Assembly: GCA_002269645.1 (NCBI GenBank)
Contig: NIVC01000494.1
Span: 434,001 to 498,000, forward strand
Direction: 5' to 3'
Origin: Macrostomum lignano
Lineage: Eukaryota
DNA length: 64,000 nt
The notes beneath the pieces were generated by a model. That model was not told the origin of the DNA. It saw nothing but the letters and a program-made list of their open reading frames with translations, and made no database searches. The translations under genes and the position numbers were made by a program. Below, in pieces: positions 1 through 64,000 of this stretch. How positions within the stretch are numbered: the first letter of the stretch is position 1; the number at the start of each line of letters is the position of its first letter.

Positions 1-691
1 GTGTACACTTGCTGGAATTGCCGCTCCGCCACGGGGAATTCCGCGGTTAGCCCTCGGTCATGCCGCGATGATATACTGTAATTCTGGGGATAAATCCAAG
101 GGCATTTCGCAGATAATTCCAAGGGCATCCCAAGGAATTGCCTTGTAATTGCCACCGAATTTTTCTTAAACTGTGCTTTGACAAAATCTGCTTTGAGAGA
201 GTCGTCTTAATTAGCCTATCTGTCCATGCAAAAATTGGTAAGTTTCAATTTAAACATCCCCTTTTTGTTAAATTTTGTGTTTAACATGCAGAATACCGTA
301 ACTCTAACTAGCTTTATCAGATAATTGTTACAGGTGCTAATACTTGTTCCAGCTTAGTGCTTCTCAAATAGATTTAAAAATTAAACTACTAAAATAGTTG
401 TTTTAATTACCTTGCCGCCCAAGCCTTTGCTAAATTGTAGCACTATTTTTAGTTCCATGTTGCTTCTGTACACTTGTAGGAGTACACTGTCAAATGTAAT
501 GTAGATATCATACTGTACATTGACTAAGGGTATTACCGCCAACTGACGAAAAGTACATTTTATATGAAAATAAATTTTACTGCAAAGGACTTATCCGTTC
601 GTTTTTTAATTGTTGGTTAACAAAAAATCATAGCTGGAAAAAAACGAATCGATACTTCAGATTTCAACACTTCTTAAAACCTTTTTTCCAG

Positions 692-3600
692 ATGGCAACC
701 AGAATTAAAATGTGCGAGCGTTTTGGCGAAATCCTTATTATTATCTTTTGCGTTGCAAGCATTCTAAGGTGAGTCTGTTGCTGAAATGTCAAAGTAGGAT
801 TTGCGGTCAGTTACAATGATTTAAGAAGACTTACACTAAATTACGTATTTCAGTGCCTATGCTGGCAGTCATTATTGCTACAACTCTCGAACGGACGAAA
901 TTGACATTGCCAAACGCCATCAAAAGGACGAGACACTGACTGCGGAACTGGAACCATCCAGTACTGCTAGAGTGTCGCCCCGGACACCTGCAAACTGTCA
1001 ATGGGAGATTTCCTGCTTTGGACTGAGGCAAAATGCGCCAATGCAGATGGCACTGATTGCAGGCAGGTACAACAGCAACATCGCGATGCACTATCAGATG
1101 GGTGAACATCAGTACGACGTTTCTAACGGTCTGATGCATGGAATCACCCTGTTTGATGAGTGAGTACTGACGCTTGGAGTCTTGGGTTATCATGGTGTGA
1201 GACCAGCTAGCATCTAATTAGCACTCTGAGACATTGTGAGACCAGCTAGCATCTAATTAGCACTCTGAGACAGTGTGAGACCAGCTAGCATCTAATTAGC
1301 ACTCTGAGACAGTGTGAGACCAGCTAGCATCTAATTAGCACTCTGAGACAGTGTGAGACCAGCTAGCATCTAATTAGCACTCTGAGACAGTGTGAGACCA
1401 GCTAGCATCTAATTAGCACTCTGAGACAGTGTGAGACCAGCTAGCATCTAATTAGCACTCTGAGACAGTGTGAGACCAGCTAGCATCTAATTAGCACTCT
1501 GAGACAGTGTGAGACCAGCTAGCATCTAATTAGCACTCTGAGACAGTGTGAGACCAGCTAGCATCTAATTAGCACTCTGAGGCAGTGTGAGACCAGCTAG
1601 CATCTAATTAGCACTCTGAGACAGTGTGAGACCAGCTAGCATCTAATTAGCACTCTGAGACAGTGTGAGACCAGCTTATACATTGTTGTTTTTGTATGCT
1701 ACGAGCGTATTTACAAAAATTTATATATTAAAACAAATATATATTAAAACAAAAATTTTTATATTACTCACTCGAACCGACCCAATCAACCTGCAGCAGC
1801 TGCATCATCAAGGTGTCGGCCTCCATGAGCTCCAAGCATCCTCCGGAGCCGCCCAGTCTAAGAGTGGTGCTGCTTCAATCCAATATCTGTGCCAGGGACT
1901 TTCTCTATTTTCAAGGCGGCTGCTACACAGCCAGTGGAATCCGTCAGAGCTTCAAGGACTTCTCCAGCAGCATCCTGGGCTCTGCTCAGCTGGCCAGCTT
2001 CTCCAGCAAGGCTGAGATCAGCAGCTTCATCGAAGCGAGTGAGTCTAGAAAACGAATTTGAGGATGAAGGAGATAACAGATATTAGACAGTAGATTTTAG
2101 GTACAAAGGAGATCAATTTATGTAGAGGGTAGACATGGAGGGTAGTGGAGTAGACATGGAGGATAGTGGAGGAGACATGGAGGATAGTGGGGTAGACATG
2201 GAGGATAGTGGATTAGACATGGAGGATAGTGGATTAGACATGGAGGATAGTGGAGTAGACATGGAGGATAGTGGATTAGACATGGAGGATAGTGGAGTAG
2301 ACATGGAGGATAGTGGAGTAGACATGGAGGATAGTGGAGTAGACATGGAGGATAATGGAATAGACATGGATGATTAAAGCGGAGGGAAGCTGAGGATGAT
2401 GAAACAGAAAATGATGAGAAAAGAAATAGGATAAAAGAGCCATGAAGAGAGACTTGACAAGACTTCAGAGTTCTTTGCTGAACTTTTCAGACATGGCCAT
2501 CGTGCCGATCCGTCGGCGGCCTCTCAGCTTCACCCAACCTGTCCGCATCGGTCTGTTTTACCGTACAGCCGATGCTGTCGTCCTGTCGCTGGCCTCAAAC
2601 TCCACCAGCTGCTGGCTACAGCCCACGCCTCAGTTTAAACTGTTTCGGTGAGCGTCCTGTGTGTACTGTCTGCACTCCGCCAATCAGCTCTCTCCTGACT
2701 GTGTGACCCGCTCTCTCCTGACTGTGTGACCCGCTCTCTCCTGACTGTGTGACCCGCTCTCTCCTGACTGTGTGACCCGCTCTCTCCTGACTGTGTGACC
2801 CGCTCTCTGCTGACTGTGTGACCCGCTCTCTCCTGACTGTGTGACCCACTCTCTCCTGACTGTGTGACCCGCTCTCTCCTGACTGTGTGACCCGCTCTCT
2901 CCTGACTGTGTGACCCTCTCTCTCCTGACTGTGTGACCCGCTCTCTCCTGACTGTATGACCCGCTCTCTCCTGCCTGTCCTGACCCGCTCTCTCCTGTCT
3001 GCGTGACCCGCTCTCTCCTGCCTGTCCTGACCCGCTCTCTCCTGTCTGCGTGACCCGCTCTCTCCTGTCTTTGTGACCCTCTCTCTCCTGGCTGTCTACA
3101 TATAATCCACTCTCTCCTGCCTGTGTGACCCGCTCTCTCCTGTCTGTGTGACACGCTTTCTCCTGTCTGTGTGACCCGCTCTCTCCTGTCTGTGTGACCC
3201 TCTCTCTCCTGTCTGTGTGACCCTCTCTCTCCTGTCTGTGTGACCCTCTCTCTCCTGTCTGTGTGACCCTCTCTCTCCTGGCTGTCTACATATAATCCAC
3301 TCTCTCCTGTCTTTGTGACCCTCTCTCTCCTGTCTGTGTGACCCTCTCTCTCCTGTCTGTGTGACCCTCTCTCTCCTGTCTGTGTGACCCTCTCTCTCCT
3401 GTCTGCGTGACCCTCTCTCTCCTGTCTTTGTGACCCTCTCTCTCCTGTCTGTGTGACCCTCTCTCTCCTGTCTGTGTGACCCTCTCTCTCCTGGCTGTCT
3501 AGATATAATCCACTCTCTCCTGCCTGTCCTGACCCGCTCTCTCCTGCTTGTCTACATGTAATCTACTGTCTCTGCCTCTCTGTACAAATGTGTACCAACC

Positions 3601-4071
3601 ATCTCTGGAATCTAGATTTTCTATACTCACCCTTTACACAATTCTTTGTTCTTTGTCAGGGTGGCCAAAGGATCAAAAGGCTTGCTCTGCGGATCTCTAA
3701 AGCAGCTCGACTCGAATTCATCGAACTTCAGCATCGAATTCGTAGCTTGCTCCACTCTGCTTCGGTCTCTGGTCAGCTTCCCAGTGAGTGGCAGATCGCA
3801 CAGTCGCTTAGCTTTGTCTTGCGACTTTCTTCGGCTTGAACGTCAACATTCAGTAGCTGACACGCAGCCTCAGGACCCGATGGAGTCCAAGTTGAAAGCG
3901 CAGACGCCGTTGTCAATGACATTGTGTATCGTCTTCATTGTTTGTAGCGTTGCGGTGTTCTGCAGTGTGATCTACGGGGTGTACCGGTACAGATGTTACA
4001 AGCGATACCGTCGATTTAATGGACAGAGAAACTTTGAAGTCGTTGCTGACATTAAAAAATCATTGAAGTGA
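692..4071 (+). CDS. Gene B1: type I membrane protein, CUB-like + C-type-lectin-like ectodomain, about 397 aa (most divergent family-B member)
   Basis: Manual splice model: exons 692-768, 854-1159, 1797-2038, 2491-2647, 3660-4071. All introns are GT-AG with consistent phases (1194 nt, open). N-terminal hydrophobic stretch (EILIIIFCVASIL), GSHYC..C.WEI, C..FLYFQGGCY..AQLASFSS, PLSFTQPVRIGL, CGSL..IEFVACS, TM (LCIVFIVCSVAVFCSVIYGVY), short basic tail. Confidence 0.8.
1195..1676. repeat. 39-bp minisatellite (gtgtgagaccagctagcatctaattagcactctgagaca), about 12 copies, in B1 intron 2
   Basis: Near-perfect tandem copies with no spacers. The same unit occurs at 5411-5698 and 57465-57909. Confidence 0.97.
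2129..2374. repeat. 21-bp minisatellite (gtagacatggaggatagtgga), about 12 copies, in B1 intron 3
   Basis: Visible tandem period. It produces the spurious MEDSGVD and SMSTPLS ORFs. Confidence 0.95.
2688..3550. repeat. 23-bp minisatellite (ctctctcctgactgtgtgacccg and variants) in B1 intron 4
   Basis: Tandem period 23, drifting from ctgact/cccg to ctgtct/ccct variants along the array. Confidence 0.95.
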
Positions 4072-4988
4072 AGAGGACGCACTTTTTTCAACCTGAGTTA
4101 TCATCCCCTCTTTTCCTACTGTTAGTAGCCTGTTCTGGGTTTTCTTCTTTATTTATTCTAGGGTCTTTTTAAATATTGTTTAGACATAATGTACTTCTTC
4201 TGATAGATGTCTTTGCCAAGCTGTTTAGGTCTAAAGGTCAATCTTTTAGGGCCGATTTTGATATTCGATCACCTATTAAGCTCCTTGGGGTCTGAGAGGT
4301 CGCCCGGTAGACGCTTGGCCCGGTCTACTTACTCTCCTTCCGTTTCATCGCATTAATGTATCGTGCTCATCAGTGTATACAAATCGTTTAATATATATTA
4401 CCCTTTAGTACTATTAAATTACAGTTAGCTAATGTATTTAGACAAAGGTTGCAGTGAAAGCATGCTTTTTCGAAAAAAAACTTTTTCTGATATCCCTTCT
4501 AGTCAGAACCCCGATTTCAAGACAGCTGAAAACTAATTGGAATTTATCGGGAAACCCCGGCTTGCTTTTGTCCTTCATTCGTTACTCTGTAAAACAATGT
4601 ATTTGCTTAATGCTCATTGTCTGATTCTCATAATTTGTTTTAAGCAACAAACTGATGGAAAACAGCGCTGGTCAAGGTGAAGTATTATAGTTTATCTTAA
4701 AATAAATTATATTCAAAACTAATTTTTTCAATATAATTCTGTTCACATGTGCAGCATATCCTGTAGATGCTGGCTAAAATGCATGTAATTTACTTACAGC
4801 TAGCTACAGGTGGTCACATGCTGACGAATTTGCGATAAAATCAAAGTTAAAGTCAGCGAATTCCACTGCTGCTTTGAAATTTCGAAATTCGTGCCAAACT
4901 GAATTCTCTCCGTTAGTCGGGCAAGCGTGCAAATAAAAATGCGAACTTCATCTGTAGGACATGAAAATTGAAAGTGATAAAAGAGACG

Positions 4989-11431
<6,443 letters not shown>

Positions 11432-12441
11432 TCAAGTTCAAAAATGCTGCTAGCGAACTATGAATTGTAAAACAATCAAACGAGTTTCAATCTCAGTGTA
11501 GAAGGATGATGTAAAATAGTTTCACAATCCCCCAAGTTAACATTTTACATCTTAGAGTTGTACATACTATTTTTTCTCACGTTTAGCTTCAAAATTGTTG
11601 ACAAAAACGTTTGTAACTTTCTCTCCGATTCCTTAAGATCGTGTTTTTGTACATTGTTTTTTACACTCTTCGCGAATGCAATGCAATAAAAAATGCAAAA
11701 TATGACATGGTGGAACTGTTCAAATTCGGTGGCTCAAGGGGAATTGTTGAAATACGAGTATCTGCAGGGCTAATTTGGGAAATTGCTGAGATTCCAAGTG
11801 TTAATTGGGAGTAGTTGGTTGGCCAAGTATCTTGGCACCTTGCCAAAAGCTTTCAGGGCTTTTAACACCACTTTCCCTAAGAAACAATAGCGACTGTGCA
11901 TGGTCAAAAGCTACATGTAGTTTCTTTAAAAGAAATTTATTGTTTTTTTTGCGTTTTTGGTTGTCTCCATAATGTGAGCGACATCGATTGGAATTACACT
12001 AGATTACTTGGCTTCATATGATGGCGATGTGAACGAGACTGAATGAGTTTAAAATTGTTAAGCTTTTGCTATAATGTACATCAAGTGGAAGCGTGCATGC
12101 CAGCGAAAAGTTTTTTAGACAATAACGGTCTGATGAGAAAGAGATTTCGAGCAGAAATGAGAGAGAGCGTTTATTTATCGTGGCTTTTCCGCGGAAATAC
12201 CTTCTATACAAGTAACTAAAATCTAAACAGACAGGCCTTGCTTGTTTTTCATCATTATCAGATTAATATTGAGATTGAATACTTTTATGCAGTGTTAGAG
12301 CTCTGTTACAACTCGGATATTCTACTAAACACTGAGTGGCTACCGCATTTAGCTACACGGTTTTGCTTTGAGGCAGTCGAAAAAGCTTCTGAATATTCGG
12401 ACAGGAAGTTGCCAGTAGTTATACTTCAATTGAAATCTAGA

Positions 12442-13134
12442 ATGGCTTTTATTTTGTTGTTGATTTTTGTCCACTGCCTGATATCTTGGTGAGCAATGGA
12501 TTTTATATTTTATAATTAGTAGATCTAAGAGGTTCCCCACAGGGGTTTTCCAGTCAAATTTCATGTCTAATCCAGTCGGATTTGAAATCGCTAGTCTAGT
12601 TCTAATCTAGTCTTAGTCTAGTTCTAATCTAGTCTTAGTCTAGTTATAATCTAGTCTTATTCTAGTCTAATCTAGTCAAGTATAGTCTACAGACTGGGGC
12701 TTTAGCACCAAGGGCGCCAGCTATTGAACCTTTTATTACGATTCGCTACTACTGTTTCCAGTCAACATAGTATGCAAGCAATTAACAACCAACCCTAACC
12801 TTTCGCAGTGCTGAGGCCGGTCATTACTACTGCGGCAAATACGGCATGGCTGTCAACATGACTGAACAGTCTGGGCCCGTTGACTACCTCATCCTCCCGT
12901 GGGAAGAGGGCCAAAAGAATTTACCCAAGAAACTCAGCTGCAAATGGAAGTTCAGTGGTAGATTCAGTAGGAATGTAATCCTGCTCCTGAAGGGATTCGA
13001 CACTGAAAACGTGGACCTGAGTCTCCGACGAGTGGTGCGATCGGCTAAGCATTCTAGTCTGACAGCTGGAAGAATTCGGTACAGGTTCCTGCCTTATGAA
13101 TGTGAGTCATGCAAGTTATAGCTTATCAACGTGG

Positions 13135-13170
<36 letters not shown>

Positions 13171-13173
13171 GGC

Positions 13174-13210
<37 letters not shown>

Positions 13211-13213
13211 GGC

Positions 13214-13281
<68 letters not shown>

Positions 13282-13299
13282 TGACAGACAGACAGACAC

Positions 13300-13350
<51 letters not shown>

Positions 13351-13351
13351 C

Positions 13352-13390
<39 letters not shown>

Positions 13391-15353
13391 CTCGGGTGCA
13401 CTAACACTCAAAAAGTACCACAACATAGACAACTGAAGTGCATGTTCATGGATGAATGCCTAAGTACGAGGTACTAAACTCAACCCACGTAGATACATTT
13501 TGCGCTGCAATTTCTTGAAGTAAATATTTTTCATTAACGAAATATTTTTTAATCAAGGAAAATAAATGCACACTATGTAATAAAGCGTAAGCTAGGCGAA
13601 AATTCCGTACTGCATGCTCGTCTATGCATTATGAGTTGGACATCCAATATCCAATATTTTGTAGCTTCTCTGACTGCACACAACTTTCATGGCATCGTCC
13701 AGTTTTAGTAGCAAAAGCTGACAAAAGCTAAAGAAGACAACTTTAGGACTCGCGTATGACTAATGACTCGCAAACAAATTTCCAACAGTAAACCTCCCAT
13801 TTCAAACTTAAATGCAGCAACAATTCAATGCTTTCAGACTTTGTCAACGGCAGCTGCTCAGCTCAAGCTGCTCGAGGCTGGCAATCCGTGGAACTGAAGA
13901 CACTTCGCGTTCTACAGTTGCCAAGAAGGTGAAAAATGAATCTGCTTTGGTTTTTACATTTTGCTTTTCCGTTCCTGATTGAACTGCCTATAGCTATTTT
14001 TATCATATCTACTTGAAAGGTTTAATTGCACCTGCAGTAGCGGATTTGGGGGGGGGGGGCAAGAGCATGTGCATGCAGCTCATGATAGTACGTACTATTC
14101 TTAACGTTTTCAAAATTTGCGAAGGTTAGGCCGTACTTTTACTTTTTCAATTCCACTCCTTAGAAGCAATTTACATGTCGAGTTCGACACGGGCTCCAGC
14201 GGGAATCCTCACGACACACCTGGTCTGCGAATCCAGCTGATGGAGCCGGGATTCTGCAGCTCAGACGTTGTCTGTTTTGAGCACAGCTGCTACTCAATCT
14301 CATCGGCTCGGAGGTCGCTGAAAGCAGAGCTGACTGCAATCTGCAGCGATGGAGGACTCGCACAGCTGGCCAGCTTTAACAGCTCCAGCGCTCTGCAGAA
14401 CTTTGTGGCTCAAAGTAAGCTGCCATAGCTACAAGTGACTGAAGATTGCATGGTTGCGCAATTTGACTCAAACTCTGTCGATGACTTTTGCAGGCCAGCG
14501 GACCATTGTTGGAACCGGTCTGAAAGCCCGCAGCAAAACTCCGCTGAATCTCACACAGCCAGTTCGCATCGGGCTTCTGCACGATCGACTGACTGGCTCC
14601 ATTTTCTACCTGAGCAACTCAAATGGCGAACTGGAGCTGAAGCCGCTGGTCGAGTCGAAAATTCTGTGAGCATTTTCTCTTTGGTCTTGCTCTCCATCAG
14701 CTGCCAATCATAAATTGCTCGTATTTCTTAACTGCAGCTACTACAATGTTTGGCCTACGAGTTCGAGATTCTCATGCGGCTCCCTGAAACTTGCTCAGAC
14801 AGCCGATGGCACCGAGGTGTCCTTCGGAGTCGTCGAGTTTGTCAGCTGCAGCGAGTCGCTGCCGGCGCTGCTCAGCTTTCGAGACACCGCCAGAAACTGC
14901 TGCTGCGGCTGCAGCGCCAGAGCTGTGCTCAGCCAGATTGAAAAAGCAGAATCTCACGTATTTGTCTATAAGACTTCCACTGAATCGTCTAATACGACAC
15001 CTATTCCAAAACCTCGGTTGGAAACCGTATCGAAAATCAGTAGGTCTGATGCTGCTGCTCCGAAATCGGATTCCACTGACATTCCCCAAAAATTTTCGCA
15101 AGAAACTGAGACGAATAAAGTTGATTATGATTCATACGTAATTCCATTTTTCGCCGTGCTTGCGTACTCGATTTTGTTAAGTATAGGCATGATCATTGGC
15201 GCTTATTACTTTTGGTACAGGATTCGCTCGCCTCCACCGGGCACATTGACCCGTATTTATTACACGGAAAGCACGCTGGGGCCAAGCAGGACTTCAAGTT
15301 TAGCCCGCAACCCTGCTGATATTTTATTGGACCCCAGCAACCATTGCAGTTAG
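12442..15353 (+). CDS. Gene B2: CUB-like + C-type-lectin-like type I membrane protein, about 489 aa
   Basis: Exons 12442-12488, 12809-13101, 13838-13928, 14164-14414, 14494-14665, 14738-15353 (1470 nt, open, GT-AG). Signal peptide MAFILLLIFVHCLISC. CUB-like C..SG..C.WKF..ILLLKGFD..SNLHVEFDT..GLRIQL. CTLD-like C..FEHSCY..C..LAQLASFNS..RIGL..CGSL..C. TM FFAVLAYSILLSIGMIIGAYYFW. Confidence 0.85.
13135..13390. repeat. (CAGA)n microsatellite in B2 intron 2
   Basis: Tetranucleotide run. It gives the TDRQ and SVCL pseudo-ORFs. Confidence 0.99.
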
Positions 15354-15403
15354 CGACTTTTTTCTCACAGTCTCAATCAACTTTTCTAATTACGAGCTAT
15401 ATA

Positions 15404-15656
15404 CTCAGCAACATTGAAAAGTCGCCATCACAGCGGATTCCGTCTGTGGTCGCCACAAAGTCTCTCAATCTTTGCGAGTGACGCAACTTACACACTGCGG
15501 CAGACTTGAGTTGAGGAATGAAATGGGGTAAGCGGTGTGCGAGGGTTGGACGGATTAAAGCTACCCCGATCAGTTTTCTCGTATCTTTTATTTCAGAATA
15601 GTTTAAGAGAAATTGCTTACTGGCGCATAGAGTGGCGACTTTTCAATGTTGCTGAG
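15404..15656. mobile_element. MITE with about 24-bp terminal inverted repeats and TA flanks, just after the B2 stop codon
   Basis: ctcagcaacattgaaaagtcgcca at 15404 and tggcgactttttcaatgttgctgag ending 15656, with TA on both sides. Absent from the paralogous position after B3. Confidence 0.75.
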
Positions 15657-18454
15657 TACATGTATGTTGTAACGGGACAATAAAATAGAACGATGCACAA
15701 TCAACCAAATCGTATTTGACAAATCTCCTGTACTATAATTGTTTTGGTCAGCTTAAATAATTTGCACTACAACGATGAGTAAAATTGTACATGTGCATGT
15801 ACTGAGGCGACCAATGCTGAATGAACTATAGTTATAGTAGATGCATATCTAATATTTGCTCGTACTAAAATGTATTCTAATTTTTTGTATGATTACTTTT
15901 AGTATTTATCTGACTGGCACTTAGCTCTTTATTCAAGCACTGACCAGTTTTTTTGTTAAATTATATTGCATTAATATTTTGAGCGAATTAATTACTTACG
16001 AGCAAATAGCTGCATACATTTTAAGCCTTCAGAGCTGCAAAAAACAAAAAAAATTAAATTTATTATATTTGAGCTAAATTTGTGTTAAAATGTTCTTTTT
16101 GGTGATCTAATTTCTATGAGCACCATTTTGATATCTTTGATGAGTTGTTTTTCGATTATTCGGCTAAATTATCAACAAACTTTTAATCGGCAATTTACGC
16201 GATTGCCGATTGCACACTCAATCAGTCTTGCATGCAAATTCTGTCCTAATGTTTTTCACTTGAGATAAAAATAAACTAAGTTGACGAAATCTAATAAACT
16301 GAAAGATTTTTTTTCAAAGAATTTTGAAAAATTGATGGATTCGACCTGAGACACCTGAGAACAGATATGTTTCAGCCAGCGAGATTGCTTACGGACAGCC
16401 GAGCCCTCTACCAAGGACATGTGGCCAAATGAATAAAGTGAACAATAACTGGCGAGTTTCACCTCAAACTCTGAGATTAAGCAAGAGCTCGAACTCGACC
16501 AACTGCTCCAGTTCATATGAATAAAGGAATTCCTCAAACACGCGGAGCATTTGCTCCTCATTCTGAGTAACTGCTTGGCACCTCTTGGCCATAGACGAAG
16601 AGAAAGCGGTCATCTCTCGTGTGTCGTATGAATCGCCTTATCTTTCGTAATAGCGTCTGTCTCGAAGTAGAAACTGACTTAGCTTAGGTTTGCGTCAGTT
16701 TGATTTCAACAGGAATTCAACAGAGATGGGCCCGGTAGAAACTGACGACGACGAGATCCCAGAAACCCAACGCTTTCACGAGAGAAACGAAAGAGCCGCT
16801 TATTCTCATCGTCGCGATACACGTCCATACTGTGTCGTTCCATATATAGTTTTCGCTCCGCAGGCACTCTGTCTGGAATGAATTCGGCCATCTGGAATAA
16901 CACAAGGTTCACTTTCAAAGCAGTGGCTGGATGCTGCTCAACCAGTAAGTCTACTACAGAGGAGACTCAACTTTTGGTAAGCAAGATCTCAAGAAAATTT
17001 GTCTAGGACCAGAGTTTATTCATATACTGAAGCGAGTCTCTACTCCGTCACCGAGCATTTGCTCACGGGGAGAGCACTAACTCTTGGGAAATTGATTTTG
17101 AGCACTTGCTCAGGAGGACGCACTCATTTTATTCATACTGATTTGAGAATCTCGCCGAGTTTGAGGAACTACTCACTTTATTCATACGGCCAATGGTGAT
17201 GGAAGCTCCTTGTTTGGCGACTCTGTCTTCGATATGCCGAGGCAATGCAGCTCCGGCTTCCAGGTGGCGTCCGGCTTCCCGGCTTCTGGAAATCTTACAC
17301 AGACAGCATGCAACAGCTAGGAAAAACTTGTTGTAGCTCGTATTGGACGCGAGCTGCTCCGACACAAGGCAGACTTTCAGCTGGTTATTGTCGGTGAGAT
17401 TTTGCGTAGTTTGGCATCGGTGCAGGTGTGGAATTCGTCTCAATTTCTAAATTTTATAGAGTTGCTAGGGTGCTTTATAATGGAATAAAACGCTATCCCA
17501 AAAATTGAAAGTCCCTATAGTTGGAGTGACGCAACTCACGCCATACCGCTAGGTTGTTCATCATACTATAAGGTCAATTTTAAAATGAGTCTGAACCAAC
17601 CGTAGAATTATTTGAACAGTCTGACCCGCGCAGCTTACTGGCGGCAATGTTGAACGGCTTTTGATGTATACAACGGCCCCAGCTTTCTTATCATGCATAA
17701 CCGTCCAAGGACCACTAGAAGTTACCGTTTTATCAGGGTGAATTCTGCCGTAATTTCTAGTAGAATTCTGCCGTAAGGTACATATACAAGTATGAATGTT
17801 TTAGCCATATGGCTAGCAGCCGAGCTCCAAACAATGACCTCTGAATCCAAACAATTCAACAGTTTAACTAACTTTCGGTGACTTAAATGAAGTAAAACAA
17901 ATTATCACTGTATCCCCCCCAATTAATTGAGAATGTGCAAAGAATTAACATGGTTAAAATACACAATCACAAACAATACTTTTTATAAACAATAAATAAA
18001 TAATTACGGAATTAAAATGAAAGGTCAACTTTACAAAGCAGCATGATAAAGTTTCCAGCCTTTTAAACCAGTGGTAAACAAATGACAGCGCTTTAATTAA
18101 ACTCCAGATATAATCTGGGATCCGATTATCCGATCAGATTTGCTTCTCACTAAGCTTAAACTGATTGAAAGTTCGAGCTAGTCGATCTTATAGCATTTCT
18201 GGCATACGAAAAGGCATATGCAAAACACCCATGCAATCAAAGGGGTCCCGATAAAGATTGCTCCCTCTTGATCGCTCTGTCTGTCCACTCTAGCTATTAG
18301 GACATATTCTCTACATTGGGGCTGACTACTGGCCCCGAGACCGCATTCGTTTTTGTACGTTCGTCTGCAGAAAAAGCATTTAACTACGAGTAATTTCTAG
18401 ATAAATAACAGATAAAACACCCCTCCACGCAAGACCCTGACAGCTGAAGAATAC

Positions 18455-18770
18455 AAATGAAGATAAAGAGCGACGGTTAGTGGGCCGTTAAAAGAACCGA
18501 CCTCAGGGAGATGTACATGGTCCTAACCGGCAACGGATTTTTCCAGAGACATGTTTCGTTGCAAACCGGTTGCCCTGCCACCTGCCTTTTCTGTGACGTA
18601 GGAGAAGAGACCGCGGAGTATCAAGTCACTTTCTGCCCTTTACTTCAATAAGGCGCGGCACAAGCTGCACAATCTGCCACTCCCAGCGGATGGACGAGCT
18701 GACCACCCTGGCAAAAACCCGTTATCTTCACGCCTTCGTCTGAGATACCGGCTGGATTGAGACTTGAGTT
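18455..18770 (+). mobile_element. Degenerate 3' end of a non-LTR retrotransposon (R1/LOA/I-type C-terminal zinc knuckle)
   Basis: Translates as [37 protein letters not shown], matching the LTG.G.F..H..C..C..ET..H..CP motif. A paralogous copy is at 28630-28950. Confidence 0.6.
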
Positions 18771-19429
18771 AGGGGAAGTGGATACCAGATGGCCGTCACT
18801 CGGTAAATTAGGACGTGATTGGCTCGAGAGCAGGGGTAGCCGGATGGCGTTCCTGCCGCGTGCCAAAGAGTGACCGGATGGTCGGGTCGCACAAAAGATC
18901 CGAGCCGAAAAATGCCGTCTTGTACATGTATAGATTTCCAGCGATCTGTGCATCTTAATTAAGCAATTTTATGACTTTTTGATTACGCTCGTAAACGAGC
19001 ATGAACTCAAGCTGGTAAATCGATTTTGAGAGGTTGAGGTTAATTTTAACCTCGTACTTCAAACCCTACCCTATAAAACTTGACAGGTGCCGTCATAGAT
19101 CAAGAAAAAACACAAAAGAAAAGAAAAGTAGTCCTAAAAAGTACATCCGGGTCCTAAAATACAAGCCTAAGAACTAACAATGGAGATAAGAACCCTAAGC
19201 ATGCCTACTAGCAGTAGTTACATTACATTACAACGACGCTAGGGTCGGGGGTAGTATTGGTTTTTGCATGCTAAGTGAGACATTTTTCAAGCAATCTGAG
19301 ACTGAATAGCAAAAACACTATTGTCTATGGCCACCCCTCGCTGCAGCCCAGCGTTTGGGATCGCCTTGAAAGCAAATTGAGAAATTTTTAAAGCTAAGTG
19401 AGAACCATATTGAAAACAAAGGCTGGGCT

Positions 19430-19573
19430 ATGGCAAATCAACAGCGTCTAACAAGCAACGAGGATAGAGAGCACCTGGTCAATGCCGTCGAAGATGGTTA
19501 CTCAATTTCGACTGCGTCCAAAATCCTTAATCTGAACAAGAACAAGTGTATCAACATGCAACCCTTTGTTTGA
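19430..19573 (+). mobile_element. Possible N-terminal HTH remnant of a Tc1/IS630-like transposase
   Basis: MANQQRLTSNEDREHLVNAVEDGYSISTASKILNLNK resembles transposase HTH starts. It is short and has no catalytic domain. Confidence 0.4.
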
Positions 19574-19667
19574 ACGCTTATAACATTATCAACAATTTTT
19601 GTACCGCTTGTTTTGTTGTGTTCCTGCGTATCCTTTTCTAAATATATAGTTTCCGACGGGAGCACGA

Positions 19668-19920
19668 GAAATGCCCGCAGATGAATTGCCCGCCGAGATT
19701 TGCCCGCAGGAGATTTGCCCGTGGAGATTTGCCCGCCGAGCTTTTCCCGCGGAGATTTGCCCGCAGTGCATTTTGCCCGTGAGCGAATTGCCGTGGAGAT
19801 TTGCCCGCCGAGAATTGCCCGCCGAGATTTGCCCGCAATGCAATTTTCCCGCGAGTGAATTGCCCGCGAGCGAATTGCCCGCCGAGTTTTTTCCCGCCGA
19901 GGTTTGCCCGCAATGCTTTT
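19668..19920. repeat. Degenerate 15-16-bp tandem repeat (gagatttgcccgc core)
   Basis: Recurrent ttgcccgc core. Stop-free frames give the GQISAGN and PAEIC pseudo-ORFs. Confidence 0.85.
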
Positions 19921-20579
19921 TTGCAGCGCATTTGGCAGCTAGATTCTGTCTATACATTGCTCCCCCCAAAATATACATTTGATATGCAGTTACTATCAAA
20001 ACGTTTTGATCGTGTAAATCTCTTTATTGAGATTAACACGTACAAAGCATTGGGAAGGCAATGCAGACAAAATCTGCCGCGTGGCAATTTAATAAATAAT
20101 TTTGAGAGGTTGAGTTTAATTTTAACCTCGTGCTTCAAACCCTACCCTATAAAACTTGACAGGTGCCGTCATTGATCAAGAAAAAACACAAAAGAAAAGA
20201 AAAGTGGTCCTAAAAAGTACATCCGGGTCCTAAAATACAAGCCAAAGAACTAACAATGGAGATAAGGACCCTAAGCATGCCTACTAGCAGTAGTTACATT
20301 ACATTACAACGACGCTAGGGTCGGGGGTAGTAGTAGTAGTAGAGAAAGAATAAGTCCAGTGAGGTGTTCTAGGATTGAAAAAAGTGCTTTCCCATCATTT
20401 TAAATAATTGTTCTAAATCAAAATGACTATGAAGGTATTCCTCTCGCATTTTTCGACGCATATTTAATATATACAATCTCTTGTGGGTGGACCATTTTTC
20501 AAGAAGTCCTCAACAGAGCAGAAGCAAATCAAACAAACAGCAAAAGAATTCAGTAGGATGGATTTCTCGAGAAGAGACT

Positions 20580-21340
20580 TCCTTGCTGCCCAACATCAGC
20601 TGGGAGCTCGTTAACAGAGAACCGGCCTAAAGGCTGAAGAAGCCCGGATGGAGGAGACGAGCTGTCGCTGAGCAAGAAAGTAAAGACATGCTGGACATCC
20701 CTAGGATCAGAGACCCCCTGAAGCGTCGTGGAGCAGCGGGAAGTCCGTTCGCTGTACCGTGAGCGGAACTCGACTTGACTCAAAAGAGGAAAACAGAGCC
20801 AAAGGTGTGGCTATGGTGGCGGCTGCAAGTGCCGGCACCGACTTCACTATTTTCACGGATGACTTGGTCAGTGCGGAAGGCAGAGGCAGCAGCGAAGCCG
20901 TCGTGATGCGCTGCGCTGATACCTGCAAGGATGACATTGGAGCGGGAGACATCATCGAGAAGCCAGCAGGAGAGGTGACCAGAGGTGATTTACAGGACCT
21001 CGGGCGTAGGGTTAGGCTTGCGTGTGTGCCAGCGCACTCAATGAGCCAGCCAAGGAGGGCGTGAGATCGCAGCGGGAGCGACTTGAGGCAGACTGAATGC
21101 TAAGCTACGTCTTGAGACTGCCAACTTTAGCCTCGACAGATGCCGCAATGTCTTCGGAGGTGGTAACACGGGGAATAAGACCGCGTTCAGCTCCATAGCC
21201 GTCAGCTTCCGCCGTTTTAGATCGGGACGTTCTCTGGAGCTCGCGTCCGAACTAAGATATCAATAAGGACGCAGAGCGTTGCAGATGCTGCGCGGTCACC
21301 TTCTGGACCAGGGCCAGACACGCCATCACTGAGTTTTCCG
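20580..21340 (+). mobile_element. Degenerate LINE remnant (RNase H-like + Cys/His knuckle)
   Basis: GC-rich insert absent from the paralogous spacer (about 29890). TIFTD...VRLACVPAH resembles LINE RNase H motifs (IFTDS / WVPAH). Downstream RCRCC..RHA. Followed by a hAT-like end caggggtcggcaacc at 21352. Confidence 0.45.
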
Positions 21341-22390
21341 ACCTATTAGACCAGGGGTCGGCAACCTTTTCTGGGCAAGGGCCAAATAGCCAAATTTTCA
21401 AGGGCTCAGGGCCAATAACATAAAAAAGTGAAAACCACATTGCATCCACGGACTATTTAATTGCCATTTAATTAGTTTAACTGCTTAAGTAGTCCGGTAG
21501 TAGTTCAGACTGCATCATTTCAGTCTGAACAAACAATTTTTTTATTGATGATTATCAAAACCTCAATTTCACCCCAACCATTGAAGTCCCCCAGCCCAAA
21601 ACCTGCCCTATTCCTTCAATTCTTAATCAAACTCCAATAACCACCCCTTTCTGGAAAAATTCAGCCCATCTGCCCCCACAGAAGGCCAACACAAAGATAA
21701 GGGGTGAGAAAGGTGAGATAGAGAGGGGAAGAAAGAGAAAGTGGACGCATACATGCGCAACCCCCCCCCCCCTAGATTTACACCGCCTGTGCGACTTACT
21801 TTTGACCAAAAATGCGACTTACCTATGAAAGAAAACCTAAACAAAAACAAACTTGATTTCGGGTATACGGCAGAAGTAATGATAACCGTATTATAAAGGC
21901 TAAATGCCTCGGCATCTAGTTAGTACCATCTGTATTTTCCGGTGGGGGCCCCTCACCAGCCGGCCGGATCGGCCGGATGTTGCGCATGTACATGTATCAG
22001 GTAGAGTGAAGGTTAGGGGGCCGGATACAATGCTAGATCAACTTTTTCATCAACAGCAACAAACAACAACAACAGCAGCATCAACAGCTAGTGTTCTGTT
22101 GGCTCGTGGACGAGATGACTAACAATGTACACTTTAATTGTTTTCATAACTTGCATGTGGAAAAGTCAGGCAAATTTACGATGGAAACGAGAAATTCAAA
22201 ATTTGTAGAGAATTGTACAGTTTGTAGAGAACGATTGCATACTCGTATATTTTCTAACTAAATCTGAGTTACCCTTATTTTCCAGAAAAGACCGGACTAA
22301 TCAAGTATAATCATAAAGAAGGCTTTCTTTGCCTTTGCTAGTTCAATCAGCAAGCAACTGCCAAGAGCTGTCATTCCCAAAAGCGCTGAA

Positions 22391-22434
22391 ATGCTCAGCC
22401 TCTGGTTACTGTGGACATGCAGCATCCTGCTTGG
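22391..22434 (+). other. Extra copy of the B3/B4 signal-peptide exon (MLSLWLLWTCSILLG|gtaagc): orphan or alternative first exon
   Basis: 44-nt exon with intact ATG and donor, plus about 250 bp upstream, matching 24860-24903 and 34503-34546. Confidence 0.75.
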
Positions 22435-22530
22435 GTAAGCAAATAACCTTTTAACAATTGTTTACCGCAACAAATATGCAACAAACAAAAAAAGACATCA
22501 AGCGCATTTGAAGATACAACTGCTGGTATG

Positions 22531-23555
22531 TGTAGATTGGCTGGCCAATCGCTGTTAGCGGGGCCGGGGGGGGGGCTTGTCGTCGCCCGTGTTTGGGGGT
22601 GCTTGGCCCGGGGGTGGGTGTCTGTGGGGCCTTTTTAGCCCCGTGCGTTGTGCCCGCCTCAGCCTATCTCTCCTCGCCAGCTTGCTTGCGTTTTTTTTCG
22701 CGATTTTTGGCTAGCCCAACTTAATTACTCAACTTACTCTGGGTACTATGAGTTTGCGTAGGATGACTGTAAATCAGCTTCGTGAAGAATTGAGTGATAG
22801 GGGCCTGAGCACGCACGGCTAAAAGAAAGACCTGGTCAGCAGACTCTCCACTGCGATTAACCAGAGCGAAGCAGCTAGTCGGCGGGAACAAGCGGCGTCA
22901 AACTCCGCGGAGACCGACAGCGAAGGTCGGCGGCAGCAGCAGCAACAACGGCTGGAGGCAGGGGAGGCGCTGGACCTAGCAGAGCTCCGGCGGAAGATAG
23001 CTAGCCTGGAATCGGAGACGGCAGCAATGCGCCAGCAGCTGGAAGGCCGATTTAGACCAGGTGAGGTGGACCAACAGCTTCTTAATGAGCCCTCTGATTG
23101 TAGTAGCGACATGAATATCCCGAGTATGCTCAGAGGTCCCGGGTTAGAGACCAGGCTCGAACCCTCAGTAGCTCAACTAGGGCTACGGGCGGCACCACTC
23201 GTCGTTGCGGATTTCTGCGGTTTCGACCCTCGGACGGCGTCGGCGAGTCGTAGAGAAAAGGTGCTGCATCCAACCGCCAATCAGCCTAAACCCGAATCGC
23301 TGGGAATCGGTCAGTGGATAGCCGGCAACGCGCGCATCCTCGACGCCCTGATCTCTAGGGGCCAGCTCGACCTGGAAGGCGTTCGGCAGTACTTGCAGTA
23401 CAATGTGCAGATCGGTGAGCTAGTGTAGAGTATTATATCTCCCAGAAAAGTTATTTAAAATTGTTAACGTACTACTTAAATAGTAGTAATTTGAGGAGCA
23501 TGTATAAGGATATGCGCTGAACCATACATATATTCGAATTAACCAATAGAAAGAG
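22531..23555 (+). mobile_element. Truncated DIRS/Ngaro-like retrotransposon: gag-like ORF with N-terminal SAP domain and one in-frame stop
   Basis: Frame 22748-23428 reads MTVNQLREELSDRGLSTHG*KKDLVSRL (SAP consensus, TAA at 22820), a coiled coil, then IGQWIAGNARILDALISRG..YLQYNVQIGEL, typical of tyrosine-recombinase retroelement ORF1. Flanked by the 19-bp repeat agatacaactgctggtatg (22512-22530, 23556-23574). Confidence 0.6.
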
Positions 23556-23574
23556 AGATACAACTGCTGGTATG

Positions 23575-24150
23575 ACTCATTTTTGCACCGCAGGCACTCA
23601 TTTTTGCGCCGCAGACACTCATTTTGGCGCCACAAGCGGGCACGCATTTTGGCGCCACAGGCATTCATTTTTGCGCCGCAGACACTCGTTTTGGCGCCAC
23701 AAGCGGGCACTCATTTTAGCGCCACAGGCATTCATTTTTGCGCCGCAGACACTCGTTTTGGCGCCATAAGCGGGCACTCATTTTGGCGCCAGAGGCACTC
23801 ATTTTGGCTTCACAGGCACTCATGTTGGTGCCACAGGCAGGCACTCATTTTGGCTCCACAGGCAATTATTTTGGCGCCACAGGCAGGCACTCATTTTGGC
23901 GCCACAGGCATTCATTTTTGCGCCGCAGACACTCATTTTGGCGCCACAAGCGGGCACTCATTTTGGCGCCAGAGGCACTCATTTTAGCTTCACAGGCACT
24001 CATGTTGGTACCACAGGCAGGCATTCATTTTGGCGCCACAGGTACTCATGTTGGTGCCACAGGCAGGCACTCATTTTGGCTCCACAGGCATTTATTTTGG
24101 CGCCACAGACAGGCACTCATTTTGGCGCCACAGGCACTCATTTTTGCTAT
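23575..24150. repeat. Minisatellite of 21/22/25-bp variants (cactcattttggcgccacagg) with about 68-bp higher-order unit
   Basis: Visible tandem variants. It gives the HFGATG, ILAPQA and HSFWRH pseudo-ORFs. Confidence 0.92.
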
Positions 24151-24859
24151 ATTTTGGCGCTGTGGGGCAAATTTTTGATCGTCATAAAGCGTCACAAAAT
24201 GGAGTGGCCGGGTTCAAAGCATTGGCATGTCACCCATAGCTTTTACTGGGAAGGCATGTCCCACTGTACTGTCAACCCCTCGATGGCGACGCGCCTGCGT
24301 TAGACATAGTTATCACTATAGAAGTGTTCAAAGTTACCTGTTATTTGCACTCTCATGCCTCAGTCATGCAATGGAATAGTCGAGCCAATTTCACATGTAC
24401 AGCCAATAATCCGTTGGCTGTCCATCCATTTCAGAATGCTACATGTATGTTTTGAATTCCTTACTGAAATAGCTGTAATAGGCTGTGAAGGGACTGCTTT
24501 TTAATGATGTTTACATGTAAAACCATAACACTAACTCATTGTACACACAGGCACTTTTGGCATGATTTCGGGCGCGGAGGGGTGGGCAAACGAAAAATTC
24601 CATGACAATTTCATGGTCAAGTATTTATCGAACCTGTAACTAAACTAAACTACAAGCGATTTAATATTCTTGACAGCTCTGTCCAAACGACCGCATACAC
24701 TTTCTAACTAAATCTGAATTATCCTTTATTTTGCGAGACTTTGTATAAGATTACGAGCTTATAATAAAGCTTATAGTAATAAAGGAGGAAGCTTTCTTTG
24801 CTGCTGCTAATTCAATCAGCAAGCAACTGCCAAAAACTGTCATTCCCAAAAGCGCTGAA

Positions 24860-27247
24860 ATGCTCAGCCTCTGGTTACTGTGGACATGTAGCATCCTGCT
24901 TGGGTAAGCAAATCTTTAACAACGTATTGTTGTCCTCTTTACAAGAAATACAAAAAGAAAACTATATACGGTCGCTAATACTTGGCTTTTATTGCTTTTA
25001 GAATGAATGCGTCACGTTCGACCCGAGTAACTACTTTATAACCTTTGTGGTCGAGGCATGACATTGAATTTTAGCCTAGCTTAAACAACATTTTCGAGTG
25101 TAAACGTTGAGCAATCCATTGTCTACGACGTAATAACTCTTGGTTAGGACGTAAGGAATTAAGATGCCAAATGGAATCGGTACACAGATACAATCAATTG
25201 CAAGAAAGGCTATCGAGCATGGCAGCTATTTTGTACTTTGATTTTAGATTCCCCTGGCTTGACAGTACGCTCGTATGGCTTTGCACTGATCTCATACATT
25301 TATAAAATATCTACAACATGTTATCATAAATTAATTTCAAACCTCACGCAAAGCCGAAGCGGGACATTACTACTGCCGCGTCGGTGGAACAGTTGTTGAA
25401 ATCAGCGACCAATATGGACGCGTTGATCACTTGGTACTTCCATGGAAAGAAAACGCGATCAGTTCAGCCAATATTAGTAACGAATGCAAATGGCAGTTCG
25501 AAGGCAATTTCAGTAGTGATCCCATCATGCTCCTGAGAGGATTTGACACATCCAAGGTGGACCTGAGTCGCAGAAGGGTCATCAGATCCACTGAGACTTC
25601 GATTTCTAGTTCGAGTTCGCCAGCTGCACGAATTCAGTACCGATTCATGCTCGATACTTGTGAGTAATCAGATTTTAATTTCCGACTATGGAATTGTTAA
25701 TTCAATCGACTTAATGAAAGTTTTATTGAACGAAAATCATCTTACTGAGTGGTGACTTTTTCAAGTTATCCAATAAATTACCTAAACATCAAACTGAGCT
25801 ATAAGCAAATCTACTGAAACACAGCTCATAGTTTGATTTCAGAAACAATAACTTTTAATTCATTTCCTCTTTCAGTCGTTTCTAAAGGAACGTGTCCTGC
25901 TAGAGCTAATCGAGACTGGCACTCTGTGGACCTGGACACAGTTCACGCTTTGCAGCTTTCAAAACGGTCGGTTGTTACCGTTCTCTGAACTGTTGGTTTG
26001 GTGAGACTTCATTTTTATTCGAATAGCTGAACCTTCTTTCTCATTTCAGGGCTGATTTGATTGTCAAGTTCATCGCCAACTCCAGCAGGAATCCCCACGA
26101 CACACCGGGTCTGCAAATCCAGCTGATGGAGCCAGGATTCTGCAGCACAGATGTTGCCTACTTTGAGCACAGCTGCTACACAATCTCATCGGCTCAGAGG
26201 TCGCTGAAAGCAGAGCTGACTGCAATCTGCAGAGATTCAGGACTCACACAGCTGGCCACTTTTAACAGCTCCAGCGCTCTGCAGAACTTTGTGGCTCAAA
26301 GTAAGCTGCCATAGTTACAACGTAACAAGTGATTGAAGATTGCATGGTTACGCAATTTGACTCAAACTCTGTCGATGATATTTGCAGGCCAGCGGACCCG
26401 TGTTGGAACCGGTCTGGACGCCCACAGAAAAACTCCGCTCAATCTCACACAGCCAGTTCGCATCGGGATTCTGCACGATCAGCTGACTGACTCCATTTTC
26501 TACCTGAGCAACTCAAATGGCGAACTGGAACTGAAGCCGCTTGTCGACTCAAATAATCTGTGAGCATTTTCTCTTTGGATTTGCTCTCCATCAGGTGCCA
26601 ATCATAAAGTGCTCGTATTTCTTAACTGCAGCTACTACAATGTCCGACCTACGAGTTCGAGATTCTCATGCGGCTCCCTGAAACTTGCTCAGTCAGCCGA
26701 TGGCACCGAGGTGTCCTTCGGAGTCGTCGAGTTTGTCAGCTGCAGCGAGTCGCTGCCGGCGCTGCTCAGCTTTCGAGACACCGCCAGAAACTGCTGCTGC
26801 GGCTGCAGTGCCAGAGCTGTGCTCAGCCAGATTGAAAGCGCGGAATCTCACGTAGTTTTCTGTGAGACTCCCTCTGAAGCATCTACTACGACACCCAATC
26901 CGAGACCTCGGTCGGAAACCGTATCGAGAATCAGTAGGTCTGATGCTGTTGCTCCGAAATCGGATTCCACAGACAGTCGCCGAGAAATTTCGCAAGAAAC
27001 TGAAATGAAGAGAGTTGAATGCGATTTGTACTTTATTCCATTTTTTGCCGTGCTTGCGTACGCGATTTTGTTAAGTATAGGCATGATCATTGGCGCTTGC
27101 TACTTTTGTTACAGGATTCGCTCGCCTCCACCGGGCACATTGACCCGTATTTATTACACGGAAAGCACGCTGGGGCCAAGCAGGACTTCAAGTTTAGCCC
27201 GTAACCCTGCTGATATTTTATTTGACCCCAGCAACCGTTGCAGTTAG
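24860..27247 (+). CDS. Gene B3: CUB-like + CTLD-like type I membrane protein, about 493 aa, chimeric; exon-2 acceptor mutated (possible pseudogene)
   Basis: Exons 24860-24903, 25352-25659, 25876-25966, 26050-26300, 26388-26559, 26632-27247 (1482 nt, open). Expected acceptor cag reads caa at 25349-25351. Confidence 0.72.
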
Positions 27248-28629
27248 CCACATTCTTCTCGTAATCGCAACTTTTCAAACTATATGCATGTTTGTAACGG
27301 GACAATATAATAAAACGATGCACTGTTAACCATATCGTATTTGACAGATTTGTTTGCTGCACTATAATTGTTTTGATCAGCTCAAAAATTGCTCTACAAC
27401 GATGAGTGAAATTTTACATGCGCGTGTATTGAGGAGACCAATACTCGTACTGCTGAATGAACTATAGTTATAGTTACATCCAATATTCGATTGTACTAAA
27501 AATATATTCTAAAATTTTGGTATGATTACTTTTAGTATTTATCTGACAGGCCCTGGCTCTCCTTATTCAAGCACTGACCAGATGTTTTTGTTAAAATAAT
27601 GCATGAATCCTCGCCGATAGCAGAAAAATTACGAGCGTACTGACGAGCGAATAGCTGCATATATATAATATTCTGAGCCTACAGCGCTGCTGCAAAAAGC
27701 AAAGAATATGACATCTTATCGTTTTCGAGCTAAATGTATGGTCAATATTTTCTTTTTGTTGATGTAATTTTCATGAGCACCCGTTTTGATATCTTTGTTG
27801 TTTTTTGATTACTCGGTTAAATTACCCACAAACGTTTACACCTATTGCACTCTGAAAATAGATAGAAAAAACTTTTCAATCAGTCTTGCATGCAAATTCT
27901 GCCCTAATTCATGTAATTCACTTGAGGTAAAAATAAACCAAGTTGCCAAGTTACCTGTAGGATTTAAAATTTTGTAAGTATTTTGTAAAACTGATGGATT
28001 CGACCTGAGACAGCTGAGAACAGAATTTTTCAGCCAGCGAGATTGCTTACAGACGCCGAAACCCCTACCAAAGACATGGTGATCGGGCAAGAAGCTGTGG
28101 AAGCTCCTTGTTTGGCGACTCTGTCTTCGATATGTCGAGGCAATGCAGCTCCGGCTTCCAGGTGGTGGCGTCCGGCTTCCCGGCTTCTGGCAATCTTACA
28201 CAGACAGCGTGCAGTTGGTCTCCCTTGTTTTTTCGTACAGCAAGAACGTCGCGACTTTAAAGCAACTCTCCACTCTCGGATCCGATTATTCGATCAGATT
28301 TGCCTTCTCACTATAAGCTCGCAAGCGCTTAAACTGATTGAAAGTTCGAGCTAGTCGATCTTAGCATTTTCTGGCACATGGCATAGGCGAAATACCAAAT
28401 TAAACGGGCCTCGATAAAGATCGCTTCCTCTCTATCGGTCTCTGTCTGTCCACTCTTTAGCTACATGTATAGAACGTCTTCTCTACCTTGGGGCTGACTA
28501 TACTGGCCCCCAGACTGTATACATTTATGTACGTTCGTTCGCAGAAAAAGCATTCAATTACCAGTCATTTGTAGATAAATAACAGATAAATCTTCTCCAC
28601 GTAAGACCGTGACAGCTGAAGAATAAAAA

Positions 28630-28950
28630 ATGAAGGTAAAGAGCGACGGTTGGTGGGTCGGTAAAAGAACCGACCTCAGGGAGATGTGCATGGTCCTAAC
28701 CGGCAATGGATTCTTCCAGAGACATGTTTCGTTGCAAACCGGTTGCCCCGCCACCTGTCTTTTCTGTGATGTAGGAGAGGAGACCGCGGAAGTATCACGT
28801 CACTTTCTGCCCTTACTTCAATAGGTACGGTACAAACATCGTCGGCCCACCCCCATGGGATGGACGAGCTGAACACCCTGGACAACATCCGTGATCTTCA
28901 CGCCTTCGTCCGAGATACCGACCGGAGGAGGGTCGCTGATGCCTCCTCTA
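28630..28950 (+). mobile_element. Degenerate LINE 3' end (paralog of 18455-18770)
   Basis: [40 protein letters not shown], then MDELNTLDNIRDLHAFVRDT. Confidence 0.6.
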
Positions 28951-30222
28951 CAAACCTGGCGATTGCTGGCTGGACTGGGCGCACCTTTAAGGTTAAACCT
29001 TGGCCTCTTTTACCTTGGAGTTGCAATAGGGGCCTCGCAGCTTGATCGCAGCGCCTGTTACCCCCGCCAGTAGTAAGTACGAGCGATCAACAGGGATAAC
29101 TGTTGATGACTGCTGCTGCTGCTCTTAAATTATGTTCAGGAACACCGCTGATTATGATTTAGATCTGAGGAGACTTGATTTTATTAAGGCCGATGTTGGC
29201 GATGGGGAAAAGACTTGAGTCAGTGGAAAGTGGATGCCAGGTGACTCTCACTCGTGAACTTAGGACGTGACCGGCTCGAGAGCAGGGGTAGCTGGATGGC
29301 CATTCTACCAAATAGTGACCAGATGGTCGGGTCGCACTGAAGATCCAAGCCAAATTTCCCGTCTTTTATAAATTTTCGATGTTGTGCGATTTTATGAATT
29401 TCGTGATTAAACGAGCATAATCTCAACCTGGTAGATCGATTCTAATAGGTTGAGTTCAAGACGCCGCATGCGCAAATCCTACCCTATCAAATTTGACAGG
29501 TGCTGTCATAAATCATGAAAAAACACAAAAAGAGAGGACGCAAGCCAAGAACTAATAAAGGAGAGAAATACCCTAAGTATGCCTACTAGCAGTAATAGAG
29601 AAGAATGAAGAAGGCCAATGAGCTATTCTAAAAGTGAGAAAGTGCTTCCTCATCAGTTTTAATTCTCGTAATTATACTGGATAAAACAATTATTATGAAG
29701 GTATTCCTTGTTTCCAGTCATATTTAATAGACGAAGTACACATGGATAAAGAGCGGCCAGGGGTCCTTGACCAAAACCATCGATCTCTTGCGATGAACCT
29801 TTTTTTCAAGGAGTTCTAAAAAACGAGCGGAAAAAGATAGAGCAAACAGAGAAAACATTTTTCAGCGGGACGGATTTCTTGAGAAGAAACGAGACGAGAT
29901 GACGAGATGACTGACAATGTATACTAAAAAAACATTTTCATAGCTTGGAAGTGGAACAATCAGGCAGAGTGACGATGGCAAAATTCAAAAGCTTTCTGGC
30001 TTCTCGGCCAGTTGTCCAATCAGTTCTGAGTCTGTGTGCCGAATTTTCATTAGCTTCTTATCGGAAGTCTTTTATCAATTAGCTCGTAACAAAATTTATT
30101 ATTAGCTGCAATATTTGTTTTAAGGATCAGATTTATATTTGCATTGGTATCTCTAGAACATTTTTATTATTAAGACTGAGCATGCCAATTCTCTTAGAGT
30201 TGTGCTGCCCCATCCATGCATT

Positions 30223-33200
30223 CAGAGGCGGATTTAAACCATAGGAGTAGGGCACCATAATATACACGAGAGGGGCACCATAATATACACTAGAGGGGCA
30301 CCATAATATACACTAGAGGGGCACCATAATATACACTAGAGGGGCACCATAATATACACGAAAGGGGCACCATAATATACACGAGAGGGGCACCATAATA
30401 TACACTAGAGGGGCACCATAATATACACTAGAGGGGCACCATAATATACACTAGAGGGGCACCATAATATACACGAAAGGGGCACCATAATATACACGAG
30501 AGGGGCACCATAATATACACGAGAGGGGCACCATAATATACACTAGAGGGGCACCATAATATACACGAGAGGGGCACCATAATATACACTAGAGGGGCAC
30601 CATAATATACACGAGAGGGGCACCATAATATACACGAGAGGGGCGCCATAATATACACGAGAGGGGCACCATAATATACACGAGAGGGGCACCATAATAT
30701 ACACTAGAGGGGCACCATAATATACACTAGAGGGGCACCATAATATACACGAGAGGGGCACCATAATATACACGAGAGGGGCACCATAATATACACGAGA
30801 GGGGCACCATAATATACACGAGAGGGGCACCATAATATACACGAGAGGGGCACCATAATATACACTAGAGGGGCACCATAATATACACTAGAGGGGCACC
30901 ATAATATACACGAAAGGGGCACCATAATATACACGAGAGGGGCACCATAATATTCACGAGAGGGGCACCATAATATACACGAGAGGGGCACCATAATATA
31001 CACGAGAGGGGCACCATAATATACACTAGAGGGGCACCATAATATACACTAGAGGGGCACCATAATATACACGAGAGGGGCGCCATAATATTCACGAGAG
31101 GGGCACCATAATATACACGAGAGGGGCACCATAATATACACTAGAGGGGCACCATAATATACACGAAAGGGGCACCATAATATACACGAGAGGGGCACCA
31201 TAATATTCACGAGAGGGGCACCATAATATACACGAGAGGGGCACCATAATATACACGAGAGGGGCACCATAATATACACTAGAGGGGCACCATAATATAC
31301 ACTAGAGGGGCACCATAATATACACGAGAGGGGAACCATAATATACACTAGAGGGGCACCGTAATATACACTAGAGGGGCACCATAATATACACGAGAGG
31401 GGCACCATAACATACACTAGAGGGGCACCATAATATACACTAGAGGGGCACCATAATATACACTAGAGGGGCACCATAATATACACGAGAGGGGCACCAT
31501 AATATACACGAGAGGGGCACCATAATATACACGAGAGGGGCACCATAATATACACTAGAGGGGCACCATAATATACACTAGAGGGGCACCATAATATACA
31601 CTAGAGGGGCACCATAATATACACTAGAGGGGCACCATAATATACACGAAAGGGGCACCATAATATACACGAGAGGGGCACCATAATATACACGAAAGGG
31701 GCACCATAATATACACGAGAGGGGCACCATAATATACACGAGAGGGGCACCATAATATACACTAGAGGGGCACCATAATATACACGAGAGGGGCACCATA
31801 ATATACACGAGAGGGGCGCCATAATATACACGAGAGGGGCACCATAATATACACGAGAGGGGCACCATAATATACACGAGAGGGGCACCATAATATACAC
31901 GAGAGGGGCACCATAATATACACGAGAGGGGCACCATAATATACACGAGAGGGGCACCATAATATACACGAGAGGGGCACCATAATATACACGAGAGGGG
32001 CACCATAATATACACTAGAGGGGCACCATAATATACACTAGAGGGGCACCATAATATACACGAGAGGGGCACCATAATATACACTAGAGGGGCACCATAA
32101 TATTCACGAGAGGGGCACCATAATATACACGAGAGGGGCACCATAATATACACTAGAGAAGCACCATAATATACACTAGAGGGGCACCATAATATACACG
32201 AGAGGGGCACCATAATATACACGAGAGGGGCGCCATAATATACACGAGAGGGGCACCATAATATACATGAGAGGGGCACCATAATATACACGAGAGGGGA
32301 ACCATAATATACACTAGAGGGGCACCGTAATATACACTAGAGGGGCACCATAATATACACGAGAGGGGCACCATAACATACACTAGAGGGGCACCATAAT
32401 ATACACTAGAGGGGCACCATAATATACACTAGAGGGGCACCATAATATACACGAGAGGGGCACCATAATATACACGAGAGGGGCACCATAATATACACGA
32501 GAGGGGCACCATAATATACACTAGAGGGGCACCATAATATACACTAGAGGGGCACCATAATATACACTAGAGGGGCACCATAATATACACTAGAGGGGCA
32601 CCATAATATACACGAAAGGGGCACCATAATATACACGAGAGGGGCACCATAATATACACGAAAGGGGCACCATAATATACACGAGAGGGGCACCATAATA
32701 TACACGAGAGGGGCACCATAATATACACTAGAGGGGCACCATAATATACACGAGAGGGGCACCATAATATACACGAGAGGGGCGCCATAATATACACGAG
32801 AGGGGCACCATAATATACACGAGAGGGGCACCATAATATACACGAGAGGGGCACCATAATATACACGAGAGGGGCACCATAATATACACGAGAGGGGCAC
32901 CATAATATACACGAGAGGGGAACCATAATATACACTAGAGGGGCACCGTAATATACACTAGAGGGGCACCATAATATACACGAGAGGGGCACCATAACAT
33001 ACACTAGAGGGGCACCATAATATACACTAGAGGGGCACCATAATATACACTAGAGGGGCACCATAATATACACGAGAGGGGCACCATAATATACACGAGA
33101 GGGGCACCATAATATACACGAGAGGGGCACCATAATATACACTAGAGGGGCACCATAATATACACTAGAGGGGCACCATAATATACACTAGAGGGGCACC

Positions 33201-33913
33201 ATAATATACACTAGAGGGGCACCATAATATACACGAAAGGGGCACCATAATATACACGAGAGGGGCACCATAATATACACGAAAGGGGCACCATAATATA
33301 CACGAGAGGGGCACCATAATATACACGAGAGGGGCACCATAATATACACTAGAGGGGCACCATAATATACACGAGAGGGGCACCATAATATACACGAGAG
33401 GGGCGCCATAATATACACGAGAGGGGCACCATAATATACACGAGAGGGGCACCATAATATACACGAGAGGGGCACCATAATATACACGAGAGGGGCACCA
33501 TAATATACACGAGAGGGGCACCATAATATACACGAGAGGGGCACCATAATATACACGAGAGGGGCACCATAATATACACGAGAGGGGCACCATAATATAC
33601 ACCAGAGGGGCACCATAATATACACTAGAGGGGCACCATAATATACACGAGAGGGGCACCATAATATACACGAGAGGGGCACCATAATATTCACGAGAGG
33701 GGCACCATAATATACACGAGAGGGGCACCATAATATACAATAGAGGGGCACCATAATATACACGAGAGGGGCGCCATAATTTTGACGAGAGAGGCGCCAT
33801 ACTAAGCAAAATGAGGACGGTGAGGACTTTTTGTAGACCAAAGGAAAAGGGACGAAATCATCGCCAGCCACAAGGTCCACCCCGCCCACACCCTTAAATC
33901 CGCCCCGCCCCTG
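30223..33913. mobile_element. Non-autonomous hAT-type DNA element whose interior is a 23-bp minisatellite
   Basis: Ends cagaggcggatttaa and ttaaatccgccccgcccctg (inverted), with an exact 8-bp TSD catgcatt at 30215-30222 and 33914-33921. Confidence 0.8.
30250..33780. repeat. 23-bp minisatellite (aatatacacgagaggggcaccat), about 150 copies, with higher-order structure
   Basis: cga/cta variants. A rare gaacc variant block recurs at 31333, 32299 and 32920, spacings of 966 (42 units) and 621 (27 units). Confidence 0.98.
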
Positions 33914-34502
33914 CATGCATTTCGTAGCTTATTGGGCCGCGGTTTTTCTCTGTTCAGGAGTCTGTTGAAAAATCCAATGCAAAGCCCTGACTAAAAAGTT
34001 CTATTTCCAAGTCAGACAGAGCAATTTTGGGGTGAGTGCTGTGCTGTATAGTGGAGTGGGATAGAGTTCTCCCTCTCCTACGCTTTCTAACCTTCTAACT
34101 GTCTGTGGCGCCACCGCCGCTAAAACAACTGTAATACAATAGGCTGTGAATAAGTGTGAAGGGACTGCCAGGGGGTGTTGGGGGACAATACCCCCCCCCC
34201 ATCAAGCGCACATTTAGGGGGAGACGTACTCTCATGCCTTCAGTAAATTCCATGGCAATTCCGTGGAAATTATTTTTGAACCTGTAACTAAACAAACTAC
34301 AAGCGTAAGCTAAAATCTTTAATTCCTGAGAAGTTTGTAGAGAACGATTGTATACTATATTTTCTAACTAAATCTGAATTAACCTTATTTTGCGAGAAAA
34401 TACCGGATTAATCAAGTACAATCATAAAGGAACCTTTCTTTACCTTTGCTAATTCAATCAGAAAGCAACTGGCTAAGAGCTGTCATTCCCACAAGCGCTG
34501 AA

Positions 34503-37500
34503 ATGCTCAGCCTCTGGTTACTGTGGACAAGCAGCATCCTGTTTGGGTAAGCAAATAACATTTTAACAATATTTTACCGCAAAAAATATCAAAGAAAAAG
34601 AGAAATCAAGTGACTAGTAATTATTCATTCAAGATTAAAAACTGGGTAAACTGCTACCTGAGTTACCTAGGCTTTTGAAGATACAAATACTATATTTATT
34701 AAAACGACTTGTCCTCTTTCCAAAAAAACTAAATTAGATTAAAAGACAGGGTCTCAAACATTTTACTGTTTATTGCTTTGGTCCATGTTCGACCGAAGTA
34801 GCTCGTATTTTATTATAACATTTGTGCTTTGTGTGTAACACTGCATTTTTACCCTATCATAATTCACTATACAACATTTGCATCCTAATAAAAGTGTAAA
34901 ATTTGATAAACAAAAACCTTGTCGTGTCGCTAACTTCCCAGGAACTATTAGCTACATTCTAGAAATTTTGATATATGCATACAATTATTTACGAGTAGTT
35001 AGCTCGTAGTTCACTGTAAAGTTAACAACACAACAACAAAATACGCTGTCATGATGGTAAAAGTCAGCGTCACAGGGCGCGCTTCATGGCTTGGGCGCGA
35101 ACAAAGGCCGCGCCACCGGCAGTGTCCGGGGCGCCGGCGTCAGCCAGCAGACAGTCGACATAACGCCGAGTTCGCGCTTGACCTCGCCGGTAGGGTGCCT
35201 GCAGCGTGAGCAGCAGCACCTCCTGCACCGGCTGTGGGCAGTACGACTCGGCGCGGATGAGATGGCCTGCGAGCTGGAGTAGCCGACGGCGCAGTAGATC
35301 ACTTGGACGTGGCAGGCCAGCGCGGCGATAGAGTGCCGCGTTGGTGACTCGCTCGACGCCGATGTTGAAGGCGGCGCGCAGCAGACCAGCGTGCGCCGCA
35401 TCGACTTGCTGTTCGAGTGAGTCCGTCAGCGTCCAGGTCTCGGCGTTGTACAGCAGGACGGTCTCGATTACCGCCTGGAACAGCGCCGCCCTCTGGCGGT
35501 CCGGTAGGGCCTCGGACTGCAGGACTGCCCTCACAGAACGAAAGGCAGCCCAGGCAAGCCCGCGGCGGCGTCGCAGGTCCTCGCGAGCGTCTGGAACCAG
35601 ACCGCCGAGGTAGACGAACTGCTGACATCGCGGGAGTTCGGTCGCCTGCCCGTCAGCGCCTCGGCAAAATATTGCAGCCTCGATGTCGTCCGGCACGCAC
35701 AGCACAACGGTCTTCTGCGTGTTGACCACCAGGCCGACACTCGCCGCAACGGCAACCAGCCTGTCCAGCTGCCGTTGGGCGCCCTCGACGGTCGAGGACA
35801 GCAGGGCGAGGTCGTCGGCGTAGCCAAGCACGCTGAGCCGCTTCTCCGGTTGACGTCGACCCACGCGTCGCTGCAGCAGAAAACCGTCGTCGTCGGTAGG
35901 AAGAGCAGTTCGCAGCACCCAGTCAAGCACCAGGACGAACAGGAAAGGCGCCAGCGTATCTCCCTGAAGCACTCCGGAGGATGTCTCAAAGGAGTCCGAT
36001 AGGCCGTCCGGTGTTGTCACAGCAGCTGTCGTATCACGGTACATCGCCATGATGGCGGAGATCAGCTGCTCAGGCACGTTGTACGCGCGGAGCACCATTG
36101 GAAGCACGGCTCTGACAACCGAGTCGAATGCCTTCTTGAAATCAATAAAGATTAAAATCAGGATCGACTGACGAATCCGCGCCTCCTCGATGACTCGGCG
36201 AAGAGCCAGGATCTGCGCCACTGTGCCGCGATGGGGCCGGAACCCGTTCTGCTCTGGGCGCAGGTACGGATCCAGCACGGGCTGCAACCGCGAAAGCAGC
36301 ATCCGGTTGAACAGCTTCGCTGCACAGGACTGAAGGCAGATGCCTCGATGGTCTTCAAGCCTAGTGGTGCCCGGCTTCTTTGGAACAGCGACGATGTGCG
36401 CCGTGGTCCATTCGTTGGGCGCCGCCTCACCGAAGAGCACGCGGTTCATCACTCTGGCGACCTCAGCGGCCACACAGGGGATGCGCAGCGCCTCGATGGG
36501 CACCTCGTCCGGACCCAGCGCTTTCCCGCCCGGTGACTGCTGGGCGAGCTTGACAACGTCGGCTGCGTTGACTGGAGCTACGCTGAAACTCTCCTCTGCC
36601 GGCAGCGGCGTCTCCGGCGGCAGCGTCAGACTGTCTGGCAGCGGGGGTGGCGGCGCGTTGACGATGGCGGCGAAGAACTCGCGCAGCTCGTTCCTACGCT
36701 CGTCCGGCGTGTCACCAGCCAGGTTCAGCGGATTGCGCCGCTTTCGTCCCGTCAGAGCGTTGATGGCGGACCAGGCCACGCGCCCTCTGGCATCGGGCCC
36801 AGCGGCAGAGACAGCCTGAATGGCGTCATCGACAAGTTAACTACGTAAAGTTAACTACGAGCATTACCCAACTATTCTGGCAATTTCTATGCCCTATCCG
36901 TATGCCAAATATGGGCAACGTTCATAGAAACTTCCCTCGCGCATCCCCGATCAGTCTAGAAATAGAAACATCCCCTGTTAGCATAACCAAGACTCTCATC
37001 TCATGCTACTGCGCTGCTGGTTACTAGCTATGTACTAGATGTATTACTAGCAGCTTTCTTAGCTGCCGAACACTTTTTGTCGGTCTGACAACGCCGATAA
37101 TTTGATTTTTCTGTGACTCTGTTCGTTCATTTACTCAAAGATACAAAAAACATCTTGTTAAGTTGTTATAATAGCCAAATTGACTCTCAGAAACCATAAT
37201 GTCTGGTATTTAGATGCTAAATAGAATCGGTAAAATAGAGAGAATGGATTGCAAGGAAGGCTATCATGGCAGCTATTAAGAACTTGAATTCGATTTCAGA
37301 TTCCTGATGAAGTCTTTGCATTGACCTGGGACTACTCAATACTCGGGACAGTAAATGTCAAAGCTTGAAAAGCCTATCTATCAATAACTTAGTCCTCGAA
37401 AATAATTACTTTGCTATGTTCCACCTTGTCGTCATTAAGTTTGTGTCTCTGGTAAAAACCTATCTAATTATTAGGCCTCAAGTTTGTCGTTTCCAGTCCC

Positions 37501-40289
37501 GAGTATTGAGCAGTCCCTGACATTATCCTTAAGTTCTGACCTTCGTCCAGCCACCCACTGACTATCCCAAAAAGATTTTATATATTTATAAAATATCGCA
37601 GCCGACGTTGTCAAGCTCGCCCAGCAGTCACCGGGCGGGAAAGCGCTGGGTCCGGACGAGGTGCCCATCGAGGCGCTGCGCATCCCCTGTGTGGCCGCTG
37701 AGGTCGCCAGAGTGATGAACCGCGTGCTCTTCGGTGAGGCGGCGCCCAACGAATGGACCACGGCGCACATCGTCGCTGTTCCAAAGAAGCCGGGCACCAC
37801 TAGGCTTGAAGACCATCGAGGCATCTGCCTTCAGTCCTGTGCAGCGAAGCTGTTCAACCGGATGCTGCTTTCGCGGTTGCAGCCCGTGCTGGATCCGTAC
37901 CTGCGCCCAGAGCAGAACGGGTTCCGGCCCCATCGCGGCACAGTGGCGCAGATCCTGGCTCTTCGCCGAGTCATCGAGGAGGCGCGGATTCGTCAGTCGA
38001 TCCTGATTTTAATCTTTATTGATTTCAAGAAGGCATTCGACTCGGTTGTCAGAGCCGTGCTTCCAATGGTGCTCCGCGCGTACAACGTGCCTGAGCAGCT
38101 GATCTCCGCCATCATGGCGATGTACCGTGATACGACAGCTGCTGTGACAACACCGGACGGCCTATCGGACTCCTTTGAGACATCCTCCGGAGTGCTTCAG
38201 GGAGATACGCTGGCGCCTTTCCTGTTCGTCCTGGTGCTTGACTGGGTGCTGCGAACTGCTCTTCCTACCGACGACGACGGTTTTCTGCTGCAGCGACGCG
38301 TGGGTCGACGTCAACCGGAGAAGCGGCTCAGCGTGCTTGGCTACGCCGACGACCTCGCCCTGCTGTCCTCGACCGTCGAGGGCGCCCAACGGCAGCTGGA
38401 CAGGCTGGTTGCCGTTGCGGCGAGTGTCGGCCTGGTGGTCAACACGCAGAAGACCGTTGTGCTGTGCGTGCCGGACGACATCGAGGCTGCAATATTTTGC
38501 CGAGGCGCTGACGGGCAGGCGACCGAACTCCCGCGATGTCAGCAGTTCGTCTACCTCGGCGGTCTGGTTCCAGACGCTCGCGAGGACCTGCGACGCCGCC
38601 GCGGGCTTGCCTGGGCTGCCTTTCGTTCTGTGAGGGCAGTCCTGCAGTCCGAGGCCCTACCGGACCGCCAGATGGCGGCGCTGTTCCAGGCGGTGATCGA
38701 GACCGTCCTGCTGTACAACGCCGAGACCTGGACGCTGACGGACTCACTCGAACAGCAAGTCGATGCGGCGCACGCTGGTCTGCTGCGCGCCGCCTTCAAC
38801 ATCGGCGTCGAGCGAGTCACCAACGCGGCACTCTATCGCCGCGCTGGCCTGCCACGTCCAAGTGATCTACTGCGCCGTCGGCGACTCCAGCTCGCAGGCC
38901 ATCTCATCCGCGCCGAGTCGTACTGCCCACAGCCGGTGCAGGAGGTGCTGCTGCTCACGCTGCAGGCACCCTACCGGCGAGGTCAAGCGCGAACTCGGCG
39001 TTATGTCGACTGTCTGCTGGCTGACGCCGGCGCCCCGGACACTGCCGGTGGCGCGGCCTTTGTTCGCGCCCAAGCCATGAAGCGCGCCCTGTGACGCTGA
39101 CTTTTACCATCATGACAGCGTATTTTGTTGTTGTTTGTTGTATAAAATATCTAGAGCATGCTATCATAAATTATCTTCAAACCTGACGCAGAGCCGAGGC
39201 GGGACACTACTACTGTCGCGTTGGTGGAACAATTGTTGAAACCAGCGACCAACATGAACGCGTTGATCACTTGGTACTGCCATGGAAAGAAAACGCGATC
39301 AATTCAGCCAATATTAGTCACGAATGCAAATGGCAGTTCGAAGGTAATTTCAGTAGTGATCCCATCATGCTCCTGAGAGGATTTGACACATCCAAGGTGG
39401 ACCTGAGTCGCAGAAGGGTCGTCAGATCGGCTGAGTCTTCGATTTCGAGTTCGAGTACACCAGCTGCACGAATTCAGTACCGATTCGTGCTCGATCCTTG
39501 TGAGTAATCACATATTGTTATTACTGACTATGGAATTGCTTTTGCACTCTCAATATTGATGGTTCTTATTGTCTTGACTCTTGATTATGCTGTCTGTTAA
39601 TATTGATGTAACCGCCCTTGTCGCCTGTCCGCTCCGTTGAGAGACGAACGCATGACTAGAGGGGGCAATGACCGTAGGCTGCCTATGACCGGGCAATGAC
39701 CTGACGGACCTCCAGCACCAGACTGTCCCGCCCACATGATTGATAGCTTTGGTAGCGCTTCGTGACCAGAGGGCCAAGGACCCACATGGACCCCACCTGT
39801 AGCCAAGGTGCAATAGTTGGTCACTCGGTCATAGTCATAGTATGACCGAGTGGCTGCCACCACTCTATGTGACCTGGCCCAAAAAGTCAAAGTTGAATTT
39901 TATTTGTTTCGTGACTTGACGATAGCATGAATGTTTGAACTCTCGGATTGATCCCTTTCTGACATAATCGCGGCATCTAGGAATTCCCTAAGCAAGTGCC
40001 GAAGCAATTCGAACTCGCAAGTAGTGACTATCAATAGACTTTATCAGCCAATTCCAGAATTCCAGAATTGCGTGAATTCAAGAACGCTTACCATAAAACT
40101 TCATATTATTCCTTCATCTATGGCACATAGCTACAAACTGCCAGAACGAGCTATAAAAGAAAATTAGTCTATGGGAAAAAATGGCCATTGGAGTCTCGAA
40201 TAAAAAGTACAGCAAAATACTCTTGATGAAGAGTTCGCTTTAGCACACTAGAGAGAGAGGGAAAGAGAGAGAGAGAGAAAGAGAAGAGA

Positions 40290-40366
<77 letters not shown>

Positions 40367-43300
40367 TAATCTAGTGTCAAACGCACGAACTCCCACTTCC
40401 AGACCTCAAGCCTGGGAACAAAGTTCAGTGTTCACTTACTGATGCGGGCTCCTCTTCTTTGTCGGGCAGGTTCTCCGAGCTCATCTCTTCAAATATTCTT
40501 TCTCCGGAGTAGTCTTCTTGAATTATAGAATCGGCCGAATATGAGAGCTCAATAACTTAGTCCGTCGACGTCAATATATTTCTCGAGTGCAGAAATCGAT
40601 ATATTCCTCGAGTGCAGAAACCAATATATTCCTCGAGTGCAGAAATCAATATATTCCTCGAGTGCAGAAATCAATATATTCCTCGAGTGCAGAAACCAAT
40701 ATATTCCTCGAGTGTAGAAATCAATATATTCCTCGAGTGCAGAAATCAATATATTCCTCGAGTGCAGAAACCAATATATTCCTCGAGTGTAGAAATCGAT
40801 ATATTCCTCGAGTGTAGAAATCGATATATTCCTCGAGTGCAGAGATGCGCCCAATAAAAAAGCAAGGACTACTTAACAATTTAGGACGTTACACTCGCGA
40901 TTGGTAGAAATTCTAGAAAAGGCCGCTTGCTTTAGCTGTTTCTCTGGCTTTTCAATAAGCTTTTTCGATAAAGAAGCGAGTGCTAACCTATCTAGTGATA
41001 GGTGCTCATAAACTGTTCGCTATATATATATTTTTTTACGAATATACAATTAATAAATACAAATATAGTCGGTACAAGAAGTACATTACAATTGAAGAGT
41101 AGGATATGCAACTGATGGAACTCAGTATACAACTGTATAAGGCAAAATAGATCCAGATGAACATAAAGATGTTTAAAAGAGACATTCAGCTAGGTTTCAG
41201 TTTGCGAAGTCGGCGAGAGCAAGCAGTGGTTGATTGCCTGAAGTCTCGGATTCCTTTATAGATGGAGTTGGCCAGCCTTCGAGACACTCGCACACACAAT
41301 TTTTTTCGAATATTTTCTCAAACAAGCACGGAACTGTCAACACAACGCTGCCCAGAATCGCCTAGAAGAAATTGCTGACGAGGATCAGATGATTTTACCG
41401 GTAGACAGATCGACTGAAGCGCAGCTATGTGAGAATGAGCTGCAGGGCTTGCAGAGATTTCACAGCTGCGCGTCCTGTTGAAAATTGCTTCCAGTTGACT
41501 GCGCTGCAGCCTGTGCTGAAAACCCAACTGCCATGTAGATGCTAGCCTTCTACAGATAAAATTGAATAATCACCGCAATACAGTCACTCGCGTATCTTTA
41601 TAGTAAGGACGAGAAATTAGGGTCAAAAGTTACATGAATTACCTTAACTTGCACAGGCAACGCATTGAGCCATGCTTCAGCTTCAGCTTCTTCCTTTGGA
41701 AAGCCGAAAACAGTGCATTTTTCGCCGCTTTTATAATTGCTTCTGCATCCTGGGACGCAGCATTCATTGGCATTTTGAACAAAAAGAACGTGTGATAAGA
41801 ATTTGGACGAAAAACAAAAATTGTTGCTTCACTTTGTTTAAACCTTGCACTGAGAGTATGAGAGTTTGTTAGTGAAAAGGCTTCATTGCCATAGACACAG
41901 CGGAGCAAGCGGCCTTTTCTAGAAGTTCTACCATTCGCGAGTGTAACGTCCTGAGTTGTTAAGTAGTCTTTGTAAAAAAGTTAACTTTATAACAACAACG
42001 AGATCCTCCGAAAGGGCGTCTTCTTCTAGAAATAACGGAATCAGAGTCGTGTGCTCCTATCGGTTACTCTAGGGTACCAAACTCAATCAATCAGTAATCG
42101 ACTAAGAGTATTGGAATCGGTCCGCAGATCCTATCCAATCCCTTAGGAATAGGGCGGCCTCAAATTCAATAGCTCAATAAATCGACTGATCAGTAACGGC
42201 CGGCAATGACACAGCTCTCACTAATCGAATAACAAAGACTCAAATAACAAAGACTCTAACAAAGGCTTACCAATTGGTGTTTGTCTCTCTCAGAGATATA
42301 GCCTTGCTTAGTAGCTCTGGCTAAGCCTAAGATCTCTTAAGGCTGCTCCGAGTCTGAGGTTTCAGCTCGGATTTTCGCTTGTATTTATACACGATTTCAT
42401 TCGACCTTGAGCTTCAAACTGGTTTTATTGATAAGAATCAAAAGATGGACTTTGTCTCTTGACCGGTGGGGTTTTACATAGAAAGGGGGTGAAGCTTAGA
42501 TCGCATTAAATTGACATTTAACATATTTGGAAAACCGATTTTTCGGACTATGTAACGATCACTCGCAGTTTACGTGATATTGCATGCATTACTGAAAATA
42601 GAGTATGACGCATGTTAGTTTTAAATAGTATTCATGTTTTTATCTTGCTACTTTTAGTAGGCTACTATGTTTAGAGATCTCTACATTGAAATCAACTCGA
42701 ACCAGATTAACTAGAACCAAACTCATCTTACTGAGTAACGAGGTTAATTTGGGTAAAAAATGGAGACAAAGGTCTTTTAAAGTCTAAGTTTTTAACTTTA
42801 AGCTGCCGGATGGTCACCAGAGCTGACCACGGACCAACAGCCTTTACTGCCGGTAATGTTTTGGAGTCTATGGTAAAAGAAAAGTTATGTGCTGCATAGT
42901 ACACCTTTTCACGTTCAATTTTGAACAAAGTCCAGTTCTAAAAAAACTAGCGGAAATTCAATTCAGACAATTCAGACTGGGGACAATTTTGTCTATGGCT
43001 AAACCTCGCTTCCGTAGCAGAATGTTTAGAACTGGGTTTTGTTGCCCCAGTCTGAATTGTCTGAATTGAATTTCCGCTAGTTTTTTTAGAACTGGACTTT
43101 GTTCAAAATTGAACGTGAAAAGGTGTAGTTGTACCTGCCGAGCAGGATCAGCAGCGTTGATCATACGAAAAATGGGTGAAAAAGTCCTACTTATCTGCAA
43201 TGGAATCCAGTGACTCGGTTTTAGCATTCTCTGTGATGACATCATCAGTCTCAGAATCTGATGTATGCAAAAGTTCCATGGTTGTAGCTGATTTACTTTT

Positions 43301-45467
43301 CAATAAAATGATGCACTACTCGTATTAAGGAAGTCCAGTGCTTTCTCTTTCAAAAAAGCCTGTTTGCAGATTTTAAAGTGAACTGTAGCTAGTGGCTATT
43401 GCTAGATATCGAGTGCACACACTGCATAATCTATGTAAATAATAAACGCCGTTTAATTCACATTCTGTGGTTAGAATGTCCGAGGCTGCGTTTAATGGTC
43501 TCGAGGCTACGCTAGTGCTACGCTCGCCTCGAGACCATTAAACGCAGCCTCGGACATTCTAACCATAGACTATGATGAATTAAACGGCGTTTATCATATA
43601 TTAAATTCGATTGCTTCTGATTTCGAGGAGATTATATGATATAATATCCTAGTTTTTGTTAAAAATTACCACAGACAACACATTCCCGGCTCAGAATAGT
43701 ACAATTTTTTTACGATTAAATAAGCAATCGTATTTTATATAGAGAGCATTAAGAAAAATGCACTTTGAAACTGCTTTTTTCGACCCTAGATTTGTCCAAG
43801 CCAAGTATAAAATGCTCCCTTCTCGGCTAGAAAGGCTTTGCACAGCGGCGCATTAAGATTCTAGCTATAGTCTATGGCCAGCCCAGCTGACCGTGTCGGC
43901 AGGAACGGAGCTTTTGTATTTCTAGCTCCGGCGCGAAAAGGGACTGCAATTATCCAATAAATTAGCTACTGAAACGCACCTCAAATTTTGATTTCAGAAA
44001 CAATAACTTTAAATTATTTTCCTCTTTCAGTCGTTTCTAAAGGAACCTGTCCTGGTAGAGCTAATCGAGACTGGCGCTCTGTGGACCTGGACACGGTTCG
44101 AGTTTTTCAGATTTCAAAACGGTAGGTTCTTCCGCCTCTAACCGGTAGTTCAGCTAAATTTTAATTTTAGTTGAACGTTGTTCTACACTTCAGGGCTGAT
44201 TTGATTGTCCAGTTTACCGCTAACTCGAGCGGGAATCCCCACGACACACCAAGTCTGCAAATCCAGCTGATGGAGCCGGGATTCTGCAGCAAGGACGTTG
44301 TATACTTTGAGCACAGCTGCTACTCAATCTCATCGGCTCGGAGGTCACTGAAAGCAGAGCTGACAGCAATCTGCAGAGATGCAGGACTCGCACAGTTGGC
44401 CTCTTTTAACAGCTCCAGCGCTCTGCAGAACTTTGTGGAAAAAAGTAAGCTGCCATGGTTATAAGTGGCTGAGGATTGCATGATTACGCAATTTGACTCA
44501 AACTCTGTGGATGACTTTTGCAGGCCAGCGGACCCGTGTTGGAACCGGTATGAAAGCCCGCAGCAAAACTCCGCTGAATCTCACACAGCCAGTTCGCATC
44601 GGGCTTCTGCACGATCGACTGAATGACTCCATTTTCTACCTGAGTAATTCAAAGGGCGAGCTGGAGCTGAAGCCGCTTGTCGATTCCAGTAATCTGTGAG
44701 TATTTTCTCTATAGTCTTGTTCTCCATCAGGTGCCAGTCATAAATTGCTCGTATTTCTTAACTTCAGCTACTACAATGTCCGACCTACGAGTTCGAGATT
44801 CACGTGCGGCTGCCTCAGACTTGCTCAGACAGCCGATGGCACCGAGGTGTCCTTCGGAGTCGTCGAGTTTGTCAGCTGCAGCGAGTCGCTGCCGGCGCTG
44901 CTCAGCTTTCGAGACACCGCCAGAAACTGCTGCTGCGGCTGCAGCGCCAGAGCTGTGCTCAGCCAGATTGAAAGTGCGGAATCTCAAGCTACACCTAGTG
45001 AGATGCCACCCAGTTCAGCAGCTAGTGTGACTCCAAGTGGGACATCCAGTACAAAGACTACTGCACCGCATCGATCTGAAACTAGCAAGGCTGAGAAAGT
45101 CACACCGCCATCTGACTCTACCGATGCTTGTCGAAAGTCAACTGATGTTTGTAAGAGGGAGAGCTACAATTTCTTTATTCCGTTTGTAATTGTGCTCATC
45201 CTGCTTGTACTGGTGATCATAGTTTTTGTTGGTTATTGTATGTGCCATAATCGTGCGTCAAAACGCACTGATAAGAATGAAGTCAAATCAGATCAGATCA
45301 CCGAAGGATGGAGCGTCGACACATCCTCTACACCCCAATCTTCAGTACAGAACAGCAGAATCGCCAGTCGGAATTCATTGCATATTTGGAACAACAGTTT
45401 TGACCATAATGACTTGCAGAAACATTATTCATCGTGCAGCTATGCAGCTTTATCCACGAATGAATAA
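34503..45467 (+). CDS. Gene B4: CUB-like + CTLD-like type I membrane protein, about 521 aa, with two TE-expanded introns
   Basis: Exons 34503-34546, 39192-39499, 44031-44121, 44194-44444, 44524-44695, 44768-45467 (1566 nt, open, GT-AG). Exon sizes 44/308/91/251/172 are identical to B3. TM FFIPFVIVLILLVLVIIVFVGYCMC. Confidence 0.82.
35027..36833 (-). mobile_element. 5'-truncated RTE-group non-LTR retrotransposon (intact RT domain), copy 1
   Basis: ORF 35070-36779 has EQNGFR, FIDFKKAFDSV, SGVLQGDTLAPFLF, LGYADDL, FVYLG. (TTG)-type 3' tail. gtaaagttaac at 35016-35026 and 36845-36855 is the likely TSD. No endonuclease region present. Confidence 0.93.
37598..39140 (+). mobile_element. 5'-truncated RTE-group non-LTR retrotransposon, copy 2 (inverted relative to copy 1)
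   Basis: ORF 37661-39094 is almost identical to copy 1. 11-bp TSD tataaaatatc at 37587-37597 and 39141-39151. The empty site is visible in the B3 intron near 25300. Confidence 0.95.
40250..40362. repeat. (GA)n microsatellite
   Basis: Dinucleotide run. Confidence 0.98.
40573..40842. repeat. 25-bp minisatellite (aatatattcctcgagtgcagaaacc), about 11 copies
   Basis: Unit starts at 40573, 40598, 40623 and onward. Confidence 0.95.
40867..41968. mobile_element. About 1.1-kb non-autonomous element with 65-bp terminal inverted repeats
   Basis: 40867-40931 is the reverse complement of 41904-41968 with few mismatches. No transposase ORF inside. Confidence 0.7.
42900..43127. mobile_element. Foldback MITE: perfect 83-bp inverted arms, TA ends
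   Basis: 42900-42982 is the reverse complement of 43045-43127, with a 62-bp loop. Confidence 0.85.
43442..43594. mobile_element. Palindromic MITE (about 153 bp)
   Basis: ataaacgccgtttaattca..tggttagaatgtccgaggctgcgtttaatggtctcgaggc is mirrored by its reverse complement around a short loop. Confidence 0.8.
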
Positions 45468-46100
45468 GCAGCTTAAATTGTTTCGTTTTTGTGCATTCAA
45501 AAGTGCTCACCAAAGTGCAGATGAAACACAAAATCTATTTTATGTTTCCGTTTCTATGCTAACGATTTTTTCAATAAGCTGGATTTTAAATCCTCGTAAA
45601 TCTACATAGTAAATCTTAATCTTATGAGCGTATTTTGCATATCCAGGCAACTAAGCTTCTGCTCTTGTAAGCTGAATTGGTTAATAATTTTAATCACGTT
45701 AACACTTCTAATACTCGTAACAGCACCGTAAAAATTTATCAATCCATCGTTTCATCATCAGATTTTGTCACTGCATGTGTACTTTTATTTCATTCGCATT
45801 GATACTATAAATGCATATAGTTTTTTGCTAAAAAATAGGATGTTTCCTTTCTCTATGGGATAGATTCTCATTGTGGGTTAATCAGAATGATTTATCAACT
45901 ATCTTAATTATGATAGGATCATGACAGGTCTGTTTGCGGGTGTGTTTTTTGTGACTTTTTATTTATCTGACATCCCGATTCAATGTAATCAAACTATTCT
46001 TATTCAGCAGCTGACACATTGATCCAACAAGTTTGCTTTCTAATGTCCAGAGAATTGGTTGTATTCGAAAATACTCGTAATTGCTTGTAATAATTTCTAG

Positions 46101-46510
46101 CATTGGTAGTTTCTAAGTATGCAGCTGAGCTGGACATTGGTAGTTTCTAAGTATGCAGCTGAGCTGGACATTGGTAGTTTCTAAGTATGCAGCTGAGTTG
46201 GACATTGGTAGTTTCTAAGTATGCAGCTGAGTTGGACATTGGTAGTTTCTAAGTATGCAGCTGAGCTGGACATTGGTAGTTTCTAAGTATGCAGCTGAGC
46301 TGGACATTAGTAGTTTCTAAGTATGCAGCTGAGCTGGACATTGGTAGTTTCTAAGTATGCAGCTGAGCTGGACATTGGTATTTTCTAAGTATGCAGCTGA
46401 GCTGGACATTGGTAGTTTCTAAGTATGCAGCTGAGCTGGACATTGGTAGTTTCTAAGTATGCCGCTGAGTTGGACATTGGTAGTTTCTAAGTATGCAGCT
46501 GAGCTGGACA
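46101..46510. repeat. 34-bp minisatellite (cattggtagtttctaagtatgcagctgagctgga), about 12 copies
   Basis: Near-perfect tandem, no spacers. Confidence 0.96.
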
Positions 46511-49047
46511 AGTGCATTGTAGCTTCTATACGCATTGTGTAGGCAAAGATGACGTCATTCCTCACTTTTGTGGTGATTATTCCACCCTGATTTCGCGCTA
46601 ATGCAAAGGTTATGGGTAAATAGATAACAAAAAGGGGAGAAGACGTGATTAAATTTGTACATGGGACGAATGTACATTGGAGAACAACTGTGAAATAATA
46701 GTCAAAAGTCTGGGTGAAAGTGTGTTCGATGACCAATTCACACTCCTTTAAGTTTTCCTCTTATTTTTTGTCATAATTCAATGAAACATGTTATATTACA
46801 CAGCTATTATACTCGTATTAATACTCGTAATGCTAAATTTTGCACGCCAATAAGCCCTGTTTGCTATTTGTTAATATGCACTTACTCTGAACTTTTCAGA
46901 AGTGTAAAAATATACAAAAATAGTATGTGTACTCGTTACGAGCAACAAATGTTCACTCCTGCAACAAGGTAAAGTTTTTTATCCCGAGAAACCACTGTGC
47001 ATGGTCAACTTTTCTCCTATCTCAGCCCCAAGTAACGCAATTCACACTACGCTCACGGTTCGTGATGCAATTTGCGTCAGAAGGACCTGGCTTAGGCTGG
47101 TGAGGAGAGAGGGGAGTGTTGTGGCCGCTAGAGTTTGGATTAAAGCTTCCACTGGGTGACCACTGATTTCGGGCTGGGAAGCTTTTTAACATATTGCTAA
47201 GTGTATTTTGAACCTATAAATATTCTAACTAGTTTATTAATTTCAAATTTATTTGAAGTGCGCCGGCCTTCTTGTCAGTTGGTCAGGTTTAATGTAATGC
47301 AAGATAATGCAGCAGCTGGGTCCTACAGCTAAGAGAAGACAGCTAGAGAGATAAGATTAGCTTAATTCCAGCGAACCGCCGCAACCATTTGGTTGAATTG
47401 GCTCAACAAACCACAGTGCTTTCGGAATCGGATTTCCGACTAGAAGAACACTTACATGCACCTGGCAGGCTACATGTAATGTATTTCAGCTGAAGTCATG
47501 ACTGATAAAACCCAAAACATCTTAAGATCTTATCAGATTCAAAGACACGTTAGGTTAAAAATTGGCGTAAAAATAAATTACACGTAACTGCATAATCCGC
47601 AAGAAGCTTATATTAAATCTTACTGTCAAATTGTCGATCGTTGGCCGAAATTTTTGCAATAGTGCAAGTTGCGCACCTGATTTAATTCAGTGTAGCGTAT
47701 TCACTATATTATAACTATTGTATTCCAGAAACTTCCGCGTAAACACGCACTTTCTATATTTGGTATTTTGAACTCCCGCGCACCCCTTTTTAGAAACTAC
47801 TTCTCGAACTTTCCGGATTCCGGAATGTTCTATCAACACGAATACTAATATACAGCACCCTAGCACCAATTATTCAAGTCTCTAACTCTCTCTTCTTTTC
47901 CACACGGAAAACAATCAAAGCAAAAATCAAAGCAGACAAACCACCGCTTTTTACGCCTCGATTATTTTCCGCAAAACTACATCAGTCTAAATATACTAAA
48001 TTTTTTTATTCTCGATATACTAACATGTATTTAAATGTACCGTTTGCGCTACTCGGTTTGCGCTACGAATATCCTATGAAAATATCATTTTATTTGACCT
48101 CTAATTAAAAAATCCTCTATTTGACTGCGCAAATCTACGATCATAAATATTGCTGCTACCACCGTTCCCGTAGTCTCACTTAAATTTAGTGTCTGCTTCA
48201 TATTATACTTCATTTCTACTGAGTGCTTTACGTCTGATAGCGAGCGAATAGTTATGGATTATTTATTGTTATATTGTTGCGTTCAGCACTAACATGTACA
48301 TGTACTATTGTCCAACAGATACTGTATGTACTTTATCATTCACTGTAAAAAAATATCGTTGCCTCAGTAAGTGTAGGTGTTACATATATATGTACATGTA
48401 TTTACATACGATCTAGATGACCGTTTTATCCACTCTGTCTAGATCAAAGCTTGGATGGCATAAAATCTATCTCTGGGCCACATTCGTTAATTTTTACCAC
48501 AGCCGTTCCCGGTAATTTCTATACATGTATGTCCTTACATGTACAATTGATGTAGGATAAAGTATAGTATAAAATAGCATTTAGCTAAAGCAAAACTTCT
48601 GTAGCAACGTGGAGCTACCATGTCATGTCTATTTTTAAACGCACTGTCTTTCCGTTTAATGTGCAGAAAATTTAGTTCTATCTATATTTTTCCAGCCTCT
48701 GTACTGGACAATGCTTTGAATGTGCTGCTCACACCATGCACGTACAATAATAAGCGTTGCTTTAAATGCGTACTTAGGTATTTAAATTTACGCGGGTACG
48801 TTGATGTGTACATCTGTGTATAATGAATAGTGAATACATTAAAAACAGGTAAAACACGGATTCTAAATTCGGTATAAAAATTCTATGTTCTACGATTAAC
48901 TTTTTGCTGTCTTTTTTGTCTTTTTTGTTGTCATTTACCAATCGCGTCTGTAAGTTTCTTATCTGAGGTATAATAAAATAAGAATAAAATATTTAAATTT
49001 ATTATCGAATGTTTTTTTTTCGAATCTCTGCAGCTCTATAATTTATC

Positions 49048-52000
49048 ATGCTCCGTGAATTACTCGGCGCAACAATAAAGTTGCTCGCTATGCTATTGCT
49101 TGGCTACTACATTGAAAGGTAAGAATATGTGAAGCAAATGAATACTTAATTACTATACATGTAGATGCTTTTAGCCAACAGGGCCAAAAGCAGCAAGAGG
49201 GAAGGCACAGGCGTGGCGACAAAGGCAGCGGACGAAACGAGTCCTGCGATAGCGAATATATTTTATGATTTGAGGCGATTAAAAGGGAAGTCACGAAGCA
49301 ACGGAATAAAAGCATTATAAGAAAATTAATAAATAAAACATTTACGAGCCAAAGCGCTCTCGCAGCGCGCACGAGAGAGCGTGAGCGCACAAATAAAAGG
49401 GGGCCGACGCCGCCCACCCCCAACCCAACACCCCCGCCTGCCGGCCGGCACCCAGCACCCCACCTTGCGGCAGGGATGCACACGCGCGGGCCGCACGCAC
49501 AGACGGGCGGAGGGGGCGGCCCCGTCGGCTAAACACGATTACAGAGTCGGTTAAAACCGGCCCCTGAAATCGCAACCATATTATCGTACAGCATTGAATT
49601 TTTGGTTTTCTTGCAGAGCTCATGCTGGAGACTACTTCTGCTTTCCACACGGCACTCGACTGATTGACATCAGCAGCAGTACCAGCATCGGATTTTCGGA
49701 CAATCGGGTCGTCCCGAAAACGGACCAAGCCATCCAAGAGCTCAATAAGAATCTGAGTTGTCATTGGATTTTTCATTTCAACCTCAACCGAGATGAGTTA
49801 ATCCTTGTTCTGAGTGGATTCAACGTAGGCAAAGCGGAGTTCTATCGCCAAAGACTGGGCCGATCCGCAGAGTTGACAGGCGTACAGCCTCCGAGAATGC
49901 GGTACCGTCTTGATGCACCAGCTGAAAGTAGTGAGTATTGGAGGGGAACAAATTAACTTAATTAGCTACGAGTACTACGGAATGCAGCACGAAGTGGACT
50001 AGAGTTGGAACCGCTGGAAGAGACGTTGCTAGATGGTACATGTATGTCTAATTGGCTTAGGCATACATATTGGCTTAGACTATGAGTCGTAGATCAACTA
50101 TTCAGACAAGTGCATACGAGCGTACGGCTCATAATAGACTGCAGAAACGATTTTGCCCAATGCCGTTATAGCTTAACAGTAGAACAATATACGGAACTCC
50201 CTGACATTTTCTTGCTGCACCGGAACGGAGCAATGCAGGCACACAAAAGAAATTCAATAACACGGACTAACCCGGTGCACCTTCTCAAACAAGAATCAAG
50301 TCGCCAGCCCCCCGGACTGTCGAGATATTCGACGGTTTTGCCAGAAGTTCGGATTTTTCCGAAATTTTTCCAATAAGTGCTGGTGTATTCAATGCATCCC
50401 TGTGCGTCAGTCAATACTGCGCCTCACTGCAGCCTTGCCAAGCCTCCTAATTTCATCAGCACATTGACTACAAGGGTCTGCATCGGCTCTGACTTTTACT
50501 CGAGGCAGATTTGTTTTCATTGTTCTTTCAATGTCCCTCCATAAACCATTTGTAAGACATCTAGAGAAGCAAAAATACGAATTGAGGCTTATTAGGAATA
50601 TCGATTTTTTCATAATTAAATCTTTGCAAACAAACCTACATGTCATAGATTTCATTTTTCTAGAAACAGAATGTCCCCACTGTGCACTAGTCGTCCGATT
50701 ATATGCCATCCAACTGACTTTTAGCATGATTATTAAAAAATCAAAATGCACGTTCATGTGTCCACTGGTCCTCATACTCGTATTGCAGAATGTTCTTTGA
50801 ACGAAAGTCGAGGTTGGAAGACGGTTGATGAGACAACTCTGGAAATTGTGCAAATTTCAAGCAGGTAAATTTTTTTATTTTGACTGTTAACAATATATTT
50901 CTGAAATCGGGAAGAAATCCGAAAGATAAAAACTGTCAATATTTTTGTTAAAACGGTTTGGTAAAAGGTTATAAAAGTAAATCAAATCAGATAAAATTAG
51001 AATTCGGTACAATACATGCCTCCTGGCTCACAGATTGCTCAGCGCAAGTGGGTTTAAATCATTACATAATGCCTTGATAGGGCAATCGAAGTAGTCGAAG
51101 AACATCAAGACCGAACATTTTGGAAATCATGTATTTAGTACAGGGGTTTGGCAAACGTTTTACCTCAAGGGCTAGATATGAAATGGGGCTCAGAGAGGAG
51201 AGAAGTGAGAGAGATGAGAAAAAGATGAGAGGGAGATTAGAAATAATGGAGTTGATAAGAGACACAAACCTTAGGCGAGCCGGATTGCTATTGTGAAGTT
51301 TCAAATGACCCGAGGGCCGGATAGAGAGGCTTTACGGGCCGGACTTTGCCGAACTCCTTATTTCGTATAAACATGCACCGCATTTAACTAATGGTGTGAA
51401 TTTTGGTTCTCAATCAATCTGAGAAATCTGTTAAGCTTATAAACACATGCAGATATGATGTCTTCATAGCAATAATATTTGTAGATCAGTGTGCTAAAAC
51501 TATTAGAACTAGAACGTAGGGATCGTCTCCTAGTATAGGCTAAGGTCGCATTCTCAGCCCAGATACACATCGAAATTTCAGAAGCAAACTGTCCATTGAG
51601 TTCGATCAAGCGACAGGCAGTCAACATGATTTACAAGGGCTCAGAATCCAGCTAATGGAACCACAGACCTGCGGCAGAGATGTGGTATACTTCGATGGCA
51701 ACTGTTACATGATTGCACCGGTTCGCAGGTCTCTGATTGACCAACTGGCTGTTATCAATCGAGAAAGCAGAGTCGCGCAGCTTGCCAGTTTCAATAGCTC
51801 CATCACTATGCGGCAATTCTTGGCTCAAAGTGAGATTTTTTAGTGTGTTTTTATTGAAAATCTTTTAAGAATGGCTATAGACAGTGGGTATAGATAAGGA
51901 GAATTTGTTCGGACTTGATAGATTCTCGATTCACTGTGAATAAAATGAGTCAATTTCTCAATGTGAAAAGTGTGTCCATAGTTATACAGTTATACCTGTA

Positions 52001-53390
52001 CATGTTGCAGTGCTGGGCCTCGGAGACAGACTTGCCATACACTACTTAGAAGGAAAAAAGCAAACTTGGATACCCCTAAATGGCCTCGTCTTTTTTACAA
52101 AGGCCTCTTTTATTGAATAGCTCAGTAATTCCAAGCTTCTTCTTCTACAGACTTAAAGGCTCTTATTTCTAGGAAAACGACGATTAAATAGAGAATTTCA
52201 AACAAATAATTCTGTAACTTGATTTCTACACACGATTTTTAATAAACTAAGTAGAAGTTTAACGGGATTGACTTTATTGTCTATGGCCGAGTACAGTTCT
52301 ATGGCACAGTGGCTGCTGCTGCAGCGAATCAAGATTCTCGACTTGATCATTGATTTATAAAAATATTCAGCTCTTTTTTCAACAATGAATTGAGTTTTAC
52401 TCAAGTTTAAGCATCTTTTCTTTAAGCAGAGTTTGAAACGATCTTTTTAAGCAAATAATCACTTTACGAGACTCAGATTGGTAGTCAATAACATTTCTTG
52501 TTTATCGAAATTTTCAGGCCAACGCGACCGCATCGGATCCGGCTTCGACGTGCACAGCAAAGTCCCGATGAACCTTAAGCAACCAGCTCGAATCGGGTTG
52601 TTTTACGATGGCGGAAACAAATCCATATATTATCTGGGACGAAGTTCGAGCGATCTGTGCGAGATGAATCTGCTCACTGACGCCCACAAGCTGTAAGCCA
52701 ACGGAACGAATCGTTGTACAGGTGTTGCAAAGATATCGGCTTACCTGATCCAAAATTTATTCTTTAATCTTTTGTAGATTTTACACGGTGGAATCAGCAG
52801 ACAATCGAGTATTCTGTGGATCCCTGAGAACTGCTGCAGCGGTAGGATTAATCGAATTCAGAAATTGCAGCGAGTCGCTTCCTGCGCTAATCAGTTTTCC
52901 AGACGATGGCGGCAAGACCAGCTGTTTCAACTGCAGCTCTACCTTGTTGAACTCTATTCGAGCTCTAGATCTGAGTCCGACCGATGTCCCTGACCAGAAT
53001 AAAAGCCTGAAACCAAATGGTGCGGTGGATAAAAATATGTTGATAGCAATTGCTATTGCAATACTGGCTTTTCTATTCGTGGCTGTTTCAGTGATAGTTT
53101 TATGCAAGCTTTGGGCAAAAAGAAGAACTGAAGAGCCGCGATATGGAGACAATTCGCCAGATCAAGGTTTGCCGTTGAATGTTCAGCCCGACAGCATGAG
53201 AACAGCTGACGGGGATGACTGTTATGCTCGAGGAGAATCTGAAATATACGATGTGATACAATATCTGTCAGCTGACAAAATTGCACAAAGTACCTATAGA
53301 GCTGAGCATGAACTGACCGGAAATGACAGCGCTAACAGAACTACGAGCTTTACCGACGGTTATTGCACGTACGAGAATGATTCGGCTTAA
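49048..53390 (+). CDS. Gene B5: CUB-like + CTLD-like type I membrane protein, about 498 aa, Tyr-rich tail
   Basis: Exons 49048-49118, 49617-49930, 50789-50864, 51582-51829, 52518-52692, 52778-53390 (1497 nt, open, same phases as B2). AGDYFC..SCHWIF..LVLSGF; GLRIQLMEP..YFDGNCY..AQLASFNSS; QPARIGL; FCGSL..IEFRNCSESLPALISF; TM MLIAIAIAILAFLFVAVSVIVLC. Confidence 0.85.
51141..51359. mobile_element. Degenerate hAT/Charlie-like MITE in B5 intron 3
   Basis: Imperfect TIRs caggggtttggcaaac and ctttgccgaactcct. The internal ggccggatagagaggct motif recurs near 60395. Confidence 0.45.
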
Positions 53391-54229
53391 CTGGATGACG
53401 AAATTCACAAGCAAAAATTGTACCGTAATGAAGATACGAGTATTGCATGTCGAGACGCACAACTTAATGATATTTGCGATTGAAATATGTTGCTAAATGT
53501 TGTCAAATGTTGCCAGATTCATTTTTTAACTAATGTGACGGGTTTGTTTTTTACCGAATTGCTAAATAAGATGGTTCGCCTAAAAATGTTGGTACTAATA
53601 CCTTAAATAGTAATTGCATAATTTTTATCCGTTTCGACTCTTTAATTCTTATTCCAATACGTCAAGAAAATTAGGTTTTGTTATGCTGTATGACTTTTCA
53701 AACTCCTTTATTTTTTTATTACCATTGAACCTGGCCTGCGGTACCGGCCGGGCTTCGTCGTCAGCTTCGCACTGTGTGTCTCTGCAAAATAGCTACTATA
53801 GGGTAGTTAAATTATCGTCAAATAAATCGTCATCGCTTAACAATAACTTACGAGCAGCCCCTTCGTCGAGACGTGTTGCCTTCGTGATTAATGACTGATC
53901 TGAATTGAAATCCAACTAAAATTATCTTACAGTTGGGTCCGTGGAAAGGGTGTAAATTTCCGCGGAACAGCCGCGGAATTCCGTGGAAAACTGTGTGAAA
54001 TGCGCTCCTATTGGCTAAGCCAATGGGGATGGGATGGCCCAGGAATCCATATTCCTCCTTGACTATGCTACTTTATAGTAGCACCTTATGAACGAGATTT
54101 AAAGCCATACTTGATAGTTATCATATATATAGCCTTGAGTGCTTTGATTAATATGGATTAATATTTACTGATGTCTGGCCATCACGTCACCGAAAATCAA
54201 AAGGCTGAAATATTGAGAAGGAGAAACTA

Positions 54230-54643
54230 GGAGATAGGCGGCATGGAGAAGGAGAGATAAGGAGAGAAAAGAGAGGCGGCATGAAGGAGAGAGGAGAAAG
54301 AAGAAGAGAAGGACAGAGGTGGCTGGGATGAGAGGCGGCAGAGAGAATTGGAGAGGAAAGGAGAGAGAAGGAGAGGGAAGGAGAGGAATAAAGGAGAGAG
54401 AAGGATAGGGAAGGAGAGAGAAGGATAAGGAAGGAGAGAGAAGGAGAGGGAAGGAGAGACAAGAAGAGAAGGAGAGAGGCGGCGGAGAGAAGGAAAGAAG
54501 TGGCAGAGAGAGGAGAGAAGAGAGAGGCCGTTTGGGCAGTCCGTTGCCCTCCCACAATAATAAAATGCATATTTTTGCAAAGGATTCAAACTACAATTTC
54601 GAGTATCTCTTCCTGAAGCCGCCATCAGCAATAATGAGAAGGC

Positions 54644-54735
<92 letters not shown>
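54230..54735. repeat. GA-rich low-complexity tract (54230-54530) and (GA)n (54648-54735)
   Basis: Purine-only stretches. Confidence 0.9.
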
Positions 54736-54739
<4 letters not shown>

Positions 54740-55382
54740 GGATTTGAATTTTCTTGCAACTCTGAGAAAGCATTTACCCCCATTGTCGGGAGGTAGGGAG
54801 GCATGGAACCTGTGAGAAATGGATTCCTCGAAGATTTTTCCGAGCACAATAGAAATTATTTGCACATAGCATACATAGCAGGGAACAATTCAGTCCCTTA
54901 TTCTGTTCCGTTTACTGAGGGGCAAGGGTGCAAACTCTTTGAAAGCATTAACAATAATGCTTTCAACCCCAAATCTATACTCTTGGGGTCCCCAACCGAC
55001 TGTCTACGGGATGACGCAATTTGCCCTCAAACCTTACCTTACTTTAGCTTCTCTTGGCCAGCCATTAACTGAGACATCGTTTCCACCAATTGCTAATGCA
55101 ATGTTTTTCTGGGAGTCAATGGCGAACTGAATGTGACGGACGACCGTATTATTATGAATAGATCAGCAACATTTATATTAGCTGATCTCAGAAATCTAGG
55201 GATATCAGCAATTCCTGTAAAATAGAATATACAGTTGAGTAAGCGGTAAGGTGACGGTAAACACAAAAGTTATGCGCCTTGCACAGTCAGCTATTTATTC
55301 TAAAATGGGGCTAAGCTGTTTTTAGTCCTATTGGTGACCCGACTTCACTGCACTCTATATTTATGACCCAGCTGCTTTTTAG

Positions 55383-56317
55383 AACGAATCCGTCTGAGTT
55401 GGTCACATCGGCCTTCGAACCTTTCAAAGCATCAAACGCATCACGAAAATGAACCGCTATTAAACGAAGACGGATCAGAGCACAGGGGCACCATGCCAGT
55501 CACTGATTTAAATGATCATGACCCCTCAGCTGACATGGAGGTTGCCATTGTTGACACAGAAGTTCATGCGAAAAGCATGTCCATTCAATCGCAGCATAGT
55601 AAAAATTCCCTCGAAACGACAGTAAAGAGTGAAGCAAACGTTTCGGAAAATTTAAGTGCTAAAGAGCCAATCAGAAAAGAAGACAACACCGAAAATGACA
55701 GAGGAACGCAAACAGTCAATGTAGGAAAATATATCCAAGAGAACAATGCACTAAAAAGAGAAACTGAAAAGAACAAGGAACCTAGCAACAATTTTAAAAC
55801 TATTGAAATTGATGAGAGTCTTGTGCCAGTTCAAAACAATCAAAGCAAATGCACCCTCGTGAGCCGCGAGTCACAGACAGAGACAAGAGGCCTAGCCATG
55901 GCTTCATCAAGTTTCAAATGTGGCCTACCATCATATAGCGAAAATAGCCATATTAGCTCTTCGGGTTTTAACAACCATCTGTCCGGAAGAACCAACAACT
56001 CTTCGGGTTGCAGCAGTGGTTTATACGGAAGAACCAACAACTCTTCGGGTTACAGCAGTGGTTTATACGGAAGAACCAACAACTCTTCGGGTTGCAGCAG
56101 TGGTTTATACGGAAGAACCAACAACTCTTCGGGTTGCAGCAGTGGTTTATACGGAGGAGGCAACCACTCTTCGGGTTACAGCAGTGGTTTATACGGAGGA
56201 GGCAACCACTCTTCGGGTTACAGCAGTGGTTTATACGGAGGAGGCAACCACTCTCAGGGTTTCAGGGATTTACCCTTTCAATGCGCGCCTCAAAACTGTC
56301 AAGAAACTTCTTTTTGA
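55383..56317 (+). other. Unassigned long open exon/ORF (disordered, with a 42-bp coding-type repeat)
   Basis: Open from acceptor tttttag (55382) to TGA at 56317. E/K/N/S-rich, RGTQT and RESQT motifs, about 6 copies of SSG(C/Y)SSGLYG(RTNN/GGNH). No upstream partner exons established. Confidence 0.4.
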
Positions 56318-57041
56318 GAATTCGGCATATACTACTGCTGCTGAAGATCATAAATGCATAAAAACTCTTGACCCAAATATATATATATTAATCGCGTCCT
56401 TATAGTTTATGACGTTTTTTGTTACAGTCTCTTAACAAAAAACTTTGTTTCTAAGCTATGATTAAAGAGCGGCGTATTATTATATCCAATCTATCAAATA
56501 TTCGCTCGATCCATTACGCTTACAATGGTAACTTTTCGTCATTTTTATTTACCATTTCCGTACGTGTTGTCTTACATGTAGAACGACAGATGAAACTTGT
56601 AAGACATTTGAACTAGATAGATTTATACTCTCATCTGTTGTAAGTAAAACTGAATAAAATGTGATACATGGCTAGATACGGGTAGAAGTGCAAACAAGGT
56701 AACAAGTATTCAAATAAGGATATGCATGCATGTAGTTTGGTTTGCATTATTCTTATCAAGGCAGTGTCAAATTTTAACTGCAAGGTGACAAAACACGCGT
56801 AAAACACTCAATATTCCTGTGCCAAAACTTTATGCAAGTTTGCAGTCGCCAGCAGCAATACAACTTTGTCTAGAACAGATGTTATCACCACTTACAGCAG
56901 TGCAATGCATTGTACACTGTATTGCAGATTTAGAACTAATAAATTCAGATAAATTTTTGTTTTGAAATAAATTTTCTTCCAAGCTATATTTTGAGTTTTA
57001 GTCACCTGATTTTTCACTTAGAAAATTCCTGAGACAGTCAA

Positions 57042-60000
57042 ATGAGGTTGATTGTATGGCATCTGATTCTTACCCTGCTGTTTGGTTCGAGGGTCAGTGG
57101 AAACTGCTCCGATAAGTTAAGGACAGGTAAGCAAGGGTGAAATCGTTTTTAAACGTTGTGCTGGCTTTAGAATAAGATACTGTTGATTTCCACATTTCAG
57201 TGACAGTGCAGCTGAGCAGGGCTGACGTTCTGCGCACCTGGCAACCCAGCGGTGCGCACTGCCGTTGGTGGGAGAGTCGGCAGTCAGAGACAAACCGATT
57301 CCCTGCTGCTGTGCGGTCCGGGCCTCGGTGGCTTGTGATGCAGCTGAGGCAGCCGATGATGCTGGAGGCGGTGAGCGTGCGAGACTGGGGTGAGTGACGC
57401 TGACCGACTCATTCTCATGATGCATGATGAGGCAGAGGGAGTCTGGGACACACAGTGTGAGACAGTGTGAGACCAGCTAGCATCTAATTAGCACTCTGAG
57501 ACAGTGTGAGACCAGCTAGCATCTAATTGGCACTCTGAGACAGTGTGAGACCAGCTAGCATCTAATTGGCACTCTGAGACAGTGTGAGACCAGCTAGCAT
57601 CTAATTAGCACTCTGAGACAGTGTGAGACCAGCTAGCATCTAATTAGCACTCTGAGACAGTGTGAGACCAGCTAGCATCTAATTAGCACTCTGAGACAGT
57701 GTGAGACCAGCTAGCATCTAATTAGCACTCTGAGACAGTGTGAGACCAGCTAGCATCTAATTAGCACTCTGAGACAGTGTGAGACCAGCTAGCATCTAAT
57801 TAGCACTCTGAGACAGTGTGAGACCAGCTAGCATCTAATTAGCACTCTGAGACAGTATGAGACCAGCTAGCATCTAATTAGCACTCTGAGACAGTGTGAG
57901 ACCAGCTAGTAGCCAAGCACTCGTGTTGCAGATGGCCAGTGGCACGCAGCAGCTCCGGTCGGCTCGCCCGTGTCAGCGGTCGGAGCCTCGAGCCTCCCGC
58001 TGGAGCTGCAGCTGGAGGATCCGTGCCGTGCCAGCTGGGAGGCCTTTGGCAGCAGCGACCACTGGAAACCGTTCGGAGGCGATGCCGATGCCCCACTACA
58101 GGCTCCCGTCTCTTTCATCCGACTGAGCAGTGAAATTTCATTAAGTTGGCAGGCATTGAACATATCAGGTGAACATGTGAATATGTGCTCCTCTATCACA
58201 AAGAAGCTATAGATTAAGTTATCGTTTTTGTAGCTGTCTCAAATGTAACTCTGATTTAGGTCACCCATCGCCAATGGCACTGAACATGTCTCTGCACAGT
58301 GGCTACATGTACCGCAGCTACGGTTTAACCGTCAAGCAGCATTTTCATTTGAACATTGAATACTTTGTGAACTACTGCGGCACCGAGAAGATTGCGTGCT
58401 GGCTGCGAAAAGATGAGCAGACTAAATTGAGAGCAAATCATGTGAGTTCTATTTTTAATAGACGCTGGACAGAGGCTCACGGATAAAACAAGGAAAATAT
58501 CATTCATAATCGTATCATTTCTAGCTGAGCTCGGTTCGGAACTCAAACGGCATGACGACGCACAAGTTTGAGCTGAAATTTCGCAAAGGCGATCACGGCA
58601 AACTGCTTCAATGCGGCTTGCAAGCGCAGCAGGAAATTGTTCTTCTGGAGGAGCCGCTGTACTGGGAAGGTGAGTCTTGAAGCCAACTTGGAAGTAGAGT
58701 TGTTGGCCTGTGAGCACTGTCTGTTGGGTATTCTATTCTTGCTCCGCAGTTCCTACACAGACACTGAGCATAATCGAATCGACAGCTTTGGTTCTGGGAT
58801 ACCCGGCTGAAATCTGGGTCTCATCGAAATCGTTTCCGGAGGCCCAGCATCACTGCTTCATCAGCACTTCGCAGAATCAACGGGTGTCTCTAAAGCTCGA
58901 AAAGACGGTGAATTTTCAGACTGTTATCTGTTGTCAAAATCACTTTTAGTATTATCTCCTGCGGTTGAGCAGTCCCACCTGGTTAGAAACAGGTATTATC
59001 TCCTTCGGTTGGGGTAGTCCCACCTGGTTAGAAACAGGTTTCATCTCCTGCGGTAGGGGTAGTCCCACCTGGTTAGACACAGGTATCATCTCCTGCGGTA
59101 GGGGTAGTCCCACTTGGTTAGACACAGGTATCATCTCCTGCGGTAGGGGTAGTCCCACTTGGTTAGACACAGGTATCATCTCCTGCGGTAGGGGTAGTCC
59201 CACCTGGTTGGACACAGGTATCATCTCCTGCGGTAGGGGTAGTCCCACCTGGTTGGACACAGGTATCATGGCGGGCACTTGCAGTAGGGATGTCCCAGAT
59301 GGTTAAGACAGACATAGTCTTAAGCTAAGTTAAGAAAAGGACTCTCAATCAAGGTAAGGATAAGAATTGTCAGCTCAACATTTTTTTCAATCCTCCAGAG
59401 ACTGTCGAAGGCTGTGGACGAAAAAAACCGAACGGTCTTCCGGGTTCAATCAAAGTTTGCCTTTAATGTTACCCAGTCCGTACTCAAACGAGACATTTTT
59501 TGCGAGTGCTCAGCAGTGTCCGGAGTGAGAAGTCTTGCGCCAGCACGGAATAAGATATCAGAAATTAGTAGTGAGTCAGATCAATTCATTATGAGTGTTC
59601 ATGCGGAAAATCAAATAAACCGATTCAACCGATTTCCAGAGCCCTGTCAGACTACCGTGGACCTTGGTTCGAAACGATACTGGCTGTCTGGCGAAACCAG
59701 GTTAATTACAGTGACCTCCACCCTCTGCAGCATTTGGAATGTTACTCACAGCTGTTACCTGGTGACAACGGACAAAATTTCTTCAAATGTTGCACTTCAA
59801 AAAGTTCAGGTACGGTCCCCTATGTATAGTAGTATAGCGACCTCTGAATCACATGTCAATTACCTCGAGAACATCGAGTTCAGTGCATTCAATTAAATAA
59901 TACTAATCCCCACAGCAAGACAAATTCAGTAGCGCACACGAGCTCCGTGTGACCGAATCAATGACGTCTCGGAACCGGTGGAAGATTCGATGCCAAGTCA

Positions 60001-62422
60001 ATCAGACTGGAGTGATTTATGAAGACTCCGATAGTAGCCAGGGAAACGCGGTGCCAAATGTTTTTTGTGAGTCTGTCGTACTCATACGGGGCAGTTATAG
60101 GCTGTCGACATAGCCACCAAAGAGGTGATTTAAGGCCTTATACTATGCTTTCACTGTACAAGGATGTACGTATCAATGCAGTCACCTGTGACTAGACCTG
60201 AGAAGTCCAAACTGATTGATTAGTAATGAGTACTGCTCATCGCACCAAGCCAAAAGTCAGTATTTCATAAACCCACATTAACTTTAGTTACCGTGGCTCA
60301 AGAAAGAAGAGAGAAGGGAGACGCAGGAGAGAAGAGAGCTGAGAAAAGACAAACTTCGAGCGGGTGGGATTGCTCTTGTGAAGTTCCTCCCAACGGCCGG
60401 ATAGAGAGGCTTCGCGGGCCGGAGAAAAAGACAAAGATCAATCAGAAGGGCTAGAGCATATGTATTTTTTACATTAATTTGTTGCTTTAACTGTTGCTTA
60501 TTAAACTTTCCACGAATTATTTTTAGCGCCAGAAGACAAAGCCGCTGTTGATTTGTCAGCCAAGCAGCTCACCAATAAGCACGTCTCAGTGCACGCAATC
60601 TTGACTAACAGAAACGACCGTCTGCCGATTGAGAATCTGACCTGCCAGTTGTTGGCTTTCACTAAGCTGAAATCTGCTCCGATGAGGGTAAGGAGAATTC
60701 ATTTATTGGAATTGCTGATCTAGAATAGAGAAACCAAGTTCAGCAGATTATCCTAGAATTACGTAAAAGGTACAGTGGGCAGTAAGGCATGTAGGGTTAG
60801 AGAGTTGCTTATAACATTGCAGTTGGTTTGTTTTATAATTCTGAATTTCACCTTTTCTCTGATCTGATCTGCGGCTCTCTGTATGCATTTAGAGACGCGA
60901 TAAAGGTCACCAGGCGCGTCACCTGACATTGCGTAATATAATTTTTCAGCAATATATTCCAATGCATCACGACGACCAAAACATCTGGAGCTCAGTTGTT
61001 GCTGTGCCAATCATTTCTCAGGCAACCAGAATCGCAATTCACTGCTTGGCATTGCAAATTTACTTTGGCGAGACAGTATTTCAGTCAGTGTCTCAGGCTG
61101 ATGTGGCTTTATTGCAAACTAATATTCCAAAAACCGACGCAAATGCACTTCAAGCATTTGCTCAGACAGAAGTTCCGATACAGTCGAAGTGGAACCCAGA
61201 TACTGACAAGTCAAACTCGATGCTTTAATAGTGATCGCTGCGGCTGTTCAGTTGGTCATTCTGGTTTTTGTTGTCTTGGCAACATGGCGAATTGCGAAAG
61301 TAAGTTTAACAAAATTGTATTTTGAAAGATTTAGGCAGCATATGAATGAATGAATACAAATCTGTGTTTCAAAGCATGCACATTTTGATGGCCAATTGCC
61401 AGATCACATGCACAAAATGATTTGGGAAACTTTCGGCTTGACGAAGTCGAAAGATTTTCAAAGTAACGAGTATAATAATTGATACACCTGCCTTAATGGC
61501 AGATGTGCAACCGACAGCTCAGCCGCAGCTATTGCGCAGCGCATCTGAAGGCTGCGTACGGCTGTTCAGTCCAAGGACTGGGGGGTCGCCACACACAGCC
61601 TCAATTACCCCAGCTAATGCTGGCACCAATTTTACAGCTGGGTGAACTGAAGCAATGCAGAGATCGTTAAATGTCTTGCTTAAAGACACAAATTGTTTCA
61701 GTGGGATCAGGAATCGAACCCAGTCGTGAGTCAGACGCTCTAACCACTAGGCTACGACCTAGTATAGTGTAGCTACAAAGTATATCTAGATAAACACTAT
61801 GGGACGGGTCTCCCACAGACAGATTTGAAGTCACTACCATAACTGCCGGTACGCAGTGGCCCTGACGTAGTTTGAAAATAACGATTCACACCTACTCGTA
61901 TGAGAGCCAATTCCTCCTAAAGTACAGAGTATTTAGGCCTGACGACTATAGAAAGTAGTGCAGAAGTCTGCAGCATCGCCTCAGTGCAGCTGGTTGTGAG
62001 ACGATGCCACTGAAAGCGTTGTTGTTCTCCTCCAATTGTTATTGCGATTGGCCAATTAGCTCGTAAAAACAAACTTGCAGATTCGAAATCGACGTCGCGC
62101 TGTCGCGGAAGACGAAATCAGCAGACCCAACGGCGGCAGCGATGCAGTTGAGCTGACCGTCACCAACAGTGCAGAGTCTGGGGGTGCGACGGCAACAGCT
62201 GCGCCGTACGATTATCCCAGCAGCGATTGGAGCACCTTCGAGCAGCAGGATTCTGCAGGAACTGCGGGGCCAATCTATGAGCAGGTGTCTATAGACTCCG
62301 GTGCCAACAACAGACCGCCACGGCAGAATCTGCCGCTACCGCCGCCGCCGCCGCCGCCGCCGCCTGAGCAGCAGCAGCAATCTGACGAGTCTCCCTACAT
62401 AAACTGGCAAGGGAGAGGATAA
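57042..62422 (+). CDS. Gene A2: paralog of A1 (discoidin-like + 4 Ig-like + TM + Tyr/Pro tail), about 780 aa if a 1-nt frame break near 61225 is repaired
   Basis: Exons 57042-57126, 57201-57389, 57932-58168, 58260-58441, 58525-58669, 58750-58907, 59399-59570, 59640-59809, 59916-60066, 60527-60687, 60950-61299, 62081-62422 (2342 nt, one short of a multiple of 3). Signal MRLIVWHLILTLLFGSRVSG. Phases match A1 except that A2 lacks A1's juxtamembrane intron. Confidence 0.78.
57465..57909. repeat. 39-bp minisatellite, about 11 copies, in A2 intron 2
   Basis: Same unit as 1195-1676 and 5411-5698. Confidence 0.97.
58955..59268. repeat. 45-bp minisatellite, about 7 copies, in A2 intron 6
   Basis: Unit gtagtcccacctggttagacacaggtatcatctcctgcggtaggg. 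15-aa periodic pseudo-ORFs. Confidence 0.94.
61478..61758 (-). mobile_element. tRNA-derived SINE in the last A2 intron
   Basis: Minus strand: A box TAGCCTAGTGG, B box GGTTCGATTCC, then tgtgtctttaagcaagacatttaac..tgcttcagttcacccagctgtaaattgg, resembling CORE/Deu-type SINE central domains. Confidence 0.75.
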
Positions 62423-62597
62423 TGATGGATATACTTAGTCGCAGTACACAGAGTGATCAATTGGCATGCTGTTTATATTTAAAATCAACTTGAGTTGGTC
62501 TGAATTCCTCATTGCAGGGGACCCCCAAGGTCAGAACTAGGCAAAATTCTATCTACTAACGAACCAATGTGAGAAACCGGCTCATTTCATGTTTTAC

Positions 62598-63660
62598 ATG
62601 ACGCTTATTTTATGTTTAAATTGACGCTTCTTTTATGGTTTGACAAGACGCTTCTTTTATGGTTTGACATGACGCTTCTTTTATGGTTTGACATGACGCT
62701 TCTTTTATGTTTGACTTGACGCTTCTTTTATGGTTTGACAAGACGCTTCTTTTATGTTTGAATTGACGCTTCTTTTATGGTTTGACATGACGCTTCTTTT
62801 ATGTTTGAATTGACGCTTCTTTTATGGTTTGACATGACGCTTCTTTTATGGTTTGAAATGACGCTTCTTTTATGTTTAAATTGACGCTTCTTTTATGGTT
62901 TGACATGACGCTTCTTTTATGTTTGACTTGACGCTTCTTTTATGGTTTGACAAGACGCTTCTTTTATGTTTGAATTGACGCTTCTTTTATGGTTTGACAT
63001 GACGCTTCTTTTATGTTTGAATTGACGCTTCTTTTATGGTTTGACATGACGCTTCTTTTATGGTTTGAAATGACGCTTCTTTTATGTTTAAATTGACGCT
63101 TCTTTTATGGTTTGACATGACGCTTCTTTTATGTTTGACTTGACGCTTCTTTTATGGTTTGACATGACGCTTCTTTTATGTTTGACTTGACGCTTCTTTT
63201 ATGGTTTGAATTGACGCTTCTTTTATGGTTTGACATGACGCTTCTTTTATGGTTTGAAATGACGCTTCTTTTATGTTTAAATTGACGCTTCTTTTATGGT
63301 TTGACATGACGCTTCTTTTATGTTTGACTTGACGCTTCTTTTATGGTTTGACATGACGCTTCTTTTATGGTTTGATATGACGCTTCTTTTATGGTTTGAC
63401 TTGACGCTTCTTTTATGGTTTGATATGACGCAATTCTTTTATGGTTTGAAAGGACGCTTTTTTATGGTTTGACCATAAAAGACTGGACATGACGCTTCTT
63501 TCAAATTTGACATGACGCTTTTTTGTTTGACATGACACCTTTTTATGGTTTGAAATGACGCTTTTATCACTTTTGACATGACGCTTCTTTTATTTAGAAA
63601 GGATTAATTTGCAAACCAGACATGACATCATGTAAAACATAAGACAAGCGTCACGTCAAA
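62598..63660. repeat. 23/24-bp minisatellite (gacgcttcttttat(g)gtttgacat), about 40 copies, ending in inverted units
   Basis: Tandem variants with repeated variant order. atgttttacatga (62589) and tcatgtaaaacat (63628) are inverted, and units after 63640 are reversed. Confidence 0.93.
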
Positions 63661-64000
63661 CCTAAAAGAAAGGTCATGTCCAGCTTGAAAATTAATCCTT
63701 TTATAGTAAATCCTTATTTTACTTGCTGGCAGGTCTGTAAACAGATGCCAAAAACCAATTGGCATAAATGACACCGATTTCAGTGAAACCAATCAAGCTA
63801 AAGGCAATGTCAATGCCATTGACAACATATACAGTATAGTTCGAGAACAATCCTGTGTCTGTTAAAGCAGTGCAGTACAGATTGAAATCGAACCGTCTTC
63901 GTCTGGCCATGTCTGATGAACTCTGTTATTGTACGAGTATATGGTCTAGAGATTTGCACCATTGTCGAAAGGATTGATTGTGCACCCAACTTATGGCTCC

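Follow-up and report, generated by a model that had tools for sequence, protein, structure and literature searches.

Gene content and organization of the cluster

The window analyzed in this study is a stretch of 64,000 nucleotides of the flatworm Macrostomum lignano (contig NIVC01000494.1, positions 434,001 to 498,000, forward strand). An all-versus-all comparison of the translated open frames of the window recovered two exon families, A and B, in the order B1-A1-B2-B3-B4-B5-A2. The first ATG was located at 692 and the last stop at 62422, both identical to the limits given in an earlier note made from the sequence alone, which had described seven spliced genes on one strand in a lophotrochozoan host. 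All seven were present on the forward strand, and the host is indeed a lophotrochozoan. The features identified were as follows, with positions counted from the start of the window.

692-62422, + strand: cluster of seven receptor genes
692-4071, + strand: B1, 5 exons (692-768, 854-1159, 1797-2038, 2491-2647 and 3660-4071 in the spliced model), 397 aa, with homologous exons in B2-B5
1195-1676, + strand: 39-bp minisatellite of 12.4 units (TRF) in B1 intron 2, with the same unit as in intron 2 of all A genes
4989-11431, + strand: A1, 13 exons, 744 aa
5147-5839, + strand: A1 cassette, comprising exon 2 (5147-5335), intron 2 and exon 3 over its first ~118 nt
5404-5701, + strand: A1 intron-2 minisatellite (39-bp unit), within the cassette
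12442-15353, + strand: B2, 6 exons, 489 aa
22219-22502, + strand: orphan B-family exon 1 and its upstream region, 88% nucleotide identity to the B4 exon-1 region
24860-27247, + strand: B3, 6 exons, 493 aa as a conceptual translation
34503-45467, + strand: B4, 6 exons, 521 aa, model identical to NCBI Mlig033487g1 (P0003)
34547-39191, + strand: B4 intron 1, containing a reverse-transcriptase pair
35024-39139: inverted pair of reverse-transcriptase open reading frames, 35024-36567 (- strand) and 37597-39139 (+ strand), 99.7% identical
49048-53390, + strand: B5, 6 exons, 498 aa, model identical to NCBI Mlig022098g1 (P0005)
57042-62422, + strand: A2, 13 exons on the A1 exon plan, with exons 11 and 12 fused
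57201-58049, + strand: A2 cassette, comprising exon 2, intron 2 and exon 3 over its first ~118 nt
57458-57909, + strand: A2 intron-2 minisatellite (39-bp unit), within the cassette

The introns of the spliced models had GT/AG boundaries and lengths of about 65-1100 nt. Intron phases calculated from the exon lengths were alike within each family (1,1,1,0,1,0,1,0,1,0,(1),0 in A and 2,1,2,1,2 in B), in agreement with the conservation noted earlier. Hydropathy analysis identified a hydrophobic N-terminus and one strong hydrophobic segment close to the C-terminus in all seven proteins, as expected from the proposed layout of a signal peptide, an ectodomain, one transmembrane (TM) segment and a tail. 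The cluster of seven single-pass receptor genes was hence confirmed as real, and its two families are so far known only from M. lignano. No mention of these genes was found in a search of papers and supplements.

The B1-A1-B2-B3 order was found in three syntenic copies, which fits the three subgenomes described for M. lignano (PMC10733133). The window probably represents one of these three subgenome copies and carries a tandem cluster of two families of type I surface receptors.

The B family

The N-terminal domain of the B proteins is beta-rich. It precedes a degenerate C-type-lectin-like domain, which is followed by a Ser/Thr/Pro stalk, the TM segment and a tail that varies between copies. 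B1 consists of a signal peptide, the beta-rich N-terminal domain, the CTLD (C-type lectin-like domain), the TM segment and a short basic tail, and its N-terminal domain lacks a counterpart of B2 exon 3. B2 shares 95% identity over 100% of its length with its annotated sister-copy protein Mlig017891g1. B5 is the most diverged copy, with a tail of 96 aa that contains seven tyrosines and a C-terminal YEN.

B3 is a mosaic whose 5' half resembles B4 and whose 3' half resembles B2: dS between B2 and B3 was 0.88 for the N-terminal domain, against 0.09 for the lectin-like domain plus tail. Its exon-2 acceptor (25350-25351) reads AA, where AG is found in the L002 copy, the L004 copy and B4, and use of the next AG would shift the frame to a stop after 16 codons. 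The orphan exon 1 itself spans 22393-22434 (ATG at 22393, donor at 22434/22435), and no downstream exons were found after it. The reverse-transcriptase frames in B4 intron 1 matched Pfam RVT_1 at 1e-28; this pair is a passenger outside the receptor system.

The B ectodomain was poorly predicted (pLDDT 50). A profile of the middle domain matched 23 PDB entries, all of them C-type lectin-like domains, with CD69 the best at 3e-4, and the match covered just the first ~50 residues. No EPN, QPD or WND sugar-binding motif was found in the lectin-like domain, and calcium motifs were also absent. A CUB label for the N-terminal domain was not confirmed by any test run. A word-based search with B2 returned five proteins, all from M. 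lignano.

The A family

From the tip inward, the A proteins consist of a module of ~140 residues, four Ig domains that are C2-like and encoded by two exons apiece, a single TM segment, and a tail that carries conserved tyrosine motifs and terminates in Y-[IV]-N-[WY]. In A1, a signal peptide is followed by the constant N-terminal module (aa 31-~170), the Ig-like domains (~190-600), the TM segment (616-636) and a tail of 108 aa with PYDVP, VYERA and a C-terminal YINW. A1 differs from its annotated sister-copy protein Mlig007224g1 (P0006) at 12 of 744 residues (98% identity).

A2 shares ~45% amino acid identity with A1 outside the cassette. One base is missing in the AAA run at 61213-61215, immediately upstream of the TM segment, so that the assembled frame stops before it; the TM segment and a tail of 120 aa (PYDYP, IYEQV, YINW) remain open in the next frame. 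A2 is absent from the NCBI annotation, whose M. lignano proteins derive from transcriptome-based annotation (PMC5730564), and it may be a dead gene.

The earlier note had proposed a check with AlphaFold and Foldseek, and for the A family it recovered a multi-Ig fold. Residues ~290-600 of the A1 homeolog were modelled by AF2 with a pLDDT of 80-90, and the model had 524 PDB matches at E<=1e-3 with multi-Ig ectodomains on top. The best match for the four-Ig stalk was SYG-2 D1-D4 (3e-13, 12% sequence identity), followed by KIT, ICAM-5, LILRB3 and CD22, with contactin, nectin, other ICAMs and PirB also present. Distant family members matched Pfam C2-set Ig models near threshold. Of the domain labels, Ig-like was thus confirmed by the predicted fold, lectin-like was supported for the first ~50 residues alone, and CUB was not confirmed. 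The constant module had a pLDDT of ~30 in the AF2 model, and no Pfam match and no PDB match was found for it by profile.

An A-family profile had 38 matches at E<=1e-3 among 1.84 billion representative proteins. The ten lowest-scoring were checked by name and comprised seven M. lignano proteins and three weak vertebrate VCAM-1 matches; the remaining matches were from M. lignano wherever they could be placed. Save for weak VCAM-1, no ortholog in other animals was found in this search at that threshold, and the view that no conserved named gene lies here stands for both families. Paralogs of the A genes number dozens in the databases, where 33 proteins carry the constant module.

A homogenized cassette in the A genes

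The A genes share a cassette of ~0.7-0.9 kb, a point beyond the earlier note. Ten A copies, spread over four contigs, had pairwise identities of 92-100% (mean 96%) in the cassette. Exon 2 of A1 and A2 was 100% identical, with dN=dS=0 over 63 codons, in contrast to a dS of 0.39 in exon 3, 0.62 in exon 9, and 1.1 to saturated in the remaining exons. Outside the cassette, the genes appeared diverged beyond recognition at the DNA level, with saturated synonymous sites. Within the family, variation is lowest in the membrane-distal module.

Both edges of the cassette are sharp. At the 5' edge, similarity begins exactly at the exon-2 acceptor and takes in the entire intron 2, while the 3' edge lies inside exon 3, after '...CCAGCTGGGAG'. 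The leftover exon-2 differences among copies had a pN/pS of 1.02 and hence resemble fresh neutral mutations, as opposed to the pattern of protein-level constraint. The cassette exons had the highest GC (0.65-0.70) and GC3 (0.75) of the gene, matching a prediction of GC-biased conversion. The minisatellite varied from 2 to 29 units depending on the copy, and across ~250 kb it was confined to intron 2 of the A genes and of B1.

The near-identity of the cassette and the absence of exon-2 substitutions, set against a dS above 1 in most other exons, point to concerted evolution, and on these sequence comparisons gene conversion probably keeps the cassette nearly identical in all paralogs.

Selection and tail motifs

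Pairwise Nei-Gojobori comparisons of three ~98% identical subgenome copies, which positive selection at few sites could escape, gave a dN/dS of 0.37-0.43 for A1 (0.31-0.39 within the Ig domains), 0.67 for B2 and 0.57 for B3. No ectodomain region had a value above 1, and no signal of diversifying selection was found in A1, B2 or B3. No ITIM, ITAM or ITSM was found in any tail of the cluster proteins.

Comparison with known receptor systems

The primate paired receptors Siglec-5/Siglec-14 and Siglec-11/Siglec-16 are, like the genes described here, adjoining Ig-type single-pass genes. In these pairs as in the A family, conversion homogenizes the membrane-distal ligand-binding part, while the remaining ectodomain, TM segment and tail differ. 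However, the Siglec pairs homogenize a V-set Ig domain and the A genes another kind of module, and homogenization operates within a pair in the former, whereas the A module is common to dozens of paralogs on several contigs. The contrast of an ITIM tail with a charged TM segment is not seen in A, and the A tract, unlike that of the Siglecs, takes in a minisatellite-bearing intron.

The Alr1, Alr2 and Alr-like genes of Hydractinia resemble the A genes as a large, lineage-specific invertebrate cluster of Ig-like single-pass receptors with tyrosine-motif tails. However, the Alr N-terminal domain is hypervariable and binds homophilically in an allele-specific manner, whereas the A module is invariant, and M. 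lignano is not colonial. Recognition heads of the Alr or KIR type are the opposite of what the A family displays. The vertebrate leukocyte receptor complex (LRC; KIR, LILR, chicken CHIR; see also PMC1458963) likewise consists of tandem multi-Ig single-pass clusters subject to birth and death, unequal crossover and conversion, and its members LILRB3 and PirB were among the structural matches of A. Differences from the LRC include the lack of sequence homology, the lack of ITIM and ITAM in A, a dN/dS below 1, and a distal part that is constant in A and variable in the LRC.

For the B family, CTLDs of the NKC (CD69, NKG2A, CD72) and DC-SIGN were the sole proteins of known structure matched by the middle-domain profile. 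NK-type CTLDs also lack calcium and sugar motifs. However, NKC receptors are type II with a C-terminal CTLD, whereas the B proteins have type I topology and carry an additional N-terminal domain, and the likeness is limited to the ~50 residues matched. Most C. elegans clec products are secreted, whereas the B proteins are membrane-bound, and the CUB identity of the B N-terminal domain failed its tests. The C. elegans CUB+CTLD clec genes are otherwise similar in being lineage-specific, expanded and clustered, with a lectin-like and a second beta domain (PMC8051790).

Among IgSF adhesion proteins, SYG-2/nephrin has the closest fold to the A stalk but differs in domain number and N-terminal module, and orthology is not indicated, as the profile search found nothing outside M. 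lignano save weak VCAM-1.

Alternative explanations

The earlier note had read the locus as an innate immune or allorecognition complex of variable lectin-like and Ig-like receptors for non-self, diversified by selection. Both families are lineage-restricted, tandemly expanded and mosaic, their ectodomain folds are frequent among immune receptors, the tails carry tyrosine motifs, a dN/dS of 0.4-0.9 is high relative to ordinary genes, and homogenized ligand-binding heads have a precedent in vertebrate paired immune receptors. We nevertheless consider this reading doubtful, given the subgenome dN/dS of 0.37-0.67 without any ectodomain value above 1, the lack of ITIM, ITAM, ITSM and sugar-binding motifs, and an A distal head that is invariant where hypervariability would be expected. 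M. lignano is moreover a solitary worm and offers no obvious place for tissue allorecognition. The interpretation given in the note was partly supported, with the mosaic B3, orphan exon 1, cassette identity, B3 acceptor and A2 frame break bearing out its signs of unequal crossover, conversion and decay. Ordinary adhesion or reproductive-recognition molecules, acting in the wiring of neurons, at epithelial junctions, or in interactions of sperm, egg or mating partners, and duplicated by chance in a repeat-rich, recently polyploid genome, would account for the match to the nephrin homolog SYG-2 and for those to contactin, nectin and ICAMs. NCAM-type adhesion genes likewise split each Ig domain over two exons with phases 1-0-1, as A does, and the subgenome copies show purifying to relaxed selection. 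Additionally, reproduction-related genes evolve rapidly in the genus (PMC7336406). However, conserved adhesion genes would have surfaced as orthologs in the search at E<=1e-3, and the paralogs number dozens, which makes this explanation unlikely.

Two further alternatives concern the cassette itself. It could have spread recently as a unit into older Ig genes by exon shuffling or as a mobile element, which would carry the acceptor, the two exon parts and the minisatellite. The sharp edges, with a splice acceptor at the 5' end, and the minisatellite in the intron of the unrelated B1 would be compatible with this, but it is very unlikely: the position and phase of the cassette are constant in all copies, a diverged module occupies the same N-terminal place in distant paralogs (P0054 and, with less clarity, P0055) and hence is old, no terminal repeats or target duplications were seen in the aligned edges, and B1 shares the repeat units without the flanks. 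Alternatively, the identical segments could be repeats that were collapsed or wrongly joined when long reads of a polyploid genome were assembled, given the known redundancy of the assembly (PMC5730564), the inverted pair in B4 intron 1, and the position of the A2 frame break in a homopolymer. An artefact seems exceedingly improbable, however, as every cassette has its own minisatellite unit count, private substitutions and unique flanks on both sides, and annotated transcripts (P0006, P0015) include the module. The module also occurs in proteins found only under UniRef A0A1I8-type accessions, apart from the NCBI BOX15 entries; the A0A1I8-type proteins were predicted on an earlier, independent assembly.

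Proposed model

A Macrostomum-restricted receptor cluster with A heads homogenized by conversion is the best overall explanation and a probable one. Both families grow and shrink by tandem duplication, by unequal crossover, as in the mosaic B3 and the orphan exon 1, and by decay, exemplified by the B3 acceptor and the A2 frame break. Gene conversion probably homogenizes the A cassette of exon 2, intron 2 with its fast-mutating minisatellite, and the start of exon 3. From its position, the minisatellite may act as a recombination hot spot, and conversion tracts would end where homology ends, at the exon-2 acceptor and in the interior of exon 3.

With one head in common, all A receptors should bind a single shared partner. 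They would differ in the Ig stalk and in a signalling tail, which may act through phosphotyrosine docking at YxN, a Grb2-type site. Different stalks and tails could thus give a single ligand many readouts, or a readout in many cell types.

Gene Content of the Cluster

An all-against-all comparison of open frames translated from the window recovered two families of + strand exons, arranged as B1-A1-B2-B3-B4-B5-A2. The A genes are modelled with an N-terminal module, four Ig-like domains, a transmembrane segment (TM), and a tail bearing Tyr motifs, and the B genes with an N-terminal beta-rich domain, a CTLD (C-type-lectin-like domain), a stalk, a TM, and a tail. Spliced models were built by hand from the DNA and then assembled by script. 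They reproduced the seven-gene + strand cluster described in the earlier note, with the same outer limits at 692 and 62422. The eukaryotic traits of the window include short GT/AG introns and mini- and microsatellites in number. By its exact sequence, B5 was placed on contig NIVC01000494.1 of assembly GCA_002269645.1 (Mlig_3_7), and the locus there matches the window without a difference. A prokaryotic or viral source was rejected on the strength of the introns, the minisatellites, and this exact match to flatworm DNA.

Gene models of the cluster (positions within the window)
692-4071, + strand, B1: 5 exons, 397 aa
4989-11431, + strand, A1: 13 exons, 744 aa
12442-15353, + strand, B2: 6 exons, 489 aa
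24860-27247, + strand, B3: 6 exons, 493 aa (conceptual)
34503-45467, + strand, B4: 6 exons, 521 aa
49048-53390, + strand, B5: 6 exons, 498 aa
57042-62422, + strand, A2: 13 exons, frame broken before the TM

The B4 and B5 models were letter-for-letter identical to the NCBI proteins Mlig033487g1 and Mlig022098g1, respectively, A1 differed from Mlig007224g1 at 12 of 744 residues, and B2 shared 95% identity with Mlig017891g1. The NCBI annotation of M. lignano was built from RNA-seq assemblies (PMC5730564). Hydropathy analysis identified a hydrophobic N-terminus and one strong TM near the C-terminus in every product, in agreement with the single-pass plan proposed earlier, and the exon lengths likewise upheld the proposed conservation of intron phases, which were constant within A and within B.

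Several repeats and open frames were observed besides the gene models. A (TATC)x259 array occupies 10018-11055 in intron 12 of A1, a 23-bp unit is repeated 154 times (3.5 kb) at 30250-33801 between B3 and B4, and most of the cluster's long introns hold further 20-45-bp minisatellites. Intron 1 of B4 contains two RVT_1 open frames (35024-39139) that form an inverted pair of 99.7% identity about 1 kb apart; a retroelement may have inserted there as a palindrome, or the pair may be an artefact of long-read assembly. An unannotated 316-aa open frame between B5 and A2 (55367-56314, + strand) ends in 14-residue repeats rich in Ser, Gly, and Tyr. A 201-aa open frame of coiled-coil-like composition lies in a GC-rich stretch (22823-23425, + strand) and is possibly part of a degraded element. 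No Pfam match was found for these two or the other intergenic open frames.

A Homogenized Cassette in the A Genes

Exon 2 (189 nt) was identical between A1 and A2 (dN = dS = 0); dS was 0.39 in exon 3, 0.62 in exon 9, and from 1.1 to saturated in the other exons, with 26-54% amino acid identity. Six further A genes were found inside 80 kb of a third contig (locus L003). Across exon 2, the 5' portion of intron 2, and the initial 118 nt of exon 3, ten A copies from four contigs shared 92-100% nucleotide identity (mean 96%). The shared tract, referred to as the cassette, starts where exon 2 starts, at its first base, spans the whole of intron 2, and stops about 118 nt into exon 3, and the acceptor consensus alone is in common upstream of exon 2. 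A 39-bp minisatellite is present in intron 2 of every A copy, with 2 to 29 units, and even A1 varies in this number between its three subgenome copies. Within about 250 kb, this repeat was found only in intron 2 of the A genes and intron 2 of B1. The B1 occurrences, at 1195-1676 of the window and 4631-5530 of the L002 locus (two subgenome copies), have flanks that differ from those of A.

The residual differences in exon 2 gave a pN/pS of 1.02, so the identity is not explained by selection at the protein level. A diverged module occupies the same position in P0054, a distant paralog among the database proteins, so the module is old rather than newly inserted. The simplest reading is recurrent gene conversion: the comparisons show concerted evolution of the A cassette, with synonymous and intronic divergence near zero within the tract and dS above 1 in most of the other exons. 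The minisatellite would serve as the conversion hot spot, and conversion tracts would end where homology ends, producing the sharp edges. The highest GC3 of the A gene was found in the cassette exons, as predicted under GC-biased conversion.

A UGAUGA (C-box-like) motif and an imperfect palindrome lie in the 5' portion of A intron 2 that is conserved (5336-5410 and 57390-57464). The possibility that this intron harbours a structured RNA or snoRNA was considered and rejected: nothing reached the Rfam gathering score, one match was at chance level (E = 0.067), and no tRNAs were found. The annotated gene of P0015 extends over 77 kb (L003, 10001-87216) and crosses six A cassettes; the identical copies of exons 2 and 3 are the probable reason why transcripts were mapped wrongly there.

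Exchange and Decay Within the Cluster

Between B2 and B3, dS was 0.88 in the N-terminal domain and 0.09 in the lectin-like domain and tail, and the N-terminal domain of B3 shared 88-91% identity with that of B4. Hence, B3 is a mosaic produced by crossover or conversion. The acceptor of B3 exon 2 reads AA in the window and AG in B4 and in the B3 copies on two other contigs, and use of the next AG leads to a frameshift. In A2, one base is missing from an AAA run just upstream of the TM; adding one A restores an open frame through the TM and tail, and the break may be either a real lesion or a homopolymer assembly error. Additionally, an orphan B exon 1 was found at 22393-22434, which together with its upstream region (22219-22502) shares 88% identity with the corresponding region of B4 and is followed by no downstream exons. 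Either a B gene has been lost here, leaving this exon behind, or the exon serves as an alternative first one. The unequal crossover, conversion, and decay suspected earlier were thus borne out by the mosaic B3, its AA acceptor, the A2 frame break, the orphan exon, and the A cassette. These evolutionary dynamics are confirmed and sharpened, and the cassette is the main new point.

Subgenome Copies and Selection

The contigs NIVC01001089 (L002) and NIVC01000416 (L004) both encode B1, A1, B2, and B3 with their order unchanged, and dS to these copies is about 0.02-0.10. Three subgenomes have been reported for the neopolyploid M. lignano (PMC10733133), and the three copies of the cluster fit this number. 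In L004, an LTR-type retroelement (12487-14907; RVT_1, RNase H, 806-aa open frame) has inserted into one of the introns of the B2 homeolog, whose length it brings to 14.8 kb.

Selection was analyzed by pairwise Nei-Gojobori comparisons between subgenome copies, in which dN/dS ranged from 0.31 to 0.9 overall. The ratio was 0.37-0.43 for A1 (0.31-0.39 for its Ig domains), 0.67 for B2, and 0.57 for B3. The lone ratio above 1 was that of the B2/B3 stalk, where 1.11 was calculated from few changes (25 vs. 7). The ratios indicate relaxed purifying selection, with diversifying selection not detectable by the pairwise approach. The diversifying selection on ectodomains that had been considered earlier was therefore not supported by the pairwise ratios between subgenome copies.

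Domain Composition of the A Proteins

A structure of the A1 homeolog was predicted by AlphaFold2 from an alignment of 17 paralogs. The model was confident over residues ~190-600, with a pLDDT of 80-90 from ~290, and included four beta-sandwich units in that range. A Foldseek search with this model returned 524 PDB matches at E<=1e-3, where all top ones were multi-Ig ectodomains. The best was SYG-2 D1-D4 (3e-13), followed by KIT, ICAM-5, contactin-2, LILRB3/PirB, CD22, nectin-1, and SIRP-gamma. The A proteins are hence predicted to comprise four tandem Ig-like domains of the Immunoglobulin superfamily fold, with a pair of exons (phases 1-0-1) coding for each domain. The Ig-like label of the earlier note was confirmed at the level of fold by the AlphaFold2 and Foldseek analysis it had proposed, while Pfam gave no match for A1 or A2. 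In the distant paralogs P0060, P0050, and P0059, C2-set_2 or C2-set_3 was found around the Pfam cut-off, and many A members are named "Ig-like domain-containing" in UniProt.

The constant module takes up ~140 residues at the start of the mature protein and is encoded by exons 2 and 3, where the cassette lies. Its pLDDT was ~30, for which the invariance of the alignment in this region is the probable cause. No Pfam match was found for the module, nor any PDB match, even by a profile that included diverged versions. By eye, galactose-binding-like domains are brought to mind by its pattern G-x-x-W-L-[LV]-x-x-L ... V-x-V. UniProt labels on fragments of the module, among them F5/8 type C, Bgal_small_N, and DUF2531, were scattered and were given no weight.

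Tails of the A paralogs have the motifs [PA]-Y-D-[VY]-P, Y-E-D-P-D-x-Y, and a C-terminal [FY]-[IV]-[NK]-[WY] in common. A regular-expression scan of the seven A and B tails identified no ITIM, ITAM, or ITSM, its sole match being a C-terminal YxN in A1, A2, and B5. The most hydrophobic 19-residue TM windows contained no Lys, Arg, Asp, or Glu through which an adaptor could pair. Among the distant relatives, P0062 (Mlig014562g1) has two Pfam CUB domains alongside Ig domains of the A-like kind, a TM, and a tail with Tyr, and this shows that M. lignano has a CUB-plus-Ig architecture outside the cluster.

Domain Composition of the B Proteins

Pfam scans of the spliced A and B proteins and their homeologs, Lectin_C and CUB included, yielded no family match; RVT_1 was found only in the reverse transcriptase open frame scanned alongside. 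The AlphaFold2 model of B was poor (mean pLDDT 50), and Foldseek with this low-confidence model gave no match at E<=1e-3, with weaker matches being meaningless. A profile of the B middle domain had 23 PDB matches at E<=10, all of them CTLDs, including CD69 (3.3e-4), DC-SIGN, DC-SIGNR, NKG2A, and CD72; only residues 5-57 of 164 were aligned. The lectin-like label is thus supported only over the first ~50 residues of the domain, where every profile match was a CTLD; Pfam Lectin_C was absent. The Ca- and sugar-binding motifs EPN, QPD, and WND were missing from the B1-B5 ectodomains, and RIGL replaces WIGL in four of the five B proteins. Judged by motif, the B genes would not encode C-type lectins proper, with Ca-dependent sugar binding.

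The CUB label of the N-terminal domain of the B proteins was not sustained. No Pfam CUB match was found at E<=1, the profile of the domain had no PDB match, and hhalign against the two Pfam-confirmed CUB domains of P0062 gave a probability of 0.2. The sole support was the UniProt name "CUB domain-containing protein". As all three tests failed, the region is referred to as an unassigned beta-rich domain.

Distribution of the Two Families

When 1.84 billion representative proteins were scored by HMMER with a profile of the A family, only 38 matched at E<=1e-3. Ten of the low-scoring matches were identified by name, with seven from M. lignano and three VCAM-1 proteins (frog, ray), at E of 4e-9 to 1e-4; the VCAM-1 matches reflect generic Ig similarity. 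A word-based search with the B query returned five proteins of M. lignano and no other species, and B-like parts also occur inside fused gene predictions. On these searches, neither family is orthologous one-to-one to any conserved gene of adhesion or neural function, which accords with the earlier observation that no conserved named gene was matched. The constant module was present in 33 database proteins; a word-based search with the module recovered only eight fragments and is unsuitable for copy counts.

No mention of the A or B genes was found in the full-text literature searched, and their gene IDs did not occur with expression data in the full texts or supplements of the M. lignano papers searched. 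Both families are undescribed and known only from M. lignano.

Discussion

All A receptors share one membrane-distal head, on differing Ig stalks and tails. In vertebrate paired receptors, such as Siglec-5/Siglec-14, the ligand-binding domain is homogenized. This pair is the closest parallel known to us for the A heads, but the A family has dozens of members and no split between ITIM and charged-TM forms. In Hydractinia-type allorecognition, the distal domain is hypervariable, whereas the A distal module is 92-100% identical in nucleotides, with 1-3 amino acid differences among subgenome copies, the reverse of the pattern in allorecognition or KIR-like heads. Similarly, LRC/NKC-type immunoreceptors have ITIM/ITSM/ITAM motifs or a charged TM, and neither was found in these seven proteins. 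The immune or allorecognition label of the earlier note hence received no direct support, given an invariant distal head, no ITIM/ITAM, and no diversifying selection detectable between subgenome copies. An immune role is possible, and a function in adhesion or reproduction has about the same likelihood.

A B gene lies directly upstream of an A gene at several loci, where predictors fuse the two (P0007, P0010, P0013, P0021, P0054). These fusions indicate that the pairing of lectin-like and Ig-like genes noted earlier recurs, and to this extent it stands. Annotation suffers from the identical cassette in two ways, through wrongly mapped transcripts, as in P0015, and through predictors that fuse B and A, as in P0007, P0013, and P0021.

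A speculative reading, to which we assign a low probability, may be summarized as "one head, many bodies". A ligand-binding head would be kept identical by minisatellite-seeded gene conversion across dozens of anciently diverged A receptors on different chromosomes, and one ligand, possibly microbial, partner-derived, or the adjacent B lectin-like receptors, would feed many Ig stalks and signalling tails. The family would then be an independently arisen flatworm counterpart of vertebrate paired immune receptors.

The cassette offers a clean natural case of exon-plus-intron homogenization over many dispersed paralogs, beside a hypervariable minisatellite, and is relevant to what targets and delimits gene conversion. 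To our knowledge, hardly any surface recognition receptors have been described in flatworms. As M. lignano is a transgenic and RNAi-tractable model, the genes are directly testable. If the head binds one ligand, the A family would constitute one recognition event wired to many outputs.

What the first reader, a model, noticed from the sequence alone, without database searches (positions are those of the whole stretch)
12442..45467. B3 is an anti-Lepore-type chimera: 5' half from B4, 3' half from B2
Seen: B3 exons 1-3 and introns closely match B4 (same 44/308/91-nt exons) but not B2. B3's stalk, TM, tail, 3' UTR and downstream spacer match B2 but not B4. Exons 4 to the start of 6 are highly similar in all three. 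The duplicated block runs from mid-gene to mid-next-gene. Established: this order (parent, hybrid, parent) is the product of unequal crossover between tandem paralogs, as in anti-Lepore globin. Inference: the cluster shuffles CUB-like ectodomains onto different tails.
Basis: partly seen in the sequence, partly recalled or inferred. Interest (0 to 1): 0.72.

Follow-up and report, generated by a model that had tools for sequence, protein, structure and literature searches.

The report
Chimeric middle gene from unequal crossover
In a tandem cluster of flatworm (Macrostomum lignano) membrane-receptor-like genes, the middle gene B3 really is a hybrid with the front of its downstream neighbour and the back of its upstream neighbour, a clean but textbook product of unequal crossing-over.

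Summary
The window is Macrostomum lignano contig NIVC01000494.1. B2, B3 and B4 are six-exon, same-strand paralogs. Each encodes a signal peptide, a CUB-like head, a C-type-lectin-like core, a stalk, a TM segment and a tail.

B3's upstream region and exons 1-3 match B4 (74-93%) and not B2 (51-65%). Its stalk, TM segment and tail match B2 (90%) and not B4 (52%). The core is 80-96% alike in all three.

Of 421 informative coding sites, the best single breakpoint lies in exon 4 (about 26150-26250; Fisher P = 3e-61). The stretch from mid-B2 to mid-B3 is collinear, block by block, with the stretch from mid-B3 to mid-B4. This includes unique spacer DNA, so it is a tandem segmental duplication and not a conversion tract.

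Head and tail have similar ages (dS 0.149 and 0.125). A second subgenome copy (L001) carries the same chimera with the same switch, so the event is old and not an assembly artefact.

Refinements:
- Gene conversion has since blurred the core.
- The B3 copy in this window has lost its intron-1 splice acceptor (AG to AA) and is unannotated.
- B4 has gained more than 11 kb of insertions.

The mechanism is already well known, so interest is modest.

The parts
12442..15353 (+). B2, the upstream parent. Six exons, 489 aa (NCBI Mlig003791g1). It has the type-A head (exons 1-3), the shared C-type-lectin-like core, and the type-a stalk, TM segment and cytoplasmic tail.
   Evidence: Gene model. The translation matches P0027.
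24860..27247 (+). B3, the chimera. Six exons with an intact 493-codon reading frame. The head (upstream region and exons 1-3) is B4-type. The stalk, TM segment, tail and 3' flank are B2-type.
   Evidence: It is not among the called genes of this contig. Its core is 100% identical to UniProt model P0003.
34503..45467 (+). B4, the downstream parent. Six exons, 521 aa (Mlig033487g1). It has the type-B head, the shared core and the type-b tail. Introns 1 and 2 are enlarged by insertions.
   Evidence: The model translates exactly to P0002.
14176..26850 (+). Duplication unit copy 1: the B2 core and tail, the spacer, and the B3 head and core. Measured breakpoint to breakpoint it runs about 14262-26147 (11.9 kb).
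   Evidence: Collinear BLAST chain with copy 2.
26062..44986 (+). Duplication unit copy 2: the B3 core and tail, the spacer, and the B4 head and core. Measured breakpoint to breakpoint it runs about 26148-44291 (18.1 kb). It is longer because of the insertions listed below.
26080..26250 (+). Inferred crossover zone in B3 exon 4, at the start of the C-type-lectin-like domain. B3 is B4-like to the left and falls in the B2 clade to the right.
   Evidence: Informative-site runs. Best single breakpoint at 26147/26148. Block identity matrix, which shows the same switch in L001 B3h.
26050..26850 (+). Shared core in B3 (exon 4 to the first ~215 nt of exon 6). The homologous stretches are B2 14164-14956 and B4 44194-44986. 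It encodes the C-type-lectin-like domain and shows a patchwork of B2-like and B4-like sites.
25350..25351 (+). B3 intron-1 acceptor reads AA where B4, L001 B3h and the L003 head fragment read AG. The next AG (25352-25353) would shift the frame by 2 nt.
22381..22424 (+). A second, intact 44-nt copy of exon 1 (ATG...TTGG|GTAAGC) with its upstream region (22219-22502). It lies 2.4 kb upstream of the proximal B3 exon 1 and is 88% identical to the B4 exon-1 region.
   Evidence: It is also present in L001.
30250..33801 (.). Tandem array of a 23-bp unit, 154 copies. It is specific to copy 2 and has no counterpart in copy 1.
35024..39139 (.). Two inverted copies, 99.7% identical, of a reverse-transcriptase element (arms 35024-36567 and 37597-39139) in B4 intron 1. 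They flank native intron sequence, part of which (37175-37305) is homologous to B3 intron 1.
   Evidence: (RVT_1, E = 1e-28)..
39538..43966 (.). About 4.4 kb present in B4 intron 2 and absent from B3 intron 2. It contains a 25-bp array and a THAP-domain ORF on the minus strand (41601-41828).
15399..15661 (.). MITE-like element with 29-nt inverted-repeat ends in the B2 3' flank. It is also present in L001 B2h and B3h and absent from the B3 of this window.

Best explanation
B3 arose by non-allelic homologous recombination (unequal crossing-over). A B4-type gene on one chromatid mispaired with a B2-type gene on the other.

The two genes paired through the only part they share at high identity, the exons 4-6 core that encodes a C-type-lectin-like domain. 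The crossover fell in exon 4. This duplicated in tandem the roughly 12 kb between mid-B2 and mid-B4 and created an in-frame hybrid gene. The hybrid carries the B4 promoter region, signal peptide and CUB-like head, joined to most of the B2 lectin-like core and the B2 stalk, TM segment, cytoplasmic tail and 3' flank.

The event predates the divergence of the paralogous subgenome copies of M. lignano.

Later changes:
- Gene conversion kept exchanging patches of the core between the copies.
- Copy 2 gained a 3.5-kb satellite array, two reverse-transcriptase element copies and a 4.4-kb intron insertion.
- The B3 copy in this window lost its intron-1 acceptor and is probably a decaying copy, while the L001 copy is intact.

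Shown here: the mosaic, the duplicated unit, the breakpoint zone, the similar ages of the two halves, and the presence of the chimera in a second locus. Inferred: that the mechanism was a crossover rather than another route to the same structure, and any functional consequence.
For: - Mosaic identity table and 421 informative sites with a single best breakpoint at P = 3e-61.
- A collinear chain of ten blocks between unit 1 and unit 2, in the same order and orientation, including unique spacer sequence that occurs nowhere else in the window, L003 or L004.
- No B2-upstream sequence lies ahead of B3, and no B2-type downstream sequence lies after B4.
- The junction is in frame, at homologous exon positions, in a region where B2 and B4 are 85-96% identical.
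- dS is 0.149 for the head (B3-B4), 0.125 for the tail (B3-B2) and 0.156 for the core (B2-B4). By contrast, head dS for B3-B2 is 1.13.
- Independent contig L001 (NIVC01000416.1) carries B2h, the spacer and B3h, with the same chimeric structure and the same switch between blocks 26050-26250 and 26251-26450.
- L003 carries a B3-type upstream region plus exons 1-3 next to its B2-like gene.
- Units 1 and 2 differ by 9-28%. This is far more than the ~2% between assembly paralogs (PMC10733133), so the duplication is not an assembly artefact.
Against: - No outgroup locus with the ancestral two-gene state, and no reciprocal B2/B4 deletion product, was available.
- Inside the core, B3 is a patchwork (36 B2-like and 23 B4-like sites between 26083 and 26842), so the breakpoint is a zone and not a point.
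- B2-B4 core identity is as high as B3-parent identity. This requires a homogenisation of the cores shortly before the event, continued conversion after it, or both.
- B3-B3h divergence (dS 0.09-0.14) is much larger than B2-B2h (0.035). A strict clock with a single origin does not predict that.
- Copy 1 has two exon-1 regions and copy 2 has one, with mosaic similarity between them. The simple model does not explain this.
- Adjacency of B3 to B4 is seen on one contig only, because L001 could not be extended.
Confidence: 0.85

Rival explanations
1. Three whole-gene paralogs already existed. Interparalog gene conversion, with no change in copy number, then overwrote the B3 head with B4 sequence or the B3 tail with B2 sequence.
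For: - Gene conversion is clearly active in this cluster. B3 in the window is 99.5-100% identical to L001 B2h across intron 4 and exon 5, and L001 B3h is 97-99% identical to B2 in the window across exon 5 and intron 5.
- Conversion can mimic Lepore-type and anti-Lepore-type chimeras (PMC4041002).
Against: - The B2-like part of B3 continues for about 7.4 kb past the stop codon through unique spacer (27281-34610 matches 15657-22502).
- The B4-like part extends at least 0.6 kb upstream of exon 1.
- The heads of B2 and B4 are too diverged to anchor a conversion tract. Exon 2 is 63% identical and the introns cannot be aligned.
- No B2-upstream sequence is found near B3.
Confidence: 0.06
2. A tandem duplication arose by a homology-independent mechanism, such as replication slippage, template switching or end joining, and its ends happened to lie in B2 and B4.
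For: It would give the same parent, hybrid, parent layout and the same duplicated unit.
Against: The junction lies at exactly homologous, in-frame positions with the exon-intron structure preserved (251-nt exon 4 in all three genes). It also lies inside the only stretch of high B2-B4 identity. Random breakpoints would rarely achieve this.
Confidence: 0.05
3. B3 is an assembly artefact: a chimeric join or false duplication among the three near-identical subgenome copies of the Mlig_3_7 assembly.
For: The assembly is known to misrepresent the copy number of some paralogous blocks (PMC10733133). B3 is not annotated on this contig.
Against: - The two units differ by 9-28% and by many indels, which is not what a false duplication looks like.
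- A second contig carries the same chimera, annotated as a 489-aa gene.
- A UniProt model from an earlier annotation is 100% identical to the B3 core of this window.
Confidence: 0.02

Closest known systems
Haemoglobin anti-Lepore (HBB/HBD fusion flanked by HBD and HBB) and the fixed anti-Lepore duplicates of laurasiatherian and paenungulate mammals (PMC4041002)
   Same: Unequal crossover between misaligned tandem paralogs. The hybrid has the 5' end of the downstream gene and the 3' end of the upstream gene and sits between both parents. Later gene conversion and loss or inactivation of copies are also seen.
   Different: - The family is a lineage-restricted flatworm type I membrane protein and not a globin.
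- The parents share only a central core, while their heads and tails are highly diverged. The crossover therefore swaps whole protein modules rather than a few residues.
- No reciprocal Lepore product is known here.
Natural-killer-receptor clusters (C-type-lectin-like Ly49/KLR genes, and KIR genes) that evolve by unequal crossing-over and domain shuffling. This comparison comes from my own knowledge and was not tested here.
   Same: Tandem arrays of receptor-like genes in which recombination within conserved segments recombines ligand-binding parts with different stalk, TM and signalling tails. The core here has a C-type-lectin-like fold.
   Different: - The relationship is at fold level only. 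There is no sequence-level membership: no Pfam Lectin_C hit, and PDB sequence E-values near 0.09.
- These are type I proteins with an N-terminal CUB-like head.
- Function, ligands and expression are unknown.
Hybrid glycophorins (GYPA/GYPB), red/green opsin arrays, and CYP21A2/TNXB RCCX chimeras. These come from my own knowledge; the RCCX papers were listed.
   Same: Non-allelic homologous recombination (NAHR) between tandem paralogs yields in-frame hybrids and changes in copy number.
   Different: Those are recent, polymorphic human alleles. The event here is old (dS about 0.13-0.15) and is shared by paralogous subgenome copies.

Membership tests
Anti-Lepore-type unequal-crossover duplicate | Three same-orientation tandem genes, with the hybrid between the two parents | tested here: met
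   B2 12442-15353, B3 24860-27247 and B4 34503-45467 are all on the + strand, with no other family exons between them.
Anti-Lepore-type unequal-crossover duplicate | The hybrid has the 5' part of the downstream parent and the 3' part of the upstream parent | tested here: met
   Exons 1-3: B3-B4 90-93% and B3-B2 51-65%. Tail: B3-B2 90% and B3-B4 52%. Informative sites are 158/16 to the left of the breakpoint and 34/213 to the right.
Anti-Lepore-type unequal-crossover duplicate | A copy-number gain in the form of a tandem duplicated unit running from mid-gene to mid-next-gene, including intergenic DNA. This is what separates it from gene conversion. | tested here: met
   Ten collinear blocks link 14176-26850 to 26062-44986. 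The spacer blocks are two-copy only.
Anti-Lepore-type unequal-crossover duplicate | Junction at homologous, in-frame positions within a tract of parent-to-parent homology | tested here: met
   The switch lies in the 251-nt exon 4, at about 26150-26250. B2 and B4 are 85-96% identical across the core.
Anti-Lepore-type unequal-crossover duplicate | Both halves of the hybrid diverged from their parents at the same time | tested here: met
   dS is 0.149 for the head (B3-B4) and 0.125 for the tail (B3-B2). The number of sites is small, so this is approximate.
Anti-Lepore-type unequal-crossover duplicate | An ancestral two-gene state, or the reciprocal single-fusion (Lepore) haplotype, exists | not testable with these tools
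   Only M. lignano sequences were reachable. All three paralogous loci already contain B3-derived sequence. L001 could not be extended.
CUB domain proteins (Pfam PF00431) | A sequence match to the CUB profile | tested here: not met
   There was no Pfam hit at E <= 1 for B3-like and B5-like proteins. UniProt's name 'CUB domain-containing' is automatic.
CUB domain proteins (Pfam PF00431) | CUB beta-sandwich fold in the N-terminal head | tested here: inconclusive
   The AF2 model of B4 (pLDDT 72) matches neuropilin-2 CUB1 (6gh8_A) at TM 0.54 and E = 2e-4, and matches Gpr126 and neuropilin-1 more weakly.
C-type lectin-like domain (CTLD) proteins | CTLD fold in the conserved core | tested here: met
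   Foldseek matches to LOX-1, CLEC5A, NKR-P1B, CD69, NKG2D and Mincle, with target TM-scores of 0.6-0.76 and probability 1.00.
C-type lectin-like domain (CTLD) proteins | A sequence match to the Lectin_C profile, or to solved CTLDs | tested here: not met
   No Pfam hit. A profile search of PDB sequences gave only CD69, at E about 0.09.

The most novel reading that the evidence does not exclude
The conserved C-type-lectin-like core, including its short introns 4 and 5, may be kept homogeneous by gene conversion. It would then act as a recombination hinge, letting this Macrostomum-restricted receptor-like family repeatedly re-pair diverged CUB-like recognition heads with diverged stalk, TM and cytoplasmic tails. 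That would make it a flatworm counterpart of the modular evolution of natural-killer-receptor clusters.

Observations that fit this reading:
- Four head-tail combinations exist: B2, B3, B4 and P0004 on L003.
- B2 and B3 core patches are swapped between subgenome copies.
- dN/dS in the tail is near neutral (0.88).
Probability: 0.25. Interest if true: 0.55.

Novelty: new member of a known kind. Interest (0 to 1): 0.3.

Why it matters
This is a clean case in which both parents, the hybrid and the whole duplicated unit are still readable. It shows how a single crossover in a shared domain creates a new gene, joining one paralog's promoter and ligand-facing head to another's membrane anchor and cytoplasmic tail.

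In the neopolyploid M. lignano, the three subgenome copies of the cluster have since taken different routes:
- The window has a B3 with an intact reading frame but a dead intron-1 splice acceptor.
- L001 has an intact B3.
- L003 has a truncated B3 head and a B2-like gene with a third kind of tail.

The locus could therefore serve as a small model for how fast tandem families rearrange after genome duplication.

It does not reveal a new mechanism. The function of the family is unknown.

Tried and rejected
- **Pfam.** Scans of the proteins gave no domain, so the CUB label could not be confirmed by sequence. A profile search of PDB sequences gave only marginal CD69 hits.
- **Homeologs of B5.** A search found only the window's own gene and an unrelated locus, L004, which shares nothing with the cluster beyond exon 4-like similarity.
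- **Extending L001 past B3h, to see whether a B4 copy follows.** This failed. The B3h protein was not returned by the homolog search, so it could not be looked up.
- **Origin of the novel P0004 tail.** There was no match in the window, in any fetched locus or in any family protein.
- **Literature search for the five gene identifiers.** No papers were found.
- **Spacer homology as shared transposable elements.** Rejected: each block is two-copy only, and the blocks are collinear.
- **The inverted 1.5-kb repeat upstream of B4 exon 2 as an assembly palindrome.** Judged less likely: the arms flank about 1 kb of unique sequence that includes native intron DNA homologous to B3 intron 1.
- **B3 as the ancestral form, with B2 and B4 derived from it.** Rejected: this needs two independent replacements by unknown donors, against a single crossover.
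Full report
**Origin of the window.** A protein search with a rough B3 translation returned only Macrostomum lignano proteins. Locus L002, fetched for P0002, is 100% identical to window 24503-55467. The window is therefore NIVC01000494.1:434001-498000 of assembly GCA_002269645.1 (Mlig_3_7). It is eukaryotic DNA with short GT-AG introns, microsatellites and retroelements.

**Gene models.** I built six-exon models for B2, B3 and B4.
- The B4 model translates exactly to P0002 (Mlig033487g1).
- The B2 model matches P0027 (Mlig003791g1).
- B3 has an intact 493-codon reading frame but is not among the called genes of the contig.
- Exon lengths are 47/293/91/251/172/616 nt for B2, 44/308/91/251/172/616 nt for B3 and 44/308/91/251/172/700 nt for B4.

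**The mosaic.** The per-part identities are.
- The upstream 300 nt and exons 1-3 of B3 are 74/93/93/90% identical to B4, and only 55/51/63/65% identical to B2.
- Exon 4 through the first 215 nt of exon 6, including introns 4 and 5, is 80-96% identical in all three pairs.
- The rest of exon 6 (stalk, TM segment, cytoplasmic tail) is 90% identical between B3 and B2 and 52% between B3 and B4.

On a codon alignment there are 421 sites where B2 and B4 differ and B3 agrees with one of them. The best single breakpoint is between B3 positions 26147 and 26148, in exon 4. To the left, 158 sites are B4-like and 16 are B2-like. To the right, 34 are B4-like and 213 are B2-like (Fisher P = 3e-61). A block matrix places the switch between 26050-26250 and 26251-26450. 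In the first block, B3-B4 is 90% and B3-B2 is 85%. In the second, B3 falls in the B2 clade.

**The duplicated unit.** Self-BLAST gives a collinear, same-strand chain from 14176-26850 to 26062-44986. It covers:
- the B2/B3 tails (90%);
- seven blocks of intergenic spacer (70-95%);
- the exon-1 region (88%);
- the exon-2 region (91%);
- exon 3 through the core (88%).

Each spacer block has exactly two copies in the window and none in L003 or L004. The blocks are therefore unique sequence that was duplicated once, not dispersed repeats. Nothing upstream of B2 recurs ahead of B3, and nothing downstream of B4 resembles the B2 or B3 flank.

Measured from breakpoint to breakpoint, the units are about 11.9 kb and 18.1 kb. 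Copy 2 is longer for three reasons:
- a 23-bp x 154 tandem array at 30250-33801;
- two inverted copies, 99.7% identical, of a reverse-transcriptase element in B4 intron 1 (35024-36567 and 37597-39139; RVT_1);
- about 4.4 kb of extra sequence in B4 intron 2 (39538-43966).

**Age, and a second locus.** Synonymous divergence is 0.149 for the head (B3-B4) and 0.125 for the tail (B3-B2). For B3-B2 heads it is 1.13. The two halves of B3 therefore left their parents at about the same time, and the heads of B2 and B4 are ancient paralogs.

Mlig_3_7 holds about three paralogous copies of most of the genome, with a mean SNP divergence of 2.2% (PMC10733133). I found the two other copies of this cluster.
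- **L001** (NIVC01000416.1) is collinear with window 2688-27282 at 90-97%. It carries a B2 copy, with an 11.7-kb retroelement in intron 2, and an intact B3 copy annotated at 489 aa. That B3 copy has the same chimeric layout and the same switch in exon 4.
- **L003** (NIVC01001089.1) carries a B2-like gene, P0004. Its core turns B4-like near the end of exon 5 and then runs into a third, unrelated TM tail. It is followed by a B3-type upstream region with exons 1-3, which is broken at the start of exon 4 and abuts a divergent family member.

The chimera is therefore older than the split of the subgenome copies, and it is not an assembly artefact.

**Later exchange.** Within the core, B3 is a patchwork, and the patches are swapped between loci.
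- Window B3 is 99.5-100% identical to L001 B2h across intron 4 and exon 5.
- L001 B3h is 97-99% identical to window B2 across exon 5 and intron 5.
- The 3' flank of L001 B3h matches the B2 flank at 92.6%, while the flank of window B3 matches it at only 76%.
- B2-B4 core dS (0.156) is as low as the B3-parent values.

Together these show that gene conversion or further crossovers keep acting on the core. The original breakpoint can therefore be given only as a zone.

**What the proteins are.** Pfam finds no domain. An exhaustive HMMER search of 1.84 billion representative proteins found only 22 relatives. All 13 whose source was looked up are M. lignano proteins.

An AlphaFold2 model of B4 (pLDDT 72, pTM 0.65), compared with the PDB, gives the following architecture:
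- Residues about 180-345 form a C-type-lectin-like domain. The matches are LOX-1, CLEC5A, NKR-P1B, CD69 and NKG2D, with target TM-scores of 0.6-0.76.
- The N-terminal beta-sandwich is weakly CUB-like (neuropilin-2 CUB1, TM 0.54).
- A low-confidence Ser/Thr/Pro-rich stalk, one TM helix and a short cytoplasmic tail follow.

The crossover thus sits just inside the lectin-like domain. B3 joins the B4 CUB-like head to the B2 membrane-proximal and cytoplasmic parts. Tail dN/dS for B3-B2 is 0.88, which is close to neutral.

**State of B3 in this window.** The intron-1 acceptor reads CGCAA|A, where B4, L001 B3h and the L003 fragment read CGCAG|A. No in-frame alternative AG lies nearby, and the next AG shifts the frame by 2 nt. 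Together with the missing annotation, this suggests that the window copy is decaying, unless the base is an assembly error. A UniProt model, P0003, is 100% identical to the window B3 core, but it is a mis-spliced prediction.

**Mechanism and rivals.** The structure matches the definition of an anti-Lepore duplicate (PMC4041002) on every feature I could test.
- **Gene conversion alone.** This can mimic the chimerism, but not about 8 kb of duplicated unique spacer. It also has no homology to anchor a tract in the heads.
- **A homology-independent duplication.** This would rarely land in frame at homologous positions inside the only shared tract.
- **An assembly artefact.** This is excluded by the 9-28% divergence between the units and by the second contig.

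I put unequal crossing-over at about 0.85.

**Unexplained points:**
- Copy 1 has two exon-1 regions (22381-22424 and 24860-24903) and copy 2 has one, with mosaic similarity between them.
- B3-B3h divergence is three to four times larger than B2-B2h.

**Verdict.** This is a well-preserved but conventional example of a known process in an uncharacterised, lineage-restricted family. The idea that the cluster shuffles heads onto tails is plausible, with four head-tail combinations seen, but it rests on few cases.

Noticed in passing
window 25350-25351: The B3 intron-1 splice acceptor is AA where the B4, L001 and L003 copies have AG. The next AG would shift the frame. B3 is unannotated on this contig even though its ORF is otherwise intact.
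   Followed up: yes
window 22219-22502 (exon-1 copy at 22381-22424) and 24595-24913: Two copies of the B3/B4-type promoter and exon-1 region lie upstream of B3, and both are also present in L001. B4 has only one, which resembles the distal copy (79-88%) more than the proximal one (72-77%), except at its far 5' end.
   Followed up: partly
window 15399-15661: A 263-bp MITE-like element with 29-nt inverted-repeat ends lies just after the B2 stop codon. It is also present after L001 B2h and B3h and absent after window B3.
   Followed up: partly
window 30250-33801: A tandem array of a 23-bp unit (GGGCACCATAATATACACGAGAG), 154 copies, 96% matches, with strong AT skew. It occurs only in the B3-B4 spacer.
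   Followed up: no
window 35024-36567 and 37597-39139: Two inverted copies, 99.7% identical, of a reverse-transcriptase-encoding element lie in B4 intron 1. They flank about 1 kb of unique sequence that includes native intron DNA.
   Followed up: partly
window 39538-43966: About 4.4 kb is present in B4 intron 2 and absent from B3. It contains a 25-bp x 11 array (40571-40843) and a THAP-domain ORF on the minus strand (41601-41828). No copy was found in the other loci.
   Followed up: partly
L003 10001-15333 and 16049-21100: The third subgenome copy has a B2-like gene (P0004). Its core becomes B4-like near the end of exon 5 and then continues into a unique TM tail. It is followed by a B3-type head (exons 1-3) that is cut at exon 4 and abuts a divergent family member.
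   Followed up: partly
L001 11028-22713: An 11.7-kb insertion with a gag-protease/RT/RNase H gene (L001 12487-14907) lies in intron 2 of the L001 B2 copy. It sits at the position of the (AGAC)n microsatellite of window B2 (13138-13390).
   Followed up: no
window 22530-23556 (ORF 22823-23425): About 1 kb holding a 201-codon ORF with no Pfam hit is present in the window spacer and absent from the collinear L001 spacer.
   Followed up: no
window 1-4068 and 49048-53390: Two further, more divergent family members flank the trio. B1 has an exon-4-like ORF at 1732-2058 and a TM ORF at 3616-4068. B5 is P0025 (Mlig022098g1), 36% identical to B4. Neither shows recent exchange with B2-B4.
   Followed up: partly
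window 5141-5950 vs 57195-58172, and 11090-11428 vs 62060-62419: A second, unrelated gene lying between B1 and B2 appears to be duplicated downstream of B5 (up to 97.7% identity over 575 nt). This hints at a larger-scale duplication around the cluster.
   Followed up: no
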